DNA of 64,000 bases, taken from positions 7,980-71,979 of the forward strand of contig JAOZQA010000004.1 of assembly GCA_029932465.1 (NCBI GenBank). Direction: 5' to 3'. Positions 1 through 64,000 of this stretch are shown here, piece after piece (the first letter of the stretch is position 1; the number at the start of each line of letters is the position of its first letter). The stretch is from Thermoplasmatota archaeon. GTDB lineage: Archaea; Thermoplasmatota; Penumbrarchaeia; Penumbrarchaeales; EX4484-36. The notes under the pieces are model-generated. The model had not been told where the DNA came from. It ran no database searches and worked only from the letters and a program-made list of their open reading frames with translations. The position numbers were made by a program, and so were the translations under genes.

Positions 1-375
1 ATATAAAAATTCCCGCATCCACTTCTTGTCTCTCCTCTGCTGAAGGGTTCTCCTGACGTATTAGCCCCTTATTCCACCGTCTATCACATTGCCCCTCAGC
101 CTTTTGAGAAGCCCTTTTAGACATATCCTCTCGGCGCCTCTCCTCCCCAGGTAGCCGAACATCTCCGCAATGCATACCACAAAGCGGGCTACATCCCCCT
201 TCCATCTCCTCCTCCCTCTCCTTCAGGAAGTCAATCACGCTCTTGTGAGGGCTCTCGTAGTAGATGGGACTTCCGACCACGATAAGATTGTACCCTCCAA
301 CATCCCTCTACCTCCCCATTTCTGAAGATCTGGTGAGAAGAGAATAAGAGAAACTTTTTATCTGTTAATCCCACT

Positions 376-3300
376 ATGATACCCGGTGCATCTATGAAAA
401 GGTCCGTCACATGCTTCATCCTCTTCGCGCTTCTCCTGTCCACCCTCCCCTCCCTCGCTTCTGCAGGGGAGAAATCCCCCGCTCCGGGGGAGATCCGTCT
501 CACGGTCATTGAAGACTCCCCGGGTGAGCTCCTCCTCCACTTTGAGGCACCTCCACCTCTGTTTACCTCGGAGGGGGTTCCCATCTATCCCGGGGTTGTG
601 TCAACGGCCCCAGAGGGTTACCCTCTTCTACCGCACATCTTAAGGTTCCTGACGGTGGGTGAGGGACGGGTGAGATTGAAGGTACACCTCCTCCGCTGGG
701 GGGAGGCTTCAGCGGGGGAGATACCGCCATCACCCCCTCCCTGCCCTGATATGGAGGAGGTTTTCAGGGAGGGGATGAAAGGTGATGTTTATGGAAGGGA
801 TGACTTCTACCCCGGGCGCTGGGCAGAAATTTTAGAGGAGGGCCACTTCAGGGAGTACCACCTGGTTCTTCTCCGAATAAACCCTATTCAATATAATCCT
901 GTGAGGGGTGTGGTGCGATACGCTCTTGAGATGAGCATCGAGGTGATCTCCTCACCCGCTCTCCCGCCCCCCCCTGCACATCCCGACATCTCCCTCTTTC
1001 TGAAGGGAGTCTCATTTAACTGGCCCTGGAACTTCGAAGGGAGCCCGCTACCGCCTCTCTCCTCTGGGGCTGAATATCTAATAATAACGCACCCTTCTCT
1101 CATGCCGGCAGCATTTAAGATGGCCTGCTGGAAGGCGAAGGAGGGATACACAGTCAAAGTGGTCAACACCACAGAGACGGGCTGCAGCGCCCTCTCTATC
1201 AGACGCTACCTTGAGAGGGCCTACGGGGAATGGAACCCACCCCCCTTGTACATACTGCTACTGGGGGATGCGGACCTTGTCCCCACAAACTATTTCTACC
1301 GTCACCCTTACCATGGCACACTAACTGGAACAGACCATTGGTACTCCACCCTCTCCGGCACGGACTACATCCCCGATGTATTCATAGGTAGGATACCAGC
1401 CAATAACCTCACCGAGGCCTTCTATATAGTCAATAAGACAATATCCTACAGAACCTCGCCGCCCTCAAACCCTGGATTCTACCGCAACGTTACCGTGGCG
1501 GCTTACTTCCAGGACAGCAACAGGGACGGCTATGAGGACCGCAGGTTCGTTAAAACCTCAGAGGAGATAAGGGACAACCTGACTGCTTTCAACTACTCCG
1601 TCAGGAGGATCTATTACACCCCCTCTTACGTGAACCCAACTCATTACAACGACGGCTACTTTGCCTCCGGAGAACCCCTCCCCCCCTCCCTCCTCAGGTC
1701 TAACGGCTTTGCCTGGGATGGGGACGAGGGGGATATAACGGATGCAGTGATGAGCGGAACACTGATCCTCAACCATAGGGACCACGGAGCTAGATGGGGG
1801 TGGGGGGACCCAAGGTACACCTCCGATGACGCCTACTCCCTGAGGAACGGTAACCTCACCCCTGTTGTGTTCAGCATAAACTGCCAGACAGGATGGTTTG
1901 ACCACGAGACCGACCCCTACTCCAGCACGGTAGATGAGTGCTTCTCCGAGGACTTTCTGAGGGCTCCAGGGGGCGGGGCAGTGGGGGTCTTCGGGGCATC
2001 TAGGGTGAGCTACAGCGGGTACAACGACTTCCTCACCCTGGGTTTCTACGATGCTCTCTTTCCCTCCCTCAACCCGGGGGTGGGAGGGAACATCTCTCTG
2101 AACAGAATGGGAGAGGTCCTATCCTATGGAAAAATGTATATGCTCGAAACCTGGGGTGACTCGTGGGGATTGGGGCGACTTGAGTTCGAGCTCTTCCACT
2201 TCTTCGGTGACCCCTCTCTGAGCATCTGGCTGTCCGAGCCAAAGGCAGCTGATGCCTCCCCCCTCACCCCAGCCCCCTCCGGCACAAGATTGATCCATGT
2301 GAATTCCTCTTCCGAAGGTGCGACGGTGACGGTCACAAGGGGCTCGCACCTCTACGGGAGGAGCATAGTGGCGGGAGGGTGGGCTAATATAACCGTTCCG
2401 CCACTGACAGAGGGCCTCTACAATGTTACGGTGACTGGAGAGGAATATATACCTCTGACTGTCACTTTTCAGGTGAGAGGGGGGGAGGCCTCCCCCAAGC
2501 CCCATCTTGAGGTACCCGCTGGAGCGGTGAGGGGGGAGGTTGAGGTTGCAGGTGTAGCGCAGCAGAGGCTGGAGTACACGCTTCTAGAGGAGGATTTCGA
2601 AGGGCCCGGAGACGTCCTTTATTCTACCTGGGATGAGGATCCTTTGGAAGGGGAGGACTGCTGGGGTGTCGTCACCGACCCGACAGGCTACGGGGCCGCC
2701 CTCTGGTGCACTGGGAGGGGAGGGAGGGATGAGGTGGAGCTCTTCCGTGAGAGCTTCGATAACCTCTCCAATTGGACTACGATAAGTCACGGTCCATACC
2801 TCTCTCCCTGGGAAGTGAGCGGTGGGGTGCTAAGGTGCTCTGGGGGGGTGAGAGAGATGCTGGAGGAGGTGAGGCTTTCAAGACCTATCAACATCTCCTC
2901 CTTCGAGCATTTCCGGCTCCGGTTCTACCTTAACTACACATTCGGTGACGGTGGGGAGTACTTCGCTGTTCTTCTCTCCCCGGATAACACAACATGGGTG
3001 GAGGCGGAGGTTCTCCGGGAGGGCTACACCGGCGAGCTTTCGGTGGAATTTGAAAGGGGAGGGTGGGATGAGGTCTACATCGCGTTGGCCTACCATGCCA
3101 CCTACGATCAGAGCGTTGTGGTGGACGATCTCTCTTTATGGGGTGGAAGGAAGAACAGTGAGCTTAAAAGAACCCCACCCGGGGTCCACTCCGTCTTTCG
3201 CCTTCCCCTTGACCTCTCCCTCTACGACTCCGCTGTGGTGGACTGCTCATACCGCACTGGGGAAAACACTACACTCCTTCTGGGCTACGAGGAGGGCACG

Positions 3301-5103
3301 TTCAGACCCCTCAAAGGGGTATATGGCTCTGGCGCCTCCCGCGAGCGTTTTGTGATCCCGGCCAGTGCTGAGGCGGTACTGTTTGTCTATATAGGCGGAG
3401 GCGACGAGGGAGCTTATCTGGAATGGATAAGTGTGGCGGGGTCTCTGGAGCTTAAAAAGCTTCTGCTCCGCTTGGACGGAAAGGCCCTGGCGGAGCTCAA
3501 AGGCGATGTATTCAGGTTTCGCCTTAACACCACCGGACTGAGCGACGGTTGGCACAACATCACGCTCACAGCATACTACTCGGAGTGGCTTCTTGCATCC
3601 ACATCCTCCATGATACTTGTAGACAACACCCCTCCGGAGATAGGCCCGCCGCTCACGGCAGTTGTGGGGCAGGGGGAGGTGTGCGAGATAGGCTCCTATG
3701 TAGAGGATGAGTGGGGGATTGAGGAGGTCTTCCTGGAGGTGGATGGGGAGCATCTGCCAATTGCACCGCATGACGGGGTCTGTACGGTGAGGTGGTCCAC
3801 CACTGAGGTGGGACTTCACCCCTACAGGGTGGTGGCCGTTGATGTGGCGGGAAACGTGGCGGAGAGGATCGGGTGGGTGAACGTGACCGATACGACCCCC
3901 CCGAGGATTCATCTGAGCTACAGAAACATCATCCAGGGGGAAGTTTGGGTACTCACAGCCCATGTTGAGGATGAGACGGGGGTGGAGAGGGTATGGGTGA
4001 GTATTGGCGGAGAGGAATACAACCTGACAGGAGGCCCCCTCTACACCTTTTCTAAGCTTTTCACGCACCCGGGGGTATTTAGCTTTGAGGTCAGCGCTCG
4101 GGACCCGGAGGGAAACATTGCCAGAGAGGAGGGGGTCTTCCTGGTTGTGGATGTAACACCACCCTCCTTCTCCCTTCCAGAGAGGATAGAGATCGTGGAG
4201 GACACCGAGGAGATACTGAACCTCACTGTGGTTGAGGATTCCGAGGTGACAGAGGTTAGGGCCACCCTTGAAGGAATGCCCGTACAGGTGGAGGTTGGGG
4301 AGGTGATCCGGCTACACTTTATGATAGAGAGGCCGGGAGAGTATACCCTTCAGGTTTGGGTGAGCGACAGCTGGGGCAATACCGGTACAGGGTGGGCGGA
4401 GGTCACAGTAAGGGACGTGACCCCCCCCGAGGCCGTGATAGAGGGACCGGAGGAGGTGGAGTACCTCTCCTGTGCCCTTTACAGGGCTAAGGGGAGAGAT
4501 GATGGGGGAATAGAGTCCTATTTTTGGAGGGTCAGTGGGCCTGGAGGGGAGTTAGAGGCGGAGGGAGAGCTGCTCAGGGTGGAGTTCACAGCCCCGGGTC
4601 AGTGGGTGATAAATCTCACTGCGGTGGACACCTCCTGTCTGAAAAGTAGTGTGAGCATTAAAGTGCTATGCACGGATACAACACCCCCGGTACCGGTCAT
4701 CATCTGGCAGAGTGGAGTCATCTACGAGGGCCAGTCGGTAAACTTCTCCTCTGGGAACAGCTTTGACAACCTGGGCATTTTAAACTTCACCTGGACCTTT
4801 CAGGGGGACACCAACGCCACGATCCTCTACGGGCGGGCGGTTACTTTTAACTTCTCAGCCCCAGGGGTATGGAGAGTCACCCTTGTTTGTGTGGACGTCT
4901 CTGGGAATGAGGCGGCTACCACCCTTACCCTCCGCGTAAGAGAGAAGCCTCATATGATAGAACCCCAAGTGGGAAAGAGTGAGACAGGGGAAGAGGGGGG
5001 AGGATTTTATCTCCTCCTTTCGGCGGTCCCCTACGTATTCGCCCTTCTTCTCCTTCTCCTCTTCAGGAGAAGGGACGTGGTGAAATCTGAGGTGGAAGAG
5101 TAA
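376..5103 (+). CDS. Large secreted, membrane-anchored surface protein with an N-terminal peptidase C25 (gingipain-like, clan CD) domain followed by multiple Ig-like/beta-sandwich repeats; ends in a C-terminal TM helix plus basic tail
   Basis: 1575-aa ORF. Signal peptide MKRSVTCFILFALLLSTLPSLASA. C25-like block YLIITHP...ILLLGDADLVPTNYFY...TDHWYSTLSGTDYIPDVFIGRIP. Putative His-Gly and Cys dyad in ILNHRDHGARWGW ... VVFSINCQTGWFDHE. C-terminus GGGFYLLLSAVPYVFALLLLLLFRRRD is a hydrophobic anchor with a basic tail. The true start may be the internal Met at 394. Confidence 0.6.
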   Translation: MIPGASMKRSVTCFILFALLLSTLPSLASAGEKSPAPGEIRLTVIEDSPGELLLHFEAPPPLFTSEGVPIYPGVVSTAPEGYPLLPHILRFLTVGEGRVRLKVHLLRWGEASAGEIPPSPPPCPDMEEVFREGMKGDVYGRDDFYPGRWAEILEEGHFREYHLVLLRINPIQYNPVRGVVRYALEMSIEVISSPALPPPPAHPDISLFLKGVSFNWPWNFEGSPLPPLSSGAEYLIITHPSLMPAAFKMACWKAKEGYTVKVVNTTETGCSALSIRRYLERAYGEWNPPPLYILLLGDADLVPTNYFYRHPYHGTLTGTDHWYSTLSGTDYIPDVFIGRIPANNLTEAFYIVNKTISYRTSPPSNPGFYRNVTVAAYFQDSNRDGYEDRRFVKTSEEIRDNLTAFNYSVRRIYYTPSYVNPTHYNDGYFASGEPLPPSLLRSNGFAWDGDEGDITDAVMSGTLILNHRDHGARWGWGDPRYTSDDAYSLRNGNLTPVVFSINCQTGWFDHETDPYSSTVDECFSEDFLRAPGGGAVGVFGASRVSYSGYNDFLTLGFYDALFPSLNPGVGGNISLNRMGEVLSYGKMYMLETWGDSWGLGRLEFELFHFFGDPSLSIWLSEPKAADASPLTPAPSGTRLIHVNSSSEGATVTVTRGSHLYGRSIVAGGWANITVPPLTEGLYNVTVTGEEYIPLTVTFQVRGGEASPKPHLEVPAGAVRGEVEVAGVAQQRLEYTLLEEDFEGPGDVLYSTWDEDPLEGEDCWGVVTDPTGYGAALWCTGRGGRDEVELFRESFDNLSNWTTISHGPYLSPWEVSGGVLRCSGGVREMLEEVRLSRPINISSFEHFRLRFYLNYTFGDGGEYFAVLLSPDNTTWVEAEVLREGYTGELSVEFERGGWDEVYIALAYHATYDQSVVVDDLSLWGGRKNSELKRTPPGVHSVFRLPLDLSLYDSAVVDCSYRTGENTTLLLGYEEGTFRPLKGVYGSGASRERFVIPASAEAVLFVYIGGGDEGAYLEWISVAGSLELKKLLLRLDGKALAELKGDVFRFRLNTTGLSDGWHNITLTAYYSEWLLASTSSMILVDNTPPEIGPPLTAVVGQGEVCEIGSYVEDEWGIEEVFLEVDGEHLPIAPHDGVCTVRWSTTEVGLHPYRVVAVDVAGNVAERIGWVNVTDTTPPRIHLSYRNIIQGEVWVLTAHVEDETGVERVWVSIGGEEYNLTGGPLYTFSKLFTHPGVFSFEVSARDPEGNIAREEGVFLVVDVTPPSFSLPERIEIVEDTEEILNLTVVEDSEVTEVRATLEGMPVQVEVGEVIRLHFMIERPGEYTLQVWVSDSWGNTGTGWAEVTVRDVTPPEAVIEGPEEVEYLSCALYRAKGRDDGGIESYFWRVSGPGGELEAEGELLRVEFTAPGQWVINLTAVDTSCLKSSVSIKVLCTDTTPPVPVIIWQSGVIYEGQSVNFSSGNSFDNLGILNFTWTFQGDTNATILYGRAVTFNFSAPGVWRVTLVCVDVSGNEAATTLTLRVREKPHMIEPQVGKSETGEEGGGFYLLLSAVPYVFALLLLLLFRRRDVVKSEVEE

Positions 5104-5147
5104 TTCTCAAGCAATAATAGTCCCCCCGGCGTCCCCCGGGAGGGTCT

Positions 5148-5160
5148 TATTTTTATACTG
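5148..5160 (+). promoter_or_regulatory. A/T-rich TATA-like element (TTATTTTTATA) about 30 nt upstream of the aminotransferase ATG; the same T-tract follows a short GC hairpin downstream of the preceding gene and so may double as a terminator
   Basis: Sequence ccccggcgtcccccggg followed by tcttatttttatactgt at 5125..5165. Archaeal promoters use a TATA box about 26 nt upstream of the transcription start. Confidence 0.3.
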
Positions 5161-5190
5161 TCTCATCATCTACCCATCGGAGGGAAAACG

Positions 5191-6339
5191 ATGAGGTTCG
5201 CCCCCAGAATGAGCAGTATTCAGCTCTCGGGCATAAGGAAGATGTTTGAGATGGCCGGCGAGGGAGCGGTCCATCTGGGCCTTGGGGAGCCCGACTTTAA
5301 CCCACCTCAGGAGGCCATAGATGCAGTCTGTAGGGCCATGAGGGAGGGGAAGAATAGCTATCAGTCCACTTTCGGGATAAAGCCCCTCAGAGAGGCGGTG
5401 GCGGAGAGGCTCAGGAGGTATTGGAATGAGATCACCTGGGAGAGGGTCGTTATAACTCAGAGCGGCAGCGAGGCCCTCTTCTCCGCAATCTTCTCCGTAG
5501 TGGGGGAGGGAGATGAGGTACTCCTGCCCGACCCCGGTTTCGTCCTATACGCCCCCCAGGTCACCTTAAGCGGGGGAAGGCCCGTGTTCTATCACCTCAA
5601 GAAGGAGAACTCTTTCCGCCCGGACCTGGGTGAGATGGAAACCCTCATAACCGACAGGACGAAGGCGATTGTTCTCAATTATCCCAACAACCCCACGGGA
5701 GGAGTTATAGATGAGGCAGTGGCGGAGGAAATAGTGGATTTAGCAAGAAGGCACGGGCTCTTCATAATATCCGATGAGGTGTACGACAGAATTATTTACA
5801 GCAGACAGCACGTGTCCTTCCTGGGGAGGTATGAGAGGACAATCTTGGTAAACTCCTTCTCCAAGACCCTTGCCATGACAGGGTGGAGGTTGGGATATCT
5901 GGCGGGGGAGAAAGAGATTATGGAGAGGGTGGCTCTGGCCCACTACCACGTCCTCGCCTGCCCCTCAACGCCGCTTCAGTACGGCGCGCTAGCAGCAATG
6001 GAGGGGGAGGACGATTTTGTTGAGATGATGATGGAGAGGTTCAGAAGGAGGAGGGAGATGGTGATTGAGGGTTTAAAGAGGATTCCTGGTTTCAGCCTCC
6101 ACCCCCCCGGGGGCGCTTTCTACGCTTTTCCCTCGGTCAACCTTGTGAAGGACGGGAAGAGACTGAGCTCGGAGGAGGTTGCCATGGAGCTACTCAAGGG
6201 CGGTGTCATAACGGTCCCCGGAAGCGCTTTCGGAGAGGCGGGAGAGGGCTTCTTGAGACTCTCCTTCGCAACTTCGGAGGATCTCCTGGAGGAGGGGTTG
6301 AAGAGAATCTCCTCCGTTGTGGAAGAGCTTGATAGATGA
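5191..6339 (+). CDS. Class I pyridoxal-phosphate-dependent aspartate/aromatic aminotransferase
   Basis: 382 aa. Motifs LNYPNNPTGGV and SFSKTLAMTGWRLGY (PLP-binding lysine context) are typical of the AspAT family. Confidence 0.85.
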   Translation: MRFAPRMSSIQLSGIRKMFEMAGEGAVHLGLGEPDFNPPQEAIDAVCRAMREGKNSYQSTFGIKPLREAVAERLRRYWNEITWERVVITQSGSEALFSAIFSVVGEGDEVLLPDPGFVLYAPQVTLSGGRPVFYHLKKENSFRPDLGEMETLITDRTKAIVLNYPNNPTGGVIDEAVAEEIVDLARRHGLFIISDEVYDRIIYSRQHVSFLGRYERTILVNSFSKTLAMTGWRLGYLAGEKEIMERVALAHYHVLACPSTPLQYGALAAMEGEDDFVEMMMERFRRRREMVIEGLKRIPGFSLHPPGGAFYAFPSVNLVKDGKRLSSEEVAMELLKGGVITVPGSAFGEAGEGFLRLSFATSEDLLEEGLKRISSVVEELDR

Positions 6340-6355
6340 ATGCGGCCGCAATGGA

Positions 6356-6802
6356 TCATTGTCTCCCAGGGGTGAGAGGAGGGGGTGGAGCTATCTGCGC
6401 CTTGGGTTCCTCAGGGGGAGGGGGAGCGGAGGGGACAAGGGTGGGGTAGTAGGGTTTTATGTCAAGAAGCGGGGTTCCGTCCAGCATGTCGACTCCCCGG
6501 AACCTTATTGAGTCCTCTTTCACTTCAAGGAGCTCAACGACGGCTACTCCTAGAGGGTTGGGGCGGTGGGGTGAGCGGGTTGAGAAGACCCCTTTTAAAT
6601 CCCCTCTCCCTCCCGTCCTGTGCAGGAAGTATATGAGGACAACCCAGGGGAAGGAATCGAGCCCCTCTAGTGCCTCCCTGTAAGGCGGGAAGATCTCTGC
6701 AACCGCCGTGTACATTAGCGCTTCGGCAGCCTGCCTTGGAGCGTCCTTAGCTTTTTTGAAAGGCGTTCTTATGATTCCTATAGGTTCTAAAACGATCTTC
6801 AT
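6356..6802 (-). CDS. TsaA/YaeB (TrmO) family tRNA methyltransferase-like protein
   Basis: 148 aa. Motifs PIGIIRTPF..DAPRQ, TRSPHRPNPLGV and GTPLLDIKPYY match the TsaA-like family. Confidence 0.7.
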   Translation of the reverse strand: MKIVLEPIGIIRTPFKKAKDAPRQAAEALMYTAVAEIFPPYREALEGLDSFPWVVLIYFLHRTGGRGDLKGVFSTRSPHRPNPLGVAVVELLEVKEDSIRFRGVDMLDGTPLLDIKPYYPTLVPSAPPPPEEPKAQIAPPPPLTPGRQ

Positions 6803-6841
6803 CAGATGTAGTTTTTAGCCGTGAACTAATAAATCTTTCTG

Positions 6842-7390
6842 TCACTCCATTATAAAGACCGCAGCGGCCACCACGGTGGTCCACAGACCGTCTTTATTCC
6901 CTCTGGCGCTCTGGGTCACATTCCTGGTCTCGAATATCCTCCCACTTGCGATGTAGACCTGTTTTCTCTCGTTCCACGCTGTCTCCGGGTCGAAGTCTAT
7001 CCCCAGGGTCGTTGCCAGCATGGTGGCTGCAAGGTCTTCGGCGTAATCTCCAGTCTTTTCAGCGGTCTCCCCGAAGGCGTGGTGTTCGGAGATGTATCCG
7101 TAGCGGTCCTTCTCCGCAGGGAGAGCGAGTCCTATAGAGGCTGAAACAAGTCTGTTTGGCTCATTGGTGGAGTTTCTAGCCATAACGCAGAAGATGACCT
7201 GGCCCGGTTTCAGCATGGCCAGCCCCCTCTTCCTGGAGATTATCTTGCAGTTCGGCGGGAATATGCTTGAGACCTGCACAATGTTGTACTTCTCTATCCC
7301 GGCCTTTCTGAGAGCCAGCTCAAAGGATGCAAGCTTGTCCTTGTGGACGCCCAGCCCCTTTGTGAAGAACATGTATTTGGGAACCGTCAT
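6842..7390 (-). CDS. pdaD: Pyruvoyl-dependent arginine decarboxylase
   Basis: 182 aa. N-terminus [46 protein letters not shown], with the Ser-Ser self-cleavage site characteristic of PdaD. Confidence 0.85.
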
Positions 7391-7489
7391 GTTATCACCT
7401 CTTCAAACGGACCTTCGGTCTCTCCCTTTGGACCTCCTTCTGTTCGGGGAGAACACGGAGGCGCTTTATGAACAAGTGAGATATAAAAG

Positions 7490-7993
7490 CTACCCTCCCT
7501 TTTCCCCTAAAATGCCTGTGAAGTATGCGGCCACAACGAGAAGGACAATACCTATCGCGCCGTAGAGTGGTCCAGAGAGGGTTATGACAAGAACGATAAC
7601 TCCAGCTATAAGCACCCCGAGGAGGATGTAGAGGAGGGCGGAGGTGGACTCTATTCCGAAGAGGTAAGCCACGAGGGTGCCGGTCCACGCCCCTGTCACT
7701 GGCAGGGGAATGGCCACGAATACCATCACTCCCAGCTTCTCATATCTCTCGATCTTTCCCGCGGCCTTCCTCCGCGTGCGGGAGAAGAGAGAGTCAAAAA
7801 ACCTCTCCCACCGCCTATATCTCCTTAAGAACCTTTCAACCCGGGGGAAGAACTTCAGAAGAAATGGAATAGGCACCATATTACCCAGAACAGAGAGGAT
7901 ATATGCCTTGGGAAGGGAGTAGTGGTAGTGGAGATATGCCACAGGGAGCGCTCCCCTCAGCTCAACGATTGGGAGCATGCTTATGAAAAGCAC
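7490..7993 (-). CDS. Small multidrug-export-like integral membrane protein (COG2426 / Sm_multidrug_ex-like)
   Basis: 167 aa with several TM segments. The N-terminal LPIVELRGALPVA motif is typical of this family. Confidence 0.5.
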   Translation of the reverse strand: MLFISMLPIVELRGALPVAYLHYHYSLPKAYILSVLGNMVPIPFLLKFFPRVERFLRRYRRWERFFDSLFSRTRRKAAGKIERYEKLGVMVFVAIPLPVTGAWTGTLVAYLFGIESTSALLYILLGVLIAGVIVLVITLSGPLYGAIGIVLLVVAAYFTGILGEKGG

Positions 7994-8062
7994 AACTACC
8001 TCCCCGGGGAAGAGGTTCAGGAGGTCTACTAGGACGGAGGTGAGGGACAGATCATCACCTCC

Positions 8063-9172
8063 TCATGCCTCCGCTTCCCCGAAGATCCTCTCAACCATCC
8101 AGGTAGGGTTGAACTCCTTCAGATCCTTATATCCCTGACCAGTCCCCACATATATAATGGGGACACCCACCGCGTAGGCTATTGAGAGGGCGGCGCCTCC
8201 CTTTGCATCAGCATCTATCTTTGTGAGTATGGCTCCGTCTATCCCAACGGCCTCTTTGAACTTCCGGGCCTGCTCCACCGCGTCATTACCCGCAAGCGCA
8301 TCTCCCACGAAGATTATAAGGTCAGGTTCTGCCACCCTCTTTATCTTCTTCATCTCATCCATAAGGTTGACGTTGGTCTGCATCCTGCCTGCAGTGTCTA
8401 TGAGGACCACATCCTTACCCCTAGCCTTAGCGTGTTGGATGGCGTCGTAGGCAACTGCAGCGGGGTCAGCCCCCGGCCGGTGCTTTATCAGCTTCGTCCC
8501 CAGCCTCTCCGCATGCTTCTCTAGTTGCTCTATGGCCCCTGCACGGAAAGTATCAGCGGCGGCTATGACGGGGGAGAGTCCCATCTCTTTCAGGCGATAC
8601 GCGATCTTCGCGACGGCGGTGGTCTTTCCGGTGCCGTTTACCCCGACGAACATGATCACGAATGGTCTTTTGCCCCTCATAATCAGGTCTTCCAGATCTA
8701 GCTTCTTCCCCTCCAGGACGTGTCTTATACCTTTTCTTAAAGCCTCCTCTATGACTTCTTCTACATCGCTCTTGCGGGATATCTTCGCGTTTAAAAGCCT
8801 CTCTCGCACGAAGGATTTGATCTCCTCCACCACGGGCTCTGCCACATCCGCTTCAAGGAGAGCGAGCTCTAGCTCCCACAGGACCTCGTCTAGTCTCTTT
8901 TCGGATATTCTTTTGGAAAATAGGCCCCCCTCCTCCTCCACCAATTTTAGATCCTCCAGCGGTACCCTCTTCTCACCGAGTCTTTTTCTCGCGAACTTGC
9001 TGACCTTCTTCTTGGGTCTGCTCCGCCGCTCTTCATCACCCTCCTCCAGTAACTCGTCTGCGGCCTTTTTCTTGAAGAACTTGAGTCTCTCCCTAAGGGA
9101 TTTGAACATTTCCGCTCCCCCTTCCCTGCATCTGTGCGTAAAGCTCACCCGCCCGGGCGTTGAGCCCCTCAT
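8063..9172 (-). CDS. ftsY: Signal recognition particle receptor FtsY
   Basis: SRP GTPase motifs [24 protein letters not shown] and a C-terminal GTGQGYKDL. The likely true start is the internal MFKSLRERL at 9109, which would overlap the pfdA 3' end by about 17 nt. Confidence 0.9.
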
Positions 9173-9536
9173 ACTGCCTTACGATCTCCTCCCTTCTCCT
9201 CCTGAGCTCCTCCTCGCTTCTTCTGAGCTCCTCCTCTCTACCTTTTAGGAACTCAAGCGCCTTATCAGCCGACATCTCCACATGGATGTTCCGCCCAACG
9301 TTGACCGTGGGGCGAATCACCTTAATCGTCCCGGGGAGTCTTACCGAGGCTCCTATATGAAGCAGCACCTCCGCCGCCTGATCCTTTTTAAGCTCTTCAA
9401 GCGACCTTTTCGCAAGTGTGATCTCGGCAAGGGCAGACCCGATAAGCGTGAGCCTCTCCTCCAACATCCCGAGCTCTGCCCTCATAAGCTCCATTGTCGC
9501 GGCGATTCTTTCAAGCTCTTTTCTTCCTTCGCTCAT
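9093..9536 (-). CDS. pfdA: Prefoldin alpha subunit
   Basis: 147-aa coiled-coil protein lying in the conserved archaeal L18Ae-pfdA-ftsY arrangement. Confidence 0.75.
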
Positions 9537-9548
9537 AGAAGAACACCT

Positions 9549-9782
9549 TCAGCTTTTCTTATCCCCGACGAGGAATCTGACAAGGGGATTTCGGACCTCA
9601 TCTGGGGTTATCTCCCGCACGGAGAGTATGCGGATGAACCTTCTCTTTACCTTATGATTACTCCCTATGAGCGAATAGACCTTCTCTAATGCCTCATCTT
9701 CATTCTCCGCCGCCACCTCCTTTCTGAAGTTCTGTCTGCCCCCGGGGAGTGGATAGTATCCCTCCACTATGTATGGCTTCAT
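9549..9782 (-). CDS. rplX: 50S ribosomal protein LX (L18Ae)
   Basis: 77 aa beginning MKPYIVEGYY..., the LX signature; sits immediately upstream of pfdA as in many archaea. Confidence 0.75.
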   Translation of the reverse strand: MKPYIVEGYYPLPGGRQNFRKEVAAENEDEALEKVYSLIGSNHKVKRRFIRILSVREITPDEVRNPLVRFLVGDKKS

Positions 9783-9846
9783 CCATCACACCTCCTTAAT
9801 GCGGAGCAATCCTCAGGAAAAGGGAACACAAATTAAAAGGTTGTGC

Positions 9847-10053
9847 CTACCAGGAGAGCCTCTCCAGCTCCCTTTCCTTCTTTGTGGCCTTGCGGAACTT
9901 CTTATAATGGTCCCGGCAGAGGTGCACCCGCCTTCCGCTACCCTCAAGGGTGCCGAGCACACCCTCCGCCTTCTTTCGGGGTAAGGACCTCTCAGCGGGT
10001 TTACTGCACCCCGGGTACTGGCACACCTTCTCCTCTTTCCTTTGGGGGGGCAT
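9847..10053 (-). CDS. Small zinc-ribbon protein (hypothetical)
   Basis: 68 aa, basic, with C-x4-C ... H-x-C-x2-H spacing (CQYPGC ... HLCRDH). Confidence 0.4.
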   Translation of the reverse strand: MPPQRKEEKVCQYPGCSKPAERSLPRKKAEGVLGTLEGSGRRVHLCRDHYKKFRKATKKERELERLSW

Positions 10054-10062
10054 ACAATAACC

Positions 10063-10383
10063 TCACGGGCTGTAGGCTGGTATGGTAGCCTGCTCCTGAG
10101 GTGGTTTGATTGGAACCGAGGAGGGGAAGTATTTCAGAATGACTATATCCCCTATGGCCTGCACCCATCTGAAGGGGATCGCTATGGGCGCGGAGTCCAC
10201 AACAAGTGCCGGGTTGGTATTGGCTACTACAAGGGAAGTGATCTCAGCCTCATTGGCGTCTATTACGGCGTTGACTAAGTCCCCCAGATAGGCGCCCCAT
10301 GGCGTGTATACGGGCAGGTTGAAGATAGAGTTTATTTCCTCCAGCATTTCTGAACCCCCGTTGGCGCATTCTACATATCTCAA
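10063..10383 (-). CDS. PRC-barrel domain protein
   Basis: 106 aa. Motif AIPFRWVQAIGDIVILKYFP; paralogous to the ORF at 33324..33668. Confidence 0.6.
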   Translation of the reverse strand: MRYVECANGGSEMLEEINSIFNLPVYTPWGAYLGDLVNAVIDANEAEITSLVVANTNPALVVDSAPIAIPFRWVQAIGDIVILKYFPSSVPIKPPQEQATIPAYSP

Positions 10384-10413
10384 TACAATATTTAAAACCT
10401 CTTTTCCGCCCCG

Positions 10414-11397
10414 CTACCTGCCGAGCTCTTTAAGCAGCATGACGTGCTCCTCCTCCGTTATCCCCAGAGTCTTCTTCAGCATAAGGATGAGGGCCAGTTC
10501 GTCCCTGCTGACGTGCCCATCCTTCAGAGCCTCTTGAAGTGCGGTCCGGTATATACTGAGCTTCTCCATCTCTCTCTTCTCCTTGCCTCCTCTGGGGAGA
10601 GACTTAAGGATCTCCTCCCTCCTTTTATCGGGTATGCCCAGGACGTTCAGAAGGCTCACTATTATGGCTTCCTCATCTGAGGTAATTCTCCCATCCTTAA
10701 GGGCTGTTTTTATTACAGTGTCCAGGATTCTCTCTGAGCTCAATCCGTCTGTGCACTCCTTGAGAACTTCTTCCTCCAGACGCCGGTGCTCCTCCTCAGT
10801 CACCTTCAGCTCCCGCCGTGCCTCCTTCAGCAGTTCGGCCTCGTCCCTTGTAAGCTTTCCGTCCTCCCATGCCTTTTTGAGGATGTTTCTGTAAACGTCA
10901 AGCCTCCGGTCCTCACTCTCCCTCCCGGGAGAGATTCTCTTAGCTTCTTCGATCTCACGCTCCCCGGTAGCCTCTGCGGCTTCCTCCTTACCCTCCATTT
11001 CCATGAGGACCTGAAGAGGTGTCTTACTTGCCTGGTGGGTGAAACAGTACTCCATGAAGGGAATGCTCCTTATCTTCCCCTTCTCCTTAACAACAACCAT
11101 CTTCCCGCTCAGGCTTTTGATTATCTTCCTAGCTTCAACACGCCCCTCGTCTGTCAGGAAATAGACCCTCAGCCTCTGCCTGGCACCTCTCACGTGGGAG
11201 AGCCTCTCCTTAACAAGCCCCTTCTCAATGAGCTTCTTAAGTGACCTGGGAACGTGCTTCCTCTGTATGAAGGCACCTTTGGAGATGCCCTCCTGAGTCA
11301 CCTGTGGTGGGACCTCAAACTCGTCCTCATATTGCACATAATCGTACAGATGAAACAGGATTCGTTCTTCCGCCGTCAAAGAATATCTTCTGCCCAC
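10414..11397 (-). CDS. Winged-helix transcriptional regulator with three C-terminal TerB-like helical repeats
   Basis: 327 aa. The N-terminus is wHTH-like (GISKGAFIQRKHVPRSLKKLIEKGLVKER...RVYFLTDEGR). Three repeats follow with the pattern Y+..L..A..DG.++.DE..++..L...LGIT.EEH..L.E (RRLDVYRNILKKAWEDGKLTRDEAELL.., ERILDTVIKTALKDGRITSDEEAIIVSLL.., EKLSIYRTALQEALKDGHVSRDELALILML..). Confidence 0.65.
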   Translation of the reverse strand: MGRRYSLTAEERILFHLYDYVQYEDEFEVPPQVTQEGISKGAFIQRKHVPRSLKKLIEKGLVKERLSHVRGARQRLRVYFLTDEGRVEARKIIKSLSGKMVVVKEKGKIRSIPFMEYCFTHQASKTPLQVLMEMEGKEEAAEATGEREIEEAKRISPGRESEDRRLDVYRNILKKAWEDGKLTRDEAELLKEARRELKVTEEEHRRLEEEVLKECTDGLSSERILDTVIKTALKDGRITSDEEAIIVSLLNVLGIPDKRREEILKSLPRGGKEKREMEKLSIYRTALQEALKDGHVSRDELALILMLKKTLGITEEEHVMLLKELGR

Positions 11398-11442
11398 GAA
11401 TGAAGAAAAAGGAGGGGGGTTTTAAATCTTATTATGAACCCC

Positions 11443-12558
11443 CTATTCTTTCCTTTCTTTCTCCTTTCTAACGCCCTTTTCGGAGAGAATGGCTGAGATG
11501 TCCATCTCGTCCTTCTTCATCTCCTCTTCAAATCTCTCTCTTTCTTCAGCGAACTCCTCCATGGAGGGGATGGGTCCCAGTACGTCCTCGCTCTTCCCGA
11601 CGATCTCCTCCAGCTTCTCTGGAGGCATCTCCCGCACTTCCGGTATCTCGCGCCTGCCTTTGCCGATGTATTCTGAGGCGCTCTCTATGAGGCGGGAGAC
11701 CTCAAACGGGAAGATGATCTTGGTGGCCTTTCCGTTGGCCACCCTGCTTAGGGTGTCCAGGGAGAGGAAGGTCAGAGCCTTCTTGTCCAGCACCGCCGCT
11801 CCTAAGGAGAGTATTCTCAGCCTCTGGGCCTCGCCCTGGGCGGTGAGGATCTTGGCCATCCTCTCTCCCTCCGCCTCCAGTATGGCCGCCTGTCTCCTTC
11901 CCTCAGCCTGAAGGATCCTGGCCCTCTTCATACCCTCCGCCTCCAGTATGGCTGCCCTCTTCTTACCATCCGCTCTTAATATGGCAGCCCTTCTCTCCCT
12001 CTCGGAGGCGGTCTGCTCCTCCATGGCGGCCTTCACGGGGCCGGAGGGATCAACCTCCTTAATCTCCACGTTCTCAACCTTCACCCCCCACTTGTCAGTC
12101 TCCCTGTCAATTATGTCCCTGAGCTTTGCATTTATGACATCCCTGTTGTAGAAAACCTCATCCAGCTCCATGTTACCAATTATGGCCCTTAAAGTGGTCT
12201 GGGCAAACTTCACTGTGGCAATTCTGTAGTCCTGAACGTTGTAAATGGCTTTTCTGGGGTCTACAACTTTGATATATATAACGGCATCCACCTTCGTGGG
12301 TGAGTTGTCTTTGGTTATGACCTCCTGGGGAGGAACGTCAAGGGTCTGGGTTCTCACATCTACTCTATGTATTTTACTTATAAAGGGTGCTATCATGTTA
12401 AAACCTTGGTAGAGTGTTTTCTTGTACTTACCCAGTTTTTCATAGAGGACCTCTTCGTAGGGCGGTACGATCACTATGGAGCTCCTCAGGGCCGCCATAA
12501 AGACCATAAAGATAATAAAAACCAAAAGCCAAACGAAGTAGCCAAGCATATTATTCAC
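11443..12558 (-). CDS. Stomatin/band-7 (SPFH) family protein with a C-terminal coiled-coil repeat
   Basis: 371 aa. N-terminal TM, SPFH core, then repeated AAILEAEG-type heptads encoded by a visible DNA tandem repeat at about 11860..12000. Confidence 0.85.
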   Translation of the reverse strand: MNNMLGYFVWLLVFIIFMVFMAALRSSIVIVPPYEEVLYEKLGKYKKTLYQGFNMIAPFISKIHRVDVRTQTLDVPPQEVITKDNSPTKVDAVIYIKVVDPRKAIYNVQDYRIATVKFAQTTLRAIIGNMELDEVFYNRDVINAKLRDIIDRETDKWGVKVENVEIKEVDPSGPVKAAMEEQTASERERRAAILRADGKKRAAILEAEGMKRARILQAEGRRQAAILEAEGERMAKILTAQGEAQRLRILSLGAAVLDKKALTFLSLDTLSRVANGKATKIIFPFEVSRLIESASEYIGKGRREIPEVREMPPEKLEEIVGKSEDVLGPIPSMEEFAEERERFEEEMKKDEMDISAILSEKGVRKEKERKE

Positions 12559-12592
12559 CTCATCATCTCAATTTTTAAGGCAACCGTGCGTC

Positions 12593-13207
12593 TCACTCAT
12601 AAATCACCTTCACAACCATGAGCTCCTCAAGAGCTCTTCTCCTTTTATTATACATTTCTTCTAATTTAATCTTCTCCTTGGGATCCCTTGGTACCACATC
12701 CTTGACGTCCATGGCTTCCACACTGACTCCCCACTCCGCACACACCTTTTTAGACTCTTCGACACTGCGGACCGCCAAAATCTCCCTGTTTAAGTATATA
12801 TCCTCAAGTTCCATCTCTGCCGCCACATCTTTTATAGCCTTCTGAACAGCTCTCTTGGTGGCCTGAAGGTAGTATTCATGGTGATAGTGAGCTTTTACTG
12901 GATCCTCCACCTTTACGAAGGCAGTAGCTTCAAGGGTGAAGGGCCTCATATCCTTGGAGTAGAGGTTCATGGGCGGAAGGTTCAGGGTCTGAGTCCTTAT
13001 GTCAACAGGGTGGAGGGAGCGGAAGAGCGGGGTGACAAAGTGCAGTCCCGGGGTATCGAGCACTCTCACAAAACCCCCTCTTTTCTCACAGATCACCACT
13101 TGGTAAGGCCACACTATGAGCACGCTTCTCTTCAACAGTACCGGAATCAAAATGAGTACAACTATTATCAGAATCCAGAGGGTTAGAGTAAGCAGAGCGG
13201 AGCTCAA
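12593..13207 (-). CDS. Short SPFH-domain paralog (N-terminal TM plus SPFH core)
   Basis: 204 aa. TM helix followed by a band-7 core; overlaps the next gene by 4 nt. Confidence 0.65.
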   Translation of the reverse strand: MSSALLTLTLWILIIVVLILIPVLLKRSVLIVWPYQVVICEKRGGFVRVLDTPGLHFVTPLFRSLHPVDIRTQTLNLPPMNLYSKDMRPFTLEATAFVKVEDPVKAHYHHEYYLQATKRAVQKAIKDVAAEMELEDIYLNREILAVRSVEESKKVCAEWGVSVEAMDVKDVVPRDPKEKIKLEEMYNKRRRALEELMVVKVIYE

Positions 13208-13812
13208 TTCTCTCCCCCTCCTCTCACAACGACCACTCTTGTCCCCCTCGGGAGCCTTCTTCTGTATTCATGGTCCTTCGCCAGTCTCTCGGCCACCTGG
13301 CCGATTATCTCTATCTCCCTTATGCGGACCTCCTCAACATCTATTCCCCATTTGGTGCACTCCTCCTTAAGAACCTCCATTATCTTTCTGTTCAGCTTAT
13401 GAACCTTCATAACAGCCTCCTCGGTCTCCATCCCGCCTACGATCGCCCTTGTGATGACTCCGGCAAATTTGTTAAGTGCAAGATGAGGGTCTTCAACTTC
13501 ATATTTTGCCTTCATCGGGTCGCTGACTCTGTAGCGAATCTTCACTGCCACCCTCACTGGGGTGTTATCCGTCAGAATACATTCACATTGCAAATCCTCT
13601 ATCGTTTTCTCCGTTGTGTCAATGAAATAGACCTTACTTATGAATGGAGCAACGAGATGGACCCCGGGGGGAAGAGTGCCTACTGGGTGGCCCAGTTTCT
13701 CGTATATTCCAACGTGACCCAGGGGCACTTTAACTATTGAAGAGGCGAGCATTATGAGAAGTACCAAAAGAAAAACTACAGACACTGTTAATAGGGCGGC
13801 GGAGAGGCTCAA
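13204..13812 (-). CDS. Short SPFH-domain paralog (N-terminal TM plus SPFH core)
   Basis: 202 aa. TM helix plus band-7 core (VKVPLGHVGIYEKLG...); overlaps the downstream SPFH gene by 4 nt. Confidence 0.65.
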   Translation of the reverse strand: MSLSAALLTVSVVFLLVLLIMLASSIVKVPLGHVGIYEKLGHPVGTLPPGVHLVAPFISKVYFIDTTEKTIEDLQCECILTDNTPVRVAVKIRYRVSDPMKAKYEVEDPHLALNKFAGVITRAIVGGMETEEAVMKVHKLNRKIMEVLKEECTKWGIDVEEVRIREIEIIGQVAERLAKDHEYRRRLPRGTRVVVVRGGGEN

Positions 13813-13821
13813 GGGCCCACC

Positions 13822-14370
13822 TCACTTCTTCTTCACACGGAGGTGTACACCCTCTCCCCCGACCACAACCACTTTGGTCCCCGGAGGTAAGGGTTCATCG
13901 GAGGTGGCGGCCCAGTCCTCCCCAGAAACTCTTACCCTCCCCTTTGTGGGATCATCAGGGTCGGTCTCTTTTATAACAATACCCTCCTTACCGATCATTG
14001 AATTTGTGGTGGGGGTAATTGTTGGTTCAGGCTTTCCAGCGATGATCTGGTAAAACTTGATTGTGAAGGCTGTGGAGGCCAGAAGGGCAACGATAACTAT
14101 TATGGGTGTGTATAAGCTGAGGAACATCGCCGGTGCAATCAGCCCGAAGACCCCCAAAATGATAAATATGGTGCCTGGGATTATAATAAAATATCCGGGA
14201 GTGGAGGCCTCAACGGCCACAAGAATGAGACCGAGTACCAAAAGGATTATGGAGACATAGTGGGGGTCAAAGGAACCAGAAGATGTGGTATTGTTGGTGG
14301 CCATAACCCATATCGAAAGAATCAGGGGGAAGAATCCGAAACCCTTCTTTGGGAGCATATCAATACCCAA
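13822..14370 (-). CDS. NfeD-like membrane protein (short form, C-terminal OB-fold, no protease domain)
   Basis: 182 aa. Multiple TM helices, then GRVRVSGEDWAATSDEPLPPGTKVVVVGGEGVHLRVKK (NfeD beta-barrel). It is the first gene of the nfeD-SPFH operon. Confidence 0.75.
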   Translation of the reverse strand: MGIDMLPKKGFGFFPLILSIWVMATNNTTSSGSFDPHYVSIILLVLGLILVAVEASTPGYFIIIPGTIFIILGVFGLIAPAMFLSLYTPIIVIVALLASTAFTIKFYQIIAGKPEPTITPTTNSMIGKEGIVIKETDPDDPTKGRVRVSGEDWAATSDEPLPPGTKVVVVGGEGVHLRVKKK

Positions 14371-14435
14371 TTAAGAGTATAACAATTGATTTATTTAAAC
14401 TCTCCTGAATAACCCCCCCAACGCATGGAAATTCC

Positions 14436-14460
14436 CAAAAGGGTTATTAATAGATGCTCA
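14436..14460 (+). promoter_or_regulatory. TATA-like element (TTATTAATA) about 30 nt upstream of the NMD3 ATG, in a divergent intergenic region shared with nfeD
   Basis: A/T-rich aaagggttattaatagatg at 14440..14458. Confidence 0.3.
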
Positions 14461-14482
14461 TACGGAGGAGCAGGTAACGAAA

Positions 14483-15523
14483 ATGACAGAAGAGAAAATA
14501 GAGCAAGGAACCTGCCTGAGGTGCGGCAGGGTGGCCACTCTGCACAGAGGCCTGTGCATAGACTGCTTCAGAAAAAGCTCCGAGATATTCACTATTCCCG
14601 ATTATATAGATTTAACCGTGTGCCGCTCCTGTGGAGCGCAGCTTAAGGGAAAGCACTGGGAATACGGTGGAGAACTGAAGGACATAATAGAGGACGAGAT
14701 CCACTCATCCCTGGAGGAGCTCTCCGGAGTTGAGGTGTCCTTGGAGGATATAGAGATGCGCAGGGGAGGGGAGGGTTTATATCACGTAGAGGTCAGGGCA
14801 GTGGCGCTCTTCCCCGGGGGTGGTGTGATACCCACCCGGAAGGCTTTGACGGTGAGGGTGAAGAGCTCTCTCTGTCCCCGTTGCAGCAGGATTCATGGCT
14901 CCTATTATGAGGCCATAATACAGGTTAGAGGCAGCGGAAAGGACCTCCTGAGGCAGGAAGAGGCGGTGGATAGGGTACTTGAACGGGTTGACCAGATAGC
15001 CCGGGGAGACCCCATGACCTTTGTCACCAAGCTAGTCAAGGTGAGGGGGGGGTGGGACATCTACGTTGGGAGGAACCAGAGTGCTCGCAGGATCGCCCAG
15101 GAGATGCACAGACTCTATGGGGGAGATTATAAGGTCTCCTCAAAGCTGGTCGGCAGACGGGAGGGGAGAGAGCTGAAACGTTTCACGTACCTCGTCAGGC
15201 TCCCTCCCTGGAGAAGGGGGGATTACCTCCTCAAAGACGGCACTCCTCACAGGATAGAGGGATTTCAGGGCAGGAGGGTAAAGCTAAAGAACATCGAGAC
15301 CCGGCGGGAGGAGAGCGTTGAGATATCCTCTGTTGAGACCCTTGCCCACTACCCCTCAAAGGAGGTTGAAATGGAGGCCACTGTTCTCTACACCAGTGAG
15401 CGAGAGATAGTAATAATGGATCCCGTGAGCTTCGCTGAGGTCAACATCAAAAAGCCCCCGGGGTGGAAGAGAAGAGAAAGCGTCAAAGTGGTTAGGGTAG
15501 ATGGGGGGATATATCTCCTTTAG
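14483..15523 (+). CDS. NMD3-family ribosomal large-subunit export/maturation factor homolog
   Basis: 346 aa. N-terminal zinc-binding CLRCGR...CIDCF...CRSCG...CPRCSR motifs typical of archaeal NMD3. Confidence 0.8.
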   Translation: MTEEKIEQGTCLRCGRVATLHRGLCIDCFRKSSEIFTIPDYIDLTVCRSCGAQLKGKHWEYGGELKDIIEDEIHSSLEELSGVEVSLEDIEMRRGGEGLYHVEVRAVALFPGGGVIPTRKALTVRVKSSLCPRCSRIHGSYYEAIIQVRGSGKDLLRQEEAVDRVLERVDQIARGDPMTFVTKLVKVRGGWDIYVGRNQSARRIAQEMHRLYGGDYKVSSKLVGRREGRELKRFTYLVRLPPWRRGDYLLKDGTPHRIEGFQGRRVKLKNIETRREESVEISSVETLAHYPSKEVEMEATVLYTSEREIVIMDPVSFAEVNIKKPPGWKRRESVKVVRVDGGIYLL

Positions 15524-16389
15524 ACGTAGACCCTGACCTCCGCCGTTATGATGTTCAATACCAAGGAGTCCACGGAGTCTATCCGTAGCGTTAGAAGCTC
15601 CTCTCCCCCCGAGGGGCTAGAGAGGGTGACGTTGTATTCGCTCTCCGTTAAGCCCTCTGCGGAGAGCTCATCCTCAAGATAGCTCACAACCGCAGAACCG
15701 TATCCCTCCGGGAAGGAGATGCTGACCAGAAGGGTCTGACCCCCTTCGAAGTCATAGGTTGTGTGGAAAGTGGTTACGGCCCTCACCTCTATGAGGGCGT
15801 TGGAAGAGGAGCCGTGAGTGGAGCTCTCCCCGTCGAAGGAAACCAGATTCACCTTCAGGGACCTGAGGGTTCCGCCCCCCGGGGCTGGACTGTGGGTGAG
15901 AAATACCTCGGGGGGCGCTTTGAGGACGAGAGAGTCTCCCTGCTTCATCACAATTGCCCCCTGCTGATAGAGCAGGCTGTAGTCCTCGATGTAGCCGTTG
16001 TCCGCGGTGTATAGAATATATCCCACGCCCCTGCCATAGATTGTGCTGCCAGTGGAGTCGGTGACCTCACACTGACCACTAGCGGTAATCACGTCCATGG
16101 AGCCCCACACTCTGCCGGTGCCAAAGAGGGCACCCCCAGGGCTGCCCATGGAGAATACTGAGGAGGAGACCGCTCCCTCAACGCCGAGGACGTTCTGCTC
16201 CTCTATTATGGACCTGAGATTATAAATCTGAGTTACGGTATCCTCCATGTGCCTGCTCTCCACATCCTTTCCCCATGCGGGAAGGTATATCTCCATGACT
16301 GTCCCTACCACTGAGAGGGTTATCGCCAGGAGCATTATGGAGGAGATGACGTTCGTCACGCCTTCATCTCGTCTTACAATCCGCTTCAT
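15520..16389 (-). CDS. Pilin-like protein with an archaeal class III (type IV prepilin-like) signal peptide
   Basis: 289 aa. N-terminus MKRIVRRDEG|VTNVISSIMLLAITLSVVGTVM: basic region, G-V-T cleavage context, then a hydrophobic helix. It is the last gene of the giant-adhesin operon. Confidence 0.65.
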   Translation of the reverse strand: MKRIVRRDEGVTNVISSIMLLAITLSVVGTVMEIYLPAWGKDVESRHMEDTVTQIYNLRSIIEEQNVLGVEGAVSSSVFSMGSPGGALFGTGRVWGSMDVITASGQCEVTDSTGSTIYGRGVGYILYTADNGYIEDYSLLYQQGAIVMKQGDSLVLKAPPEVFLTHSPAPGGGTLRSLKVNLVSFDGESSTHGSSSNALIEVRAVTTFHTTYDFEGGQTLLVSISFPEGYGSAVVSYLEDELSAEGLTESEYNVTLSSPSGGEELLTLRIDSVDSLVLNIITAEVRVYV

Positions 16390-16390
16390 C

Positions 16391-17290
16391 TTACAGCCTC
16401 CTCAGATCTATCTCGATCACGGTGAGGGAGATTCGGACCCCTGTGATGCTGGGCATTTCCATCTCAGCCCCAGTCCCACTGTCAGTGAAGAAGAACTCTC
16501 CTGGATTAGGGTTTGGGGTGGGGTCCACCTCCGCCATCCCTTGGGCCTCTGCCGATCTTTTAAGTTCAAGAAGGGCGAGTCTCCCTAAAGGGCTTCCGCT
16601 AACTAGTTTCAGGTCCCCAGAACCGAGTGTGACATCCTGGGCTGACTTCAATGTGATTGTGATAGAGGCTGTTGTGAATCCTTCCACCTTCTGAAAGTCT
16701 CCAGTCAATGTGACAATCTCCAAAATGAGCCAGGTCTCACCACCCCCGTACTCGATCCTCCACGAAGGCTCTTTCAACATTCCCGTCCCATAGGGATCCA
16801 GGTAGAAGACCCCCCCCGCAGCGTAGGAATAGGAGATGGGGGATGTATAACGGTAGTTAGCTGTGAGGTTCAGATATCCGGCGGATACGGCGTAATTGAC
16901 CTCGTTCAAGAAAATCTCTAGCACCTTCTCCTCCGGTGTAAGCTCTATGCTCCCCACAGCCCTACTTGTGGCTGTGGTGCTTCTTCCCCAGGTACCCAGC
17001 CTCACTGGGAAGCTCATAACATCCCCCTCTGTGCCGTATAGGGAGAGTGTGTCCACTGCTCCGGATATCCTGAGGGCGGTTTCTTCAAGGGAGGCCTGGT
17101 GTACCATCTCCTCCCTGAGGCCATAGTTCTTCCCTGCTACAATAAGGTAACCGCTTGCCACCATGAGGGCGGCGGTTAGGATGAATATTCCTGTGACCAC
17201 AGTGGAGACTCCGTCCACATTCCGCCTAGCACTTCTCAAAGCTCCACCCCCTGGGGGTCGCCATAGGTCTGCATCATTCTCTCCCACCAC
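16391..17290 (-). CDS. Pilin-like protein with an archaeal class III signal peptide
   Basis: 299 aa; contains RRNVDG|VSTVVTGIFILTAALMVASGYLIVAG. The annotated N-terminus overlaps the upstream giant gene by 55 nt, so the real start is probably a downstream alternative start codon. Confidence 0.55.
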   Translation of the reverse strand: MVGENDADLWRPPGGGALRSARRNVDGVSTVVTGIFILTAALMVASGYLIVAGKNYGLREEMVHQASLEETALRISGAVDTLSLYGTEGDVMSFPVRLGTWGRSTTATSRAVGSIELTPEEKVLEIFLNEVNYAVSAGYLNLTANYRYTSPISYSYAAGGVFYLDPYGTGMLKEPSWRIEYGGGETWLILEIVTLTGDFQKVEGFTTASITITLKSAQDVTLGSGDLKLVSGSPLGRLALLELKRSAEAQGMAEVDPTPNPNPGEFFFTDSGTGAEMEMPSITGVRISLTVIEIDLRRL

Positions 17291-20200
17291 TCAAGATAGA
17301 CGGTATCCCCGCAGCACTGCTCTGTGCCGGCATCCCTTGTACTTCCCTCCACACCGGTGAGGAGGGAGACACCATAGACAACTACATCGTCTATAAGAAC
17401 CCCCTTGATGTCGCTTGTGGGGTCCTCGTAGTGATTGTAGCCATCTTCATTTGTGGTGACTACCCTGAACCGGAGTAGGACTACGAACCCCCTCCAAGGG
17501 GTGAGGTCCACGCTCAGCCTGCTTAAAGTTGAGGCCTCAACCCATCCGTTTCCGGAGTCGATTCCCGTCATGCTCTTCCCTGACTCATTGTATTCGGAGC
17601 CCGAGACTCCCCAGCCCCACCTCACACCCAGGGTGATGGCAGTCCATGTGAGACCATTGTCAGCGGATACCTCAACCCTTACACAATCCGGTGGGGCTCC
17701 GGAGAGGCTGTTTATGTTAAACCTGGTGTAGAAAGAGAGGCGAGCCCACCTGGCGTTAGTTAGGTCTATAGGTCTTGTTATGAGGGAGTTGTCTATGCCG
17801 CTTTTAAGGTAATCGTCACCCCCCTCCCCATTATGGTTCCACCAGGCGTGGGTTCCGCTTCTAGACAGTTTTCCGATCTCCTCCCCTACAGCCTCGTAGA
17901 GCTCCCATTTGTCCGTTGCGGAAGCGTTTGCTGGGAGGGAATCAGACCTTGAAACCCTGATTTCAAGATCGTCTATCCACCAGCCGAAGCCTGTCCCCTG
18001 GCCATACTGCTTATAATAGAGCCGTACATATACCTCGTCCCTGGAGCTCTCGGGAACATACGGGAGCAGGTCCACCTTAGCAAACTCCCAGTCGAATGTC
18101 CCGGTTGAAGACTTTCCGTTCCAGCACCACAGGATTCTTCTTCCGAAATCGTCCCTCCAAATCACGGGCTGACCTTCGCTGTCTGTGAGAAGGAGGTTAC
18201 CGCTGTAAGATGTCAGAGGGGTGACATAGAGCCAGTCTATGTCAGAGGTGTTGTCAGGTCCGTCACCATCAGTGTCCACCCCCCTGAAACCCAACATGAC
18301 AACTCCTCCATTTTTGCCCGGCAGTATGTTATATTTATGCCAGAAGGTCAGATACGCGGAAGTGGAGCCAGAGATGGAGAAGGGACCCACTGTAAAGTAC
18401 TTGTCCTCGTTTCTCTCGAATGAACCGCCACCACTCCCACCGCCTCCAGTCATAAATGCCCAAAGGCCTCCCTCTGTGCTCCTACCGTTCACAATGTTCC
18501 TGGCGACCACCTTCCAGAAATATTCTGTATTCTCGTTCAGGGTGTAGGGTAAGCTGTAGTACTTCTCTGTAAGGCCAGAGGCTATGAGAGTCAGCGAGTC
18601 CTGCGAGAGGCCCAGGTAGACGTCATATCTTATATTCTCATTGTTGCCGCCCGGGTCATCACCACCACTCCATGAGAGGGTCAGGGTTGTGGGTACATCG
18701 AGCTCACCGTTTGGAGGATAGGGGTCCACTGGAGGTGTCGGGGCTTCCTCCCCCGGGGCGATCCTCTCTCCGGTGATTCTTATATCGTCTATATACCATC
18801 CCCTTTCCTTCACAGATTCATCCGAAGCGAAGTGGAACGCGATGTATATGTTGACCCCCTCGTAATCGGATGGGATGTTCACCGTGTATTGTCTCCACGT
18901 CCGGGCCCAGCTACTGGTTGAGCTGAATGCACCATCTCCGTTCTCATAGCACAGGGTATTATAGACAGAGGAGTCGCTTCTTATGGTATTGGGGTATCCT
19001 CCATCAGGGACCAGCTTGTGCCATGTCGAGCCATCGGTGGATATCTCCACGATCCCGCCGTCCCATCGGCTTTCTATATCATACCAAGCCCAGAAGGTGA
19101 GTGTGACCGAGGTGTACTGAAGAAGGCTTATCTGCGGGGAAACTAGTCTTACGTTTACCATGTTCCGATAGTTTTTACCGTCCCGAGTGCACCACGAATG
19201 GGAGGAAGAGTGAGACCTTTCGTCACCGATCTCCCATTCACTTGAGGGCTGACCCTGGATTGTCCATCCTATGTTTCCCCCCTCCACATCATCAGAGAAG
19301 ATGGTCTCTGTCTGTCTTGTATCCCCTCTTGTGTCCTCCTTAAAGGGGGAGGAACCTCCCCGGGTAACCTCCCCCCCGGAGACTATCTCCTCGGCTATCT
19401 CGCCGAAGACGTCTGAGAGGTGTGAGGGGTCATATACGTAGTAGTACTTGCCGTTGTTCTCACCACCCCCATTGGAGGAGTGTGCCAAGGCCCACAGGTC
19501 ATACTCAACCCTGTGGTATGAGCGCTCTGTGAGGACATCGTTCGTCTGCCAGTAGGTATTCCACGGGGGCGTGTCGCTATCTTCCTCCTCCGGATAATCC
19601 GGGTCATGATATCCGCTGGAGAGAAGCCCCACAGTGTAGATGGTAAAGGGGGCCATGAGAAGACCCTGACGATCTCCGGCACTGGTTCCAGCACTTGAAC
19701 TATAATAATAGTTCTCATAATATGTGTTCATCCACTGCCCCAGACTATTTGAGGGGTCCTCATAATCGTACCTTCCCGGACCGTATTCAAAATCCCTGTT
19801 GGCCTCACCATCTGTAAACACCAACATATATGGTATTCTCCCGGAGGGGGCAGGGTAAAGTTTACTGGCAGCGGCTCCCACAGTGTCGTAAAGAGGAGTC
19901 CACCCGTTGGCCCATAGTCCATCAATGGTATCGTTTAACGAGGCTTTGTTCTCTGACGTGCAGAAGGTCCAATCAACAAAGAGGTTTGGAGAGTTGGGTC
20001 CTTCGTTAGTGAAAGTATATATGGCGACTCTGTCGTAGGGCGTGAGGTAGCTTATGAACACCTTGGCCGCCTCCTTCAGGCGGTCTATCTTCCGCACCCC
20101 GCCCACTTCCCAGTCCATTGAACCAGAGGTGTCAAGAACCATGACGATATCTAGCGGGTTTCTTGATGTTCCCCCGGGGGGCTCATAGAGTCTGAAAGAC

Positions 20201-23200
20201 CTTGGATGGCTGTAGGAGGTGTTGGTATCCTCGCTCACCCCATAGGAGAGGTCCTCGTCCCAAGAGGATATTACATCGGTGTACGTCTCCATCTGTGGAT
20301 CGTAGAAGTCCAGGGGTGATTCCCCGTTGACCCTCGCCACTACGGATTCGTGGCGGAAATTGGCAGTGCCGTTCTCCATGTCATCGTAGAAGAAGTAGAT
20401 GTTGACGCTCTTTGACGGAGCGTTGTTTATGTAATCAAAAATCTCGTCGTAATTGTTGTAGAAGTCTATGAATACCCTCACCTGTCTTATCCCGGCGAAA
20501 AGAGGGGTCCATATGGCTTCTACGGTGACCTCGTCACCAGGCTCTAAGAACACCGTTGTGCTGTGTATGAGCTTTCTGCCGTCCATAAACCTGACAGTAC
20601 CCCCGCCGGGGACCCCTCCGTAGTTTCCTACGGTTAGAGATAGCACATAACTACCTCCCACTACCGGATGGGGATCGTCTATTGAGATGTCTATGTTCCT
20701 ACCGTAGAGTTCCGGCTGATAGATGACCACCCCAAACCAGTGGAGGAGGAAATAGAAGGCCTCGGTGCTTCTGTGTTCAAGGTATGGAAAGATGCCGGAG
20801 GGAAGAGAGAAGGAGAGATATGCCGTGTGGAAATAAGAAGGACCGGTATTCTCAAGATAGATCGCTACTGGGTCCTCGCCGTCAAGTGTGTCTGTATAGT
20901 AGAGGTAACCCGCTTCGTCTTCCTGAGGTGTGCCGTCTACACTGCCGGAGTCGTCAGGTCTCTTAATAAGTTCAAGTCCTGTTACGGTGGATGTGGGTAT
21001 GACTATCCCATGGGTCTTTACGTCATCTCCTGTGGTGCCGTACAGGGCTGTTCCTGCGTTCTCATTGCCGTAGCCAGCAAGGCCTATGTAATTGTAGAGG
21101 AACTCCCAGTTCACATCTCCATTCTGGTACATTGGATTGGGAGCGATCTCCGGAAGGATGTAATGTCCCACAAGCAGGAAGGCCTCGGAGTAGTTCCCCA
21201 TGTACTCAGACTCACGGTAATCTCCTTTGAGGTATCTCTCGATCTCTATCCTGTCCTCCGCGGTTATGGTCTCAATACCTGAGTAGCCACCACCACCGCT
21301 CTCCCCGCAATTCCAGATGACCATGTTGTATCTTTTCATCGTCTCAACGTCTGGTCCCGTCCCGATCTGGACGTTCTCCCCGTCGAAGACGTTCACAACC
21401 CTATACACCTCATATTGAAGGCCTAGGAGCTCAAGGAAGTGAACAATAGCCCCTGTTGTGTCCTCAAGCATGCCCCACTCAGGGGGCTCCGTGGCACCTC
21501 CGTCGAACCTCCAGTTGTTGGGGTTGTCCTCCTCATAGCCGTTCTCATCCCCATTGGGCCCATAGGTATCATTCCATGAGCCGTCGTCGTCTACGACGAG
21601 GATATTGTTCTGGGCCACCAGGGAGGTGACGGTGGAAGTGGAGTAGGAGATGTCGTTGTTTTCCTCGTTGATTTCCTGTATGATGTGATATGGGTCCACA
21701 ACAGCCCTGAAGGTGTGAAGTCCCACGCTGGTGGCCTTCCACTTTTTGGTAACTACTGTCTCCCCACCCCCTCCAGGAAGGTTCAGAATGTCTCTTGGGT
21801 TGTCCTCAGTAGGGTCCGGGAAATTGGGAGTGATTCTTCTCTCTATACCATCTGGGCCCGTAACGTAGAATTCCACAGAGGTGGAGAGTGTATCGGGCCC
21901 GTTGTTTCTCACGGTGACCCGCACCTCCACGGTGTCCATGAACTTTGGAGGATAGGAACCCTCAACGACCACAAGTTCCATCTTTGATATGGCCAGATCG
22001 TTCCCTATTCTCAGCTCCCAGCGGAACCACTTCATTATTCTCGCCGCCATACTGATTTTCTCGTTCAGATATCTCACGTGGGAGGGGCTCACCGGGAGGT
22101 AGACGGAGCGATAGGCGACCGTTTCACCGCCGGGTGTGGTCTCTTCGTGGGAGTGGTATATGCCATAGGGTTCTTTGACGGGAGCGTTGTAGTCCTGTAC
22201 ATACAGCATCCCCACGGGATCTGACGTGTCAGAGCCGTACTCCAGAGGATAAGTCCATTCGGCGTAGTCGTCGGCTCCTGCAGCGCTGTCATCCATCAGC
22301 ACCGAATAGGAGTCATTCCCTTCCCAGCCTGTTATGGGATTTGAGGGAGTCTCCCCGTAGATAACCCCGGGGAGGTCTTTGTCCACGGCGAAGCGCTTCA
22401 CACCCAGGTAGTTCCTTACGAATATCATAGCGTCCTCCCTTTCGGTGTTATACTTTACAAAAGAGGTAGTGTCTGGCAGAACGTAGTATCCGTTTTCGTC
22501 GGGGGAGATGCTCATGTAATCCTCGTTTAAGCCCTTCAGGACGTTCTCACCCACGATCCAGAGGTATCCTCCGTTGTCCAGGAACTTCATCATTTCCTCC
22601 ACATTCCCACCATATGTAGCGTCAGCGTTGCATGTTAGCGGATTCTCCTCTTTTCCGGTAACCCATATGACAATATCGTAATCCTTCATCTGGGGTGCTC
22701 CCACAGTGGGCGGGTCTACGTATTCGTAGGCGGGAACATCCCTCAGAACCCCTGCATCTGTCATAGCCTGAGCTATGAAGAGCCGGTCCACCTGGACCCC
22801 CGCACCAGTCAAGGATTCTACAACATGGCTGGTGACGTCGTTTTCACTACCGGTCTCCGCCCCGTCATCGTCAACAAGGAGTATGCGGGGTATGATCTGA
22901 AGCGTAAGGGAAGCGTAGTTGTCGGTGGGGTCGTCTCCCTCAAGGGCCCCCTCCTCCTCGCTGGAGAAGACGATTCTCTGAGGCGGAAGGGACTCTCCCC
23001 TCAGGTCATAAGGCAGAACTGTGTAATCCCCGGGGTTAGCGTCCACCGCCATATAGATGGTCAGAATCTTGTCAGGGTTTGCACTTCTAGCGGTGAAAGT
23101 CAGGGATATGGAGACCTGACCTGCCACGGGAATTATGAGGTGCCTTATTTTGCATGTGGGGAAGGTGTAATCGTTCCCGTCCAGATCCTGGCCGTAGAGC

Positions 23201-24435
23201 TCAGCCCACTTCACCTCCTTCCATATTTCATCCCTGTCCGTATTCCCGGGCATGAAATCTGGTGGAGGCGGCCCGGGGTTGAAGTTCTCATAATCCTCCT
23301 TATAATCATCATCCTCCGGGTCGGGGATGTCGTCTATCCAGTTGAAGATCTCACCACCCTCCGTGGTTATGGGCTCCGTGCTAACTACCAGCATCACGTC
23401 ATCGTCATACCCTATGGGTTGATCCCCGAGGTTTTTCACAAATAGAGTGACGGTGACCTCGTCTCCTGTCTTGGGGTAGGTCTTGGAGAGCTGGACATCC
23501 TTGGAGGAGACTACAGGGTTGGGGCCGGATGGCCTCGTTGGAACTATGCTTATTGAAACGTCGAGATTCCTGTAACGGTAGTTGTTGGAGGTTGATATCT
23601 CCCCGGATGTTAAAGGAGTGATCCTGCAGTGCATTTTGTGGATACCTAAGGGGTAGGGCACGGTCCAGCTTGGATAAATGTAGTTGATGGTTTCACCGTA
23701 GGTGAGCTCCCCCGGGGTTGGGTCATCCTCTGGGGTTTGCAGCACACCGTCTCCGACATAGCTCTCCCGGTCGTAGAACTGGACGGTTATGTTATCATGG
23801 GGTACGGGGGCCGTGCCCAGGTTGGTGACAGTAGCCACGAGGTCTAATGGTTCACCCACAAGGACCTCATCGGACCTCTGACCGTATCGCAGGAAGTAGA
23901 ACTCCTCCACGGCGAGGTCAGGAAGGGAGGTGGAGGGAGGCGCCTCCAGGGACTCTGAGAAGACCACAGTTTTCTCCCCGTTAGCCTTCTGGTAGACCAC
24001 CTTCACCTCCAAGGGGAAGGTGGGTGTGGGGGATATGATCTTGCTCCAGGTCTCCCCGGGGCTCCAGAGGTCGTTATCGTCCCAGGAGCCAATACCTGTG
24101 GTGGAATAGTCACAGTCAGAGGCGGAGAAGGGCGACCCAGGGACATCCGCCCCGCTGCCGTCCTTCACAATAATCGTTGTGCGTGAGAGGAGAAGAGAGT
24201 CCCCCGCATTGTTCTCTACAAAAAGGACGAACTGGCCAGAGGGGTCCGTGGTGTAGCCGGAGGAGAGGCTCACGTAGACGCTCTCAACCTCTTTCACGTT
24301 ACCCGCCATGAAGAGGGCAACGGAGGATACAAGCACCACCGCTATGCCGACAAGAAGTACGGTTCCTATGGTCTCAGAAACACCCCGCGTCTTATTTGAT
24401 CTTCTCATACCATTCGCCTCCTTATGAAGCTCCAC
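17236..24435 (-). CDS. Giant (2399 aa) secreted protein with a class III signal peptide, CARDB-like domains, two GATase1-like domains, a vWA domain, an FN3-like domain and three C-terminal lectin/MAM-like jelly-roll domains
   Basis: N-terminus RRSNKTRG|VSETIGTVLLVGIAVVLVSSVALFMAG. Two repeats bear the motif (R/N)ILLVDDDG...YD(I/M)VIW. vWA MIDAS sequence DIVMVLDTSGSM ... LVFTDGEANRD at nt 20156..20121. C-terminal repeats carry W(W/Y)IDD(L/I)(E/R)I motifs. Paralogous to 24422..30328. Confidence 0.85.
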   Translation of the reverse strand: MELHKEANGMRRSNKTRGVSETIGTVLLVGIAVVLVSSVALFMAGNVKEVESVYVSLSSGYTTDPSGQFVLFVENNAGDSLLLSRTTIIVKDGSGADVPGSPFSASDCDYSTTGIGSWDDNDLWSPGETWSKIISPTPTFPLEVKVVYQKANGEKTVVFSESLEAPPSTSLPDLAVEEFYFLRYGQRSDEVLVGEPLDLVATVTNLGTAPVPHDNITVQFYDRESYVGDGVLQTPEDDPTPGELTYGETINYIYPSWTVPYPLGIHKMHCRITPLTSGEISTSNNYRYRNLDVSISIVPTRPSGPNPVVSSKDVQLSKTYPKTGDEVTVTLFVKNLGDQPIGYDDDVMLVVSTEPITTEGGEIFNWIDDIPDPEDDDYKEDYENFNPGPPPPDFMPGNTDRDEIWKEVKWAELYGQDLDGNDYTFPTCKIRHLIIPVAGQVSISLTFTARSANPDKILTIYMAVDANPGDYTVLPYDLRGESLPPQRIVFSSEEEGALEGDDPTDNYASLTLQIIPRILLVDDDGAETGSENDVTSHVVESLTGAGVQVDRLFIAQAMTDAGVLRDVPAYEYVDPPTVGAPQMKDYDIVIWVTGKEENPLTCNADATYGGNVEEMMKFLDNGGYLWIVGENVLKGLNEDYMSISPDENGYYVLPDTTSFVKYNTEREDAMIFVRNYLGVKRFAVDKDLPGVIYGETPSNPITGWEGNDSYSVLMDDSAAGADDYAEWTYPLEYGSDTSDPVGMLYVQDYNAPVKEPYGIYHSHEETTPGGETVAYRSVYLPVSPSHVRYLNEKISMAARIMKWFRWELRIGNDLAISKMELVVVEGSYPPKFMDTVEVRVTVRNNGPDTLSTSVEFYVTGPDGIERRITPNFPDPTEDNPRDILNLPGGGGETVVTKKWKATSVGLHTFRAVVDPYHIIQEINEENNDISYSTSTVTSLVAQNNILVVDDDGSWNDTYGPNGDENGYEEDNPNNWRFDGGATEPPEWGMLEDTTGAIVHFLELLGLQYEVYRVVNVFDGENVQIGTGPDVETMKRYNMVIWNCGESGGGGYSGIETITAEDRIEIERYLKGDYRESEYMGNYSEAFLLVGHYILPEIAPNPMYQNGDVNWEFLYNYIGLAGYGNENAGTALYGTTGDDVKTHGIVIPTSTVTGLELIKRPDDSGSVDGTPQEDEAGYLYYTDTLDGEDPVAIYLENTGPSYFHTAYLSFSLPSGIFPYLEHRSTEAFYFLLHWFGVVIYQPELYGRNIDISIDDPHPVVGGSYVLSLTVGNYGGVPGGGTVRFMDGRKLIHSTTVFLEPGDEVTVEAIWTPLFAGIRQVRVFIDFYNNYDEIFDYINNAPSKSVNIYFFYDDMENGTANFRHESVVARVNGESPLDFYDPQMETYTDVISSWDEDLSYGVSEDTNTSYSHPRSFRLYEPPGGTSRNPLDIVMVLDTSGSMDWEVGGVRKIDRLKEAAKVFISYLTPYDRVAIYTFTNEGPNSPNLFVDWTFCTSENKASLNDTIDGLWANGWTPLYDTVGAAASKLYPAPSGRIPYMLVFTDGEANRDFEYGPGRYDYEDPSNSLGQWMNTYYENYYYSSSAGTSAGDRQGLLMAPFTIYTVGLLSSGYHDPDYPEEEDSDTPPWNTYWQTNDVLTERSYHRVEYDLWALAHSSNGGGENNGKYYYVYDPSHLSDVFGEIAEEIVSGGEVTRGGSSPFKEDTRGDTRQTETIFSDDVEGGNIGWTIQGQPSSEWEIGDERSHSSSHSWCTRDGKNYRNMVNVRLVSPQISLLQYTSVTLTFWAWYDIESRWDGGIVEISTDGSTWHKLVPDGGYPNTIRSDSSVYNTLCYENGDGAFSSTSSWARTWRQYTVNIPSDYEGVNIYIAFHFASDESVKERGWYIDDIRITGERIAPGEEAPTPPVDPYPPNGELDVPTTLTLSWSGGDDPGGNNENIRYDVYLGLSQDSLTLIASGLTEKYYSLPYTLNENTEYFWKVVARNIVNGRSTEGGLWAFMTGGGGSGGGSFERNEDKYFTVGPFSISGSTSAYLTFWHKYNILPGKNGGVVMLGFRGVDTDGDGPDNTSDIDWLYVTPLTSYSGNLLLTDSEGQPVIWRDDFGRRILWCWNGKSSTGTFDWEFAKVDLLPYVPESSRDEVYVRLYYKQYGQGTGFGWWIDDLEIRVSRSDSLPANASATDKWELYEAVGEEIGKLSRSGTHAWWNHNGEGGDDYLKSGIDNSLITRPIDLTNARWARLSFYTRFNINSLSGAPPDCVRVEVSADNGLTWTAITLGVRWGWGVSGSEYNESGKSMTGIDSGNGWVEASTLSRLSVDLTPWRGFVVLLRFRVVTTNEDGYNHYEDPTSDIKGVLIDDVVVYGVSLLTGVEGSTRDAGTEQCCGDTVYLEWWERMMQTYGDPQGVEL

Positions 24436-27400
24436 TTATTACAATATCATCCAGATAGACCCCTTTGAAGAGATCGGGGTCCTCATAATGGTCATATGGC
24501 TTGGGACCCACAAGGGGATAGCCGTTGGTCACCACCCTGAACCTTATATGGACGGTCTTTCCCCTATATGCGGTAAGGTCCCCCTGGAATCGGGTCAGCG
24601 TCTCTGAACTGACCCAATAATTGGCCTCCTCCGCAGTAAGGCCATCATCAGGGATTCCGGTATAGGACTTGCCATCGGCTATACCGTCGGAGAGGTCCCC
24701 CTCCGTTCCCGTTACACCCCATCCAATTCTCACACCATTGTGGAGGGTTCTGAAGCTCTTCCAGTTGTCTGTTGAGATCTCGACCCTCAGGCAGTCGGGC
24801 GGGAACCCAGAGTTGGAGTTTATGTTAAACCGTACGTAGAAGGTGAGACGAGCCCATTTAGCGCTCGTTAAGTCCACTGGCCTTAAATATAAAGCTGCAT
24901 CCGCCCCCGGTTTGAGCCCATAGGTGGGATCCACGAAGGACCAGAAGTGCGAACCGGAGTGAGCTATCACCTCATCCTCGGCCAGATACCACTGATCGGC
25001 TATGGCAGAGGTGGGGGGCTGTGTATCGGATCTGCTGATCCTCACCTCAACATCATCTATAAACCACCCCTCACCCACCCCCCACGTGACAGCCAGGTAG
25101 AGGAACATTATCTTAACATGGCTCCTGCCCCTGAATGGGGTGAGGTCAACGGTCACCCTCTCCCAGTCGTACCTTCCACCTGCGGATACACCGTTGTAGA
25201 CCCATCGCATCTCTCTTCCATAGTCATCGTATCTGTAAGACTCGAGATCCAGGTTTCCACTGTACTGCCCCTGAGGAATGACATATCTATAGCGCCATTC
25301 CGTCCCGTCGTCGGAGGTGCCCACCAGAACTACCCCACCGTTACTGCCCACATCCATCTGATATTTCTGGAAATAAACCAATCTAGCGCTGTTAGCCCCG
25401 AGAAGGGAGAACTCCTCTGTGATGATGTATCTATCCCCGGGCTCCACGCAGGCTGGAGCCCTTGTTCCTCCCCTGCTGTACTGTTCACTATCTGTGGGAG
25501 TCCCAGCGCCGGAGGATCTGGTCAATGTCTGAAGTTTCTTCAGCTCATACGCCACTGTATTGAAGACGCTGAGGAGGGAGTTCTCGTCGGGAGAATAGAA
25601 GTACTTGCCGCCCTGGGAGGTGGTAGCCATCCTCCACAGGTTGTACTCGACGGTTCCCGATTCCACCCCTCCAGTGTAATAGGCGTAGGTATTGATGCTC
25701 TTCTCGGCAGGCTTTGTAGATGTAGATGGGGAGTTGGGTGGGGAGTGATGCTCCAGATTGAGTCCAATGGTAAACACAGGAAGGGGTGCGTTCAGAAGAC
25801 CGTTTCTTGTTGTCGGCGAGGGGAAGGTAACGGTGTACCAGAAGCCATAGGATGAAGCGTCTCCTCCGTACTTCCCGAAATGGCTGGTGTAAGTCACCAC
25901 CTGGCCAAAGCTATGCCAGGGGCACCATCGTTTGCTACCCCTCTCCAGTGTGTTCAGATCGTTGTTATCGTCGGGTTCGGGGGGCTCGCTGTCGTCCCCC
26001 AGACGGTCCACCCCGTCGGAGAGGATAACCACCGCGGGCACGTGTCCGGCGGCGTGGCCGTAATAGGCATAGGAGATCCCCGCCCCCGACATATCCCAGA
26101 TCTGGGTTACCGCTTTAGGGGTCATGGAATCTATCTGGGAGTTTATGTAGGCCCTGCCACTTTCAGTGAGCTGTGTGAAGGAGACATTGTGGACATTCCC
26201 AGACCCTGCATACCACATGAGTGCAACCCTATCCTGGTCGGATAGCTGGGCTACCAGGGCCTTGGCAGCCACCTTGAGCTTTGCTATTGGGTCTCCTGAC
26301 ATTGAAGAGGAGGTGTCCATGCATATTACTACGTCAAGCGGGGGTGGCGGTTCCTGACCTGACCAGAACGAGAAGGAGGCGGAGTGTGAATAGCGGCTAG
26401 TGCTGTTAAAGCCGCTAGCCTCCGACCAATCCTTCACTATGTTGGTATATTGCTCCTGCGTCTCATCCAGGAACTCAAGTGCGTTCTCCCCGTTTATCCT
26501 GACTATTGTGGCTTCGTGCTCCCAACTGCTGGCATCGGTATCCTCCAGATCATCGAAGAAGAAATAGACGGGAACATTGATGAAGGGATTGTTATTCCCC
26601 TCGAAGACTTCCTCTACATCCTGGTAGTAGTCCGCCTTCACCATGATCACCCTCTGGCCAGCGAGGGTGGGAATCCAGGTGGTCTCAACGGTGGCCACTC
26701 CCCCGGGAGGAATGTATATTGTGTCTGTTTTAAGTATGAGGTCCCCGTCGTATAGTCTCACAACGAAGGAGCCACCGGCTCCGCCCAGATTGGCTACCAA
26801 CGTTTTAATAAGAAAAACATCCCCCAGCTGGTGGACAGTCCCCGACACATTGATGTCCACAGCCCTCGATACTATTTCAGGACTCTCCACAGTGAGGTTG
26901 AGGTCTCTGAAGAGCCCAAATAGCATCTCCACAATGCCGTCAGAGTTTGCTGTTCCTATCTGGAGAGGTATGCTTATCAGCTCGGCTAGGTAGCCCTGGT
27001 CTTCGGAGCTGTGAAGAATCCCTAAGGGGGTCTGCCCCGCCTCCCCTACCCCATAGAGGGTAGTGCTAACGCTCTCTTCCCCAAAAAGCGGATTCTCTGC
27101 TCTCTCCTCCACACCTTCCCCGTAGACCTCACGCAAAAATGTCCCCTCAAGTCCATGGAAGGGGAGTAGGTAGCTATCATCCGACGTTCCCGTGATGGTT
27201 GTGTAACCCGTCCTACCTGTGAACGTACCGACCCCCATGTGCCTATACAGGAAGGGGTCTGAGACCGACCCGGGGGCCCCCAAAATATCAGTGAAGAGAC
27301 ACCCGGAGATCACCACCAGTCTGGGAGTTACATTGGTAAGGTAGACGCTTTCCTCATAAGATTTCGTGAGGTACTGGATCAGGTAGTCTCTGTCGTCTGC

Positions 27401-30328
27401 CGTGAGGGTCTCAGGCAGGAGCGGATCTATCTCTTCCTCCGGGAGAACCCAGATGACCGAGGTGTATCTCATCAGGGTCTCTATGTCCGGGCCATCGCTG
27501 AAAAGATAGGCGGAGCCCGAATAGGTGTTCACAACCCTGTAGAGGTCGTATGAATAGCCGTAGAGCTCAAGCTGTTCTGCTATCTTATGGGTGAGGTCCT
27601 CCCGCAGGGCCGAGGGAGGTGGGGCAACTCCTCCTTCAAGGTCCCAGTTGGAAAAGGTCTCGTTCTCCTCCGAGTAGCTCTCATCATCGTCTATAAGTAG
27701 TATTCTCTTCTCGATCACGATTGAGGTTATTGTTGTTGGGGAGTAGGAGAGGTCATTATTGTTCTCGTTCACCTCCTGAAGTATCCTGAAGGGGTCTACC
27801 ACAGCTCTGAAAGTGATCCTGCCCTCTAAGGTGGCTCTCCATGTCTTTGTGCATATCTCCTCCCCTCCGTTCCCCGGGAGGTTAACTATGTCCTGTGGAT
27901 TGTCCACCCCATCGGGATATCTGGAGGGGATTCTCCTCTCGATGTTGTCCTCTCCTATTACGTAGAATATCACCGTTGTGGATACAGCCGTGGGGCCGTT
28001 GTTTCTCACCCATACGCGTATGAGGATATCATCCATGTACTTGGGGGTCTCAACACCCTCGGGCAACTCGATCTCCATCCTTACTATAGCCAGATCATCT
28101 CCTATCTCTATTTCCCAGCCGAACCATTTGAGAACGCTAGCGGCCAGATTAATTCTTTCGTTGAGATAAGTAATAGTTGTATAGTCGAAGAAGCTCCATA
28201 GGATCCTGTAGAAGGGGGTCTCCACCCCCGCCTCTATATAGGTGGAGTCCTCGCCTGCAGGAAGGTCATATGTGAGTCTTCCTGCGGGTAATACTCCATT
28301 GGGAAAATCCCCCTCGTCTCGGTACCCCACTTCGCTGAAAGTGATCTCCTCGTCGGAGGAGAAATTCAGATTCATAAGTCCCTTCTCCGGGTCAGTGACG
28401 TTATCGCCTCTAACCCCGTAATAACGGTCTGCCACCGAAGCGTCAAGATATACACTCTTTAGGTAGGTATAATCGTAAAGGAGCTCCTTCATACCTGCGT
28501 CCACGGTTCCAACGGGAGTGTAACTGCTAAGGTCTAGTATAGAATTATCAAAGGCTCCCTCAAGCACACCCCTTCCAATTATCCATATCTTCTGGTCATT
28601 GTTGAGACAAGCTTCTATGTCAGCAAGGTTGTGGTAGAGCACTGGAGAGGGATTTTCTCCAGCGATCCATATAATAACGTCATACTCTTCTAGGGCGGGA
28701 ACAGGCACTTCGGTGGGCGAGGGGTAATTGAACTTGGGAGCCCATATATATGTCTCCTCTCCCAGAAGCCTTACCTGGGAGGCCACAAAGATTATATCGG
28801 GGGTAATGCCCGCCCCGGAGAGAGCCTCCACAATAATAGTAGTTCTATCGTCGGAGGACCCTGTTGAGGCCCCGTCGTCATCCACAACAAGTATTTTGGG
28901 CGTCACCTGGATGTTTATAAGGTTCAGGTTGTCCTCATCCTTATCCCCGTCAAGGAAAGTGTAGACTTCTTCCGGCGGGGTCCCCAGCTGATCTACTGGC
29001 TGAACGGTGTAGTTGCGCTGGTCGCAATCCACCGCGAAGTAGATGGGAACAATATTGCTTCCCTCAAAGAGCTCTGCCACCCATCGGAACTGGAAAGCGA
29101 TCTTTCCGGAGGCGGGGATCGCAAAATTTCTTATCTTTACTGTTGGGAAGGTGGTATCGTTTCCGTACAGGGATTGCCCGTGAGAGGAGGCCCAATCCTG
29201 AGGGTCCACACCTTCGGGGACCTCCGGGACATCGTCTATCCAGGATAACACTTTCCTGTTCTCTCCCAGATTTAGCTGCTTTATGGGGTACAAGGACATT
29301 ACAAAAAGGAGATGGTGAGATGGTAGAACTGGGGAGGGTCCAAGGTTTTTCACGTAGACCGTTATGGTCACCTCTTCCCCTCTTTTCGGATACCTGTTGC
29401 TGAAAAATATGTCGTCTATTGAGACCGCAGGATTCGGGCCCTGGCCGGGGGAGAAGTACTGCTGTATTGTCACATTGAATTGGTAGGTTCTTTCATTGTT
29501 ATACAGACGTGCCTCCCCTTCAAAGGGCGGCAGGACCCTTGCCAGGAGGGTATGGCTTCCCAGAACGGACGTGGTGAATGACCTTTTCACTAAGGTAATA
29601 CTATGCCCTGGAAGTAGCTGTTCGGGAGGTGTGCCTACAACACCATCTCCGTCTTCGGTGGCTTCCGCAATGGGCATCTTACGGATCAGATTTCCGTCAA
29701 GGTAGAGAAATATCTGCAAGGTGGAGGTCTGAACGGGTACGCCGCCGTTGTTTGAGATAACCATGTATATATCGGCAATGCTATCTTTGACCAGCAATGT
29801 TAGCCTCCTCCCATAGCGCTGAAGGTAGAGGTCCTCCACGGAGAGATCGGCTTTAGTTGCGGATTTAGGTTCCACCATATTGGTGTATCTGTAGAGCACA
29901 CGTCCCCCCCCCTCTCCGGTGTTAAGAACCCTAACATCCACCTTTTCAGCCCCGGGAGGCAGTGATGTCATGCTGTGAGAGTAAGTCTCTCCTATCTCCC
30001 AGAGACTGTCCCCATCCCATACGCCTATTCGCGAGATTAGATATTCGCAATCAGTCCCCTCAAATACATCTCTGGTACCTTCAGTGCTCACTATTATCTG
30101 GATCTTTCCCAAGGGGAGGGGTTTGCCAGCTATATGTGTGATCGTTATGTATTTTACCCCACCGATCTCCACCACCTCTGAGCTGAACCTTTCTATCTCG
30201 AGGACTTCCTTTGTGGGGTGATTGGTGACAAAGATCAAAATGGCTGCACCTGCTATGGTGGATGAAAGTAGCAGAAGTATGGTGCCAAGGGCTTCCGATA
30301 CACCCCAGAATGATACGGACGTGCGCAT
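24422..30328 (-). CDS. Giant (1968 aa) secreted protein with a class III-like signal peptide, CARDB-like domains, two GATase1-like domains, a vWA domain and C-terminal lectin/MAM-like domains (paralog of 17236..24435)
   Basis: N-terminus MRTSVSFWG|VSEALGTILLLLSSTIAGAAILIFV. Repeats PKILVVDDDG...YDVIIWIAG and KRILLIDDDESY...YTSVIWVL. vWA sequence LDVVICMDTSSSMSGD at nt 26338..26300. C-terminal GWFIDDVEVRISRSD and YLDDIVISG. Overlaps the downstream giant gene by 14 nt. Confidence 0.85.
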   Translation of the reverse strand: MRTSVSFWGVSEALGTILLLLSSTIAGAAILIFVTNHPTKEVLEIERFSSEVVEIGGVKYITITHIAGKPLPLGKIQIIVSTEGTRDVFEGTDCEYLISRIGVWDGDSLWEIGETYSHSMTSLPPGAEKVDVRVLNTGEGGGRVLYRYTNMVEPKSATKADLSVEDLYLQRYGRRLTLLVKDSIADIYMVISNNGGVPVQTSTLQIFLYLDGNLIRKMPIAEATEDGDGVVGTPPEQLLPGHSITLVKRSFTTSVLGSHTLLARVLPPFEGEARLYNNERTYQFNVTIQQYFSPGQGPNPAVSIDDIFFSNRYPKRGEEVTITVYVKNLGPSPVLPSHHLLFVMSLYPIKQLNLGENRKVLSWIDDVPEVPEGVDPQDWASSHGQSLYGNDTTFPTVKIRNFAIPASGKIAFQFRWVAELFEGSNIVPIYFAVDCDQRNYTVQPVDQLGTPPEEVYTFLDGDKDEDNLNLINIQVTPKILVVDDDGASTGSSDDRTTIIVEALSGAGITPDIIFVASQVRLLGEETYIWAPKFNYPSPTEVPVPALEEYDVIIWIAGENPSPVLYHNLADIEACLNNDQKIWIIGRGVLEGAFDNSILDLSSYTPVGTVDAGMKELLYDYTYLKSVYLDASVADRYYGVRGDNVTDPEKGLMNLNFSSDEEITFSEVGYRDEGDFPNGVLPAGRLTYDLPAGEDSTYIEAGVETPFYRILWSFFDYTTITYLNERINLAASVLKWFGWEIEIGDDLAIVRMEIELPEGVETPKYMDDILIRVWVRNNGPTAVSTTVIFYVIGEDNIERRIPSRYPDGVDNPQDIVNLPGNGGEEICTKTWRATLEGRITFRAVVDPFRILQEVNENNNDLSYSPTTITSIVIEKRILLIDDDESYSEENETFSNWDLEGGVAPPPSALREDLTHKIAEQLELYGYSYDLYRVVNTYSGSAYLFSDGPDIETLMRYTSVIWVLPEEEIDPLLPETLTADDRDYLIQYLTKSYEESVYLTNVTPRLVVISGCLFTDILGAPGSVSDPFLYRHMGVGTFTGRTGYTTITGTSDDSYLLPFHGLEGTFLREVYGEGVEERAENPLFGEESVSTTLYGVGEAGQTPLGILHSSEDQGYLAELISIPLQIGTANSDGIVEMLFGLFRDLNLTVESPEIVSRAVDINVSGTVHQLGDVFLIKTLVANLGGAGGSFVVRLYDGDLILKTDTIYIPPGGVATVETTWIPTLAGQRVIMVKADYYQDVEEVFEGNNNPFINVPVYFFFDDLEDTDASSWEHEATIVRINGENALEFLDETQEQYTNIVKDWSEASGFNSTSRYSHSASFSFWSGQEPPPPLDVVICMDTSSSMSGDPIAKLKVAAKALVAQLSDQDRVALMWYAGSGNVHNVSFTQLTESGRAYINSQIDSMTPKAVTQIWDMSGAGISYAYYGHAAGHVPAVVILSDGVDRLGDDSEPPEPDDNNDLNTLERGSKRWCPWHSFGQVVTYTSHFGKYGGDASSYGFWYTVTFPSPTTRNGLLNAPLPVFTIGLNLEHHSPPNSPSTSTKPAEKSINTYAYYTGGVESGTVEYNLWRMATTSQGGKYFYSPDENSLLSVFNTVAYELKKLQTLTRSSGAGTPTDSEQYSRGGTRAPACVEPGDRYIITEEFSLLGANSARLVYFQKYQMDVGSNGGVVLVGTSDDGTEWRYRYVIPQGQYSGNLDLESYRYDDYGREMRWVYNGVSAGGRYDWERVTVDLTPFRGRSHVKIMFLYLAVTWGVGEGWFIDDVEVRISRSDTQPPTSAIADQWYLAEDEVIAHSGSHFWSFVDPTYGLKPGADAALYLRPVDLTSAKWARLTFYVRFNINSNSGFPPDCLRVEISTDNWKSFRTLHNGVRIGWGVTGTEGDLSDGIADGKSYTGIPDDGLTAEEANYWVSSETLTRFQGDLTAYRGKTVHIRFRVVTNGYPLVGPKPYDHYEDPDLFKGVYLDDIVISGAS

Positions 30329-30351
30329 GGCAATACCCCTTTTGGGAGATT

Positions 30352-30372
30352 TTAACTCCGAGGTGTTTATAA
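30352..30372 (-). promoter_or_regulatory. T-tract plus TATA-like box (minus-strand CTTTTTTATAAA) between the J-domain gene stop and the giant-adhesin operon start; probable terminator and promoter
   Basis: Minus-strand reading of 30329..30402: ...cagcatcttttttataaacacctcggag...ATG. The TATA-like element lies about 45 nt upstream of the 30328 start. Confidence 0.4.
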
Positions 30373-30402
30373 AAAAGATGCTGTAGATATCTGATAATTA
30401 TC

Positions 30403-33165
30403 TCAATCTTCCACGGTGAATGTGCTCTCCCTGTACTGGTCGTAGAGAGCCCTCTTCTCCGGGTTCAAAAGGATTTCCTTAGCTTTGTTGATCCTTATCA
30501 TCATCTCCCGCGACTCCTCCGGTTCCACACCAAGTCTGAAGGCTCTATCGGGGTGATATTTTGCCGCTAGCCTCCTGTAGGCACTCTTTATCTCCTCTTC
30601 TGTGGCATCCGGGGTGATACCCAGAACGTCATAAAGGTCATAGTCAAAGTCAAATTCATCGGAGAGGTCAACCCCCGCACTTCCAGCCGTAGAATAACCG
30701 GCCTGCGCGTAGTTTTTGCTGCCGTATACGGTCCCGAAGGGGAACCCCCCGAAGGTCTCGGCGGTGCCCGGCACCACCTCCATTATCACCTCTTCTCCCT
30801 CCTCTCCCCCTTCCTCAACGTCAAAGGAGACCTCCTCTTCCTCCTCGGTTTCCTCCCTCTTAGGCGCAGCTTTAGCCTCCTTTTCTTTCTCTGCTTTTAC
30901 TTCTCTCGTCTTTTTGCTCTTCCTGCCCGACAGAACCACGGGAACTGAGACCACAATGACAATAATTATCAGAAGATAATAGAGTTCTGGGGGTGAGAGA
31001 AGATCAAGAATCCTGTCCACAATGCTCTCCTTCTCCGTTCTCGCAGGTGCAGGGAGGACCTTTACCGGGAAGACCACGCTGACTCTGTTGCCATGGCCGT
31101 CATCAACCACTAAGGTTATGTTGTAATCACCCGCTTTGAGTTCTTTCAGGGACAGCGAGGGTGAGCTTATCGGATAGACCCCTTCTTTGTCGGAACGCCA
31201 TACGAAGATCAGATGGTCCCCGTCAGGGTCGAAGGTTCCCGAGGCGTTTATTGAGACGTCATCCCCCTCCCTCAGTTCAAATGAAGGCCCGGTGTCCCCA
31301 CCCACAACCTCTCCGTCAACTACAATGATCGGTGCGGTATTTACCTTGATTTGATACGGGCTTGATAGGGCCCATCCGTTTCCTGCAATGTCCTTTGCTC
31401 TGAACTGCACGAAGTTGTTGTAGCTGCTTGTGAGGTTGAGGGAGACCTCAACAGTTATGTGATCCTGGCTGTAGATTGTCAGATTCTCAACGGGGAGCCA
31501 TGGCGAAAATCCGGCGATTCCCTCTATAGAATACCTGTACTGAATGGTTGAGGTGTTGATCCCTGAGCCCTCGGAGGGGTCCTCAATATCTACCTTGAAG
31601 GTCACCTTGGTGGTGTGGAGGATAACATCCGACGACGGCCGAGGGTTCGCAAATGTGGGAGGCTGGGTATCCACAAAGATCTGAACGGGTTCTGTTGTAA
31701 GGAGGTTCCCAACATTGTCAGATATCTGCCACATCACGTAGTTCTCTCTTCCTTCCGTGAGGTTTGACAGATAATGAATTAGAACACCATTTTCAAAGTA
31801 TGCGCCTTGGGGCACCTTCCAGGATGGACCAGTGTTACCGGAGGTGCAAGAGTAATGAAGGGAGCTCTCGTCAAGCCCCGAGCCCCCCACGTCATAGAAA
31901 TGAACTTCGCACTTTATGTATGTGGTATTGTACCAGACCCCCTGGAAGGGTTCAATCACTTCTGCCACAGGGGCGAGGTTGTCTACAAGGACCTCGATCC
32001 TTGCCCCCTCGCCCAGGTTTCCCACCCTGTCTACGGCTGCAACAGTTATGTTCACCCAGCCAGCATGGGGTAGATTTATCCTCATTCTGCTATACGCGGA
32101 TATGTTGAGAGGACCATCATCGATTCCAAGGAGGAACCCTCCCACCCCACTTCCCACATCCCCACCGCTCTCCCACGAGAGAAAAACGGTGAGGTCGTTG
32201 TCATAGCTGCTCGGTGTGTCTGTGGGAGAGTCGGGGTGCATCTTCAGGTTTTGAACGGGATTTGGAGGGGTTGAATCCACATTCAGGAGGAACTCGACCT
32301 CGGACCTCAAATGGGGAGCGGCCATGCCCTCTATTCCTATACGGTAGGTGACGTTCTGTGCCGTTAAGAGGGGTGTAATTGTAGTTATGTTGACCCATCC
32401 GTCCACTGGAGCTTCAAATATTATTTGGCCTGTCTCCGAACAGTTTAGGGTTAACGTATAGAGCCATGTAGGGGGAACATAGACTGAGGGGTCCTCATAT
32501 CTGAGGCGAATTCCTGAAAACGTTATGGAGTAGTTACCCGGGACCCATTCCCCTCGGAAGATCTCCTCACCCATCTCCCCCCGAACTTTCAGGTTTCCAG
32601 AAAAGAAGAGTGTGCCCTTCACTCTGAAAGCGTCTGTAACTGTTGTCTGAACATCTCCCTCCGTGGTATTTGCCTCTGCCCGGAGGTCGCAGTAGTCCGT
32701 ATAGGTCCAGTTCCATGTGAAGGTGATGTAGAAGGTAACAGAGAGGAGCGAGAGGGGTGTGCTCTCAAGAACATTGGCACCGCCGAAGATCACATAGCCC
32801 CCCTCATCGGAGGAGTTCACTTTAAAGCTCCCTGTGCTCCTGTTCCATACGAAAAGGATATCATAGTAAGAGGGGAAAAGAATTGCGCGGACTTCCGTCA
32901 CCTCCCCCGGAGGGAGATCTTTCACCTCAACCGTTAGGTTGTACGGGCGGTAGAACGGAAAGCACGTCTTTCCATTCACGCCTTCCGAATCGAGGCTGAC
33001 GGAGATGGAGGCCTGTCTTGTAGTTATTGCAGAAGATAGGGGGACCGCAGTATTCAGGCTCCCTATTGTGGTGGTGAAGATGAGGAGGAGGATGACGAAA
33101 AGCGGTATGTGAGAATCACTGACAAAGTGTGCTGTTTCACGGCCCATATTCATCCATACACCCAT
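30403..33165 (-). CDS. Type I membrane protein: signal/anchor, long extracellular Ig-like/PKD-like array, single TM, K/E-rich cytoplasmic linker and C-terminal DnaJ J-domain
   Basis: 920 aa. TM LYYLLIIIVIVVSVPVVLSG, then KSKKTREVKAEKEKEAKAAPKREETEEEEE. C-terminal J-domain DYDLYDVLGITPDATEEEIKSAYRRLAAKYHPDRAF...KAKEILLNPEKRALYDQY carries the HPD motif. Confidence 0.8.
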   Translation of the reverse strand: MGVWMNMGRETAHFVSDSHIPLFVILLLIFTTTIGSLNTAVPLSSAITTRQASISVSLDSEGVNGKTCFPFYRPYNLTVEVKDLPPGEVTEVRAILFPSYYDILFVWNRSTGSFKVNSSDEGGYVIFGGANVLESTPLSLLSVTFYITFTWNWTYTDYCDLRAEANTTEGDVQTTVTDAFRVKGTLFFSGNLKVRGEMGEEIFRGEWVPGNYSITFSGIRLRYEDPSVYVPPTWLYTLTLNCSETGQIIFEAPVDGWVNITTITPLLTAQNVTYRIGIEGMAAPHLRSEVEFLLNVDSTPPNPVQNLKMHPDSPTDTPSSYDNDLTVFLSWESGGDVGSGVGGFLLGIDDGPLNISAYSRMRINLPHAGWVNITVAAVDRVGNLGEGARIEVLVDNLAPVAEVIEPFQGVWYNTTYIKCEVHFYDVGGSGLDESSLHYSCTSGNTGPSWKVPQGAYFENGVLIHYLSNLTEGRENYVMWQISDNVGNLLTTEPVQIFVDTQPPTFANPRPSSDVILHTTKVTFKVDIEDPSEGSGINTSTIQYRYSIEGIAGFSPWLPVENLTIYSQDHITVEVSLNLTSSYNNFVQFRAKDIAGNGWALSSPYQIKVNTAPIIVVDGEVVGGDTGPSFELREGDDVSINASGTFDPDGDHLIFVWRSDKEGVYPISSPSLSLKELKAGDYNITLVVDDGHGNRVSVVFPVKVLPAPARTEKESIVDRILDLLSPPELYYLLIIIVIVVSVPVVLSGRKSKKTREVKAEKEKEAKAAPKREETEEEEEVSFDVEEGGEEGEEVIMEVVPGTAETFGGFPFGTVYGSKNYAQAGYSTAGSAGVDLSDEFDFDYDLYDVLGITPDATEEEIKSAYRRLAAKYHPDRAFRLGVEPEESREMMIRINKAKEILLNPEKRALYDQYRESTFTVED

Positions 33166-33179
33166 AAGAGAAAGGGTAT

Positions 33180-33192
33180 TTTATACTTCTCA
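33180..33192 (-). promoter_or_regulatory. TATA-like box (minus strand TATAAAAT) about 30 nt upstream of the J-domain gene ATG
   Basis: gggtattttatact at 33178..33191. Confidence 0.3.
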
Positions 33193-33323
33193 TAATAAAC
33201 CGGAAATTTGAGAATGTGGAGGAAGCTTTAAGTCAGCGCATCCATGCGCGCGGGAAGGGAGAGGAAAAATATTTTATCTTTGTATCTTTATTTACCCTCA
33301 AAGGCACAAAAGGAGAATTTTCC

Positions 33324-33668
33324 ATGCTGACAGAAATAACGAACCTATACGGCCTTGAAGTGATCACCAACAAAGGGGTCCTCCTGGGCTATGTAGATAG
33401 GGTAATTATAGATGTTGAAAAGGGGGAGATCTATGAGGTGGTGATCACAAACACTAACCCTGAGCTGGTTGAGGGAGGGCTTGATGTGGGCATACCCTTC
33501 CGCTGGATTCAGTCCATCTCCCGTGTGATACTCCTCAGATACTTCCCCGGGAGAATCAGGAGAAAGATGCCCGCTGAGGGGGCCTACCCCCCCAGGACCC
33601 GAAGGAAGCTCAGGGTTGTCAGAAAGCCTTGGGGGGAGGGTGGGATATCCAGAGTGGGATGGCACTGA
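33324..33668 (+). CDS. PRC-barrel domain protein (paralog of 10063..10383)
   Basis: MLTEITNLYGLEVITNKGVLLGYVDRVIID...GIPFRWIQSISRVILLRYFP. The ORF tracker extends it to 33216, but the MLTEIT start at 33324 fits the family better. Confidence 0.6.
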   Translation: MLTEITNLYGLEVITNKGVLLGYVDRVIIDVEKGEIYEVVITNTNPELVEGGLDVGIPFRWIQSISRVILLRYFPGRIRRKMPAEGAYPPRTRRKLRVVRKPWGEGGISRVGWH

Positions 33669-33680
33669 AGGTGGTGCTCC

Positions 33681-33899
33681 ATGGGTTTTGAAAACCTGTC
33701 CAAATTAGAGAGGCAGCTTTACGAGTATATTAAAAGAAACGATTTTGTTACCACTCCCTGGTCCACAGCAAGGGCGGCCCAGCACCTGGGGGTTAGCAGA
33801 GAGGAGGTTTATAAGGCTCTTGCAAAACTCACCAAGGAAATCAGAGACAATATATGGATATTCTATCACGATGGCGCCCTCAGGGTTGTCGCTGAGTGA
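33681..33899 (+). CDS. Small winged-helix/HTH protein (hypothetical)
   Basis: 72 aa. LYEYIKRNDFVTTPWSTARAAQHLGVSREEVYKALAKL looks HTH-like. Overlaps the endA start by 4 nt. Confidence 0.45.
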   Translation: MGFENLSKLERQLYEYIKRNDFVTTPWSTARAAQHLGVSREEVYKALAKLTKEIRDNIWIFYHDGALRVVAE

Positions 33900-34894
33900 C
33901 CTATTGCGACCCCTCTCAAGGGAAGGGGAAAACTATGGTAGTGGGGTTATATCGCCGGGGCGGTATCGTTCTTGAGGGGATATCTGGAGAGGAATATTTA
34001 AAACGGCATATGGGAAAGAGGGATGGGGAGAGGGTATTTTTGAACACCGTAGAAGCACTCTATGCGCTGGAGATGGGATGGATAGAGGGAGTTCTTCGAG
34101 AAGGTGACCTTCTCGGCTTCCCCGAATATCTGAGAAGCATTTCGGAGAGAGGGCAGAGGGAGATAAATCTCTATATAGTATACAGAGACCTTCGGCGGAG
34201 AGGTCACGTGGCTCTTTGGTCTGGAGGAAGGCTTATAGAGGTGCTGAAAGGGAAGTCGTCCAATATTGTTAAATGGGTGGTTTTTCCTCTCTCTTTTAAA
34301 GAGAGGATTCCCTTAAGAAAGGTCTTCAAGGAGCTTAAAAAATGCGTCTCCCTGAAAAGAACGCTTATACTGGCCTTCTATGATACCGAGGGGGATGTGA
34401 CCTATTACCGTGCCTCTCCTTTCAGGTGGGCCCCAGTCGCTCAGACAAGGGCCCTTCCGGGGGGGGAAGTGATTCATTTCAAAGACCTTGCAATGGTGGT
34501 TGAGAGGTATGAAGGGGGCGCCCGCGAAAGGTGGAAGGTCAGATTCATGGACAGAAATGAAGATCTCTTTCTTGGGGGGAGGGAGGGGAAGTGGGACGAG
34601 CTTACCCACATTTACGGTTACATCTCGGAGCTGGGATACACCGTTAAGTCGGGCCTGAAATATGGCTCTCATTTTAGGGTATATAGAGGAAATCCCGAGA
34701 AAGGCCACTCTTTGTATCTTCTCAGATACGAGGGAGGTAGAAGGCCAACTGTCAGAGTGCTTGACCTCCTGGCTGCAGCAAGAATCGCTCACAGTGTGAG
34801 AAAAGAGCTCGTGGTAGGGATAAAAAATTATGGAAAAAAAGGAGAGGAAGAAGAACCCTATCACTTCCTCTCCCTCAAATGGGCAAGGATTTGA
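33896..34894 (+). CDS. endA: tRNA-splicing endonuclease, two-repeat (alpha'2-type) form
   Basis: 332 aa. The N-terminal degenerate repeat contains YIVYRDLRRRGHV. The C-terminal catalytic repeat contains GLKYGSHFRVYRGNPEKGHSLYLL (conserved Tyr/His/Lys context). Confidence 0.8.
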   Translation: MTYCDPSQGKGKTMVVGLYRRGGIVLEGISGEEYLKRHMGKRDGERVFLNTVEALYALEMGWIEGVLREGDLLGFPEYLRSISERGQREINLYIVYRDLRRRGHVALWSGGRLIEVLKGKSSNIVKWVVFPLSFKERIPLRKVFKELKKCVSLKRTLILAFYDTEGDVTYYRASPFRWAPVAQTRALPGGEVIHFKDLAMVVERYEGGARERWKVRFMDRNEDLFLGGREGKWDELTHIYGYISELGYTVKSGLKYGSHFRVYRGNPEKGHSLYLLRYEGGRRPTVRVLDLLAAARIAHSVRKELVVGIKNYGKKGEEEEPYHFLSLKWARI

Positions 34895-34927
34895 CGCTGG
34901 GGGTTGGGAAGGGAAATCGGAAGGGAT

Positions 34928-37900
34928 TTACTTCTTTTTGCCCTTCTTTTTATCCTTCTTCCCCTCTGCTTTCTCCTCTTCCTCCTCGGGTGCACCCTCT
35001 TCTTCAGATTCCTCCTTTTTGGGGGTTTTCTCAGATTTCTTTCCGGTCCCCTTCTTCTTTTCCTTCCCGCCAGCACCTTTTTCCTTTCTGCTCCCTTTTT
35101 CTTTCTTTCCCCCTTCCCGGCGGAAGAGCTCTAAGATGGGTTCGTATCCCCACTGATCTCTGTAGTACTTACTCGCTCCGATATATATCAGAATCAACAC
35201 ACCGATCCCAACGGCGAGCCACGTCGTCAATTGACTCTTCTTCTCCTTTATTTTTATTGTGTGCTCATAGACGTTGTTGTCCTCGTCGCTCTCAAGGACT
35301 GCGTCTGTGGGATCTATCTCTACATTCACTACCTTTGTACCGGCTGTTGGATTCTTCCATACGGCCTTGAACTCGTACGTAGCATCAGGTTCAAGGGAGG
35401 AGATGTATTCGCTCTTTATCTTCTTGCCGCCTACTTTGACCCAGACTGTGAAGCCTTCCGCCTTAACGCTGCCCTTGTTTGTTATATTGATGGTCAGCAC
35501 AAGCTTCTTTCCTTCAGTTATTTTTCCTTCTGCAGGCTCGTACTCAACGAAGCTCACTCTGAGATCAGCGCCCCTCACTTCCAGGGTATAGTTGGTTTGA
35601 TCAGTGTGTCCAGCGGAGTCGGTGACGTTCAGTGTTATTGTGTAGAACCCCGGTTTGCTGTAAGTGTGTACAACAACCTTCCCTATGGCCCCCTCATTAC
35701 TATCGGGCGTAGTCTTGTTGTTCTCCCACCACAGTCCGTCAGACTCGTCAAAGTCCCACATGTAGAGAGTAAGGTTGTAGACCCAGTCTTCAGGGTCCTC
35801 CCGGGGGTCGTAGGACTGACTTGCGTTGAAGGTCACATTCTCATCCACATCAACTGCGTTCTCGGTGCCTATGGGCTCTATGATTGCCACAGGTGGGGTG
35901 ATATCCCTGACCACGAAGCCTGATATGGTGTATATCGTGTATCTGCCTGCTATGTCTGTGACGTTGACGGTAATGTTATAAACACCGGGGTCCCTGAAGA
36001 CATGGTAGACCACATCCCCGGTTATGATTCCCGTGCCATCCCCGAAGTCCCAGACGTAGGTGTCTATCTCGGTGTTATCGGTGCTCAAGGTAGCATTAAA
36101 GGATAGGGTCTCGTCCTCATCGGCGCTTGTTACGTTCACCCCAGTCTCATTCTGAATGAATGCTACAACTGCGGGTCCAACGCCATCGGCGTAGATTAGG
36201 ATCCAGTCCGTGGAGGTAAGGGAGGAACTGTCAGTAACGGTGAGGGTTATATTGTATTCTCCATCGCTGGGGAGGGTTATGTTGAGCTCCTCACCATAGT
36301 ACTCCCCCACCCCCGGGACTGCCCAAGTGTAGTTGACTATCTCCCCCACGGGATCGTAGGACTCCTTAGCGGTGAGGTTGAGGGGGTCATCGAGGTTCAG
36401 AACATAACTTTTCTCTTCTCTGAAGCGGAGAAGGTCTGCTCTGGCTGGGGTTATCTTGGCAACGGGCTCCTCCTTCACCTTTGCTGTGAAAGAGAAGACC
36501 CTATAGGCAGTGAAGATGGAGACATTTCCCTCATCAATCATGCCCACATCCTCGCCGAAGTTCTCAATAACCTCGTACTCCTCCGGGAGGAAGAACTTTA
36601 GCTTCTCACCGGAATCAAGCCCGAGAACATCTATCTGGATACTCTCCGGATTCTCAAAGCCCTCCTCTGCCACATAGGAGAAGGTATATACCACCTGGGG
36701 CATCTCCCCCTCCAAGACAGGACCTGTTATATCGTTCACTTCCACTTCGAAGCCGCCCTCCGGGTCATATTCATATACCTTTCCATTTATTGTGAAGTAT
36801 CCGTCTGTAAGGTGTTTTCTGGGACCTATGGCTTTCAGGTAATCAACAAAGCGCTGCATTTCGGTGTTGTCTATTACGAGATCACCGTTACCAAGGGAGC
36901 GATCTATCTGCATGAGCGGACTACCAGCAGTGAATTTAAGTCCGTACAGCTTGGTGGTAGGTGAGAGGGTCCAGCGCTGCGTAACGGTTGAGGCGTTGAA
37001 ATCCTCGCTGAAGTGAATTTCGGTTATGATGTCCTCCTCAGGCGCTTCCTCGAGGACAATAGAGTTATTAATCCACGCTGGAGAGGAGCCGTCAATCGTT
37101 ATGTCCTCAACTAGCGGTGTGTAGCCCTCCGATTCCACAATAAGTTTGAACTGACCCGGGTAAACTTTGATGCGGAAGATATATGTCCTTACGAAGGAAT
37201 CCTTATCCAGCGGAACCATGTGCCCGTTAGCAGAATCTATGAGGGACACCTCAATGTGGCTCATATATTCCCCTGTGGAGTTCATTACCTTTCCATAGAC
37301 TAGATAACCTGCCCCTTCTGGCATTAGGAGGGTGTAGTTCTTCTCCACATCCCCCGTTATGTCTAGCACTTCTGTGACATAGCTATAACCGCTGTCCACT
37401 ACCAGCACATGGTAGCTCCCGGCAGGGAGGTTTACGGAGTAGTAGCCACTTTCATTTGTAACCCCATTTAAGGAGAACCCAGCCACATCCCTTGAATACA
37501 GCATGACCTCCGCCCCTTCCAGGGCTTCCCCTTCCTCGTTCAAAACATACCCGTGAAGGGTGGAATCCCCCAAGACCCTCTGCAGTCTCACCTCTACGTT
37601 CACCGTGGAGCCCGGCTTAACATAGGCGATACTGGGTGATATCTGCTCCACGGTGTATCCGTTCGGATTAAGTGAGAGAACATAAGAGCCTGCGGGGAGG
37701 CTTATTGAGAAAAATCCCGAATCGTCCGTAAATACGGTGTAGGTATGCCCATAATACGCGGAAACAATCTTTATTTTAACATCTCTAACCGGTTGAAAGC
37801 GGTCGTCCAGCACGTAGCCCTGCAATGTCCCTGAGCCTGCCTCTGAGCTCCCGATGGGCACAAGAAAGGTCCCCATCAAAAGGAGAGCAAGGCTCATTAT

Positions 37901-37933
37901 TGCCCATTTATACAACCCTGTTTTGGCGTTCAT
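34928..37933 (-). CDS. Surface protein with signal peptide, carboxypeptidase-regulatory-like, PKD-like and CARDB-like domains, a C-terminal TM helix and a long K/E-rich cytoplasmic tail
   Basis: 1001 aa. Signal peptide MNAKTGLYKWAIMSLALLLMGTFLVPIGSSEA. Beta-sandwich repeats (YNITLTVTDSSS..., YNITVNVTDIAG..., YTITLNVTDSAGH). TM LTTWLAVGIGVLILIYIGAS. Tail GGKKEKGSRKEKGAGGKEKKKGTGKK...KKDKKKGKKK. Confidence 0.8.
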   Translation of the reverse strand: MNAKTGLYKWAIMSLALLLMGTFLVPIGSSEAGSGTLQGYVLDDRFQPVRDVKIKIVSAYYGHTYTVFTDDSGFFSISLPAGSYVLSLNPNGYTVEQISPSIAYVKPGSTVNVEVRLQRVLGDSTLHGYVLNEEGEALEGAEVMLYSRDVAGFSLNGVTNESGYYSVNLPAGSYHVLVVDSGYSYVTEVLDITGDVEKNYTLLMPEGAGYLVYGKVMNSTGEYMSHIEVSLIDSANGHMVPLDKDSFVRTYIFRIKVYPGQFKLIVESEGYTPLVEDITIDGSSPAWINNSIVLEEAPEEDIITEIHFSEDFNASTVTQRWTLSPTTKLYGLKFTAGSPLMQIDRSLGNGDLVIDNTEMQRFVDYLKAIGPRKHLTDGYFTINGKVYEYDPEGGFEVEVNDITGPVLEGEMPQVVYTFSYVAEEGFENPESIQIDVLGLDSGEKLKFFLPEEYEVIENFGEDVGMIDEGNVSIFTAYRVFSFTAKVKEEPVAKITPARADLLRFREEKSYVLNLDDPLNLTAKESYDPVGEIVNYTWAVPGVGEYYGEELNITLPSDGEYNITLTVTDSSSLTSTDWILIYADGVGPAVVAFIQNETGVNVTSADEDETLSFNATLSTDNTEIDTYVWDFGDGTGIITGDVVYHVFRDPGVYNITVNVTDIAGRYTIYTISGFVVRDITPPVAIIEPIGTENAVDVDENVTFNASQSYDPREDPEDWVYNLTLYMWDFDESDGLWWENNKTTPDSNEGAIGKVVVHTYSKPGFYTITLNVTDSAGHTDQTNYTLEVRGADLRVSFVEYEPAEGKITEGKKLVLTINITNKGSVKAEGFTVWVKVGGKKIKSEYISSLEPDATYEFKAVWKNPTAGTKVVNVEIDPTDAVLESDEDNNVYEHTIKIKEKKSQLTTWLAVGIGVLILIYIGASKYYRDQWGYEPILELFRREGGKKEKGSRKEKGAGGKEKKKGTGKKSEKTPKKEESEEEGAPEEEEEKAEGKKDKKKGKKK

Positions 37934-38140
37934 CCCTACTGCCTCCGTTGTAGTCTCCTAGATTCTGGCATCACAGTATGATGGAAAGCAGAAAACTCCT
38001 ATGGAGTTTTCATATTTATATATTTCCAAATGCGTCACCAGAGCGTGGCATAAAAGATTGGATATGAACAAAAGATTACAGGATGTAAACGAACAATGCA
38101 TCTACAGGAGCGGAAGTGGAATATTCAACCGGTGATAGGA

Positions 38141-38181
38141 ACAAAAAATGAAAAAGAAAAGGACCGCGGTTTGTGCGGTCC
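38141..38181 (-). terminator. Intrinsic-terminator-like hairpin (GGACCGC-ggtttgt-GCGGTCC) followed on the minus strand by a T-rich tract, 9 nt downstream of the stop of gene 38190..39134
   Basis: Perfect 7-bp inverted repeat at 38161..38181. Minus-strand continuation CTTTTCTTTTTCATTTTTTG (the complement of 38141..38160). Confidence 0.5.
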
Positions 38182-38189
38182 TCAAGGAA

Positions 38190-39134
38190 TTAGCTACGCT
38201 TTCTCTCTCGATTCACGAAGAGTATTGCTAATGTTCCCAGGATGAATATCAAAAACATTGGGTCAAAACCCGGGGTCGCCACACCTCTCTCTCTGACGAA
38301 AAGGGCGTACTCTACAGGTAGCGATAGCTCACCCAGCTCCTGTGCCTGGACCGATATGAGCTCTATCTGGATGGTTGTGACCTCATTAACCCACGGATAG
38401 ATTCTCTGCTCCGTGGCTATGGAGAGAGTTACCACCTCTTCCTGGTTGGACTGTACCCTGATCCTGGGGTTGCCGAGCTGTACCACCCAATCTTTCTTGC
38501 TGAGCTTGTCATAATTGAGGATCCTCAAGCTCAGCACATCAGCGCCGTTTCCGTCGTTTCTGATCTTTATGTCGAAGTTCAGGGTGGATCCGGGCCGGAC
38601 CTGGACATATGGGCTTTTCACGTTGAGGGTGAAGCGGTAGAACTGGTCTATGTCAATGATCCCTGTGACCGGGTTTACAGGGCCGCCAATTGCCCCGGGG
38701 ACGTAGCTCCATCTTCCCTGAATGATAACTGTGCCTGATTGCAGATAAGGGGTCTCAGGAGGCACTTTGACCGTAGCTATAAATGGCTTGGCCCTAGTGT
38801 CCTGCCTCGTAAAGATAACCGTGGAAGGGGATATTGTAACGGGCCAGCCGGCATCGGTGGAACCCTGGAGGGTCACAACGCACTGCTGTACGTTGGGCTG
38901 CCAGGGGACTATAGCATTCACGGACCCTGAGAAGGTTACAATTCCTGACTGGCCAGGAGCGACCTGGGCAGTTCTTTTTCCCTCATCCAGTTGAAGGGTC
39001 ACGGAAGCGGGTCCAATGGCCGCCGCCTCTTTTTTCTCATCGGCTGAGGGGACCATGAAGCCTATACTGGATAGAACTATCAAAAGTCCCAAAAAAATCT
39101 GCAGGTTCTTTACAGCACGCTTCATATTGTTCAC
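38190..39134 (-). CDS. Secreted surface protein with signal peptide and a C-terminal PGF-CTERM-type sorting signal (putative archaeosortase substrate)
   Basis: 314 aa. Signal peptide MKRAVKNLQIFLGLLIVLSSIGFMVPSA. C-terminus ...ATPGFDPMFLIFILGTLAILFVNRERKRS has PGF, then a hydrophobic helix, then a basic tail. Confidence 0.75.
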   Translation of the reverse strand: MNNMKRAVKNLQIFLGLLIVLSSIGFMVPSADEKKEAAAIGPASVTLQLDEGKRTAQVAPGQSGIVTFSGSVNAIVPWQPNVQQCVVTLQGSTDAGWPVTISPSTVIFTRQDTRAKPFIATVKVPPETPYLQSGTVIIQGRWSYVPGAIGGPVNPVTGIIDIDQFYRFTLNVKSPYVQVRPGSTLNFDIKIRNDGNGADVLSLRILNYDKLSKKDWVVQLGNPRIRVQSNQEEVVTLSIATEQRIYPWVNEVTTIQIELISVQAQELGELSLPVEYALFVRERGVATPGFDPMFLIFILGTLAILFVNRERKRS

Positions 39135-39362
39135 CTCTTGGGTACACCTCCTTTATCCATTTCGCATATATATCCCTTATCCCCCAGGAGACTCCCCACC
39201 CCTGACATACATTGTTTTAAGGAATATTTATACCTTTTGAAAATCCTTATAAATGGAGGACTGGCTTGAGGGGGCTTGACGGTAAAAAAATCAAATTTAC
39301 ACCCCCTTTGGGGCACCCTGACCACCATAATTCTAGCCACCTCGACGCCGTGGCACCTGGGA

Positions 39363-41378
39363 TTACGATGGGGCAGGTTGGGGTGAATCAATGATGTCCG
39401 GGAATCTCCTCATGTCCTCTTTGATCTCGGAGTCAAAAATCTTTGCCATCTTTTCTATGAAGACCTTTTTCTTTTTAGATAATGAAGAGAGGGCCACCTC
39501 AAGGACCTCTTTTAAGTTCCTCACAGGAACGATCTCTATCTTCTTCTCGCTCTCCTCATCCAAAAGAACGTCTTTGAGGTTCCCCCAGGGTATGATGACC
39601 TTTTTCATGCCAGCGGCTATAGCCGCTTCGATTTTGGGGGTTATCCCGCCCACGGGGAGAACCTCTCCCCTAACGGAGAGGGAGCCAGTCATGGCCACGG
39701 ACATGTCTACCTCAATCGCCTCAAGGGCGGAAACTACTGCGGTTGCGATAGAAATGGAGGCGGAGTCCCCCTCTACCCCCTCATAGGTTCCTATGAATTG
39801 GATATGTATGTCGTAATTCTTGATGTCCTCACCTGAGATCTTCTTGATAAGGGCTGAGACGTTCTGCACGGCTTCTTTAGCGATCTCCCCAAGCTTACCC
39901 GTGGCGATTATCCGTCCTTCATCTCTGGACTGGGCAGGGGTTACCTCTGCCACTACCCTAAGTACCAGTCCTGCATACTCCGACATCCCGGTGTCCGCTC
40001 CCAGAATCGCAAGACCATTCACGGACCCCACTATGGCACCGCTGTTTATGACGTCATTGTACTCCCACTTCTTTTTGACGAGCCTCTCTGCCACCTGCTG
40101 TTCAAGAGGTTTTGCAAAGGTTTTGGCCTCTACAACGTCTCTTCGGGTCACGAGCCTCTTATTCTTCTCTCTAGCAACGTCTCCTGCTGCTCTAACCAGC
40201 CCGCCGAGTTCCCTCAAGCGGAGTGAGAGTTTCCCACGGGTCCCCGCCCTCCTCTGGGCCTCCCTTATAATCTCAGCTATAGCATCATAACGGAAATGGG
40301 GGATTTTCTTATCCTTCTTAACCTCCTGGGCGACGAACCTTACCAGCTTCATGCGGTTCTCTTCCGTGTCATCCATGAGGGTGTTCATATACACTTCATA
40401 GCCATATCCTCTAACCCGTGAGCGGAGGGCAGGGTGCATTCTCTCAACGGAGTCGAGATTGCCGGCGGCAACAAGCACGAAATCACAGGGCACGGGCTCC
40501 GTCTTCACCAAGGAGCCTGCGCTTCTTTCGCTCTGACCTGTAATCGAGTATTTCTTCTCCTGCATCGCGGTGAGGAGGCTCTGCTGGGATTCGGGTCTCA
40601 GTAGGTTGATCTCATCTATGAACAGTACCCCTTTATGGGCTCTGTGGATGGACCCAGGCTCCACCCTTTCATGGGCGGGGGTCACCATGTCTCCCGACTG
40701 ATACGGATCATGCCTCACATCGCCCAGAAGGGCACCGGATATGGCTCCCGTGGCGTCTACAAATGGGGGTTTCTCCCCGGGGGTGTGGGAGACCAGAAGC
40801 TTTGGAATCTCCTTTTCAAACTTGTCTGTGATGGAGATGAATCTGAAAACCAGTGCTCCTGCGAGAATTAGAAGGATTCCCCAGAAGATGTATGTGAAAT
40901 TTTGGGTGTAGAGGACCACACCGAATACCAGAACGAACAAAAAGATCAACATGAACTTTCTGAAGGCTCCTTCTTTCTCTCTAAGCTCCTTTAGCTCCTC
41001 CTTTTTGGCCTTTATTATCTCTTTCCCCTTCCCTGCGGGCACCACCCTTATTTTGGGTTGATGGGGGTCATCTGGGTTTGGATATACTAAAATATCTTCC
41101 AGCTCCTCATCTGGTAGGAGTTCCGACATAGCTTGGGCCAGCATCGATTTGCCTGTTCCAGGGTCACCGATCAAAAGCACGTGTCTCTTCTGCTGGGCCG
41201 CTTTTCTAATTATCCTCACGGCCTCGTCCTGGCCGATCACCTGGTCAATCAGTTTTTCCGGAACGGAGACATCTTTGGTGGACTTGATACCCTTTCTTTT
41301 GAGCCAGTCGCTGAGGCTCTTCACGGACTCTATCTTTTCCATGGACACGCACCGGAGACAGGGAGGAGGAAAACCCAT
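39363..41378 (-). CDS. lon: Archaeal membrane-bound ATP-dependent Lon protease (LonB)
   Basis: Walker [18 protein letters not shown] insertion within the AAA+ module ([16 protein letters not shown]...[11 protein letters not shown]). Protease Ser/Lys context [18 protein letters not shown]...[21 protein letters not shown]. The likely real start is [10 protein letters not shown] at 41342. Confidence 0.9.
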
Positions 41379-41452
41379 CCCTTAAATATAGTTTTTTATA
41401 TGACGTTGACAATCAAAGAGAGACCTAGAGTGATGTTTAAGGGGGACAGAAG

Positions 41453-43162
41453 TTGCCCATCATTGAAATCAACCGACAGCACTTCCGGGAAATTCTCTAT
41501 GATTTGCCGGAGGAGAAACTTCACTGGGACGAGGTCAAAAGAACCATTCCCATGATGGGGGCTTCCTTTGAGAGGGAGGATGAGGAGACAATATCCTTCG
41601 AGTTCTTTCCCAATCGCCCTGACCTCTACTCCGTTGAGGGTGCTGCAAGAGCCTACAGGAGCTATGTCACCTCCCAGCCCTTCTCTCAGGATCTATACAG
41701 TCTTCAGGGCAGGTCGGGGATATATCTTGAGGTGGCCAGTTCCGTTCTAGAGGTGAGGCCTTACATAGGCTGTGTTATGGTGAGAGGGGTAAACATTGAC
41801 GAGAACTCCCTGCGCTCCATAATGAACGTACAGGAAAAGCTTCACATGACGCTGGGAAGAGGCAGGAAGAAGATGGCTATCGGAATTCACGATTTTTCCC
41901 CTCTTTATCCGCCTTTCAGATACCTGGGGGCCAACCCCGATGAGGTGAGCTTCCTCCCCCTCCAGGGAGACAGGGAAATGACGCTAGCGGAGATCCTCAA
42001 GTACCATGATAAGGGCGTGGAATATGCCCACACCCTAGATGGCTTTCCGAGATATCCGGTGATTCTGGACAGCAAAGGGCAGGTTCTCTCTTTCCCCCCA
42101 ATTATCAATGGAGAGCTCACGAGGGTTACAGAGGATACAACGGATATCTTCGTCGACTGTACAGGCACCTCTTTAAGAGTGATTGAGGAGTCCCTCAACA
42201 TAATAACCGCCCAGCTAATAGATCTGGGCGGCAGGGCGGAGAGCGTGGAGATACGTTACCCCTCGGGGGCTTATGAGAGGGGGGAGAGCGGGGGTGCGGA
42301 GCTTGGGATACGTGAGACGCCTCCGTTCGAATGGACGCATCTCAAGATATCCCTGAAGGATGCGAAAAGGCTTTTGGGGGTGGAGATAGAGGTGGAGGAG
42401 GCGATCGAAGCTCTGAATAGAATGGGCTTTCCGGTCCAGTTCCTTAGAGGGGAAGTGCTTGAGGTGAGCGTACCCCCCATGAGGGTAGACATACTTCACC
42501 CCGTGGACCTTTTCGAAGACATGGCCATCGGATATGGTTACGATAGATTTGAAGGCGACCTGCCTAAAACGCCGGCCTTCGGAGAGGAGCTGCCGGGCAA
42601 AGAGCTTGAGGGTCAACTGAGGGAGCTGATGATCGGACTGAAGTACCAGGAGGTGAAAACTCTCACCCTGGTATCGGAGGCTGAGCTTAAGGCCCTTGAG
42701 ATGGACCGGGAGGCGGGGGTGGAGGTCATAAATCCTCTCTCCGAGGATCATTCTGCCTTACGTCCTTCCCTTCTCCCCTCGTTGCTGGGATTTTTGAGAA
42801 ACAACCGTCACAGAGACTTTCCCCAGAGGGTATTTGAGATCGGAGAGGTGGTGAGGGGTGGTAGGAACCGTTTTGAGCTCTGGGCAGTGGCAGTGGAGAG
42901 AAAGGTAGGCTTCACGGATGTCAAAAGCGTTGCTGAATATTTGATGAAAAGTGTGGGGGTGGATGTGAAGGTGGAGAGATCCAAAAGGGCATTTTTCATT
43001 CGTGGAAGAAGTGCAGTGCTTCTCGGGCGGGCGGGAGAACCTCTATGTGAAATTGGGGAGCTTCATCCCGAGGTGCTGGAGCGCTATGAAATAACCTATC
43101 CAGCTACGGCTCTCCGGATAGATATAGATAACCTTGTGGAAGCCCTCTCCAGTGGTGGTTAG
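41453..43162 (+). CDS. pheT: Phenylalanyl-tRNA synthetase beta subunit (archaeal type)
   Basis: 569 aa. B3/B4 and B5 regions typical of archaeal PheT; overlaps the next (minus-strand) gene by 4 nt. Confidence 0.8.
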   Translation: MPIIEINRQHFREILYDLPEEKLHWDEVKRTIPMMGASFEREDEETISFEFFPNRPDLYSVEGAARAYRSYVTSQPFSQDLYSLQGRSGIYLEVASSVLEVRPYIGCVMVRGVNIDENSLRSIMNVQEKLHMTLGRGRKKMAIGIHDFSPLYPPFRYLGANPDEVSFLPLQGDREMTLAEILKYHDKGVEYAHTLDGFPRYPVILDSKGQVLSFPPIINGELTRVTEDTTDIFVDCTGTSLRVIEESLNIITAQLIDLGGRAESVEIRYPSGAYERGESGGAELGIRETPPFEWTHLKISLKDAKRLLGVEIEVEEAIEALNRMGFPVQFLRGEVLEVSVPPMRVDILHPVDLFEDMAIGYGYDRFEGDLPKTPAFGEELPGKELEGQLRELMIGLKYQEVKTLTLVSEAELKALEMDREAGVEVINPLSEDHSALRPSLLPSLLGFLRNNRHRDFPQRVFEIGEVVRGGRNRFELWAVAVERKVGFTDVKSVAEYLMKSVGVDVKVERSKRAFFIRGRSAVLLGRAGEPLCEIGELHPEVLERYEITYPATALRIDIDNLVEALSSGG

Positions 43163-43812
43163 AGGATCTCAGTAACCTTGGCCTTCTCTGTAAAGAGCTT
43201 TTTTCTCTTTCCAGATAACGTTTCCGTGTTTACGGATACGAGTACTGTACCCTCCTCCTTTTCAGTGTACTCCTTTAGGTGGTTAAGAAAGCTGAGTACT
43301 CTCTCAGGTTCGTTCTCAAGGACTATGTTCTCAAAAGAGTCTATGACCACCGCCCCCCGCCCTCCCTCCTCCCACCAGTCTAGAATCTCCTGCAGTATCC
43401 CTGAGAGGTCGGTGATCTTAAATGCCTTCTGAGAGTATCTTCGGGGGCTGTCTTTCACTATCAGGACCTCCCTAGCACGCACCCCTGGAAGATATCTTTT
43501 AAGTCTCTTTTCCGGAAGGGGTGTGAAGTAAAGTCCTCCGCTAAGAAGAAGATGACGATAGTTCTGAAGCTGCGTTCCGCGGGAGGCGAAGTGAACTATG
43601 TTGAGCCCCTCTCCTATCTCTCCCCCTCTCGCTGGGAGCCTCTTTGCTCTCTGCTCGGCACTGTTTTTCACATCTTCTTTAAACTTCAAATATTTCCAGA
43701 TGACCCTTGCTGCGAAAAAGGCGAAGAAGATAAAGGCAAAGGCTGCAAATAGAAGGACGAGAGCTTCCATCGCTGCCCAATTTTTTAGGGGGTATTTAAA
43801 CCTCCCCCTCAA
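43159..43812 (-). CDS. Membrane-anchored hypothetical protein (DUF835-like C-terminal domain)
   Basis: 217 aa. N-terminal TM MEALVLLFAAFAFIFFAFFAARVIW, then a soluble domain (GAVVIDSFENIVLENEPERVLSFLNHL). Confidence 0.55.
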   Translation of the reverse strand: MRGRFKYPLKNWAAMEALVLLFAAFAFIFFAFFAARVIWKYLKFKEDVKNSAEQRAKRLPARGGEIGEGLNIVHFASRGTQLQNYRHLLLSGGLYFTPLPEKRLKRYLPGVRAREVLIVKDSPRRYSQKAFKITDLSGILQEILDWWEEGGRGAVVIDSFENIVLENEPERVLSFLNHLKEYTEKEEGTVLVSVNTETLSGKRKKLFTEKAKVTEIL

Positions 43813-43932
43813 ATTAAGTCCTGCGCATCTGCTGTAGCGGGAGAGCGACCTATAATGCCCGCCTCTTCTTCACTACGAGGCAGCTCTCCCACGAGGCAAC
43901 CTTTTTAATTGATAACAAAGTTAAGTTGAACC

Positions 43933-45219
43933 ATGGGTGCCCAGAGGGAGTATAAGATAATCAATGACCCGGTTCACGGAGGGATTAGGGTTGAAGGAGT
44001 AGTTCTCGAACTCCTTGCGACCCCGGAGGTGAACAAGCTATCCTTCATAAGGCAGCTTGGGCTGGCCAATCTAGTCTTTCCTGGAGCGAATCATACTAGA
44101 TTTGAGCACTCACTCGGGGTGAGCTTCCTTGCTGGAAGAATGGGTGAGGTCCTCTCTCTTCCCCCCGAGGAGATCAAATTGGTCAGGGCTGCCGGCCTTC
44201 TTCACGATCTTGGGCACGGCCCCTTCTCTCACACACTGGAGGCCCTTCTTAGAAAGAGAATCGGAAGAGACCACATGCAGATCACAGGAGATATAATAAC
44301 CGGCAGGGAAGGTAGTGGAGAGGTCCCTGTGATTCTTGAGGGAGCTGGAATAGACCCTAAAGAGGTGGAGAGACTTATTCTCTCCACTCCCCTGAAAGAG
44401 GAGAGAAGCCTTGAAAGCTTCGTAGATGGGGAGGGGCAGATATTTTTTCGAGGAAGGGGGTACCTAAATCAGATCATCCACTCGGCCATTGATGCTGATC
44501 AACTGGATTACCTTCTTAGGGACTCTCATTACACCGGCGTAGCCCTTGGGATGGTGGATCTGCCCAGACTCCTCAACACACTGGTTCTATACCACAACGA
44601 ACTCATGGTTCACCGCAGGGGACTTTCGGCCCTTGAGGGGATGCTTGTGGCTAGAGACCTTATGTACAATGCGGTTTACTTTCACAAAACGGTTAGAATT
44701 GCGGAGAGGATGCTAGTTGAGGCCGTGGACAGGCTGGGAGAGGAAAAGATGGGTGAAGTGTGGGATATGGTGGATGGCGACCTCCTCTGTCACCTCAAAG
44801 CCGCAGGTGGTTATCCCGCGGAAATAGCCCGAAGGATCATGAGTAGAAGGCTCTATAAGAGTGCCTACATCCTCAAAGCAGAGAGCGCGGAGGATAGACA
44901 CTTTGAAGTTCTACGAAAGCTGAAGGATGAGGAAGAGCTCAAAGAACTTGAAGAGGCCATCAGACGGAAGGTGGGGGGTGGGGAGGGTGAGGTTCTGATA
45001 GACCTGCCCACCGGGGAGATTGCAGTGTCCGAACCCAGACTTAGAAGGGCGGACGTTAAAGTGCTCGACGATGGAAGGCCTATCCCGGTCTCCAGAATAT
45101 CCTCATTTGCCAGAGCTCTTCAATACCGCTACACTCCAGCCTGGTATTTAATGGTGTGCTGTGAGGAGCGTTTGAGAGGGAAGGTCTCTAAGGTGGCTGA
45201 GGACATTATATTCGGGTGA
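43933..45219 (+). CDS. HD-domain phosphohydrolase of the dNTP triphosphohydrolase (dGTPase/SAMHD1-like) type
   Basis: KIINDPVHGGIRV...NKLSFIRQLGLANLVFPGANHTRFEHSLGV and LLHDLGHGPFSH are HD motifs. Confidence 0.8.
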   Translation: MGAQREYKIINDPVHGGIRVEGVVLELLATPEVNKLSFIRQLGLANLVFPGANHTRFEHSLGVSFLAGRMGEVLSLPPEEIKLVRAAGLLHDLGHGPFSHTLEALLRKRIGRDHMQITGDIITGREGSGEVPVILEGAGIDPKEVERLILSTPLKEERSLESFVDGEGQIFFRGRGYLNQIIHSAIDADQLDYLLRDSHYTGVALGMVDLPRLLNTLVLYHNELMVHRRGLSALEGMLVARDLMYNAVYFHKTVRIAERMLVEAVDRLGEEKMGEVWDMVDGDLLCHLKAAGGYPAEIARRIMSRRLYKSAYILKAESAEDRHFEVLRKLKDEEELKELEEAIRRKVGGGEGEVLIDLPTGEIAVSEPRLRRADVKVLDDGRPIPVSRISSFARALQYRYTPAWYLMVCCEERLRGKVSKVAEDIIFG

Positions 45220-45223
45220 TGTT

Positions 45224-46156
45224 ATGAAAAACAGGACCCTACAGGTGGTGAGGGAAGGAGCAGAAGATATAAGGACAATGAGAGTGAGAGGCGCAACAAG
45301 GCTGGCTCTTCACGCCGCCCGAGTCCTCTGCAGGGCGGCGGAGCTTGAGGGGAGGGAGGCGGAGGAGAAGGACATACAGGATGCTGCAGTGATATTATTA
45401 AACAGCAGGCCCACAGCTATATCCCTTTCCAATGCCCTTAGGTATATGCTCGAGAGTTCCTCAGGGAGGGAGGGCCTCGGGCTCATTGAGGCTCTGAAAG
45501 AGGCCCTAACGCGCCTTGAGAGATTTGTTGAAAGGTCCCAGAATAGAATAGAGAAGGTGGGAGAGGCGCTCTTTGACGCCACCCGTCCTGCTGTTCTCAT
45601 GACACACTGCAACAGCCAGACCGCCATAGGTGTCATCCGCAGGGGGTGGGAGCTTGGGGGGGTTAAAAAGGTCTTCTCAATGGAGGCGCGCCCCCGATAC
45701 CAGGGGCGAATAACCTCCCACCAGCTCGCCTCCTATGGTATAGAGACTTATATGATAGTGGATTCCGCTTGCAATTACTTTATGGATCAAGTAAATATGG
45801 TGGTGGTGGGTGCTGACACTGTGTTTCAAGACGGTGATTTTGTGAATAAGATAGGGACCTCCACCCTAGCCCTTGTAGCGAAGGAGTGGGGGGTCCCTCT
45901 CTACAGCGCAGCCTCCCTGCTTAAGATGGCTCCCCCGGGGTTCTCCAAGAAGGACCTTGTGATAGAGATGAGACCAAGGGAGGAGATAGCTCCCCCGGGG
46001 GAGTTCCCGGGGGTTAACATCCTAAATCCCGCTTTTGACCTCACTCCCTCCTCTTATATCACGGGATACATCACAGAACGGGGGATTTTGAGACCGGAGG
46101 AAATAGAGGGGCATACCTTCACTTCCGAGGCGGTAAAGAGGTTACTCGAGGACTGA
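45224..46156 (+). CDS. eIF-2B alpha/beta/delta-family protein (putative ribose-1,5-bisphosphate isomerase / aIF-2B subunit)
   Basis: 310 aa with family hallmarks: RGATRLALHAARVL, VLMTHCNSQTA, VVVGADTVFQDGDFVNKIGT. Confidence 0.75.
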   Translation: MKNRTLQVVREGAEDIRTMRVRGATRLALHAARVLCRAAELEGREAEEKDIQDAAVILLNSRPTAISLSNALRYMLESSSGREGLGLIEALKEALTRLERFVERSQNRIEKVGEALFDATRPAVLMTHCNSQTAIGVIRRGWELGGVKKVFSMEARPRYQGRITSHQLASYGIETYMIVDSACNYFMDQVNMVVVGADTVFQDGDFVNKIGTSTLALVAKEWGVPLYSAASLLKMAPPGFSKKDLVIEMRPREEIAPPGEFPGVNILNPAFDLTPSSYITGYITERGILRPEEIEGHTFTSEAVKRLLED

Positions 46157-46225
46157 GGAAGACTCCTAAAGAAGCGGCATTTTAAACCTGTGAGCGCATT
46201 TACGGAAAAATTTTAAGAAGAGTCC

Positions 46226-46621
46226 TCACGAGTAGGTTTTGAAATCCATCCTCTCCCTATATTCGATCTCAGGAGAGAGCCCGAGCTTGTTGAGTGAAGA
46301 GAAGGAGTTGAGCTTCTCTATAACATCCATCAGCTCGTTTGGAAGTAGTGAGAGGGCTACCGGAGCGTAGAAGACCCACGCCTTCTTCCGGGGGCTGAAT
46401 ACGCCCACTAGCTCGGCCACCCTTGCTCTAACTTCCGGGTTTCTAACATCCTCCTCAGGGTCTGCTATGTAAAAGATTCTATCCTGAGGGCAGTGTTTGG
46501 GAGGATTGGAGATAGTGTAATCTTTCCAGGGGCAGGTGGGGTTCTGACAGAAATCGCATATTATGATTTCGTCCAGATATTTCACCTGCCTCTCTCTGGC
46601 TTCTCTCTCCTCTTCACTCAT
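46226..46621 (-). CDS. Hypothetical Cys-motif protein
   Basis: 131 aa; contains CDFCQNPTCPW...HCPQD. Confidence 0.45.
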   Translation of the reverse strand: MSEEEREARERQVKYLDEIIICDFCQNPTCPWKDYTISNPPKHCPQDRIFYIADPEEDVRNPEVRARVAELVGVFSPRKKAWVFYAPVALSLLPNELMDVIEKLNSFSSLNKLGLSPEIEYRERMDFKTYS

Positions 46622-46636
46622 CTCCTTGGGCCTCCT

Positions 46637-47278
46637 TCATCCCTCTCTGTGCCGGTCCTGCCGCACCCCCTCTTCAATTGTTATCTGGAGAGCCCTCACC
46701 ACCCCCCTTTCAATGAGTTCAAGGGGCATATGGCCCCGCCCATAGTGTTTTCTCTCCCGCGCTACATATTCGGTGTGGAGGGGTATGTGGAGGAACCCTC
46801 CCACACCCTTCCATTCTCCTATCCTGTGAAGTACAAAATAAAAAACGGCGTTGCAGAGATACCCCCCGGCGCTGTGGGAGACTGCAGAGGGGATTCCCTC
46901 CTCCCTTAAGCTCTGGATTATCCTCCTTACGGGGAGGCCACTTTTAAGGACGGTCTCCCCCCCGGGAATTATCTCCTCCCCCTCCGCCAGCACTCCTCTC
47001 TCATCCGGTTCCTCCGATTCTTTTATGTTGTGGGCAAAACGTTCAACGGCAATCCATCCTATCAGGGGATTCAGTCCTAGGGAGAGCACAATGTCCCAAC
47101 GCTTCTCCTTGAGGAGCTTATCCAGGGCCACCAAAGCGTCCTCATAGGACACCTTAAGCACCGCACCGGTGAGTCTTACTCCGGCAATGTTCTGGCCGTC
47201 TAGATTCTTCGCTATGAGCTGGGAGGGATTTTCTTTGAAGGATAGGAAGGGTTCAAAACCCGTTATGAGTGCCTCCAT
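46637..47278 (-). CDS. pcp: Pyrrolidone-carboxylate peptidase
   Basis: 213 aa. MEALITGFEPFLSFKENPSQ N-terminus and a catalytic-Cys context (GGYLCNAVFY) are typical of peptidase C15. Confidence 0.85.
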   Translation of the reverse strand: MEALITGFEPFLSFKENPSQLIAKNLDGQNIAGVRLTGAVLKVSYEDALVALDKLLKEKRWDIVLSLGLNPLIGWIAVERFAHNIKESEEPDERGVLAEGEEIIPGGETVLKSGLPVRRIIQSLREEGIPSAVSHSAGGYLCNAVFYFVLHRIGEWKGVGGFLHIPLHTEYVARERKHYGRGHMPLELIERGVVRALQITIEEGVRQDRHREG

Positions 47279-47281
47279 GCC

Positions 47282-47716
47282 TCACACCACTTCAATACCT
47301 TCCCCGCCTTTCTTCCTGGCTTTCTTCTTGGGCGAAATGTTCACTGTGGGGAGGGGAATCGGCGGGGGAAGTTTGAGCTCCTTCGCCAGATAGAAGGCGT
47401 GGGGTATTATGCCCCCCAGAACCCCATTGTACATCTCCTGGGTGAGTTTCTCTGGGGGTGGGTTTCCTGAGCTCTTCCACTCGTCATATACCTTCTTGAT
47501 CTCCTCCTCTGATGCAGCTACTATGATGTCCCCGCTGAAGGTTATGGTGCCCAGACCCGTATATGTAATAACAACCCTGAACTCCGCCTTCAATCCCTCC
47601 TCTATTATGGAGGGAAAGGAGACGTTTATGTCATGGGATATCTGTATATTTCGGGGGGGTCTGTCCCCTACCCTGCGCCCCTCCACGGACTTGATGTTAA
47701 AAGCCTTAATTGGCAT
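47282..47716 (-). CDS. Hypothetical protein (start chosen at internal MPIKAFNIK; the ORF tracker extends it to 47815)
   Basis: Ends 3 nt before the pcp start, suggesting co-transcription. No recognisable family. Confidence 0.4.
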   Translation of the reverse strand: MPIKAFNIKSVEGRRVGDRPPRNIQISHDINVSFPSIIEEGLKAEFRVVITYTGLGTITFSGDIIVAASEEEIKKVYDEWKSSGNPPPEKLTQEMYNGVLGGIIPHAFYLAKELKLPPPIPLPTVNISPKKKARKKGGEGIEVV

Positions 47717-47774
47717 TTTTACCACCTTTCTTGGGGATGTAACCCCAGTATCTAAATAAAGCTTTTTCCTTCCC

Positions 47775-48494
47775 CTACTTCTTCTCGTTCTTAAAAACGC
47801 TCTTTGCCATCTCACATCTTGAGTTCAGGGGACACCTCCGGCAAAGGGGCTCCCTGCCGCAATAGTTCTTCCCCAGGAGAACAAAGAGGGCGTGTAGTCT
47901 GTTGAGGAACTGCGTGCTGGATGAGATACCCTCTACCAGAGCCTTGATATATTCTACAGCATCCTCATACCTCCCCGGGAGGTCAAAGCCAAACCTCCTC
48001 AATATTCTCACAGTGTAGCGGTCGACTACAAACGTTGGCAAATCGAGGGCGTAGAGGATAATTGAGTCTCGAGTCTCCTGTCCAATCCCCCAGAGTGAGA
48101 TCAGCTCTTTCTGAAGAGTGTCCATTCTAAGGGATCTTGCTCTGGTGATATCCCCCCCGCACCTCTTGATGACCCACTCTGAAAGCACTTTGAGCTTTCT
48201 AGCCTTCTGATTGAAGTATCCGGATGGGCGTATGGTCTCCGCCAACACGTCTAAAGGGGAATCTCTGATATCCTCTGGAGTAAAAAGGCCCATAGTCTTC
48301 ATTCTTCTCAAAGTCTTCTCAACGTTCACCCATGAGGTGTTCTGGGTCAGAACGGCACCAACAGCTATCTCCCAGGGGTTGTCCCCGGGCCACCACATTG
48401 GGTCCCCAAAGTGTCTCAGGCTTCTGCGGTAGATGTATATGATATCCTTAACTGGAGGGGTGCATTTCCCGACCTCTATTCCGTTGCCTTTCAT
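47775..48494 (-). CDS. nth: Endonuclease III-like HhH-GPD DNA glycosylase with a C-terminal Fe-S cluster loop
   Basis: PWEIAVGAVLTQNTSWVNVEKT (HhH-GPD) and a C-terminal C-x-C-x5-C...C cluster (CGREPLCRRCPLNSRCE). Confidence 0.7.
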   Translation of the reverse strand: MKGNGIEVGKCTPPVKDIIYIYRRSLRHFGDPMWWPGDNPWEIAVGAVLTQNTSWVNVEKTLRRMKTMGLFTPEDIRDSPLDVLAETIRPSGYFNQKARKLKVLSEWVIKRCGGDITRARSLRMDTLQKELISLWGIGQETRDSIILYALDLPTFVVDRYTVRILRRFGFDLPGRYEDAVEYIKALVEGISSSTQFLNRLHALFVLLGKNYCGREPLCRRCPLNSRCEMAKSVFKNEKK

Positions 48495-48534
48495 CAGCCC
48501 ACGGCTCCAGCAGCCTCTGAATGTGCGACTGAAG

Positions 48535-48894
48535 TTACCTCCTCATCCCAATTTCTTTCGCAATAGAAGCTCCCTCATGGGGAAAGCCTCCGATAAAGGG
48601 AGAGTAATGAGGGTCTCTGCCGAGCTCCCTCAAATATTGCGCTTTGAAGCTCTCTACATCCTTTTCTTCCCCACTGAACAGGATGTCAATGGTGGTGTGG
48701 TAGGAACTCCTTCCAAATTTGCGATAATAGACCTCCCCTGAAACCTTCCCACAGACAAAGCGTATTCGCGACGGAATGTAGCCACTTGAGTCAGCGAGAT
48801 GTATGCTTCCACCATGTTTAGTTATGCATCTCAAAAGCGCCTCTCCCACATCCGTAAGATAGATTCTCCTGTCATACTGGCTGGGGGGCTTCAC
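48535..48894 (-). CDS. Hypothetical protein
   Basis: 119-aa ORF between nadE and nth on the same strand; no recognisable motif. Confidence 0.35.
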   Translation of the reverse strand: MKPPSQYDRRIYLTDVGEALLRCITKHGGSIHLADSSGYIPSRIRFVCGKVSGEVYYRKFGRSSYHTTIDILFSGEEKDVESFKAQYLRELGRDPHYSPFIGGFPHEGASIAKEIGMRR

Positions 48895-48976
48895 GATTCC
48901 CCTCCTCAGTGCTCTTTCAGATAGCGCAGGCTTCAGTGATATGGGATAGCAGACTATCCTTTCAACACGAGCTATG

Positions 48977-49786
48977 CTACCACCTCTCGTGGAAGTCCAG
49001 GCCCACGGTTTCAGGCCCCATCTTCGGTATGAGCAACCCCATTCTCTTGTGCCTGCTGCGCCGGACCATCTCCTGGATCCTCAGGACCTCTTCGGCAGTG
49101 GTCCCCGCATCTTCGGCAATGCGCTCAACCGGCATGTTCAGAAGAGTTCCCCGGAGGATTATGTCTATTTTGTCGTAAGAGAGACCAAGCTCACCCTCAT
49201 CTGTCTGTCCAGGAAGAAGCCCGGCGGTGGGAGCTCTTTTTATAATGAAGTCAGGAAGCTTCAGTTCCTTTGCTAGCACATAAAGTTGAGTTTTGAAGAG
49301 ATCGCCAAGGGGGAATATATCCGCCGCACCATCCCCCCATTTTGTGAAGTATCCCAGAAGGATCTCGCTTTTGTTGGAGGAGCCCGCTACGAGGAGCTTC
49401 TCGGCGTTGGCAACCGTGTAGAGGTAGCACATGCGTATTCTTGAAGCGAGGTTCCCTGCAACGAGTGTTCCCTCCCCTTCAGGGAGCACATCCTTCAAGA
49501 CGACCTCCTTGGCAGGTCTTATGTTGTACCTCTCCACTTTGATGTTGAGGAAGTCCTCTAGCAGAGATATCGCCCGTTCATCATCTTTATTCGGCTCCCC
49601 ATCGGGGAGAAACAGGGCCTTAAAGGGCATATTACACCTTTTCAAAAGCGTTGCCAGCAGGGAGGAGTCCAGTCCACCGGAAGCGCCCATCACAAATCCC
49701 CGGGCGCCAGACTCCTTTAAAATCTCACTCACAAAATCCCTCGTTATGCTCAGAACCTCTTCAAGCGGCGGTGGATTTATTTTCAT
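48977..49786 (-). CDS. nadE: NH3-dependent NAD+ synthetase
   Basis: 269 aa. PP-loop GASGGLDSSLLATLL; overlaps the upstream gene by 4 nt. Confidence 0.85.
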   Translation of the reverse strand: MKINPPPLEEVLSITRDFVSEILKESGARGFVMGASGGLDSSLLATLLKRCNMPFKALFLPDGEPNKDDERAISLLEDFLNIKVERYNIRPAKEVVLKDVLPEGEGTLVAGNLASRIRMCYLYTVANAEKLLVAGSSNKSEILLGYFTKWGDGAADIFPLGDLFKTQLYVLAKELKLPDFIIKRAPTAGLLPGQTDEGELGLSYDKIDIILRGTLLNMPVERIAEDAGTTAEEVLRIQEMVRRSRHKRMGLLIPKMGPETVGLDFHERW

Positions 49787-50508
49787 ACCTGCCCCTCCAT
49801 CTCAATATCAATCTCCCAGAACCTTTCACCGAGATATCCTAGAACGGCACCTGCAGCTGGAAGGAGTACCGTGTTGAAGGTGAGTGAGTAAATATCGGAA
49901 TATGTGAAGGTGGTCCAATCTTTATAAAGATCGTATGTCAGAAGCACGTTGGAGATGTACCCCGCACCGCCCAGTAATCCCATCACAAGACCTGTCTTCA
50001 GGCCGTATCGGTAGCTTATAGAGACAAGTAAGAGAAGAAGCAGAAGGTAGAGGAGAGATGGGGCGGGGGGAGGCGGGACAAGCCCAAAAAAGGAGAGTTT
50101 GAGGGGGGCCGAGAGCAGCCCCAGAATGAAGCCCAGAGCACCTACGGAAAGTAAAAAAGTGGTGGAGACCCCCCAGATTCTGATATAGTTCAGGGCAAGT
50201 TTCGAAGGAGGACCGAAGCGCTCCAAGGTCTCTGAAACGAGACTCTCCCCTCCTCTCGTTCGAGCTTCATTGAGATGGGAGGAGACCTCCCGTAAAACCT
50301 CCTCTCTCACTTTTCGCGGCAAGGGAAGTAGGTGAAGCCTGAGTCCCCGAAGGTAATCAGCACTGTTCAACTTCCATCCCCCCCAATAACCATTTCTGTG
50401 GCCGAGACCATCCTCCGCCACTCCATCACCGATTCCGCAAGAAAGCTCTTCCCCCTGTCGGTCAATTTGTAATATCTCCTTGGGGGGGCGGTACCCTCTA
50501 TTACCCAC
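49783..50508 (-). CDS. PadR-associated integral membrane protein (DUF1700-like N-terminus plus TM helices); start uncertain
   Basis: LPLPRKVREEVLREVSSHLNEARTRGGESLVSETLERFGPPSKLALNYI, then several TM helices. The annotated start overlaps the padR 3' end by about 140 nt, so the true start is likely a downstream non-ATG codon. Confidence 0.5.
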   Translation of the reverse strand: MGNRGYRPPKEILQIDRQGEELSCGIGDGVAEDGLGHRNGYWGGWKLNSADYLRGLRLHLLPLPRKVREEVLREVSSHLNEARTRGGESLVSETLERFGPPSKLALNYIRIWGVSTTFLLSVGALGFILGLLSAPLKLSFFGLVPPPPAPSLLYLLLLLLLVSISYRYGLKTGLVMGLLGGAGYISNVLLTYDLYKDWTTFTYSDIYSLTFNTVLLPAAGAVLGYLGERFWEIDIEMEGQV

Positions 50509-50711
50509 TCGCTCTTGACGAGTCCTCTTTTCTCCAGTCTGTGGAGCGCTGGATAGAGCGTTCCTTCTTTCAGATCAAAGTAACCTCCGCTCAACTCTCT
50601 CAGTTCTTTTATGATCTGAAAACCGTACTTTCTACCTTCTTTCAGAAGAGCCATAATACAGAGCTGTATGGCCCCCCTTTTTAGTTCGGCACTCCACACC
50701 CGCTGGACCAT
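50367..50711 (-). CDS. PadR-family transcriptional regulator
   Basis: 114 aa. IQLCIMALLKEGRKYGFQIIKEL...GTLYPALHRLEKRGLV is the PadR signature. Confidence 0.8.
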   Translation of the reverse strand: MVQRVWSAELKRGAIQLCIMALLKEGRKYGFQIIKELRELSGGYFDLKEGTLYPALHRLEKRGLVKSEWVIEGTAPPRRYYKLTDRGKSFLAESVMEWRRMVSATEMVIGGDGS

Positions 50712-50881
50712 CTTATCGAAGGAATATTGACTTCTCCCTATATTTCCTTTTGGATGCTATCACGCCCACCCCGGGGCTCACCCAAACATGTTCCTACCTC
50801 GTCCATTGGACCACAATATGTCCCCGGAATTTCTATTAAATTCCATAATTTAATAATATAAGTGGATTTTACATCAAATCC

Positions 50882-51580
50882 ATGGAGATGGACGAAGTAG
50901 ACAAGGGGGACACCCTTCGAGCGGAGGTGAACCTCATTAAGAAGTCCATACTTGAGAGGTTTCCCACCTTTGACCCGGAAAAAATTTATCTTACCCCGGG
51001 GGAGGTCCTGAAGGCACTGGAAGAAGACGAAGAGATAAAATCCTTCCTGAAGATGTGCCGGGAACATCCACCAACCGGGGCGGGGGAGGGGGTAGGTCTG
51101 CTGTTCCCGGACTCCAATTATAAGCCCCTTACCGAAGAATCGCCCGATAAAGCCCTGAGGAACCTCTATACCGCTGTAAAGAACCTAAGGTGCGAGGACG
51201 AGGTGATCATATACATCCTCTCCCCTATGCTAGGTATAATACCGCCTGCTTTTATTCCAAAGACGCCCAACGTCGAATTCTCAGGTCTTTTCTCCTATCA
51301 GGTGAGAAGAAGAAGCCTCCCGTGGAATGCGGAGGCTTTCCGGAAGGTGCTTGACAGAACCGCTGAGCAGGTGGAATCTTATCTTCGCTCCCATGCTAGG
51401 GACCATAGGGCATGGTATGCCATAATCAAGAAGGGATCCATAGAGGAGAGAATATTTGAAAGGGTCCGTTTTGAGGGGAAGTTCGGAATAAGGATTCTCT
51501 ATGAGAAGCGTCCCTTAAGCAGTAGTTATCTGGAAACCCGCGGGCTTCTGTCCCGAATACTGGAGGAGATGAAAAGGTGA
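50882..51580 (+). CDS. Hypothetical protein, translationally coupled to the downstream site-2 protease
   Basis: 232 aa; 4-nt overlap (ATGA) with the M50 protease start. Confidence 0.5.
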   Translation: MEMDEVDKGDTLRAEVNLIKKSILERFPTFDPEKIYLTPGEVLKALEEDEEIKSFLKMCREHPPTGAGEGVGLLFPDSNYKPLTEESPDKALRNLYTAVKNLRCEDEVIIYILSPMLGIIPPAFIPKTPNVEFSGLFSYQVRRRSLPWNAEAFRKVLDRTAEQVESYLRSHARDHRAWYAIIKKGSIEERIFERVRFEGKFGIRILYEKRPLSSSYLETRGLLSRILEEMKR

Positions 51581-53439
51581 AAGAAGACGCATTCTCTTTA
51601 ATTCCGGACCCGCCTCAAGAGGCCGTTGATATGGCCAAGAAGCTTAAGAGACTGGTGGGGAGGTACTATTCCGTTCTGGAAAGCTCTTTTGACGAAAAAG
51701 GGTTCTATTTCACCGTTATACTTGATAAGAAAACACATCCCGACAATTTCGAGGCGCTCCGTCTGGCTCTGAAAAAGATGAATATGTTCCCCAGAGTGGT
51801 CAGTAAGGAGGGGGAGTGGGTCATAGCCATCTTCCGTTACCCGGAGAGAGGGAGGTACTCTATTAGGGTGAACATATTATTGCTTGCCCTTACGGTGTTC
51901 ACAACCTTCTGGGCAGGTGCGATACTCTGGGAGGATTACTGGGGGGGCTCTGCAGGGGCCTTAGAAGTCCTAACCCATCCAAGAGCGCTGCTCTACGGGG
52001 GACTGAGCTTCGGCCTCCCCCTAATGGCTATACTAGGCACCCATGAGCTCGGACATTACTTCGTTTCCAGGAGGCACAACGTAGACGCCTCCCTGCCTTT
52101 CTTCATACCTATCCCCCCTCTGATAGCGCCTTTCGGAACGTTTGGAGCGCTGATATCCGTGAGAGAGAACATTCCCAACCGAAGGGCACTGGTGGAGATC
52201 GGTGCGGCGGGCCCCATCGCCGGTTTTATGATGGCACTTCCCGTAATATACATCGGCCTCAAACTCTCCACCAAAACGCTCACTCCCGACGAGCTTTCAG
52301 GAATGCACTACATAATTAACCTCCCCCTGATCTTCTACTTCTTTCTGAAATTTGTCCCCCTTCAGCAGAACGCGGCCTTGCACCCTACAGCAATTGCAGG
52401 CTGGATAGGAGTCTTTGTGACGGCTTTGAACCTCCTGCCTATGGGACAGCTCGACGGGGGCCATATAGTAAGGGGTGTCTTCGGAGAGAGAGCAAAACAA
52501 ATCTCCTTAGGATTCATCTTCATACTCCTTATTCTATCGTTCACAACAGGTTTCCTCACATATCTCTTCTTCGTACTCCTGGTCTTTTTATTTGGACTGA
52601 TACACCCCCCTCCACTTGACGACATCTCTCCACTTCGGGGCAAGCAGAGGATAGTGGCCTTCACTGCCCTTCTCCTCTTCCTTCTCTCTTTCCATCCCGT
52701 TCCAATATACGTCGAGGTGTTCAAGCCTCCGCATTACTCCTTCGAAATACAATACGCAAGCAATGTGACCTACCTCCTGCCGGGGGAGGTGGAAGAGGTG
52801 AGCTTCACACTTTACAATACAGGCAACGAACCCATAGACATAGAGATCGGTGTCTGGGGAGCGTACTACACAGGGGGCGAGCTCAACTGGACCTCATGGC
52901 CTCTTCTTAAGGGGACAGGTATAGATGTTCGTCTGGAGGACCTGCCGGAGGAGGTCACACTGAAAGTGGGTGAGAGGAGAACCTTCCGATTCACCGCAGA
53001 GGCCGCCCCGGGGAACATAACAAGAGAAGCGCTCCTCCTTGAGATGAACTTCACCTCAGAGAGGGCCGAGAAGAACCTTACTGAAAGGTTCTGGATTCTC
53101 GCATCGCCCATCAGGGTGACCCCCTCTACAAAGGATTTCATTGTACACCCCGGCAACGGCATACGCTACAACCTCACGGTGAAGAACCTCGCCCGCTTTG
53201 ACCTCTCCCTCAGCATAAATGTCACGGGGAGGTGGGGGGTTCTGGAGATGGACAGGAACATCACCCACCTAACACTTGGCCTGGGGGAGGAGAGAGGGGT
53301 TCTGATCACGATCTTCACCAGCGATAGCTGGAGCGGCGAGAAGGAGTGCGTTGAGATTGCAATGAGAGACGAAGATGGAAGGCTCCTTGGACTAGCCTAC
53401 GCAGTTCTGAAAGCTCCCGGAGAGAGCAAGCGAGGTTAG
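51577..53439 (+). CDS. Site-2 protease (peptidase M50) with an N-terminal soluble domain and a C-terminal extracytoplasmic beta-sandwich (CARDB-like) region
   Basis: HELGHYFVSRRH (HExxH) and NLLPMGQLDGGHIV (LDG motif). The C-terminal roughly 230 aa contain VSFTLYNTGNEPIDIEIGVWG, which is CARDB-like. Confidence 0.8.
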   Translation: MKEDAFSLIPDPPQEAVDMAKKLKRLVGRYYSVLESSFDEKGFYFTVILDKKTHPDNFEALRLALKKMNMFPRVVSKEGEWVIAIFRYPERGRYSIRVNILLLALTVFTTFWAGAILWEDYWGGSAGALEVLTHPRALLYGGLSFGLPLMAILGTHELGHYFVSRRHNVDASLPFFIPIPPLIAPFGTFGALISVRENIPNRRALVEIGAAGPIAGFMMALPVIYIGLKLSTKTLTPDELSGMHYIINLPLIFYFFLKFVPLQQNAALHPTAIAGWIGVFVTALNLLPMGQLDGGHIVRGVFGERAKQISLGFIFILLILSFTTGFLTYLFFVLLVFLFGLIHPPPLDDISPLRGKQRIVAFTALLLFLLSFHPVPIYVEVFKPPHYSFEIQYASNVTYLLPGEVEEVSFTLYNTGNEPIDIEIGVWGAYYTGGELNWTSWPLLKGTGIDVRLEDLPEEVTLKVGERRTFRFTAEAAPGNITREALLLEMNFTSERAEKNLTERFWILASPIRVTPSTKDFIVHPGNGIRYNLTVKNLARFDLSLSINVTGRWGVLEMDRNITHLTLGLGEERGVLITIFTSDSWSGEKECVEIAMRDEDGRLLGLAYAVLKAPGESKRG

Positions 53440-53537
53440 AAGAGAGGGTGAGGCTAGAGATAATATGTGGCATCCATTTAGACCCGTTGAAGATATGAGG
53501 AGAAGATATTAATATCCCCACATTTAGTGGGTAGAAC

Positions 53538-54281
53538 ATGCTTCAACTCATCCTGGCTGACAGTGAGGTTGAACTCATCCCGGAAGAGCTCTGGACACAC
53601 CCTGCTGTTCTGAGGCACAGCAGGAAGAGATCGAAGAAGGCTAAGGAGATGCTTCTTGATGCCACTTACCACCACTCGGCCCTAAAGGGAGAGGACCGCA
53701 AAAGGAGGGGGAGGCCGGATATCGTCCATACATTCCTTCTTCTCGCCCAGGACTCCATAATCAACAAGCTCGGGCAGCTTCAGATTTGGATTCATACCCG
53801 TGGGGACAACCTCATCTGGGTGAACCCTGAAGTGAGGCCTCCAAAGCACTACAGCAGGTTTGTTGGCCTGCTTGAGGAGCTTTTCAGAGTTGGATGGGTG
53901 CCCACCAAGACAAACCCCCTTATGGTCCTTGAGAAGGGCGTTCCCTATTCGGAGGTGCTGAAAAGAGCTGAGAGTCTCTCACGCTCCCAGGGAAGAGGTG
54001 TGAAAAAGATAGCAATGAGCCCCCAGGGCATGGTTGTGGAGCCATATCATTACATGAAAGAGTTCATGAGAAAGGAGGGGGAGGTGAAAGATCTGGTGAT
54101 TACCATAGGTGGGTTCCCCCATGGGGATTACCTCTCCCCCGTCTACGAGCTCACGGAGGAGAGCGTGTCAATATATCCGGTGATGCTCACTGTCTGGACG
54201 GTGGTTGCGGAGCTTCTTACGTCCTACAGACTTGCCGCAGACCTCACCACCCCAAATGTATCTCCGTCAGAAGAGGCTTGA
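53538..54281 (+). CDS. nep1: Ribosome biogenesis factor Nep1/EMG1 (SPOUT-class pseudouridine-N1 methyltransferase)
   Basis: 247 aa. MLQLILADSEVELIPEE...RPDIVHTFLLLAQDSIINK is the Nep1 signature. Confidence 0.85.
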   Translation: MLQLILADSEVELIPEELWTHPAVLRHSRKRSKKAKEMLLDATYHHSALKGEDRKRRGRPDIVHTFLLLAQDSIINKLGQLQIWIHTRGDNLIWVNPEVRPPKHYSRFVGLLEELFRVGWVPTKTNPLMVLEKGVPYSEVLKRAESLSRSQGRGVKKIAMSPQGMVVEPYHYMKEFMRKEGEVKDLVITIGGFPHGDYLSPVYELTEESVSIYPVMLTVWTVVAELLTSYRLAADLTTPNVSPSEEA

Positions 54282-54357
54282 GGGGCAAGGGAAGAAAATC
54301 TATTTTTAAGAGAGGGACATTACCCCCTGTCGCCCTTTTAGCAAAAGGAGGTTCGGC

Positions 54358-55251
54358 ATGTATGAGGTAAGATTTCACGGGAGAGGCGGGCAGGGGGCAG
54401 TGATGGCCGCTCAGGCACTGGCAAGTGCGGCTTTTAAGGAGGGATATTACGCAGTGGCGTTCCCCTACTTCGGTGCCGAGAGGCGCGGGGCCCCTGTGCT
54501 CGCCTTTACAAGGATGGACAAGCAGAAGATACGGCGAAAGAATCAGGTATACAACCCCAGCTTCGTTGTGATTCTGGATGACCGTCTTATAGACCTGGTA
54601 AACGTCTCGGAGGGCCTTAATCCGTCCGGTGCTGCTGTTGTGAACACGAGAAAAAGTCCGGAGGAGATCGATTTGGGTATGGAGATAAAGGTGGGTGTGG
54701 TTGACGCCACTAGTGTTGCCCTTGAGGTCCTGGGAGTCCCCATTACGAACTCAGCCATCTTGGGAGCCTTCGCCAAGACAACTGGCGTGGTTTCGATAGA
54801 GGCCGTTGAGGAGGGTATAAGGGATATCTTCGGGGGCAGGATAGGGAAGGAGGCGGGGGAGAAAAACGCAAAGGCCGCAAGGGTCGCCTATGATAGGACA
54901 GTGGTGGGGACCTCCCGGGGAGAGAAAAAGATGGTCAGCAAGAAGCAATGGCTTCCTACGGTGCAGGAGCTCCCCCTGGGACTGGCGACGCGCTCTATGG
55001 AGACAGATGCAGGCCTTGTGGGCCCGGGGAGCTTTGTTGAGAATAAAACAGGCTCATGGAGGACATTCAAGCCTGTTTTTAACAGAGATAAGTGCGTGAT
55101 GTGCCTCCTCTGCTGGTTCTACTGCCCCGAAGGGGCGATAAAGAGAGTTGACGGCGGGAAGACTCTGGAGTTTGATTTTGACTACTGCAAGGGATGTGGG
55201 ATCTGCGCGGAGGAGTGTCCGACTAAAGCAATTGAGATGGTGAGGGATTGA
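54358..55251 (+). CDS. 2-oxoacid (pyruvate-type):ferredoxin oxidoreductase gamma subunit fused in-frame to the delta (2x[4Fe-4S] ferredoxin) subunit
   Basis: N-terminal gamma: MYEVRFHGRGGQGAVMAAQALASAAF...FGAERRG. In-frame internal ATG at 54931 (MVSKKQWLPTVQELPLG...NKTGSWR). Delta: CVMCLLCWFYCPEGAI...CKGCGICAEECPTKAI. There is no stop codon between the two modules. Confidence 0.85.
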   Translation: MYEVRFHGRGGQGAVMAAQALASAAFKEGYYAVAFPYFGAERRGAPVLAFTRMDKQKIRRKNQVYNPSFVVILDDRLIDLVNVSEGLNPSGAAVVNTRKSPEEIDLGMEIKVGVVDATSVALEVLGVPITNSAILGAFAKTTGVVSIEAVEEGIRDIFGGRIGKEAGEKNAKAARVAYDRTVVGTSRGEKKMVSKKQWLPTVQELPLGLATRSMETDAGLVGPGSFVENKTGSWRTFKPVFNRDKCVMCLLCWFYCPEGAIKRVDGGKTLEFDFDYCKGCGICAEECPTKAIEMVRD

Positions 55252-55252
55252 A

Positions 55253-56437
55253 ATGAGCGTAAGCAAAGTTGTTACGGGTAATTATGCCGCAGCATATGGG
55301 GCACTTCTTTCCAGAATACAGTTCGCCGCAGCCTATCCTATAACGCCCCAGACATTCATTGTTGAGCACCTCTCGGAATTTGTGCATGACGGACTTCTTG
55401 ATGCTGATTATGTCAGGGTGGAGTCCGAACACTCCGCTATGAGCGCAGTTGTTGCCGCTGAGGCCACTGGTGTGAGATCTTTCACAGCTACATCCTCACA
55501 GGGACTTGCACTAATGCACGAGGTACTCTTTCTCCCATCCGCCCTTCGTCTTCCGATAGTTATGCCCGTTGTAAACAGAACGGTTGCAGCACCCATTGGG
55601 ATTTGGTGCGAGTATAACGACACCATGCCTCAGAGAGACAGCGGCTGGATCCAGGCGTACGTAGAGGACAACCAAGAGGTCCTGGACATGGTAATACAGG
55701 CGTACAAAATAGCCGAAAATAAAGATGTGCTCCTGCCCGTGATGCTATCCATGGACGCCTTCATACTCTCCCACACAGTGGAGCCTGTTGAGTTCCCTGA
55801 TCAGGAGGCGGTTGACGCCTTCCTGCCATCCTACAAGGCGGAGCATGCCCACCTGTGGCCTGAGGATCCCATGATCATAGGCTCGTTCACACCACCCGAA
55901 TACATCCAGGAGGTGAGATATCAGACAGACCAGGCCATGAAGGCTGCGAGGGAGGTCATAAAGAGAGTCACCAAGGATTTCGCTTCCGCTTTTGGAAGGA
56001 ATTACGGCGGGCTTGTGGAGGAGTACAGAACAGATGATGCCGAGGTTGTTCTGGTAACCCTGGGAACTGTTACCTCCACTGCAAGGGATGTGGTTGATGA
56101 GATGAGAGACGAGGGAAAGAAGGTGGGCATGGTGAAGCTTAGATATTTCCGCCCGTACCCCTTTGAGGAGATACGGAAAGTGGCGGAGGGTGTCTCGGCT
56201 ATAGGCTTCTACGACAGGTCTATATCCTATGGCTCGGGCGGACCCAGCTATATAGAAGGCAGACATGCCCTCTATGGTTTGGAGATCCCGGTGATGAACT
56301 TCCTAGCAGGACTGGGAGGAAGGGACGTTCGTGTGCCGGATATAAAGCTGATGTTTGAAAAGCTACTAGAGGCTGCTAGAGTGGGTAAAGCGAAGAAAGA
56401 TATCGTATGGATCGGAACAAGGGGGGTTGAACCATGA
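55253..56437 (+). CDS. 2-oxoacid:ferredoxin oxidoreductase alpha subunit (POR/VOR type)
   Basis: 394 aa, immediately after the gamma-delta gene; typical PorA N-terminus VVTGNYAAAYGALLSRIQFAAAYPITPQT. Confidence 0.9.
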   Translation: MSVSKVVTGNYAAAYGALLSRIQFAAAYPITPQTFIVEHLSEFVHDGLLDADYVRVESEHSAMSAVVAAEATGVRSFTATSSQGLALMHEVLFLPSALRLPIVMPVVNRTVAAPIGIWCEYNDTMPQRDSGWIQAYVEDNQEVLDMVIQAYKIAENKDVLLPVMLSMDAFILSHTVEPVEFPDQEAVDAFLPSYKAEHAHLWPEDPMIIGSFTPPEYIQEVRYQTDQAMKAAREVIKRVTKDFASAFGRNYGGLVEEYRTDDAEVVLVTLGTVTSTARDVVDEMRDEGKKVGMVKLRYFRPYPFEEIRKVAEGVSAIGFYDRSISYGSGGPSYIEGRHALYGLEIPVMNFLAGLGGRDVRVPDIKLMFEKLLEAARVGKAKKDIVWIGTRGVEP

Positions 56438-57348
56438 TAAATATAAAGGATCTACCGGACGAGGAGCTCTTTACTGCCGGACATACTGCCTGCCCCGGGT
56501 GCGGTGTAGCGCTGGTGGTTAGAAACCTGATGAAGGTGTTGGGCAAGGACACCGTGGTCTATCTGCCGGCCAACTGTCTTCTGGTCTTCAGCGCTACCTA
56601 TCCGCTTGATGCCTTCAAGGTTCCCTACCTACACCTCCTGTTTGAAAATTCAGCGGTGGCCGCAGGGGCCATAAGAAGGGCACTTAAGAGATTGGGGAAA
56701 GAGCATGTGAACGTGGTGGCTCTGGCCGGAGACGGCGGAACAGCGGACATTGGTATGCAGGCTCTCTCTGGGGCTGCCGAGAGAAACGAGGACATAATCT
56801 ATGTCATGGTGGACAATGAGGCTTACATGAACACCGGGATACAGCGTTCGGGTTCCACACCCTTCGGCGCATGGACTACTACCACACCTGTTGGCAAAAA
56901 GATTATGGGGAAGACCGAGCACAAGAAAGACGTCATGAAGATTATGATGGCCCACGATGTTCCCTACGCTGCCACAGCATCCCCGGCCTTCCCTGCGGAT
57001 ATGCTGAAGAAGTTTGAGAAAGCAAAGAACAAAGAAGGCTTCAGATTCCTTCAGATATATACAACCTGTCCAACGGGATGGAGAGCTCCTTCGGAGAAAA
57101 CAATAACGCTGGCGAAAATGGCTGTTGAAACGGGGATCTTCCCGCTGCTTGAATATGAGAACGGCCTTCTGACGGTGAACTATCGCCCCAAGGGGAAGTA
57201 CACCTTGGAGGAGTATCTGAAGATCCAGGGGAGGTTCAGACACTTCACCCCTGAGATGGTCGAAGAGGTGAAGCGCTGGATCGACATGAGATGGAAGTGG
57301 ATCCGGACGATAGAAGAGGGCCAGAAAGTGGTGAGCGGGGGGGAGTGA
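56434..57348 (+). CDS. 2-oxoacid:ferredoxin oxidoreductase beta subunit (TPP-binding)
   Basis: 304 aa. CPGCG near the N-terminus and GDGGTADIG TPP motif; 4-nt overlap with the alpha subunit gene. Confidence 0.9.
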   Translation: MINIKDLPDEELFTAGHTACPGCGVALVVRNLMKVLGKDTVVYLPANCLLVFSATYPLDAFKVPYLHLLFENSAVAAGAIRRALKRLGKEHVNVVALAGDGGTADIGMQALSGAAERNEDIIYVMVDNEAYMNTGIQRSGSTPFGAWTTTTPVGKKIMGKTEHKKDVMKIMMAHDVPYAATASPAFPADMLKKFEKAKNKEGFRFLQIYTTCPTGWRAPSEKTITLAKMAVETGIFPLLEYENGLLTVNYRPKGKYTLEEYLKIQGRFRHFTPEMVEEVKRWIDMRWKWIRTIEEGQKVVSGGE

Positions 57349-57375
57349 TCCCTGGCGAAAGAGACTACAGAGGGT

Positions 57376-57993
57376 GTGACCCCCACCCGGATGGAGCTTC
57401 TCTCCATCCGCAGGAGAAGGGCCCTTGCCCAGAGAGGGCATAAGCTTCTGGGGGACAAACGAGACGCTCTAATCATGGAGTTTTTCACCCTTCTGAAGAG
57501 AAGGGATGAGGTGAGGGAGGAGGTGATGCGGGCCTACGCAAGCGCTAGGGAGTCTATTTTCCAGGCGGAAGCGCTCCTTGGGCCCCAGGAGCTGGAGAGA
57601 GCTATAAGCGGAGCAAAGGAGATGCCTAGGATACCCATGGGCTTTGTGAATATAATGGGGGTAAAGACCCCCCGGGTGTCTGTCGAGGTCGTCCCGGACG
57701 AAGTGGAATACCGCTGGGGCCCCTCACCTCCTATTGATGAGGTGGCCAGAAGGTTTCTGGATCTCTCAAGAGGCCTCCTCAAACTTGCCGAGGTTGAGGC
57801 ATCTATACACCGGCTGGCCATAGAGATTGAGAAAACCAAAAGAAGGGTAAATGCCCTAGAGCACATATTCATCCCCCGGATGGAGGCTGCAGAAAGATAC
57901 ATCACCATGGCCCTGGAAGAGAGGGAGAGGGAGGATTTCTTCCGAAGAAAAAGAATAAAGACACTCCTTGAGAGGAGAGCAGAAGGCCTGTAA
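57376..57993 (+). CDS. atpD: A/V-type ATP synthase subunit D
   Basis: 205 aa. PTRMELLSIRRRRALAQRGHKLLGDKRDALIMEF is the classical subunit D N-terminus, with coiled-coil character throughout. Confidence 0.85.
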   Translation: MTPTRMELLSIRRRRALAQRGHKLLGDKRDALIMEFFTLLKRRDEVREEVMRAYASARESIFQAEALLGPQELERAISGAKEMPRIPMGFVNIMGVKTPRVSVEVVPDEVEYRWGPSPPIDEVARRFLDLSRGLLKLAEVEASIHRLAIEIEKTKRRVNALEHIFIPRMEAAERYITMALEEREREDFFRRKRIKTLLERRAEGL

Positions 57994-58016
57994 AATCCCC
58001 GGAAGGAGATCTGTAC

Positions 58017-60125
58017 ATGAGGGTGAGGAGGTCAGCCTATCGACAACCTGTCAGCGCGGGAGCACTTAAAGGGATTGAAGAGGGCACATTGAGATGGTTT
58101 GACCCTGATGCTTATGCAAGTCTGAACTCTGGTGTTCTTGAACAGTACCTTGACGAGCTCAACAGAGAGCATTCCTTCACCCGCTCCAAATTCGTCTGGT
58201 GGAAAGTGCTCTTAGGAATATCTATTGGGCTTATATTCACTGTTATAACCCAGTATATTGGCCTCAAGATAGGGCTGGTCACCGGGGGAGCTTGGTATGT
58301 GACATACCTTGTGGGAATGGCCCTAAAATGGGACCCCACAGAGATAAACATAACATCAGGGGCCGCCACCGCCACAGATAGAACAGTCACGGGATTTGTC
58401 TTTACCTTCCCTGCCATCTATCTCCTAGCAATGTCCCCCAGATATATGCTTTCGGACGGCTCCCATCTCATCTCCGCCCAGCAGCTTGAGGGCATTCTCC
58501 CGTTGGCCATGGTCTCTTCCATAATAGCATCCCTGCTGGGCCTTATGTACTTCATAATCTTCAGGCGCCTCTGGCTGGTGGAGGATCCTCTTCCTGCACC
58601 AGGGTTTCAGGCCTTCATCAAACTCACTGAGATAGCGGGGGACATCTCCTCCGGGGCCATTCACAGGGCGAGGAGATCCATCCGCCTGGTTCTCTTCTCC
58701 TTCTTCTCCTGGCTTCTCTTCTCCTTCCTAAAGGAATTCCCAGTGGCCGGGAAACCACCCCTAGACCACATCTTTGGAGGTAGCATGTACTCCCACGGCA
58801 CCCTACGAATGCCCTACTCCGCCTCCACCTACACCCACGTGGCTTACGAATTTACCGGGATAGGTTTCGCAATAGGCTGGTTTATGAAGTTCAGAACGGC
58901 CTTTCTGGTAGCCTTCGGCTCATTTGTAACATGGTTCTTCATGGTCCCCCTTGCGGTTTACCTCAACGTACCCCTTTACGTCCCCATGCTCGATGACCCC
59001 GCGAGGGGAATGAACGGCATGGTCTCCCCGAGGTCTTTCCCCATCACGTACATAGAAGGGGGGGAGCTGAGATACCTTCTCGGGGCTCAATCCCCCGCTA
59101 TAGCCGCCGCTACAGGTCTAGTTAAGATAGTCGCCATCGGAGCTATCCTTGGTGGGGGGGTTACGGCTCTTCTCAAGATGCTTCCCACATTCAGGAGGGT
59201 CTTCTCCGACATAAGAAGCACTCGGGGGGAGGAGAAGAGGGAGTGGGTCAGGGGTAAGGGTTGGTACGAATGGCCAACACAGCACATCAGCATTATGGTA
59301 TCATTAGCCGCGGTTTTCATATTCTCCGTCTTCGTAATTTCGGGCTATCCCCTTCTCGCATCCCTTATATACGCCCTTCTCCTTGTCACCCTAACTTTCG
59401 TTTTGGGGGCCATTGCGGTCAAGGTCTCAGGTGAGGTGGGAACCACACCTGTCTCGGGGACTTCTTTCATAACCCTCATCATCCTTTTCATCTCCTTCCT
59501 CGTTGTGGATAGGATAACTCCGTTCCCCGGGGGGAAGAGCCAAATCCTTTTAATGAGCCTTGTGGGAACAACGGTCTTCGGCTCCGCCATATCTTTATCC
59601 TCGGAGATTATGTGGGACTTTAAGGTGGGCCTTTATGTGGGCACAAGACCCCTCCACCTCGTGAAGGCCGAGTCCATTTCCATAATTGTCGGGACTATAT
59701 CGGCAGCCTTGGCAGCGGTCTTCTTCTCCACGCTTCTTGCAAAGGGAGAGCTTGACCTTCAGGCACCACAGGCGCACGCCTTCGCCGTATTTGCCCAGAT
59801 CCTGGCGGGCGGTAAGGTGATGGCTTCCGTTTTCGTGATGGGAATAATAATTGGGGTCATGATGGAGTTGCTGACGGGGATGGGCACGGCCTTTGGTCTT
59901 GGAATGTATCTGCCCTTACAGTACACCCTCATGCTGGTGACAGGCGGTGCAGCGAGAGACATATGGGAGAAAAGAAGGCTTGAGAGGAGAGCTAAGGAAC
60001 TGGGCTGGGGAGAGAGGGAGAGAACCTTTGCACTTCTAGACACCTATATGTTGGCAACGGGCCTCTACATCGCCGAGGCAGTTATGGGCATTGTGCTGGC
60101 AATATACCTGGTGACGGGGTCTTGA
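58017..60125 (+). CDS. OPT-family oligopeptide transporter
   Basis: 702 aa with about 16 predicted TM helices. Size and organisation match the OPT family. Confidence 0.75.
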   Translation: MRVRRSAYRQPVSAGALKGIEEGTLRWFDPDAYASLNSGVLEQYLDELNREHSFTRSKFVWWKVLLGISIGLIFTVITQYIGLKIGLVTGGAWYVTYLVGMALKWDPTEINITSGAATATDRTVTGFVFTFPAIYLLAMSPRYMLSDGSHLISAQQLEGILPLAMVSSIIASLLGLMYFIIFRRLWLVEDPLPAPGFQAFIKLTEIAGDISSGAIHRARRSIRLVLFSFFSWLLFSFLKEFPVAGKPPLDHIFGGSMYSHGTLRMPYSASTYTHVAYEFTGIGFAIGWFMKFRTAFLVAFGSFVTWFFMVPLAVYLNVPLYVPMLDDPARGMNGMVSPRSFPITYIEGGELRYLLGAQSPAIAAATGLVKIVAIGAILGGGVTALLKMLPTFRRVFSDIRSTRGEEKREWVRGKGWYEWPTQHISIMVSLAAVFIFSVFVISGYPLLASLIYALLLVTLTFVLGAIAVKVSGEVGTTPVSGTSFITLIILFISFLVVDRITPFPGGKSQILLMSLVGTTVFGSAISLSSEIMWDFKVGLYVGTRPLHLVKAESISIIVGTISAALAAVFFSTLLAKGELDLQAPQAHAFAVFAQILAGGKVMASVFVMGIIIGVMMELLTGMGTAFGLGMYLPLQYTLMLVTGGAARDIWEKRRLERRAKELGWGERERTFALLDTYMLATGLYIAEAVMGIVLAIYLVTGS

Positions 60126-60252
60126 GCTGGTTCAGATCTCTATTGCACTTTTAGAAATACCAAAAAAGAGTAGGGAACACAGAAAAATAACACTAAAAAA
60201 CAAAAAATGGAGAGAGGGCGCTGGGGCCCTTCGCACGCTACGAAGAGCCGTC

Positions 60253-60471
60253 TTACGCCTTCATTATCTTCATCCAGCCCTTGCTCTCGTAGACGGCAAG
60301 GCCCCTTTTCTTGAGTATGTTCTCAAAATCCTCCCAGGAAATCACCTCAAGGCGTTCATTGTTTCCTTTTGTGAACTGAACGCCATCCGTTCCCTTCACA
60401 CGGCCGGGTTTAAGCCCCTTCTCCTCAGCAATCTTCTTAGCCTGTTCCACAGATATTTTCTGCATTGCCAA
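60253..60471 (-). CDS. Small hypothetical protein
   Basis: 72 aa, K-rich, no recognised motif; AT-rich flanks. Confidence 0.4.
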   Translation of the reverse strand: MAMQKISVEQAKKIAEEKGLKPGRVKGTDGVQFTKGNNERLEVISWEDFENILKKRGLAVYESKGWMKIMKA

Positions 60472-60649
60472 AATCTTACCTCCTAGGGTGGGATATCAGG
60501 CCCCTGTACCCCAGAAGGGGTATTTTATTCAAAATATATATAACTTTCTGAAAAAAGGGCGTGTCCAGGCATATTTTGGCCTGTAAATCTCACAAAAATC
60601 GCCGAAATGTGCCAGTGAGATTATCCTCAAGAGGCAGAAAATAGGACGC

Positions 60650-60913
60650 TCATCCCACTGCCCGGAAAACCTCAAGGAGCAGTCTCTCATAGTCATCCGC
60701 CATTTTCTGAAGAGCATTTTTTATTTCCTCGGGCCCATCAAGCTTTTCAATGGTCTCAAGGATGGGAAGTACTTCCTTGACGAAAGCCGTTATCTCCTTG
60801 AGCTCCTCCATGGCCCTTATATCACCTTCGAAAGCCTGATCTATTGTTTTTATAATTTCTTCAATCACTGGGTTTTCTGCCGTCTTCACCATCGATATCA
60901 CAGCCTCTAACAT
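60650..60913 (-). CDS. Small acidic helical hypothetical protein, translationally coupled to hypE
   Basis: 87 aa; its start overlaps the hypE stop by 7 nt. Confidence 0.4.
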   Translation of the reverse strand: MLEAVISMVKTAENPVIEEIIKTIDQAFEGDIRAMEELKEITAFVKEVLPILETIEKLDGPEEIKNALQKMADDYERLLLEVFRAVG

Positions 60914-61974
60914 ATTCTGGGTACAGGGTCCCCTAGGGGGGGGTCCACGATCCTCAGCCCTCCTGAGAGCGTTTCCATAACAACACCCTTGAAATCTTGG
61001 GTTACCTCCCCTATAATCTCCGCCCTCTCTCCCCCTTTAACCTTCTTTATACTCTCAAGAACCTCCTCTGCCTTTTCCCTCACAACGGCCAAGATGAGCT
61101 TCCCTTCGTTGCCTATCTCAAGTGGTTCAATGCCCAACATCTCACAGGCGGCTTTGACCCCCTCATTCATTGGCAATCTCTCCTCGTATATCTTTATACC
61201 AAAACCGCTCTTCTCAGCCCACTCATTCAAAGCATTTGAAACGCCCCCTCTCGTCGGATCTTTTGCCGATACTACCCCCCCCGCTCTTAAAGCACTCTTC
61301 AGGATATGGTTGACGGGCATCACATCGGAGACGATCTCTGTCTCGAAACCGTATCCCTCTCTTTTTGAGAGCACAGCAATCCCGTGGTCACCGATGGTAC
61401 CGCTTATAATTATAGCATCCCCAGGGCGGACCTTGCTGTCAAGGAGCCAGGGAGTGCCTCCTCTCCTCCCGGCAATCTCCCAGTTTTCCATCAGATAGGG
61501 GTGCATTCTGCCTATCCCTGCGGTGGTCAAATATATACCACCTTCTCTCCTCTCCACCACCTTTGTGTCTCCGGTTACTACCTCAACCCCAGCCTCTTCG
61601 GCAGCCTCACCCACGCTCTTTGAGATATTTATTAGGTCTTCAACCGGAAAGCCCTCTTCTATGATTATCCCAAGGGCAATAGCAATCCCCTCGGAGCCTA
61701 TGGCAGCTAGATCGTTCACGGTCCCTGCAACAGAGAGTCTTCCTATATCCCCCCCGGGGAAGATATAGGGTGTGACTGTATGCCCATCTATGGTGAGGGC
61801 CCATTGACCGATAACCGCTGAGTCATCCAGTTCCTTGAGCCCTATGTCGGCTACACCCTTTCTGGAGAAGTTCACTGTGAGCTTCTTCAGCAGATCCTGC
61901 ATGGCCCTTCCCCCCGCCCCCATCATCATGTTGACTTTTTCATTTTCCCTGTCCATGGAGCGGGGTAAAACCAC
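60907..61974 (-). CDS. hypE: Hydrogenase maturation factor HypE (PurM/AIR-synthase superfamily)
   Basis: FPGGDIGRLSVAGTVNDLAAIG, VVTGDTKVV, GTIGDHGIAVLSKREGYGFETEIVSD, TRGGVSNALNEW, and the diagnostic C-terminal ...PRIC. The real start is probably the internal MMMGAGGRAM at about 61929. Confidence 0.85.
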   Translation of the reverse strand: MVLPRSMDRENEKVNMMMGAGGRAMQDLLKKLTVNFSRKGVADIGLKELDDSAVIGQWALTIDGHTVTPYIFPGGDIGRLSVAGTVNDLAAIGSEGIAIALGIIIEEGFPVEDLINISKSVGEAAEEAGVEVVTGDTKVVERREGGIYLTTAGIGRMHPYLMENWEIAGRRGGTPWLLDSKVRPGDAIIISGTIGDHGIAVLSKREGYGFETEIVSDVMPVNHILKSALRAGGVVSAKDPTRGGVSNALNEWAEKSGFGIKIYEERLPMNEGVKAACEMLGIEPLEIGNEGKLILAVVREKAEEVLESIKKVKGGERAEIIGEVTQDFKGVVMETLSGGLRIVDPPLGDPVPRIC

Positions 61975-62090
61975 TCTGAATAAAATACTATCCCCTTAAT
62001 CTCTGGCATTGGTATGTGAGGAGGCCACACCAAAAAGGTTAAAGTGCTGTGTTGCTAAACAGTAATGAAAAAAGCCCCGGTGGTATTCAC

Positions 62091-64000
62091 ATGACACCAA
62101 AATCCCTCTGCACTCTTGTCGCAGTTTTGATCTCTCTTCTCCCATTCCCCTATCTGTATACTTTGAATGAAAGTGTCGGTCAGGGGTCCTTTGAGGAGAC
62201 CTCCTATGAGGTGAATAGCTTGGTCGAGTGGAGTCTCACCTCCCCCTCCAACACCACTGAACTCTTCAGAGTGGAAACGACTAATGTCGGAACCACCTTG
62301 TCCAAGTACATCACTCCCCCTAGAGCTATTGCAAGCTCTGTCAATTACTATACTCATTACTTCTCTGGGGGGTACAGAACTGTGGCATATTATGAAGGTC
62401 ACATATTCCAGGTGTGGCGGGACTCAACGGGTAGAAGTGTATACCTCAGATACTCTGTCGATAACGGCAGCACCTTCTCCAGCCCAATTCTTGTAGCTAG
62501 CTCTTCAACAGATTATCTCGCGTTCCCGGGGGTTCTTGTGGAAGAGGGAAGGATACATGTCTTCTATAGGTCATATTACGGGAGAAAATATTATGAAAAG
62601 TGGGTAAACATAACGGACACCGTGAACATCACCCGAGCAACACCGCTTCAGGTGAACGTCTATTATTCCAATGACTACCCTTACGTATATTATGATGTAA
62701 CCAGTGATAGATCATACATCTACCTGGTTCATACAACGTCTAACCACAGGTTACAACTCTGGCGGAGAGCTAAAACCTCCTCCTCTTGGGAGAGCAGTCC
62801 GATAAACCTCACGGGAACGAGAAAAGCCCTCTACTGTGCCATAACCTCAACGGCTGTTGGGAGCAGAGATTACTTGGTTGTAGCCTATGCAAGATATTTC
62901 CAATGGGGTGTTTCAGACGGATATGTTCATACTTTCACCCTGAGAAATTATGGGACAACCACGGTTTATTCCAGAACGGCCATATCGGCTACAAGAAACT
63001 TCCGCCAACTCTCAATTGTCAGCGATGGAGGATACAATATATACCTTACTGCATCTTTGAGCTCCCAGGACGACATATATTTCACCAAGAGTACAAACCT
63101 CGGAGGTAGTTGGGGACCAGCTCAGGTGATTGTGGCCAACAGGGGCTCTCCTTCACAGGGTTATATTGCTTATGATCAAAGCATTGGAAGAGATTCTGAG
63201 GGAAGACTCGTAGTGGTTTATGAGCACAGTTCATCGAACATATATATGGTTTACTCTACTGACAACGGAAACAGCTGGACCCCGGAATACAAGCAGGTAA
63301 AGGTCGTATCCGGATCTGCCTTCGATCCATGCATAGCCACCTGCGGATACGTGATAGATTATCTCACAGGAAGCAATCCCTATTCGCTAAAACAGGTTTC
63401 AATATTCGTCCCCGCCGTGGAAGGCACTTTCAACACCACAGCTAGAGTCTCTCTCCCCCTACTTCGTTACGACGCTATATTTGTGAATGCCTCCTATCAC
63501 GGAGAGGGAGAGGTTCTGTTAAGGGTGTTTAATGGAGAGGACAATGGGCTTCTTATGAACTGGACAACCATTAACTTCTCAGCCTCCGGATGGGCTGGAG
63601 GACTTCATTATACGGCAATTATCTCCTTATCTGGCATGAGTTGGGCTGAAAGGACCCCACCGATGAAAGTCTATTTTGAGTTCAAAATCAAATGCCCGAT
63701 CTGGGAAAAGAGACCTTTCATCCGATGGGTGGCACTTAATTTCACAGCTGCATATCCTTACTGGGACAATTTCACAGACCTCACCGGGATTTCCTACTAT
63801 GAAGAGATGGACTACAGCGACGGAAGATTCAAGCTGAAGATTGGTGCGCTGTTTGCGAAGATAGAGACGGAAATTATACAGATAGAGGATAGATATCCGG
63901 ATTACTTAATGCTCAACGTGAGAAATTTAAGCAGCTCAAATTACTTGAAAATTGAGGTAAGGGATGGGATTCATCCATACCCTCCGATCCCGGGATTTTC
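62091..64000 (+). CDS. Secreted BNR/Asp-box repeat protein (sialidase-like beta-propeller), 3'-truncated by the window edge
   Basis: Hand-checked open frame from the ATG at 62091 to the window end (more than 636 codons, no stop). The ORF tracker missed it because it has no stop. Signal-peptide-like N-terminus MTPKSLCTLVAVLISLLPFPYLY. Three Asp-box motifs: YSVDNGSTFS, TKSTNLGGSWG, YSTDNGNSWT. Codon usage is markedly AT-richer than the rest of the window. Confidence 0.7.
   Translation, partial: MTPKSLCTLVAVLISLLPFPYLYTLNESVGQGSFEETSYEVNSLVEWSLTSPSNTTELFRVETTNVGTTLSKYITPPRAIASSVNYYTHYFSGGYRTVAYYEGHIFQVWRDSTGRSVYLRYSVDNGSTFSSPILVASSSTDYLAFPGVLVEEGRIHVFYRSYYGRKYYEKWVNITDTVNITRATPLQVNVYYSNDYPYVYYDVTSDRSYIYLVHTTSNHRLQLWRRAKTSSSWESSPINLTGTRKALYCAITSTAVGSRDYLVVAYARYFQWGVSDGYVHTFTLRNYGTTTVYSRTAISATRNFRQLSIVSDGGYNIYLTASLSSQDDIYFTKSTNLGGSWGPAQVIVANRGSPSQGYIAYDQSIGRDSEGRLVVVYEHSSSNIYMVYSTDNGNSWTPEYKQVKVVSGSAFDPCIATCGYVIDYLTGSNPYSLKQVSIFVPAVEGTFNTTARVSLPLLRYDAIFVNASYHGEGEVLLRVFNGEDNGLLMNWTTINFSASGWAGGLHYTAIISLSGMSWAERTPPMKVYFEFKIKCPIWEKRPFIRWVALNFTAAYPYWDNFTDLTGISYYEEMDYSDGRFKLKIGALFAKIETEIIQIEDRYPDYLMLNVRNLSSSNYLKIEVRDGIHPYPPIPGF

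Follow-up and report, generated by a model that had tools for sequence, protein, structure and literature searches.

Giant modular pilin-like proteins and a candidate type IV pilus-like surface-display system in a Thermoplasmatota archaeon

Introduction

Little is known of how the Thermoplasmatota, archaea that abound in oceans and sediments and have for the most part not been cultured, attach to particles. A contig from one such archaeon (GCA_029932465.1, contig JAOZQA010000004.1) carries four adjacent genes, two of them encoding giant proteins with adhesin-type domains behind a prepilin-like N-terminus. What these genes build at the cell surface is the question addressed here. The stretch of DNA analysed, referred to below as the window, comprises 64,000 nt (positions 7,980-71,979 of the forward strand). 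An initial annotation, made from the sequence of this window, proposed an operon of two giant von Willebrand factor A (vWA) proteins and two small pilins forming an archaeal PilY1-like adhesin system. With a probability of about one half, we consider that the four genes encode the pilins of a type IV pilus-like system of surface display, specific to Thermoplasmatota, which presents giant modular pilin adhesins, probably as a tip or priming complex.

Organization of the gene set

The four open reading frames (ORFs) are co-directional on the minus strand and lie exactly where the initial annotation had placed them, at 24422-30328 (1968 aa), 17236-24435 (2399 aa), 16391-17290 (299 aa) and 15520-16389 (289 aa). 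Inspection of the sequence moves two of the starts. The second giant, G2, most likely begins at ATG 24408 rather than at 24435, as judged from a GGAGG Shine-Dalgarno-like site 8 nt 5' of this codon, which gives a protein of 2390 aa. The first small protein, S1, most likely begins at TTG 17239, with 282 aa instead of 299 aa; this codon overlaps the stop codon of G2 (TTGA) and is preceded by GGTGGAG. The 1-nt gap described between S1 and S2 stands, while the 14-nt overlap described between G1 and G2 becomes, with ATG 24408, a 13-nt spacer. Such tight coupling of the starts, through the GGAGG site and 13-nt spacer, the TTGA overlap and the 1-nt gap, would suit equimolar co-expression of the four genes, which are best explained as a single operon. 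The TATA-box-like element upstream of G1 is, from its sequence, the probable operon promoter. The main features are:

30366..30376, minus strand: TATA-box-like element TTTTTTATAAA, 37 nt upstream of the G1 start, read from the sequence
24422..30328, minus strand: G1, giant modular pilin-like protein, 1968 aa (ORF, Pfam, homology to G2)
17236..24408, minus strand: G2, giant modular pilin-like protein, 2390 aa from ATG 24408 (ORF, Pfam)
16391..17239, minus strand: S1, pilin-like protein, 282 aa from TTG 17239
15520..16389, minus strand: S2, DUF7289-family pilin-like protein, 289 aa

Class III signals and pilin N-modules

As had been proposed, all four products open with a class III (prepilin-type) signal, in which a hydrophobic helix about 20 residues long comes after a short, polar or basic leader with G at position -1; each of G1, G2, S1 and S2 has a single such helix at its N-terminus. 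The first two signals had, however, been swapped, and the translations assign SFWG/VSEALG to the 1968-aa protein and RRSNKTRG/VSETIG to the 2399-aa protein (a slash marks the predicted cleavage site). The N-terminal features of the giants are:

30077..30328, minus strand: G1 class III signal peptide and pilin N-module, MRTSVSFWG/VSEALGTILLLL, residues 1-84, Pilin_N aligned over 9-84
24160..24408, minus strand: G2 class III signal peptide and pilin N-module, MRRSNKTRG/VSETIGTVLLVGIAVVL, Pilin_N above the gathering score

The cleavage-site context of G2 is ...TRG/VSETIGTVLLVG. S1 begins with MRSARRNVDG/VSTVVTGIFILTAAL (site VDG/VSTVVTGIFIL) and S2 with MKRIVRRDEG/VTNVISSIMLLAITL (site DEG/VTNVISSIMLL).

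In Pfam searches, Pilin_N (PF07790) matches G2 with 36.5 bits, above the gathering threshold of 25.2, and G1 with 20.4 bits, below it; 20 of 21 diverse members of the giant family match the model, with a best E value of 4.7e-15. The N-termini of G1 and G2 match the archaeal Pilin_N and arch_flag_Nterm models only, and the bacterial N-terminal methylation motif (IPR012902) is absent from both.

A class III-like N-terminus is found in 86 of the best 149 matches of an exhaustive profile search. Among these 86 proteins, the mature consensus is VSEVVGTILxLxITVVLFSS, position -1 is G in 63 and A in 23, and position +3 is acidic in 85. This motif is far better conserved than the remainder of the giants, where identity falls to 20-30%, and its near-invariance suggests constraints beyond simple membrane anchoring. 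The acidic +3 residue recalls the conserved Glu5 of bacterial pilins. The conserved N-terminus as a whole may be likened to the conserved H-domain of Haloferax PilA1-6 (PMC4371748). Position -2 fits less well. A charged residue there has been described as critical for recognition by the archaeal prepilin peptidase (PMC4371748), and it is present in G2 (R), S1 (D) and S2 (E), but G1 has W, and only 45 of the 86 family members carry a charge at this position, which counts against a pilus function.

Domain architecture of the giant proteins

G1 and G2 are paralogs, as first noted, with 30% identity across about 1,958 residues. The CARDB domains attributed to both were recovered by Pfam (56.7 and 53.7 bits), and the vWA domains passed the Pfam check that the initial annotation had named, with VWA or VWA_2 above threshold in both proteins (G1: VWA, 37.3 bits, residues 1332-1441; G2: VWA_2, 35.2 bits, and VWA, 28.4 bits). 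Alignment also bears out the intact metal ion-dependent adhesion site (MIDAS; DxSxS...T...D), which reads DTSSS...VTQ...SDG in G1 and DTSGS...WTP...TDG in G2. A sequence search of the PDB with the vWA segment gave no match.

The C-terminal jelly-roll domains hold up unevenly. In G2, InhA-like_MAM scores 63 bits and is accompanied by Reelin_subrepeat-B, whereas G1 gives only a weak MAM match of 14.5 bits. G1 nevertheless aligns to G2 along its length, and its C-terminus aligns with those C-termini of G2 and the family that match MAM and Reelin_subrepeat-B above threshold. The InhA-like_MAM match of G2 consists of two stretches; visual reading of the sequence, not a model match, defines the segment in between and the second W(W)IDD region. 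The corresponding features are:

25493..26341, minus strand: G1 vWA domain with MIDAS and a large insertion, about residues 1330-1612
24425..25411, minus strand: G1 two C-terminal MAM/Reelin-B-like domains, about residues 1640-1968, with GWFIDD and VYLDD motifs
19339..20166, minus strand: G2 vWA domain with MIDAS, about residues 1415-1690
17374..19203, minus strand: G2 C-terminal MAM-like domain, intervening segment, second W(W)IDD region and Reelin-B-like domain, about residues 1736-2345

Other members of the family (21 proteins scanned with Pfam) contain Laminin_G_3, PA14 and GLEYA domains. With Pilin_N joined to VWA, CARDB, InhA-like_MAM and Reelin-B, G1 and G2 fall within the definition of a modular pilin, namely a pilin module fused to at least one non-pilus functional domain.

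Between the N-module and the vWA domain, each giant contains two GATase1-like modules, as had been described, and a joint profile shows the modules to be homologous to one another:

28091..28912, minus strand: G1 GATase1/ThuA-fold module 1, residues 473-746, apparently non-catalytic
26855..27721, minus strand: G1 GATase1/ThuA-fold module 2, residues 870-1158, fold assigned by homology to module 1
21994..22902, minus strand: G2 GATase1/ThuA-fold module 1, residues 503-805, homologous to G1 module 1
20689..21621, minus strand: G2 GATase1/ThuA-fold module 2, residues 930-1240

The fold was predicted with AF2 from a 40-sequence alignment, a 6-sequence alignment having given an unusable model (pLDDT 42), and among the nearest structures are non-catalytic ThuA-like, IFT52 and OST48 domains. 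Searches of PDB sequences with the module profiles yielded nothing significant (only 2gk3, E 0.19). The invariant positions of the 40-sequence alignment are L, V, W, G and G only; the catalytic Cys-His-Glu triad of class I glutamine amidotransferases is absent, with no Cys or His conserved at all. The modules are ThuA/GIFT-like domains for which catalysis is unlikely, and the lack of conserved catalytic residues led us to discard a catalytic role.

The small partners

S2 matches DUF7289 (PF23960) with 22.3 bits, below the gathering score of 27. Its assignment is strengthened by its orthologs, nine of nine of which match the model at E<=0.01 (best E 1e-15); ortholog scores of 52.9 and 37.5 bits were obtained, and a protein 99% identical to S2 (P0010) has a precomputed PF23960 match. 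Against the PDB, an S2-family profile gives at best a non-significant match (E 0.06), to a bacterial type IV pilin (8tob) in its alpha1 helix. A tblastn search of plasmids with an S2 ortholog, aimed at annotated haloarchaeal pil operons, gave no match. S1, to which no Pfam family was matched, is a distant relative of S2 and is weakly similar to the S-type proteins of four related loci (L003, L004, L008 and L014).

Distribution and gene neighbourhood

In word-indexed protein searches, G2, S2 and an 8-sequence alignment retrieved nothing beyond near-identical proteins and MAM or CARDB proteins unrelated to them, a result that alone would suggest a very rare family. An exhaustive HMMER search with a giant-family profile overturned this, finding 124 clusters (50% identity) at E<=1e-30, mostly of 1,800-2,800 aa. 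The giant family is widespread in Thermoplasmatota, to which all its named members belong; they carry only generic labels ('VWA', 'CARDB' or 'PA14 domain-containing protein'), and literature searches found no published description of the family.

The gene order recurs as well. Giants followed by S1 and S2 are found at three further loci (L003, L008 and L014), a fourth contig (L002) ending inside the second giant, and the four-gene set is kept among relatives at only about 30% identity. Two loci that represent separate 50%-identity clusters (L004 and L019) go further: two giants are followed by a 550-aa class III protein, a DUF7289 protein, a T2SSE ATPase with PilB3_N and PilB3_C domains, and two T2SSF (TadC/PilC) proteins. 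The order in L018 and L020 starts in the same way and is then cut off by the contig ends. The position of the gene set directly 5' of a PilB3-type ATPase and TadC/PilC genes in L004 and L019 ties the family to type IV pilus machinery.

Several observations count against a pilus. ATPase and TadC genes are within reach in only two of about 18 related loci, and most of the others have none within 10 kb. In the window itself, Pfam scans of all substantial ORFs agree with the initial annotation that T2SSE ATPase, T2SSF platform and A24 prepilin peptidase genes are absent; about 3.6 kb beyond one end of the window hold housekeeping genes only, with neither these components nor a small major pilin, and no further class III-type ORF that would make a convincing major pilin emerged when the entire window was scanned. 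A typical small major pilin occurs in no operon of the giant family, so that a long filament is hypothetical. Nine small divergent genes beside the giants of L009 and the genes upstream in L007 were considered as small pilins and discarded, as they lack a class III N-terminus. A C-terminal transmembrane helix with a basic tail is present in 7 of 86 homologs, including both giants of L003; unless this anchor is removed, it fits poorly with a location at the tip of a pilus. Finally, N-glycosylation sequons are scarcer in G1, G2, S1 and S2 than in the other predicted surface proteins of the window.

Comparison with known systems

A vWA domain on a prepilin-processed protein had been taken as the hallmark of PilY1. 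This does not hold, since PilY1 'is not a pilin' (PMC8179133), so that the analogy is wrong in detail, and no PilC/PilY1 Pfam model matches G1 or G2. The likeness that remains is that Pseudomonas aeruginosa PilY1, of the PilY1/PilC group of Gram-negative type IV pili, is a large vWA adhesin thought to be presented at the tip with minor pilins. Its C-terminal beta-propeller (IPR008707) carries it there by docking on minor pilins, whereas G1 and G2 bring their own pilin module; no Pfam match to this propeller was obtained in G1, G2 or 21 relatives.

By analogy of architecture, the closest counterparts are bacterial modular type IV pilins, namely PilB and PilC of Streptococcus sanguinis, in which a pilin module is fused to a vWA domain and to a ConA-like lectin domain, respectively (Raynaud et al. 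2021, PMC8179133; PMC9934059). Both sets join the class III signal and the pilin module to functional modules not specific to pili, and both have a vWA domain with the DxSxS...T...D MIDAS and lectin-type jelly-roll modules. Both sets appear to be minor, operon-encoded subunits, predicted to occupy the tip and to serve directly as adhesins; bulky modular pilins are predicted at filament tips (PMC8179133). The giants differ in having an archaeal Pilin_N module instead of bacterial IPR012902, in being several times larger with vWA and jelly-roll modules in one chain, in possessing the CARDB and GATase1-fold spacer that S. sanguinis PilB and PilC lack, and in occurring as a paralogous pair. The bacterial survey defined modular pilins by the bacterial signature only, and its most domain-rich protein noted has 860 residues (PMC8179133). 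Judged by their N-modules, the giants are an archaeal counterpart of the published modular-pilin set, not a member of it.

The initial annotation took all archaeal pilins described to date to be small, which holds only in part. The literature includes bindosome subunits, 'relatively large pilins' in the Haloferax PilB4 locus, minor pilins of arCOG02911 (250-550 aa) and large predicted adhesins in clade 1 loci (PMC4858521). In euryarchaeal clade 2 systems (Haloferax PilB3/PilC3 and PilB4/PilC4 loci), pilins are often encoded apart from the ATPase/TadC module, two tadC genes are frequent, and the FlaFind-positive minor pilin arCOG02911, of 250-550 aa, is shared (Makarova et al. 2016, PMC4858521). 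The PilB3-type ATPase (PilB3_N, PilB3_C) and two tadC genes of L004 and L019 conform to this pattern, and S1, S2 and the 430-554-aa S proteins of related loci may be likened to the FlaFind-type, all-beta minor pilins of 250-550 aa by description, arCOG02911 membership aside. In contrast, that survey describes no pilin of 2,000 aa that carries vWA, MAM or GATase1-like modules, and vWA proteins appear in it only as cytoplasmic regulators of the ArnB type or by analogy to TadG (PMC4858521).

In clade 1 loci of Methanococci and Thermococci (Epd-type), two large adhesin-like proteins are likewise encoded beside an ATPase, two TadC proteins and several minor pilins, and a location at the pilus tip has been proposed for them (PMC4858521). 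These predicted adhesins contain DUF2341 instead of vWA, CARDB and MAM domains, the associated machinery belongs to another clade and the hosts to other taxa, and no homology was detected. The Sulfolobus bindosome (Bas) also displays large class III proteins at the surface by means of a PilB/PilC pair and small pilin-like proteins; its subunits are ABC-transporter substrate-binding proteins, whereas the giants carry adhesin-type modules. No solute-binding-protein family was matched in Pfam scans of G1, G2 and 21 relatives.

TadG-type vWA pilin-like proteins are also relevant analogues. TadG/CpaL of bacterial Tad pili combines a pilin-like N-terminus with a vWA domain within a pilus operon (PMC4858521), but it is bacterial and small and lacks CARDB, GATase1-like and MAM modules; no TadE-type N-terminal domain matched G1 or G2 in Pfam, and only vWA is common to both.

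Proposed function and alternatives

In the reading that we favour, a PibD-type prepilin peptidase would cleave the four proteins at G/VSE after Sec insertion, and a PilB3-like ATPase with a TadC platform, presumably encoded elsewhere in the genome, would pull their conserved alpha1 helices out of the membrane. G1, G2, S1 and S2 could then assemble in a ratio of about 1:1:1:1 into a tip or priming complex, as in bacterial minor-pilin tip complexes, capping a filament made of a major pilin encoded elsewhere or of S2 itself. The CARDB and GATase1/ThuA-fold modules form a long spacer, beyond which lie the vWA and then the MAM/Reelin-B modules; held away from the cell, the vWA domain might bind protein ligands through its MIDAS metal and the jelly-roll modules glycans, thereby attaching the cell to particles or to other cells. 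If this is correct, the modular pilin principle established for bacteria holds for archaea too, pilin-like proteins can be about three times as large as the 860-residue protein of the bacterial survey, euryarchaeal clade 2 pili gain concrete candidates for their adhesive end, and the conserved acidic +3 residue becomes a testable parallel to bacterial Glu5.

The same proteins might instead form a bindosome-like or pseudopilus display, cleaved by PibD and assembled by a dedicated PilB/TadC machine into a short surface structure, in which S1 and S2 are the stem and the giants the working parts, with neither a long pilus nor a separate major pilin. This is unlikely, although the operons of L004 and L019 contain just four class III proteins, an ATPase and two TadC proteins, with no small major pilin, and the Sulfolobus system offers a precedent for large class III proteins assembled by a PilB/PilC pair and small pilin-like proteins (PMC4371748; PMC4858521). 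Euryarchaeal major pilins are commonly stand-alone genes located elsewhere (PMC4858521), so that their absence from the operon is weak evidence, and neither G1, G2 nor the 21 relatives contain the substrate-binding-protein domains that a bindosome would lead one to expect.

A bolder variant, which we regard as unlikely, takes G1, G2, S1 and S2, along with a PilB3-like ATPase of their own and a TadC platform in two parts, to be a self-contained adhesion organelle derived from type IV pili and lacking a conventional major pilin. The machine would extract, display and perhaps retract pilins of 2,000-2,800 residues, the acidic +3 residue would act as bacterial Glu5 does, and in the clade of the window the conserved membrane J-domain protein would recruit Hsp70 to assist their export. 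The giants would then be the largest pilins known.

Doubtful, too, is the view that the N-terminal helix, cleaved or not, is a mere membrane anchor, that the giants are glycocalyx or adhesin proteins of an S-layer-less archaeon and independent of any pilus machine, and that their DUF7289 neighbours are unrelated surface proteins. The scarcity of ATPase and TadC genes near most related loci, the uncharged -2 residue in half of the family and the extra C-terminal anchor of some homologs would all suit plain envelope proteins. Such proteins would not, however, be expected to keep a near-invariant mature N-terminus with an acidic +3 in a membrane-proximal segment, nor a conserved four-gene set with DUF7289 pilin-like partners, nor the PilB3-type ATPase and TadC genes joined to the operon in two distant relatives, and the low sequon density relative to the other surface proteins of the window also argues against them.

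That the giants are instead surface-tethered enzymes (amidotransferase, peptidase or glycosidase) that, through their GATase1-like modules or other regions, degrade substrates and do not serve adhesion is highly improbable: the fold of these modules, the large extracellular peptidases of the organism (e.g. the C25 peptidase at 376-5103) and the occurrence of MAM-like domains in InhA and M36 peptidases would fit, but no catalytic-domain family was matched among 21 family members, and the modules lack conserved Cys or His and have non-catalytic ThuA-like, IFT52 and OST48 domains among their neighbours.

Neighbouring genes in the window

Returning to the favoured tip or priming complex, how a pilus machine, or Sec together with a membrane J-protein, would handle subunits of 250 kDa is a mechanical question of its own. 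A possible accessory gene lies directly upstream of the four:

30403..33165, minus strand: membrane J-domain protein, 920 aa, with an Ig/PKD-like ectodomain and a predicted cytoplasmic C-terminal J-domain

The J-domain matches Pfam DnaJ with 70.9 bits (residues 843-909) and contains the HPD motif; transmembrane helices are at 19-37 and 728-746. The same type of gene is found directly upstream of the giants in L002, L003, L008 and L014. Elsewhere in the window, the peptidase encoded at 376-5103 is a C25 peptidase of the gingipain type, one of the large extracellular peptidases of this organism.

The four genes and their products

All four minus-strand open reading frames lie exactly where the initial annotation had placed them, and its description of two giant pilin-like proteins (G1 and G2) followed by two small pilin-like partners (S1 and S2) proved essentially correct, except that the signal peptides of G1 and G2 had been swapped and junction details were off. 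With the revised starts the lengths are 1968 aa (G1), 2390 aa (G2), 282 aa (S1) and 289 aa (S2). The revised features of the operon and its upstream neighbour are:

30403-33165, minus strand: membrane J-domain protein, 920 aa, HPD motif intact
37 nt upstream of the G1 start, minus strand: TTTTTTATAAA element, from reading of the sequence
24422-30328, minus strand: G1, start ATG 30328
about 30294-30296, minus strand: acidic +3 residue in the predicted mature N-terminus of G1
ATG 24408, minus strand: most probable start of G2, with a GGAGG site ahead, 13 nt past the G1 stop
about 24374-24376, minus strand: acidic +3 residue in the predicted mature N-terminus of G2
TTG 17239, minus strand: most probable start of S1, in a TTGA overlap with the G2 stop
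1 nt past the S1 stop, minus strand: start of S2

With junctions this tight, the four genes are probably co-transcribed and their products made in about equal quantity; the operon ends at a stop-to-stop boundary with a convergent NMD3 gene.

The four N-termini are alike, each with a short polar leader, Gly at position -1 of the predicted prepilin-type (class III) cleavage site and a single hydrophobic helix. Pfam matches of G2 comprise Pilin_N (36.5 bits, above threshold), CARDB, VWA_2, VWA, InhA-like_MAM (63 bits) and Reelin_subrepeat-B, and those of G1 CARDB, VWA and VWA_2, with Pilin_N at 20.4 bits, below threshold. Since the giants share 30% identity across ~1,958 residues, they are paralogs of one architecture. 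The MIDAS is complete in both vWA domains (DTSSS...T...SDG in G1, DTSGS...WT...TDG in G2), and the GATase1/ThuA-fold modules are taken as non-catalytic because neither Cys nor His is conserved in their alignment. S2 belongs to DUF7289: all nine orthologs match the family (best E 1e-15), and the window copy, at 22 bits, stays under the threshold. Searched against the PDB, the S2 family profile comes closest to the long alpha1 helix of a bacterial type IV pilin, at a non-significant E of 0.06. S1 matched no Pfam family and shows weak similarity to S2 and to its own counterparts at other loci.

A widespread family of giants

Word-indexed protein searches and an exhaustive profile search gave contrasting pictures of family size, and the near-orphan status implied by the former is ruled out by the latter: clustered at 50% identity, its matches gave 124 representatives at E<=1e-30 and 307 at E<=1e-10, most of them 1,800-2,800 residues in length. 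The giants' family is conserved, widespread and real. A census of 21 diverse members found CARDB in 21, Pilin_N in 20, VWA_2 in 17, InhA-like_MAM in 10 and Reelin-B in 7, with sporadic Laminin_G_3, PA14, GLEYA and Big_5. All named organisms are Thermoplasmatota archaea and all public names are generic ('PA14 domain-containing protein', 'CARDB domain-containing protein'); 'hypothetical protein AYK23_03505' from Ca. Proteinoplasmatales SG8-5 is one member. Our literature search found no published description of the family. The earlier view that archaeal pilins described so far are small overlooked archaeal precedents for large class III proteins; on pilin-like proteins of 2,000-2,800 residues with this architecture, however, the literature search turned up nothing.

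The class III-like N-terminus is intact in 86 of the best 149 matches, many of the others resembling fragments or having incomplete starts. The mature consensus of these 86 is VSEVVGTILxLxITVVLFSS, preceded by G (63/86) or A (23/86) at -1. Position +3 is acidic in 85 (E in 79, D in 6), where S1 and S2 partners carry N or T, and may correspond to Glu5 of bacterial pilins. Such a near-invariant mature N-terminus, acidic residue included, would be better explained by contacts between helices or with the machine than by simple membrane anchoring.

Other features weaken a pilus reading. Archaeal prepilin peptidases are reported to depend critically on a charged residue at -2 (PMC4371748); only 45/86 have one, and G1 has W there. 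In 7/86 homologs, including both giants of the related locus L003 (4577-11380 and 11384-17818), the N-terminal class III signal is accompanied by a low-complexity linker, a C-terminal TM helix and a basic tail; G1 and G2 are without this extension. The density of N-x-S/T sequons in G1, G2, S1 and S2 (15520-30328; 0.35-0.56 per 100 residues) is cytoplasmic-like, against 1.7-2.2 in the remaining proteins of the window that are predicted to be at the surface (376-5103, 30403-33165, 34928-37933), and is low given that archaeal pilins are usually heavily glycosylated.

Gene neighbourhoods in relatives

Two arrangements recur. In the first, that of the window's own clade (window, L002, L003, L008, L014), the order runs from a membrane J-domain protein through one or two giants to S1, S2 and a convergent NMD3 gene, and no pilus machinery lies near the giants; the L002 contig stops inside the second giant and that of L003 right after S2. 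In the second (L004, L019, representing separate 50%-identity clusters), two giant genes are followed by those for a class III protein of 430-554 aa and a DUF7289 protein, after which come a T2SSE ATPase gene (PilB3_N/PilB3_C domains) and a pair of T2SSF genes; L018 and L020, of the same clade, are cut short by contig ends. The four-protein set is therefore conserved across ~30% sequence identity and in L004/L019 runs on directly into the genes for a type IV pilus motor and split platform. Against a pilus, machinery is linked in just 2 of ~18 loci, and a typical small major pilin is absent from all four-protein-set operons; a scan of the window found no convincing class III-type ORF beyond the four. 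Elsewhere, two or three giants stand without any partner or machinery gene detected within 10 kb.

Copy number varies, from three tandem giants in L015 (6491-21338) to one in L008 and L014, whose synteny is otherwise identical (J protein, giant, S1, S2, NMD3). The second giant has no vWA match in L004 (6462-12791), L007, L009, L010 and L020, and that of L004 has no vWA-like sequence whatever in the aligned region; one L003 paralog (4577-11380) has a degenerate MIDAS. The giant pair may be functionally asymmetric. On the Proteinoplasmatales-like contig L010, a KaiC/RecA-type 'ATPase' (PF06745; 7770-8483) lies ~1.5 kb upstream of the pair; KaiC-family ATPases have been proposed to regulate archaeal type IV pili (PMC4858521).

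The J protein, whose gene type also directly precedes the giants in L002, L003, L008 and L014, crosses the membrane with two TM helices, one N-terminal and one beyond a sequon-rich, Ig/PKD-like ectodomain, and ends in a cytoplasmic J-domain; speculatively, it could bring Hsp70 to the membrane to assist in exporting the 250-kDa preproteins.

Comparison with known systems and proposed role

By lineage, the set comes nearest to the clade 2 pilus systems of euryarchaea (Haloferax PilB3 and PilB4 types), in which pilins are often encoded apart from the ATPase/TadC module, two tadC genes are frequent and a FlaFind-positive, all-beta minor pilin of 250-550 aa is shared (PMC4858521); a Thermoplasmatales pilus with a split platform is likewise on record (PMC12448462). 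In working principle its nearest counterparts are bacterial modular pilins, established adhesins with grafted vWA or lectin modules and a predicted tip position (PMC8179133). The survey concerned covers the bacterial N-terminal signature only, and the protein richest in domains there is 860 residues long (PMC8179133). The parallel originally drawn with PilY1 fails: PilY1 is not a pilin (PMC8179133), and its defining beta-propeller is missing from the giants (Pfam). The family is best classed as an archaeal, giant, multi-module form of the modular-pilin/pilus-adhesin theme.

We consider G1, G2, S1 and S2 to be exported surface adhesins handled as prepilins (probability about 0.7-0.75); the odds of a specific pilus-tip complex are about even. 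Because the clade 2, split-platform and modular-pilin literature fits, the four would be the pilin set of a clade-2-like type IV pilus system. The giants would act as archaeal modular pilins that adhere through their vWA/MIDAS and jelly-roll modules, with S1 and S2 as minor pilins assembling with them, and motor and prepilin peptidase would be encoded elsewhere in the genome. Equimolar operon design and the giants' bulk make a tip or priming complex more likely, in our view, than a filament-body position. A bindosome-like short assembly of the four proteins and plain N-terminal anchoring of the giants in the envelope are both live alternatives, given the rarity of linked machinery, the missing major pilin, the -2 residues, the C-terminal TM helices and the few sequons; the conserved +3 position speaks against anchoring alone.

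Surroundings of the operon

The window as a whole is archaeal chromosomal DNA that also encodes NMD3, tRNA-intron endonuclease, LonB, PheRS beta, FtsY, pyruvoyl arginine decarboxylase and pyruvate:ferredoxin oxidoreductase, and its closest public relatives are Thermoplasmata MAGs. A secreted-type, gingipain-like C25 peptidase (376-5103, plus strand; 1575 aa) with propeptide, Ig-like C-terminal domain and PKD domains hints at an organism that lives by degrading protein outside the cell. A CarboxypepD_reg/PKD/CARDB surface protein (34928-37933, minus strand; 1001 aa) adjoins a 'choice-of-anchor T' family protein (38190-39134, minus strand; NCBIfam, 267 bits), and large CarboxypepD_reg/PKD-type proteins are also encoded near giants in L001, L007 and L008. 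Between NMD3 and a TerB/ENT-like protein lie three SPFH/Band 7 paralogs followed by NfeD (11443-14370, minus strand), a cluster that recurs in L021.

Follow-up and report, generated by a model that had tools for sequence, protein, structure and literature searches.

Paired class I glutamine amidotransferase-like modules in giant pilin-like proteins of a Thermoplasmatota archaeon

Two giant pilin-like proteins encoded in a 64-kb stretch of Thermoplasmatota DNA (the whole stretch that was analyzed, hereafter the window) each contain 2 copies of a module that, judged from structure models, is a member of the class I glutamine amidotransferase (GATase)-like superfamily and lies on its non-enzymatic side. 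Taken as a whole, the evidence is best explained if these modules are non-catalytic scaffold or docking units of giant modular pilin-like surface proteins, a reading that we consider probable. The fold, non-catalytic GATase1-like modules and bacterial modular pilins are already known; what is new is a sequence family without a model, its tandem use, and its presence in archaeal pilin-like proteins of 2000–2800 amino acids (aa) that are conserved in Thermoplasmatota.

Results

Two giant pilin-like proteins carry the modules

Both carrier proteins are encoded on the minus strand. Protein A (17236..24435; 2399 aa according to the open reading frame list and its translation) likely starts at the ATG at 24408 (M10), which directly precedes a class III signal-peptide-like sequence (MRRSNKTRG/VSETIGTVLLVGIAVVL in the translation). 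Protein B (24422..30328; 1968 aa) is paralogous to A and shares its order of domains, and its translated N-terminus also resembles a class III signal peptide (FWG/VSEALGTILLL). In BLASTP the 2 proteins were 30% identical over approximately 1900 aa and 42% identical in their C-terminal 376 residues. Pfam searches detected Pilin_N (PF07790; threshold 25.2 bits) in A with 36.5 bits, together with CARDB, VWA, and InhA-like MAM domains; in B, CARDB and VWA were detected, and Pilin_N (20.4 bits) and MAM (14.5 bits) scored below the cut-off. Taking Pilin_N above threshold plus a basic leader, a G/A cleavage site and a hydrophobic helix as the marks of an archaeal type IV pilin-like protein, A was recognized by its Pilin_N score and B by its N-terminal motif. 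The VWA domain of A (19765..20151, minus strand, aa 1429–1557) was matched by both Pfam VWA and VWA_2 and that of B (26006..26335, minus strand, aa 1332–1441) by Pfam VWA with an E-value of 4.2e-9, and the translations of both keep the DxSxS of the MIDAS (LDTSGSM in A, MDTSSSM in B). Neither Pfam nor NCBIfam detected a glycosidase or any other enzyme domain in A or B.

Directly downstream of the giants lie 2 small pilin-like proteins of 299 aa (16391..17290, minus strand) and 289 aa (15520..16389, minus strand), both with class III signal-peptide-like N-termini, which brings the number of pilin-like genes in a row to 4. Homologues of the 289-aa protein were found downstream of giants in 11 related loci, and this gene recurs as a neighbor in other Thermoplasmatota metagenome-assembled genomes (MAGs), as do an upstream gene for a J-domain membrane protein and NMD3. 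Many related loci also encode the giants in tandem, with 2 or 3 per locus. No genes for a pilus ATPase, platform protein or prepilin peptidase were found within the 64-kb window; there is thus no support for incorporation into a filament, and the giants may equally well be simply anchored in the membrane.

Each giant protein contains 2 modules of approximately 280–305 residues

The modules start with a strand of the general form (I/L)(L/V)(V/I)DDD, which is followed by a Y(D/N/T)xVIW strand. In A these motifs are LLVDDDG at aa 519 (nt 22881) and YDIVIW at aa 586 in the first copy, and LVVDDDG at aa 946 (nt 21600) and YNMVIW at aa 1036 in the second. In B they are LVVDDDG at aa 480 (nt 28891) and YDVIIW at aa 549, and LLIDDDE at aa 877 (nt 27700) followed by YTSVIW. 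The 2 copies per giant protein that had been predicted from these motifs are thus present where they were placed. When the window was scanned in 6 frames with the pattern [ILVM][ILV][ILV][DE]DD[GDENS], 4 occurrences were obtained, and all of them are module starts.

The original prediction gave the module a length of 120–160 aa. This proved too short: the full unit is approximately 280–305 aa long, is flanked by CARDB Ig-like domains, and closes with a strand and a helix, the latter finishing with a W-F motif shortly before the next CARDB domain. Because the units run to this W-F motif, the spans first proposed in A (aa 515–640 and 943–1100) cover their N-terminal halves. All 4 modules are on the minus strand. 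Module A1 (22000..22905, aa 511–812, DDD at 22864..22872), which is GATase1-like or ThuA-like and non-catalytic, is separated by a CARDB Ig-like domain (21652..21936, minus strand, aa 834–928, Pfam E-value 2.6e-14) from module A2 (20707..21624, aa 938–1243, DDD at 21583..21591), which has larger loop insertions. Module B1 (28097..28915, aa 472–744, DDD at 28874..28882) is the positional orthologue of A1; the 2 are 30% identical over their full length, and B1 matched positions 1–258 of the 258 in the iterated module HMM with an E-value of 1e-53. Module B2 (26882..27724, aa 869–1149, DDD at 27683..27691) is the positional orthologue of A2, to which it is approximately 34% identical pairwise and 28% identical in a 38-row alignment. 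The C-terminal half of B2 is divergent: the module HMM covered B2 at positions 2–155 (E-value 1e-20) and matched this half weakly, and the C-terminal boundary of B2 was inferred from the A2/B2 alignment.

A third motif, GG(Y/K)LWI(V/I)G, had also been proposed. It is clear in A1 (GGYLWIVG) and recognizable in degenerate form in B1 (DQKIWIIG), whereas the second copies show it more weakly (FLLVGH, LVVISG). Across the family its consensus is LWLIGQ, and the family-specific signature comprises VDDD, IWxTG, LWLIGQ, and WF.

The 2 copies are homologous and their duplication is old

Comparing A or B with itself by BLASTP revealed no internal repeat, and profiles were required to relate the 2 copies. 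Profiles built from 2 sequences gave in hhalign just a collinear local match of 30 columns (probability 89%). When 71 first-position modules were compared with 71 second-position modules, the hhalign probability was 99.9% with an E-value of 4e-34 over 235 columns, and the match spanned positions 1–295 of the first profile and 1–298 of the second. HMMs built exclusively from first copies also matched the second-copy position in distant relatives (P0036, P0042, and P0045), and those built exclusively from second copies matched the first-copy position in others (P0018, P0024, and P0061). Going by these profile comparisons, both copies are true homologues and their recurrence is not due to chance. 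First and second copies are approximately 19–22% identical, which is below the identity between A1 and B1 (30%) and between A2 and B2 (about 28–34%). This indicates that the internal duplication is older than the gene duplication that produced A and B, and that it predates the spread of the family in Thermoplasmatota.

The family is conserved in Thermoplasmatota and reaches other surface proteins

A word-indexed protein search returned 1 match with a single module and 6 with an alignment of 83 sequences, and the family was recovered by an exhaustive search of cluster representatives and a scan of genome contigs. The HMMER search, which covered 1.84 billion cluster representatives, identified 166 proteins with E-values of 1e-3 or below, 109 of them at 1e-10 or below. 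Exactly 2 modules are present in 96 of the 119 module-bearing representatives, and the carrier architecture was found in more than 100 clusters. Scanning GTDB genomes produced 34 loci, approximately 29 of them from Thermoplasmatota and often with tandem giants; almost every locus recovered from genomes belongs to a Thermoplasmatota MAG. The closest match is a locus of a Thermoplasmata MAG with 75% identity (L001), and a fragment from a second Thermoplasmata MAG is 97% identical. In 3 of the 4 distant representatives scanned, the domain order was Pilin_N, CARDB, module, CARDB, module, CARDB, VWA, and a MAM-like domain (Pilin_N, CARDB, VWA, and MAM detected in P0036, P0020, and P0073; Pilin_N and CARDB only in P0017). 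Pilin_N scored 28–53 bits in distant relatives, and the C-termini of the distant representatives vary (LamG, Big_5).

The module was also found, in single or multiple copies, in giants of Nanobdellati and other uncultured archaea (L030, L031), in 4 copies in a 4806-aa surface protein of an uncultured bacterium (L032), in a Chloroflexi RHS-like protein (L033), and in a Paenibacillus subtilase (L034). In addition, 4 short bacterial proteins (P0152, P0153, P0155, and P0156) consist of the module, a FlgD-Ig domain and a T9SS C-terminal sorting domain. All of these proteins are secreted or at the surface, which fits a generic extracytoplasmic module with a structural or binding role.

Structure models place the module in the class I GATase-like superfamily

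AlphaFold2 models were produced from a 50-row alignment for A1 (pLDDT 90.6, pTM 0.91) and a 38-row alignment for A2 (pLDDT 80.7, pTM 0.85), and the order of β-strands and α-helices (β-α-β) is identical in both. The models have a three-layer α/β architecture with a central sheet of mostly parallel strands, and their structural similarity to several unrelated superfamily members is significant. The nearest structures are ThuA-like proteins, the GATase1-like protein 3rht, GH42-type "domain B", and the GIFT domain of IFT52 and OST48. Scores, given in pairs, were 15.0 / 14.5 for 4jqs (ThuA-like), 14.2 / 14.3 for 2gk3 (STM3548), 13.7 / 14.5 for 3rht, 14.1 / 15.1 for 7vkw (GATase1-like accessory domain), 13.7 / 14.4 for 5gsm (glycosidase accessory domain), 12.9 / 13.4 for 5fms (IFT52 GIFT domain), 11.8 / 12.1 for 6s7o_G (OST48), and 12.3 / 12.3 for 1t0b (ThuA). 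In Foldseek the best match was the N-terminal domain of IFT52 (E-value 5.9e-5), with GATases next.

In Pfam and NCBIfam, no model reached its threshold on the modules of the window or on the family consensus sequences. ThuA (PF06283; threshold 33.4 bits) did not match the modules of the window even at an E-value of 10; it scored below threshold in 7 of 50 family members, gave sub-threshold E-values of 4.6e-4 (the best, 20.9 bits) and 6.9e-3 in 2 bacterial homologues, and reached 12–14 bits on the consensus sequences. DUF4159 (PF13709; threshold 25.9 bits) likewise matched 7 of 50 members below its threshold (best E-value 4.7e-4) and scored 15.8 bits against the first-copy consensus, and ABC_transp_aux (PF09822; threshold 34.7 bits) scored 12.1–13.5 bits over the first ~90 profile positions only. 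Altogether, ABC_transp_aux, ThuA, DUF4159, and DUF2194 score 12–16 bits against the family consensus sequences, and these weak signals from several families all hint at one clan. Searching PDB sequences with single modules and with a 50-sequence profile returned nothing meaningful. The sole match, a GH88 chain with an E-value of 0.025, was taken as chance.

Since no curated threshold was reached and the PDB profile search was empty, the modules form a separate family within the superfamily that has not been modelled. The original prediction of a class I GATase-like or GldG-type fold is therefore borne out at the level of the superfamily by the models, and not at the level of ABC_transp_aux membership, which the scores do not support. 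The family is divergent and lacks a Pfam or NCBIfam model, and Gene3D and SUPERFAMILY may already flag these segments.

No catalytic triad is conserved in the modules

The positions conserved across 292 distinct aligned modules are, in A1 numbering, L519, V521, D522, D523, D524, P568, Y586, W591, T593, G594, D611, G629, F672, G694, and W803. Of these, the DDD, W and TG motifs are almost invariant and could represent more than turns at the ends of strands, namely a real active or binding site. We regard the main live alternative to a pure scaffold as possible though doubtful: the modules would be ligand-binding domains in which the conserved acidic VDDD loop and the ends of the IWxTG and LIG(Q/E) strands form a pocket for a cation (Ca2+/Mg2+) or a glycan, located where amidotransferases bind glutamine, and would contribute directly to adhesion. 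These 3 strand ends are strongly conserved. However, homologous strand-end motifs of true GATases (such as xDNYDSF, SPGPG, and GxCxG) serve in part a structural purpose, and a pocket is therefore not proven by conservation by itself. Some homologues have also lost the DDD motif and carry LLVVGES (L033) or LLVRDAH (L030) instead.

In GATases, the nucleophilic Cys is placed at a strand-to-helix elbow. In the A1 model the corresponding elbow lies between a strand (E114–119) and a helix (H122–131) in the DSSP string, and the residue that follows the conserved G629 is Q, E, S, T or N, the elbow having been placed from topology and column statistics. The maximum frequencies in any column of the 292 modules were 11% for Cys, 30% for His, 36% for Ser, and 25% for Glu. 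None of these 4 residues is conserved in any column, so a catalytic triad is absent, as had been expected for a structural role; likewise, the Cys nucleophile at the elbow and the His-Glu pair that define a catalytic class I GATase were not found, the elbow residue being variable under the topology-based assignment. This makes it very unlikely that the modules are active surface enzymes, be it an amidotransferase, a glutaminase or another hydrolase of the DJ-1/PfpI/GATase1 type. The branch to which the nearest structures belong is also non-catalytic (ThuA-like, GIFT, and GH42 domain B), and the modules lie in an extracellular setting that offers no synthase domain as a partner. Finally, a different Rossmann-like fold (CheY-like receiver, VWA-like or caspase/C25-like) or low-complexity linkers with convergent motifs, either of which would have overturned the original prediction, deserves hardly any credence and is essentially refuted already.

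Discussion

The non-catalytic scaffold or docking reading can be compared with several known systems. ThuA-like, DUF1355, and DUF4159-type proteins (4jqs, 1t0b, 4e5v, 2gk3, and 3rht) share 9–14% identity with the modules, but the archaeal modules are 50–90 residues longer owing to inserted β-hairpins and loops and, unlike these free-standing proteins, sit twice inside extracellular proteins of 2000 aa. The accessory domains of carbohydrate-active enzymes (GH42 domain B, GH164, GH35-like 5gsm, 7vkw, Agd3, and PelA) flank a TIM barrel or a deacetylase, whereas A and B have no enzyme domain. The GH42 domain B serves trimerisation. GIFT domains (GldG, IFT52, and OST48/WBP1) occur in other contexts, namely as an ABC transporter accessory, in intraflagellar transport and in the ER oligosaccharyltransferase. 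They are non-catalytic and have been proposed to be sugar binders or docking platforms (PMC7226087). From these fold analogies (the GH42 domain in trimerisation; IFT52 and OST48 as docking platforms) and the domain context, we infer a scaffold, docking or binding role for the modules.

Bacterial modular pilins that present VWA or lectin modules are an established concept (PMC8179133). As in PilB (VWA module) and PilC (lectin module) of Streptococcus sanguinis, the carriers combine a VWA domain with a MIDAS and concanavalin/LamG-like modules (PMC8179133). The survey of bacterial modular pilins was based on the bacterial IPR012902 motif, and its largest case has 860 aa (PMC8179133). The archaeal giants differ from these proteins in having the archaeal Pilin_N, a length of 2000–2800 aa, at least 10 domains, and GATase1-like modules; they also lack assembly genes nearby, and their incorporation into filaments is putative. 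Our literature searches brought up no account of GATase1-like modules in giant pilin-like proteins of archaea. The modules are covered by no Pfam or NCBIfam model, and public annotations of such carriers read "VWA domain-containing", "CARDB domain-containing" or "hypothetical", which agrees with the earlier suggestion that this architecture had not been recognized.

We propose that the class III signal peptide and the hydrophobic N-terminal helix of the carriers would anchor them in the membrane or insert them into a filament resembling a type IV pilus. The helix would be followed by the Ig-like spacers, the VWA domain with its intact MIDAS, and jelly rolls of the MAM/LamG type, so that the VWA and jelly-roll modules of this giant adhesin would bind ligands and the 2 dead amidotransferase domains would act as rigid scaffold or docking units between the Ig-like spacers. 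The modules may also have a binding partner, be it a protein, a glycan or a cation, and the candidate site would be the conserved crevice that VDDD, IWxTG, and LIG(Q/E) form at the ends of strands. A more elaborate possibility, which we consider improbable, is a binding device not described before: the paired modules would bind a cation or glycan in this crevice, those of A and B would dock onto each other, and the giants, the conserved upstream J-domain membrane protein and the 2 small pilin-like proteins would make up a Thermoplasmatota-specific heteromeric structure, either an adhesive tip or an envelope scaffold.

The analysis does not reveal a new mechanism, and its use lies in annotation and in the choice of constructs for studies of archaeal adhesion. 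It assigns a fold to approximately 600 formerly unassigned residues in each of 2 proteins of 2000 aa, the carriers being conserved across uncultured Thermoplasmatota. The domain family that it defines is missed by Pfam and NCBIfam, and further members of this family are present in bacterial T9SS cargo, in a subtilase and in giant surface proteins. With it, the idea of the modular pilin would be carried over to archaea, and to an extreme size.

Start of giant A and the VWA domains of the giants

With its GTG start as listed, giant A, the 2399-aa pilin-like protein, overlaps the stop codon of its 1968-aa paralogue giant B (24422..24424) by 14 nt (window 24406..24435). The ATG at 24408 (M10 of giant A), which immediately precedes the signal-peptide-like sequence, is the more plausible start and would place the two genes 13 nt apart. 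In the VWA domains of giants A and B (19765..20151 and 26006..26335, respectively, minus strand), the DxSxS MIDAS motif is intact (LDTSGSM in A, MDTSSSM in B), which suggests that these domains bind a ligand in a metal-dependent manner, as does the VWA module of the bacterial modular pilin PilB from Streptococcus sanguinis.

Proteins encoded next to the giants

Downstream of giant A, on the same minus strand, two small proteins of 299 and 289 aa (15520..17290) have N-termini that resemble class III signal peptides (RNVDG/VSTVVTGIFIL in the first, RRDEG/VTNVISSIMLL in the second). Homologues of the 289-aa protein, which matches DUF7289 weakly, were detected downstream of giants in 11 loci. [quoted passage not shown] A gene for a 920-aa membrane J-protein (30403..33165, minus strand) lies directly upstream of giant B. 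Its N-terminal end consists of a hydrophobic segment followed by a long, presumably extracellular Ig-like/Big_3-type region, and a single transmembrane helix (around amino acid 750) and an acidic linker then lead to a DnaJ J-domain at the C-terminus (PF00226, E 1e-19). In 10 related Thermoplasmatota loci, the end with the J-domain is conserved upstream of the genes for the giants, and such linkage of a membrane-spanning J-protein to a surface-protein cluster is unusual.

The giants and their module in other genomes

In Thermoplasmata archaeon bin983 (CP070629.1, 2916..20736), three giant ORFs of 1850, 1946 and 2018 aa lie in a row, at least two of them with two copies of the GATase1-like module each, and thus the array of giant paralogues can expand beyond two. 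Bacteria likewise use the module as a repeat unit, since a 4806-aa protein of an uncultured bacterium (CAZUFC010000031.1, ORF at about 3857..18274) combines Kelch-like repeats with four module copies interspersed with Fn3-like repeat blocks. Four short bacterial metagenome proteins (P0152, P0153, P0155 and P0156; 360–475 aa) pair a single module with a Por_Secre_tail domain for T9SS sorting, and all except P0153 additionally have a FlgD-Ig domain. These would be handy minimal constructs for probing what the module binds.

Other large surface or secreted proteins in the window

A 1001-aa surface-type protein (34928..37933, minus strand) contains CarboxypepD_reg, three PKD domains and one CARDB domain, and no GATase1-like modules. 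In the 1575-aa protein encoded at 376..5103 (plus strand), a complete Peptidase_C25 domain of the gingipain type (E 2.8e-72) is accompanied by PKD domains and by the propeptide and Ig-like domain of the C25 family, and the protein is predicted from these matches to be a large secreted archaeal cysteine protease. Because the window encodes both this protease and an OPT oligopeptide transporter (58017..60125), its gene content suggests a peptide-scavenging lifestyle.

Follow-up and report, generated by a model that had tools for sequence, protein, structure and literature searches.

What would an archaeal protein be doing with a large Ig-like array on one side of the membrane and, on the other, a J-domain, a module that activates Hsp70 chaperones, when its gene stands beside genes for giant pilin-like adhesins? 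The question is raised by a single gene in the window, the 64-kb stretch of DNA analysed as a whole. Its product, called the J-protein below, consists of a signal peptide, an all-beta Ig-like ectodomain of ~660 aa, one transmembrane (TM) helix, a charged linker and a C-terminal J-domain with the HPD motif. The parts of the gene are as follows.

30403..33165 (-), membrane J-protein CDS, 920 aa as the longest ORF and 916 aa from M5
33043..33165 (-), N-terminal region, Sec-type signal peptide or anchor with a hydrophobic core at aa ~19-41
30985..33042 (-), ectodomain, aa 42-727, Ig/FN3-like sandwich array with 18 N-X-S/T sequons
30925..30984 (-), single TM helix, aa 728-747 (LYYLLIIIVIVVSVPVVLSG), from hydrophobicity and the AF2 model
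30640..30924 (-), predicted cytoplasmic linker, aa 748-842 (~95 aa), pLDDT ~30
30424..30639 (-), J-domain, aa 843-909 by Pfam, with helices modelled to aa 914 by AF2

Architecture and topology

The product of this ORF is a type I membrane protein. By alignment with the AUK266 orthologue, its conserved start is probably the ATG of M5 (nt 33153), and the 916-aa version that results is the same as database protein P0001. A first, sequence-only reading had described an N-terminal signal or anchor, a single TM helix and a charged linker, and all three were recovered: a Sec-type hydrophobic segment, a hydrophobic segment exactly as quoted there for the TM helix, and a cytoplasmic part that is 17.9% E and 8.1% K. 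The class III signal peptide by which archaeal type IV pilins are recognised, with its short basic leader, G/A cleavage site and hydrophobic helix, is absent from the Sec-type N-terminus, for which the Pfam scan gave no Pilin_N match. The linker, predicted from the model to be disordered, opens with a basic stop-transfer cluster (RKSKKTREVK...), followed by an acidic run and then by a G/F/Y-rich stretch, and closes with a DEFxFxY motif that is invariant in the family and directly precedes the J-domain. A second motif of the family is EE[AS]xEMM.

Placement of the J-domain in the cytoplasm is predicted from the positive-inside rule and from N-glycosylation sequons, which are enriched in the ectodomain alone. 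The 15 aa that follow the TM helix contain 8 K/R and the 15 aa that precede it 1; the 18 ectodomain sequons compare with 6.0 +/- 2.2 in shuffles, a 3-fold enrichment reached in 0/2000 of them, and the 173-aa tail has none. Both patterns recur in 6/6 family members. Signal, K/R balance and sequons thus agree in predicting the cytoplasmic J-domain that had been proposed at the outset.

The J-domain

The match to Pfam PF00226 (DnaJ) has an E-value of 9.7e-20 and a score of 70.9 bits against a cut-off of 27.8, and extends over aa 843-909 (nt 30439..30639), or profile positions 1-63 of 63; relatives score similarly, with 68.8 bits for the AUK266 orthologue and 63.9 bits for P0133. HPD occupies aa 871-873 (nt 30547..30555), within KYHPDR (aa 869-874), and does not vary among the six family members. 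An alignment with the J-domain of E. coli DnaJ (1bqz) runs the whole length of the domain, AYRRLAAKYHPDR of the J-protein falling opposite AYKRLAMKYHPDR of DnaJ in the basic helix II, and the AF2 model predicts a four-helix J fold (helices 844-848, 856-875, 882-899 and 902-914) with pLDDT ~95. The earlier description of a canonical, HPD-containing J-domain is upheld on each of these counts.

DnaJ-type models, rather than DjlA, give the best scores for this J-domain, and the DnaJ equivalog models match the J-protein over their first ~70 positions only. Because the Pfam scan of the J-protein found no match to the zinc-finger PF00684 or the DnaJ C-terminal PF01556, the protein belongs to class C (type III), and since the J-domain lies at the extreme C-terminus no G/F region can follow it. 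The J-domain is also the best-conserved region of the protein, at 83% identity versus 55-62% for the ectodomain in the comparison with AUK266, and at 52% versus 25% in that with P0133. With a dN/dS of 0.10, it is under purifying selection, which together with its high conservation lends indirect support to a J-domain that would stimulate the ATPase of a partner Hsp70.

The ectodomain and its family

AlphaFold2 models the ectodomain as all-beta over aa 50-705 (pLDDT ~90), and the best PDB structural matches to the model are tandem Ig/FN3 arrays. The ~700 aa of repeated PKD/Ig-like domains claimed from the sequence hold at the level of the fold; in sequence, the last domain (aa ~613-705) alone is PKD-like, below Pfam thresholds (the best ectodomain scores are 17.9 bits for PKD_4 and 20 bits for Big_3_3, with cut-offs of 27), and self-BLAST of the J-protein detects no internal repeats.

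The ectodomain is not special to the J-protein; it is the shared stalk of a large archaeal surface-protein family, common to at least 168 representative clusters, with homology over aa ~57-760 that takes in the TM helix and the basic stop-transfer cluster. Members of this family carry N-terminal FG-GAP or laminin-G heads and diverse tails that are P/Q-rich, bear a conserved LELLEKKMLTGEI-type motif or form a zinc ribbon, whereas the J-bearing members are headless and their tail ends in the J-domain. As ~145 relatives have other tails and no J-domain, the stalk must have a role of its own.

The union of stalk and J-domain is restricted to six sequences in two branches (~29% identical) across collections of ~15 billion proteins, in keeping with the rarity initially suspected. 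A word-indexed search with the full J-protein returned itself and one 83% relative only, and a metagenome scan gave 80 loci, 79 of them unrelated J-domain genes and one, L005, the sole member, as a partial sequence. A C-terminal profile search returned mostly unspecific DnaJ and PKD proteins, missed known members and is uninformative on rarity. Several candidates were rejected as relatives: L006 and L012, long matches that each proved to be two separate J genes; P0100, with six tandem J-domains, which matches through the J-domain alone; P0179 and P0181 (TerB+DnaJ), which are DjlA-type proteins of the usual kind with no more than helices I-II in common; and, in the window, a TerB-like ORF (10414..11397) that was tested as a possible relative of DjlA type and lacks a J-domain. 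All carriers of the J-protein are sediment or vent archaea.

The neighbouring pilin-like genes

Downstream of the J gene on the same strand lies a cluster of pilin-like genes, and two short conserved elements accompany the genes.

33175..33194 (-), TATGAGAAGTATAAAATACC, 20-nt block identical in the AUK266 orthologous locus
30360..30377 (-), CTTTTTTATAAACACCTC, conserved intergenic element, T-run then TATA-like box
24422..30328 (-), giant pilin-like protein 1, 1968 aa, class III signal-like N-terminus, CARDB, VWA; conserved downstream neighbour
17236..24435 (-), giant pilin-like protein 2, 2399 aa, Pilin_N, CARDB, VWA, MAM-like; conserved neighbour
15520..17290 (-), two small pilin-like proteins, 299 and 289 aa, end of the same-strand cluster

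The first giant gene begins 74 nt downstream of the J gene, and the second giant is a paralogue of its product; all four pilin-like proteins have class III-like N-termini, and the 289-aa protein has a weak DUF7289 match. The cluster contains no pilus ATPase, platform protein or prepilin peptidase. Related contigs end before the positions that would match the small pilin-like genes, and conservation was accordingly assessed for the giant pair. The order of J gene and then giant Pilin_N/VWA genes is found in the window, in L002 and L004, and likewise in the ~29%-identical branch (L085/L086), which has an unrelated opposite flank without homologues of the window's upstream genes. Thus the giant pair adjoins the J gene wherever the contig extends far enough, a conservation that rests on three independent lineages only; the P0133 contig is too short for context and that of L087 stops 280 nt past the J gene. 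The link to the giant genes that the sequence-only reading had drawn is therefore kept.

A single operon of J gene and giants is another matter. The TATGAGAAGTATAAAATACC block includes a TATA-like box, TATAAAAT (nt 33178-33185), that ends 24 nt before the M5 ATG, and the block is a putative promoter of a leaderless mRNA; CTTTTTTATAAACACCTC may act both as terminator for the J gene and as promoter for the first giant gene. Because the J gene and the giants each have a TATA-like element, with a T-run between them, the arrangement is a conserved neighbourhood and probably not one operon, and co-transcription is not supported. A scan for sigma-70 promoters and intrinsic terminators gave background-level counts and is not meaningful for an archaeon.

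BLAST revealed no relationship of the ectodomain to the giants or to neighbouring surface proteins. The window is rich in other large TM-anchored surface proteins. The giants themselves, rather than the J-protein, can be compared with modular VWA type IV pilins such as Streptococcus sanguinis PilB and with PilY1 tip adhesins, in which a pilin-type N-terminus is likewise fused to large adhesive modules including VWA. They differ from these systems in being archaeal and ten-fold larger, and in having no assembly ATPase or platform gene nearby. We know of no J-protein partner for the bacterial modular-pilin systems.

Comparison with known J-proteins

The J-protein represents a novel architecture among membrane-anchored class C J-proteins, one that is probably tied to the adjacent adhesin cluster. 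E. coli DjlA shares with it a C-terminal DnaJ-type J-domain at the cytoplasmic membrane face and a single TM segment, and is similarly without the G/F, zinc-finger and C-terminal domains of DnaJ. DjlA, however, has an N-terminal anchor, a central TerB-like domain and no ectodomain, whereas the J-protein is a type I protein with a signal peptide, a presumptively glycosylated ectodomain of ~690 aa and no TerB Pfam match; it falls outside the DjlA family, whose model NF006948 scores 30.6 bits, through the J-domain portion only, against a cut-off of 162. Eukaryotic DNAJB12 and DNAJB14 have, like the J-protein, a membrane-tethered cytosolic J-domain and are thought to service membrane and secretory proteins. 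A comparable role is proposed for the tethered cytosolic J-domains of E. coli DjlB and DjlC, which are tail-anchored and paired with HscC (PMC8215388). In all four the J-domain is N-terminal, the extracytoplasmic part minimal or small, and there is neither an Ig-like array nor a link to pilin genes.

The Sec63/ERdj translocon J-proteins also position Hsp70 at a site of translocation by means of a membrane-anchored J-domain, and PDB Sec63 J-domains match the J-protein at E ~2e-7. In Sec63, though, the J-domain is on the trans (lumenal) side, serving the BiP ratchet, whereas the positive-inside rule and the sequons predict that of the J-protein to be on the cis (cytoplasmic) side. Mycoplasma TopJ is a specialised J-protein for the assembly or function of an adhesin-bearing surface structure, the terminal organelle. 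Unlike the J-protein it is cytoplasmic with an N-terminal J-domain, and the TopJ models score 61-62 bits, over the J-domain only, against family cut-offs of 300 and 512 bits. Literature searches found no published J-protein in which a large extracellular Ig-like stalk is linked with a J-domain in the cytoplasm, nor a published archaeal membrane-anchored J-protein beside pilin-like adhesin genes.

Proposed function

Because the J gene always adjoins the giant pilin-like genes, a role in chaperone docking during the building or servicing of an adhesin structure is suggested. Our tentative reading, which we prefer without holding it to be probable, is that the J-protein marks a docking site at which Hsp70 would be recruited for the adjacent adhesins, these being its clients and the partners of its ectodomain. 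Sec-dependent insertion would leave about six or seven Ig-like domains outside the cell as an N-glycosylated stalk, with one helix crossing the membrane and the flexible charged tether of ~95 residues keeping the J-domain just below it. There the J-domain would dock ATP-bound DnaK (Hsp70) and trigger ATP hydrolysis, so that Hsp70 clamps polypeptides at that place. Working with the adjacent giant (2,000-2,400 aa) VWA/CARDB adhesins in an organism without SecA, the J-protein would most likely concentrate Hsp70 where adhesin precursors are held, inserted or assembled, and its ectodomain may contact the same adhesin structure from outside. To our knowledge archaea lack SecA, and we know of no motor for post-translational export in them. 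A narrower version, in which the J-protein and host DnaK form a cis-side chaperone station dedicated to giant (>2,000 aa) modular pilin-like adhesins, is unlikely; Hsp70 parked below the membrane would then hold, feed or assemble precursors while the Ig-like stalk marks the site outside.

It is rather less likely than the docking role, but still to be taken seriously, that the J-protein is an autonomous receptor or adhesin of the stalk family, relatives in which have an integrin-like layout (head, Ig stalk, TM, cytoplasmic tail). Its tail would couple an event outside the cell to Hsp70, either in outside-in signalling or so that Hsp70 takes apart or turns over the protein's own oligomers, in the manner of auxilin with clathrin. 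The pilin genes would then be neighbours through shared regulation or a shared surface location, not through a relation of chaperone to client. The homology of the ectodomain to the many clusters with FG-GAP or laminin-G heads and varied tails, the separate promoter-like elements of the J gene and the giants, and the lack of sequence relationship between ectodomain and giants all speak for such a receptor; yet the J-bearing versions have no head domain, and the giant pair persists beside the J gene even in the distant branch.

Known membrane-tethered class C J-proteins act in general membrane proteostasis (PMC8215388), and the J-protein could be another, stationing Hsp70 for quality control of many membrane and secreted proteins on the model of E. 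coli DjlA or DjlB/DjlC and eukaryotic DNAJB12/14, with the ectodomain as an anchor or envelope-stress sensor. The wide reach afforded by the long flexible tether and the abundance of large TM-anchored surface proteins in the window fit this idea. A general factor should be widespread, however, and the J-protein is limited to six sequences in two small branches, where its gene is always beside the same pair of giants; we regard the idea as doubtful.

Hsp70 in the host lineage

Docking of Hsp70 presupposes that the host has one, and no dnaK or grpE lies within the 64-kb window. The J-domain might then be an orphan whose conserved HPD domain binds some other partner, but this is very improbable. 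We know of no established Hsp70-independent role of an HPD J-domain, which counts against it. In its favour, besides the absence of dnaK from the window, are the strongly thermophilic composition of 18 cytoplasmic window proteins (IVYWREL 0.456, CvP +13.9) and the general lack of KJE in hyperthermophilic archaea. The closest genome, however, is one of Thermoplasmatota class EX4484-6 (Ca. Penumbrarchaeia). According to a published survey, DnaK is present in MAGs from every family of this class, which answers the objection at class level. The published genome-based predicted OGT of the closest MAG is 65 C, and archaea with DnaK grow at 65-70 C; KJE is ancestral in Thermoplasmatales plus DHVE2. 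The temperature of ~92 C calculated from IVYWREL is at odds with that 65 C and is taken as an overestimate, because the sample of housekeeping proteins is small. The worry voiced in the sequence-only reading that the host might lack Hsp70 is thereby countered at the level of the lineage. L024, from the same metagenome as L005, was a candidate for the host's dnaK-dnaJ operon; with its ABC ATPase and sHSPs it looks bacterial and says nothing about the host.

That the ORF is an artefact of two fused genes, or the topology inverted with the J-domain extracellular, can be set aside almost completely, since its sole point is the low charge of the window protein's N-terminal region, against which stand the same unbroken ORF in six sequences from independent assemblies, the concordance of positive-inside rule and sequon distribution in every member, and a textbook Sec signal peptide in P0133.

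Implications

In this family one common archaeal stalk module occurs with a choice of interchangeable tails in the cytoplasm, a hint of transmembrane coupling in the family. Should the dedicated chaperone station exist, an archaeal type IV pilin-like surface system would have an accessory component that had so far gone unrecognised. A practical limit is that the carriers of the J-protein are all uncultivated archaea. If the link between J-protein and giant adhesins is real, it would offer a testable handle on the specialised jobs of a horizontally acquired Hsp70 system in archaea, and a handle on how archaea without SecA export and assemble very large surface proteins.

J-domain, topology and fold

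The sequence-only reading described the product of the minus-strand gene at 30403-33165 as carrying a transmembrane (TM) helix, a charged tail and, at its C-terminus, a J-domain with the HPD tripeptide, and that description is correct. DnaJ (PF00226) is the sole significant Pfam domain of this J-protein (E 9.7e-20; 70.9 bits, cut-off 27.8), and against solved structures aa 842-916 align over the full length of the J-domain of E. coli DnaJ (1bqz), both HPD and a basic helix II being present (AYRRLAAKYHPDR versus AYKRLAMKYHPDR of E. coli). Matches to the NCBIfam DnaJ equivalog models are limited to the first ~70 model positions. Because the Pfam scan found neither zinc-finger nor DnaJ C-terminal domain beside the J-domain, the protein is assigned, by domain content, to the class C J-proteins.

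Features of the J-protein
30403-33165, minus strand: coding sequence, longest open reading frame, 920 aa
30439-30639, minus strand: J-domain, aa 843-909, Pfam PF00226, all 63 profile positions covered; four helices, pLDDT ~95 (AlphaFold2)
aa 50-705: ectodomain, all-beta, pLDDT ~90 (AlphaFold2)
aa 707-725: hinge, low confidence (AlphaFold2)
aa 727-748: TM helix (AlphaFold2)
aa 749-832: linker, pLDDT ~30, taken as disordered (AlphaFold2)

The protein has two hydrophobic segments, aa ~19-41 and aa 728-747, the latter being the TM helix quoted earlier. Three independent indicators agree, and the J-domain is therefore predicted to be cytoplasmic, on the inner membrane face where it had been placed. 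The N-terminus is a Sec-type signal or anchor, with a textbook signal peptide in the distant relative P0133; the positive-inside rule is followed, with eight K/R in the 15 residues after the TM helix versus one in the 15 before; and the 687-aa ectodomain holds 18 N-glycosylation sequons against 6.0 +/- 2.2 expected (0/2000 shuffles reach 18), with none in the 173-aa tail. In all six J-bearing members ectodomain sequons are enriched 2.4-3.2-fold and the tails are essentially without them. Glu makes up 17.9% and Lys 8.1% of the cytoplasmic part of the J-protein.

Within the protein, conservation is highest in the J-domain. Relative to AUK266, the closest metagenome-assembled genome (MAG), identity is 83% in the J-domain, 55-62% in the ectodomain, 54% in the linker and 35% in the TM helix; relative to P0133 it is 52% in the J-domain and 25% in the ectodomain. 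In a comparison with the relative that is 83% identical, the J-domain has a dN/dS of 0.10 and the linker one of 0.28. This is not the behaviour of a domain that is decorative or in decay.

The AlphaFold2 model (45-sequence alignment, mean pLDDT 79.8) matched tandem Ig/FN3 arrays in a Foldseek search of the PDB, among them the ROS1 'leg', neurofascin, CEA, GhpA, cytokine receptors, protocadherins and Sap/EA1 S-layer proteins, which confirms a predicted 'Ig-like array' and nothing more specific. The PKD/Ig-like array first proposed thus stands at the level of the fold. At the sequence level BLAST detected no internal repeats, and PKD resemblance is confined to aa ~613-705 and is sub-threshold in Pfam.

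Gene neighbourhood

Features adjoining the J gene
33175-33194: 20-nt conserved block TATGAGAAGTATAAAATACC, upstream of the J open reading frame, identical in the AUK266 orthologous locus
30360-30377: conserved element CTTTTTTATAAACACCTC, within the 74 nt that separate the J gene from giant 1, present in three orthologous loci
24422-30328, minus strand: giant 1, downstream of the J gene, 1,968 aa, weak Pilin_N match, CARDB, VWA
17236-24435, minus strand: giant 2, downstream, 2,399 aa, paralogue of giant 1, Pilin_N, CARDB, VWA, MAM-like
Minus strand, downstream: two small proteins, 299 and 289 aa

All four downstream proteins have class III (archaeal pilin-type) N-termini (...G|VSE.xGTxLL...), and the cluster, which spans 15520-30328 on the minus strand, looks like extreme 'modular pilins'. 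The giants are 30% identical over ~1,900 aa, with 43% identity in the C-terminal ~350 aa. No pilus ATPase, platform protein or prepilin peptidase was found in the window.

The main evidence suggesting a functional link is the conserved adjacency of the J gene and the pair of giants, seen in three independent lineages. Synteny with AUK266 on its own says little about a specific link, as it extends over the whole region (PheT, LonB, anchor-T protein, 1,001-aa surface protein, tRNA endonuclease, HTH, PRC-barrel, J-protein, giant 1, giant 2). In a distant branch of the J-bearing family, two contigs (L085 and L086) carry the J gene 166 nt ahead of the gene for a Pilin_N/CARDB/VWA protein of 2,236 aa, which shares 28-33% identity with the giants of the window, and a second pilin-like giant comes next; no homologues of the window's upstream genes were found there. 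Since the J-giant order is kept with the other flank changed, the adjacency has outlived divergence to ~29% identity.

The block TATGAGAAGTATAAAATACC is identical in the two loci although the J-proteins of the window and AUK266 share just 57% identity. AUK266 has its first ATG out of frame, and there the reading frame opens at the ATG aligning with M5 of the window protein; the latter's own database entry, P0001, likewise starts at M5 (916 aa). The TATA-like box ends 24 nt ahead of the M5 ATG, a spacing that would fit an archaeal leaderless mRNA. In CTTTTTTATAAACACCTC a T-run followed by a TATA-like box is read as a putative terminator and promoter, and the J gene and giants would therefore be neighbours with their own promoters. 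Thus the J gene does lie directly upstream of the adhesin genes, as first described, but probably does not share an operon with them.

Other genes lie on the upstream side. A 1,001-aa surface protein (34928-37933, minus strand; signal peptide, two CarboxypepD_reg, three PKD, CARDB, TM helix) has a cytoplasmic K/E-rich tail of ~100 aa ending KKDKKKGKKK, and so follows the plan of the J-protein (ectodomain, TM, charged tail) without the J-domain. The 314-aa protein at 38190-39134 (minus strand) matches NCBIfam 'choice-of-anchor T' (267 bits, cut-off 70), combines a signal peptide with a C-terminal TM helix that leads into a basic tail, and adjoins LonB in AUK266 also. At 33896-34894 (plus strand) is a two-unit tRNA-splicing endonuclease, 332 aa as the longest reading frame (GTG start); on contig L001 gene callers chose a 294-aa version, and the start codon is uncertain.

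Proposed role

In J-domains generally, the HPD loop and helix II bind ATP-form Hsp70 at the NBD-linker interface, binding triggers hydrolysis that locks Hsp70 onto nearby polypeptide, and class C J-proteins direct that activity to a given site or client (PMC8215388). The J-domain studied here, on a flexible tether of ~95 residues, would range over a small space beneath the membrane, right below the extracellular stalk. Because the neighbours are conserved, the most economical reading would be that the J-protein gathers DnaK at the place where the cell handles the giant pilin-like adhesins. With 2,000-2,400 aa and a single N-terminal membrane-spanning pilin helix, nearly the whole chain of a giant would have to cross unfolded, in a domain of life without SecA. 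Hsp70 could keep the precursors export-competent or remodel them at insertion or assembly, a classic Hsp70 task, and outside the cell the same structure may be a docking site for the ectodomain. This composite, a J-protein-DnaK station for the giants with ectodomain docking, is advanced tentatively, at somewhat less than even chance; recruitment of DnaK by the J-domain is much more likely, and the giants as clients are much less certain. The original suggestion of chaperone-assisted handling has partial support: the J-domain is real, predicted to be cytoplasmic and encoded beside the giants in conserved fashion; the handling of a surface structure is what we infer.

Stalk-family relatives

When 1.84 billion cluster representatives were searched exhaustively with HMMER, 168 proteins reached E<=1e-30, nearly all of 1,000-2,300 aa and aligned only to aa ~57-760 (ectodomain and TM helix). 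When the J-domain was used as phmmer query against the top 150 and P0001, it matched the query cluster (P0001, P0002), P0133 and P0100 and no others. The last, rejected as unrelated, has 679 aa with six near-identical tandem J-domains, HPD in each, and ~40-55-aa spacers. The J-less relatives have FG-GAP repeats or a laminin-G domain at the N-terminus, and cytoplasmic tails of roughly 30-330 aa that are P/Q-rich, have a conserved motif of the LELLEKKMLTGEI type or terminate in a zinc ribbon. With heads and tails so varied, the ectodomain is thus, by homology, a shared 'stalk' module, the J-domain being one rare tail. Members such as P0008, P0030, P0041 and P0023 have an integrin-like layout (FG-GAP propeller/laminin-G head, Ig-like stalk, TM, cytoplasmic tail of 60-330 aa), often with a conserved KKLELLEKKMLTGEI..LY.KL tail motif, SHOCT-like in appearance, or a zinc ribbon at the C-terminus.

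After further searches the family with a J-domain counts six sequences, which fall into two branches. Branch A comprises P0001, P0002 (83% identical) and the AUK266 orthologue (57%), of which L005 holds a near-identical truncated copy; branch B comprises P0133, P0187 and P0188 (NCBI label 'J domain-containing protein [Thermoplasmata archaeon]'), ~29% identical overall to the window protein and 76-78% among themselves. Motifs invariant in the family are DEFxFxYxLYxVL (into helix I), EIK..YR.LAA.YHPDR, E..EMM...NK.KEIL and YD.Y, and a 4-5-residue insertion following HPD is common to all members.

This kinship would accommodate an autonomous stalk-family receptor that uses Hsp70 for outside-in coupling or self-turnover. 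The conserved adjacency to the giants points instead to a shared function with them, and the receptor, the foremost alternative, is judged unlikely.

Known membrane-anchored J-proteins

DNAJB12/14 offer one likeness among membrane-anchored class C J-proteins. DjlA and DjlB/DjlC are others, and the J-protein would work like them (PMC8215388). It nevertheless lies outside all these families, with a type I anchor and a large ectodomain; the TerB domain of DjlA is absent, and the DjlA model of NCBIfam scores 30.6 bits (cut-off 162). A DjlA/DjlC-type factor for general membrane proteostasis would share the class C architecture and the membrane anchor, would leave the conserved giants aside, and seems rather improbable, more so than the receptor. 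Sec63 follows the same logic, a J-domain at a translocation site, but on the opposite side of the membrane. Mycoplasma TopJ, a J-protein dedicated to an adhesin organelle, is a functional analogue that shares just the J-domain.

Host lineage and Hsp70

Archaeal markers in the window include tRNA-splicing endonuclease, LonB, NMD3 and EMG1; neither dnaK nor grpE is among the reading frames of the 64-kb window. Among species-representative genomes just one is related, 'Thermoplasmata archaeon AUK266', MAG PB_MBMC_220 from Auka vent sediment 7-14 cm deep in the Pescadero Basin, 74% complete, placed in GTDB in Thermoplasmatota, class EX4484-6, family EX4484-36, with a predicted optimal growth temperature of 65 C (PMC9213671 supplement). 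The class is now named Ca. Penumbrarchaeia. Composition of 18 cytoplasmic window proteins is hyperthermophile-like (IVYWREL 0.456, regression ~92 C; CvP +13.9), a crude estimate, taken here as too high, whose gap from 65 C may reflect small-sample bias or a hotter-living relative. On ~92 C alone an Hsp70-less hyperthermophile host would be plausible; the 65 C published for the closest MAG speaks against it.

Aciduliprofundum grows at about 70 C. Earlier work reports DnaK/DnaJ/GrpE as ancestral in Thermoplasmatales plus Aciduliprofundum (PMC3564930). For Ca. Penumbrarchaeia itself, a published survey reports DnaK in MAGs from every family of the class. Given DnaK in the lineage in this class-level literature, a host genome lacking any Hsp70, which the sequence-only reading had raised as grounds for refutation, is unlikely. 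An orphan J-domain without Hsp70, compatible with the absence of dnaK from the window and at odds with that literature, is highly improbable. Inverted topology or a gene-call artefact, against which the topological indicators, in agreement across the family, speak, is scarcely credible.

Elsewhere in the window, ARAGORN found no tRNA genes over 1-64000. A 1,575-aa gingipain-like protein (376-5103, plus strand; Peptidase_C25, 244 bits, with propeptide and Ig-like C-terminal domain) continues with Big/PKD domains and a C-terminal TM anchor; it is a large cysteine protease, secreted or anchored, of a peptide-fermenting archaeon. Three SPFH/Band 7 paralogues in a row (371, 204 and 202 aa), then an NfeD-like protein (182 aa), occupy 11443-14370 (minus strand); downstream of the 371-aa gene, at 10414-11397, is a 327-aa protein with an HTH-like N-terminal region and TerB-like repeats.

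Significance

In the small proteins P0158 and P0170 the J-domain is at the N-terminus, ahead of a single TM helix and a C-terminal part outside the cytoplasm (in P0158 a BspA-type LRR), the mirror image of the J-protein layout, so that the general idea of a J-domain inside and an ectodomain outside is not unique. What is new is this domain combination, its archaeal occurrence and its conserved pairing with giant modular pilin-like genes; literature searches found no description of the architecture or the pairing. The J-protein is not paradoxical, since its lineage has DnaK; its hosts are uncultivated, which makes it hard to test. It is plausible that it contributes to the biogenesis or the working of an unusual surface structure of archaea, and it gives a specific lead on how archaea employ Hsp70 for specialised purposes and export their large surface proteins.
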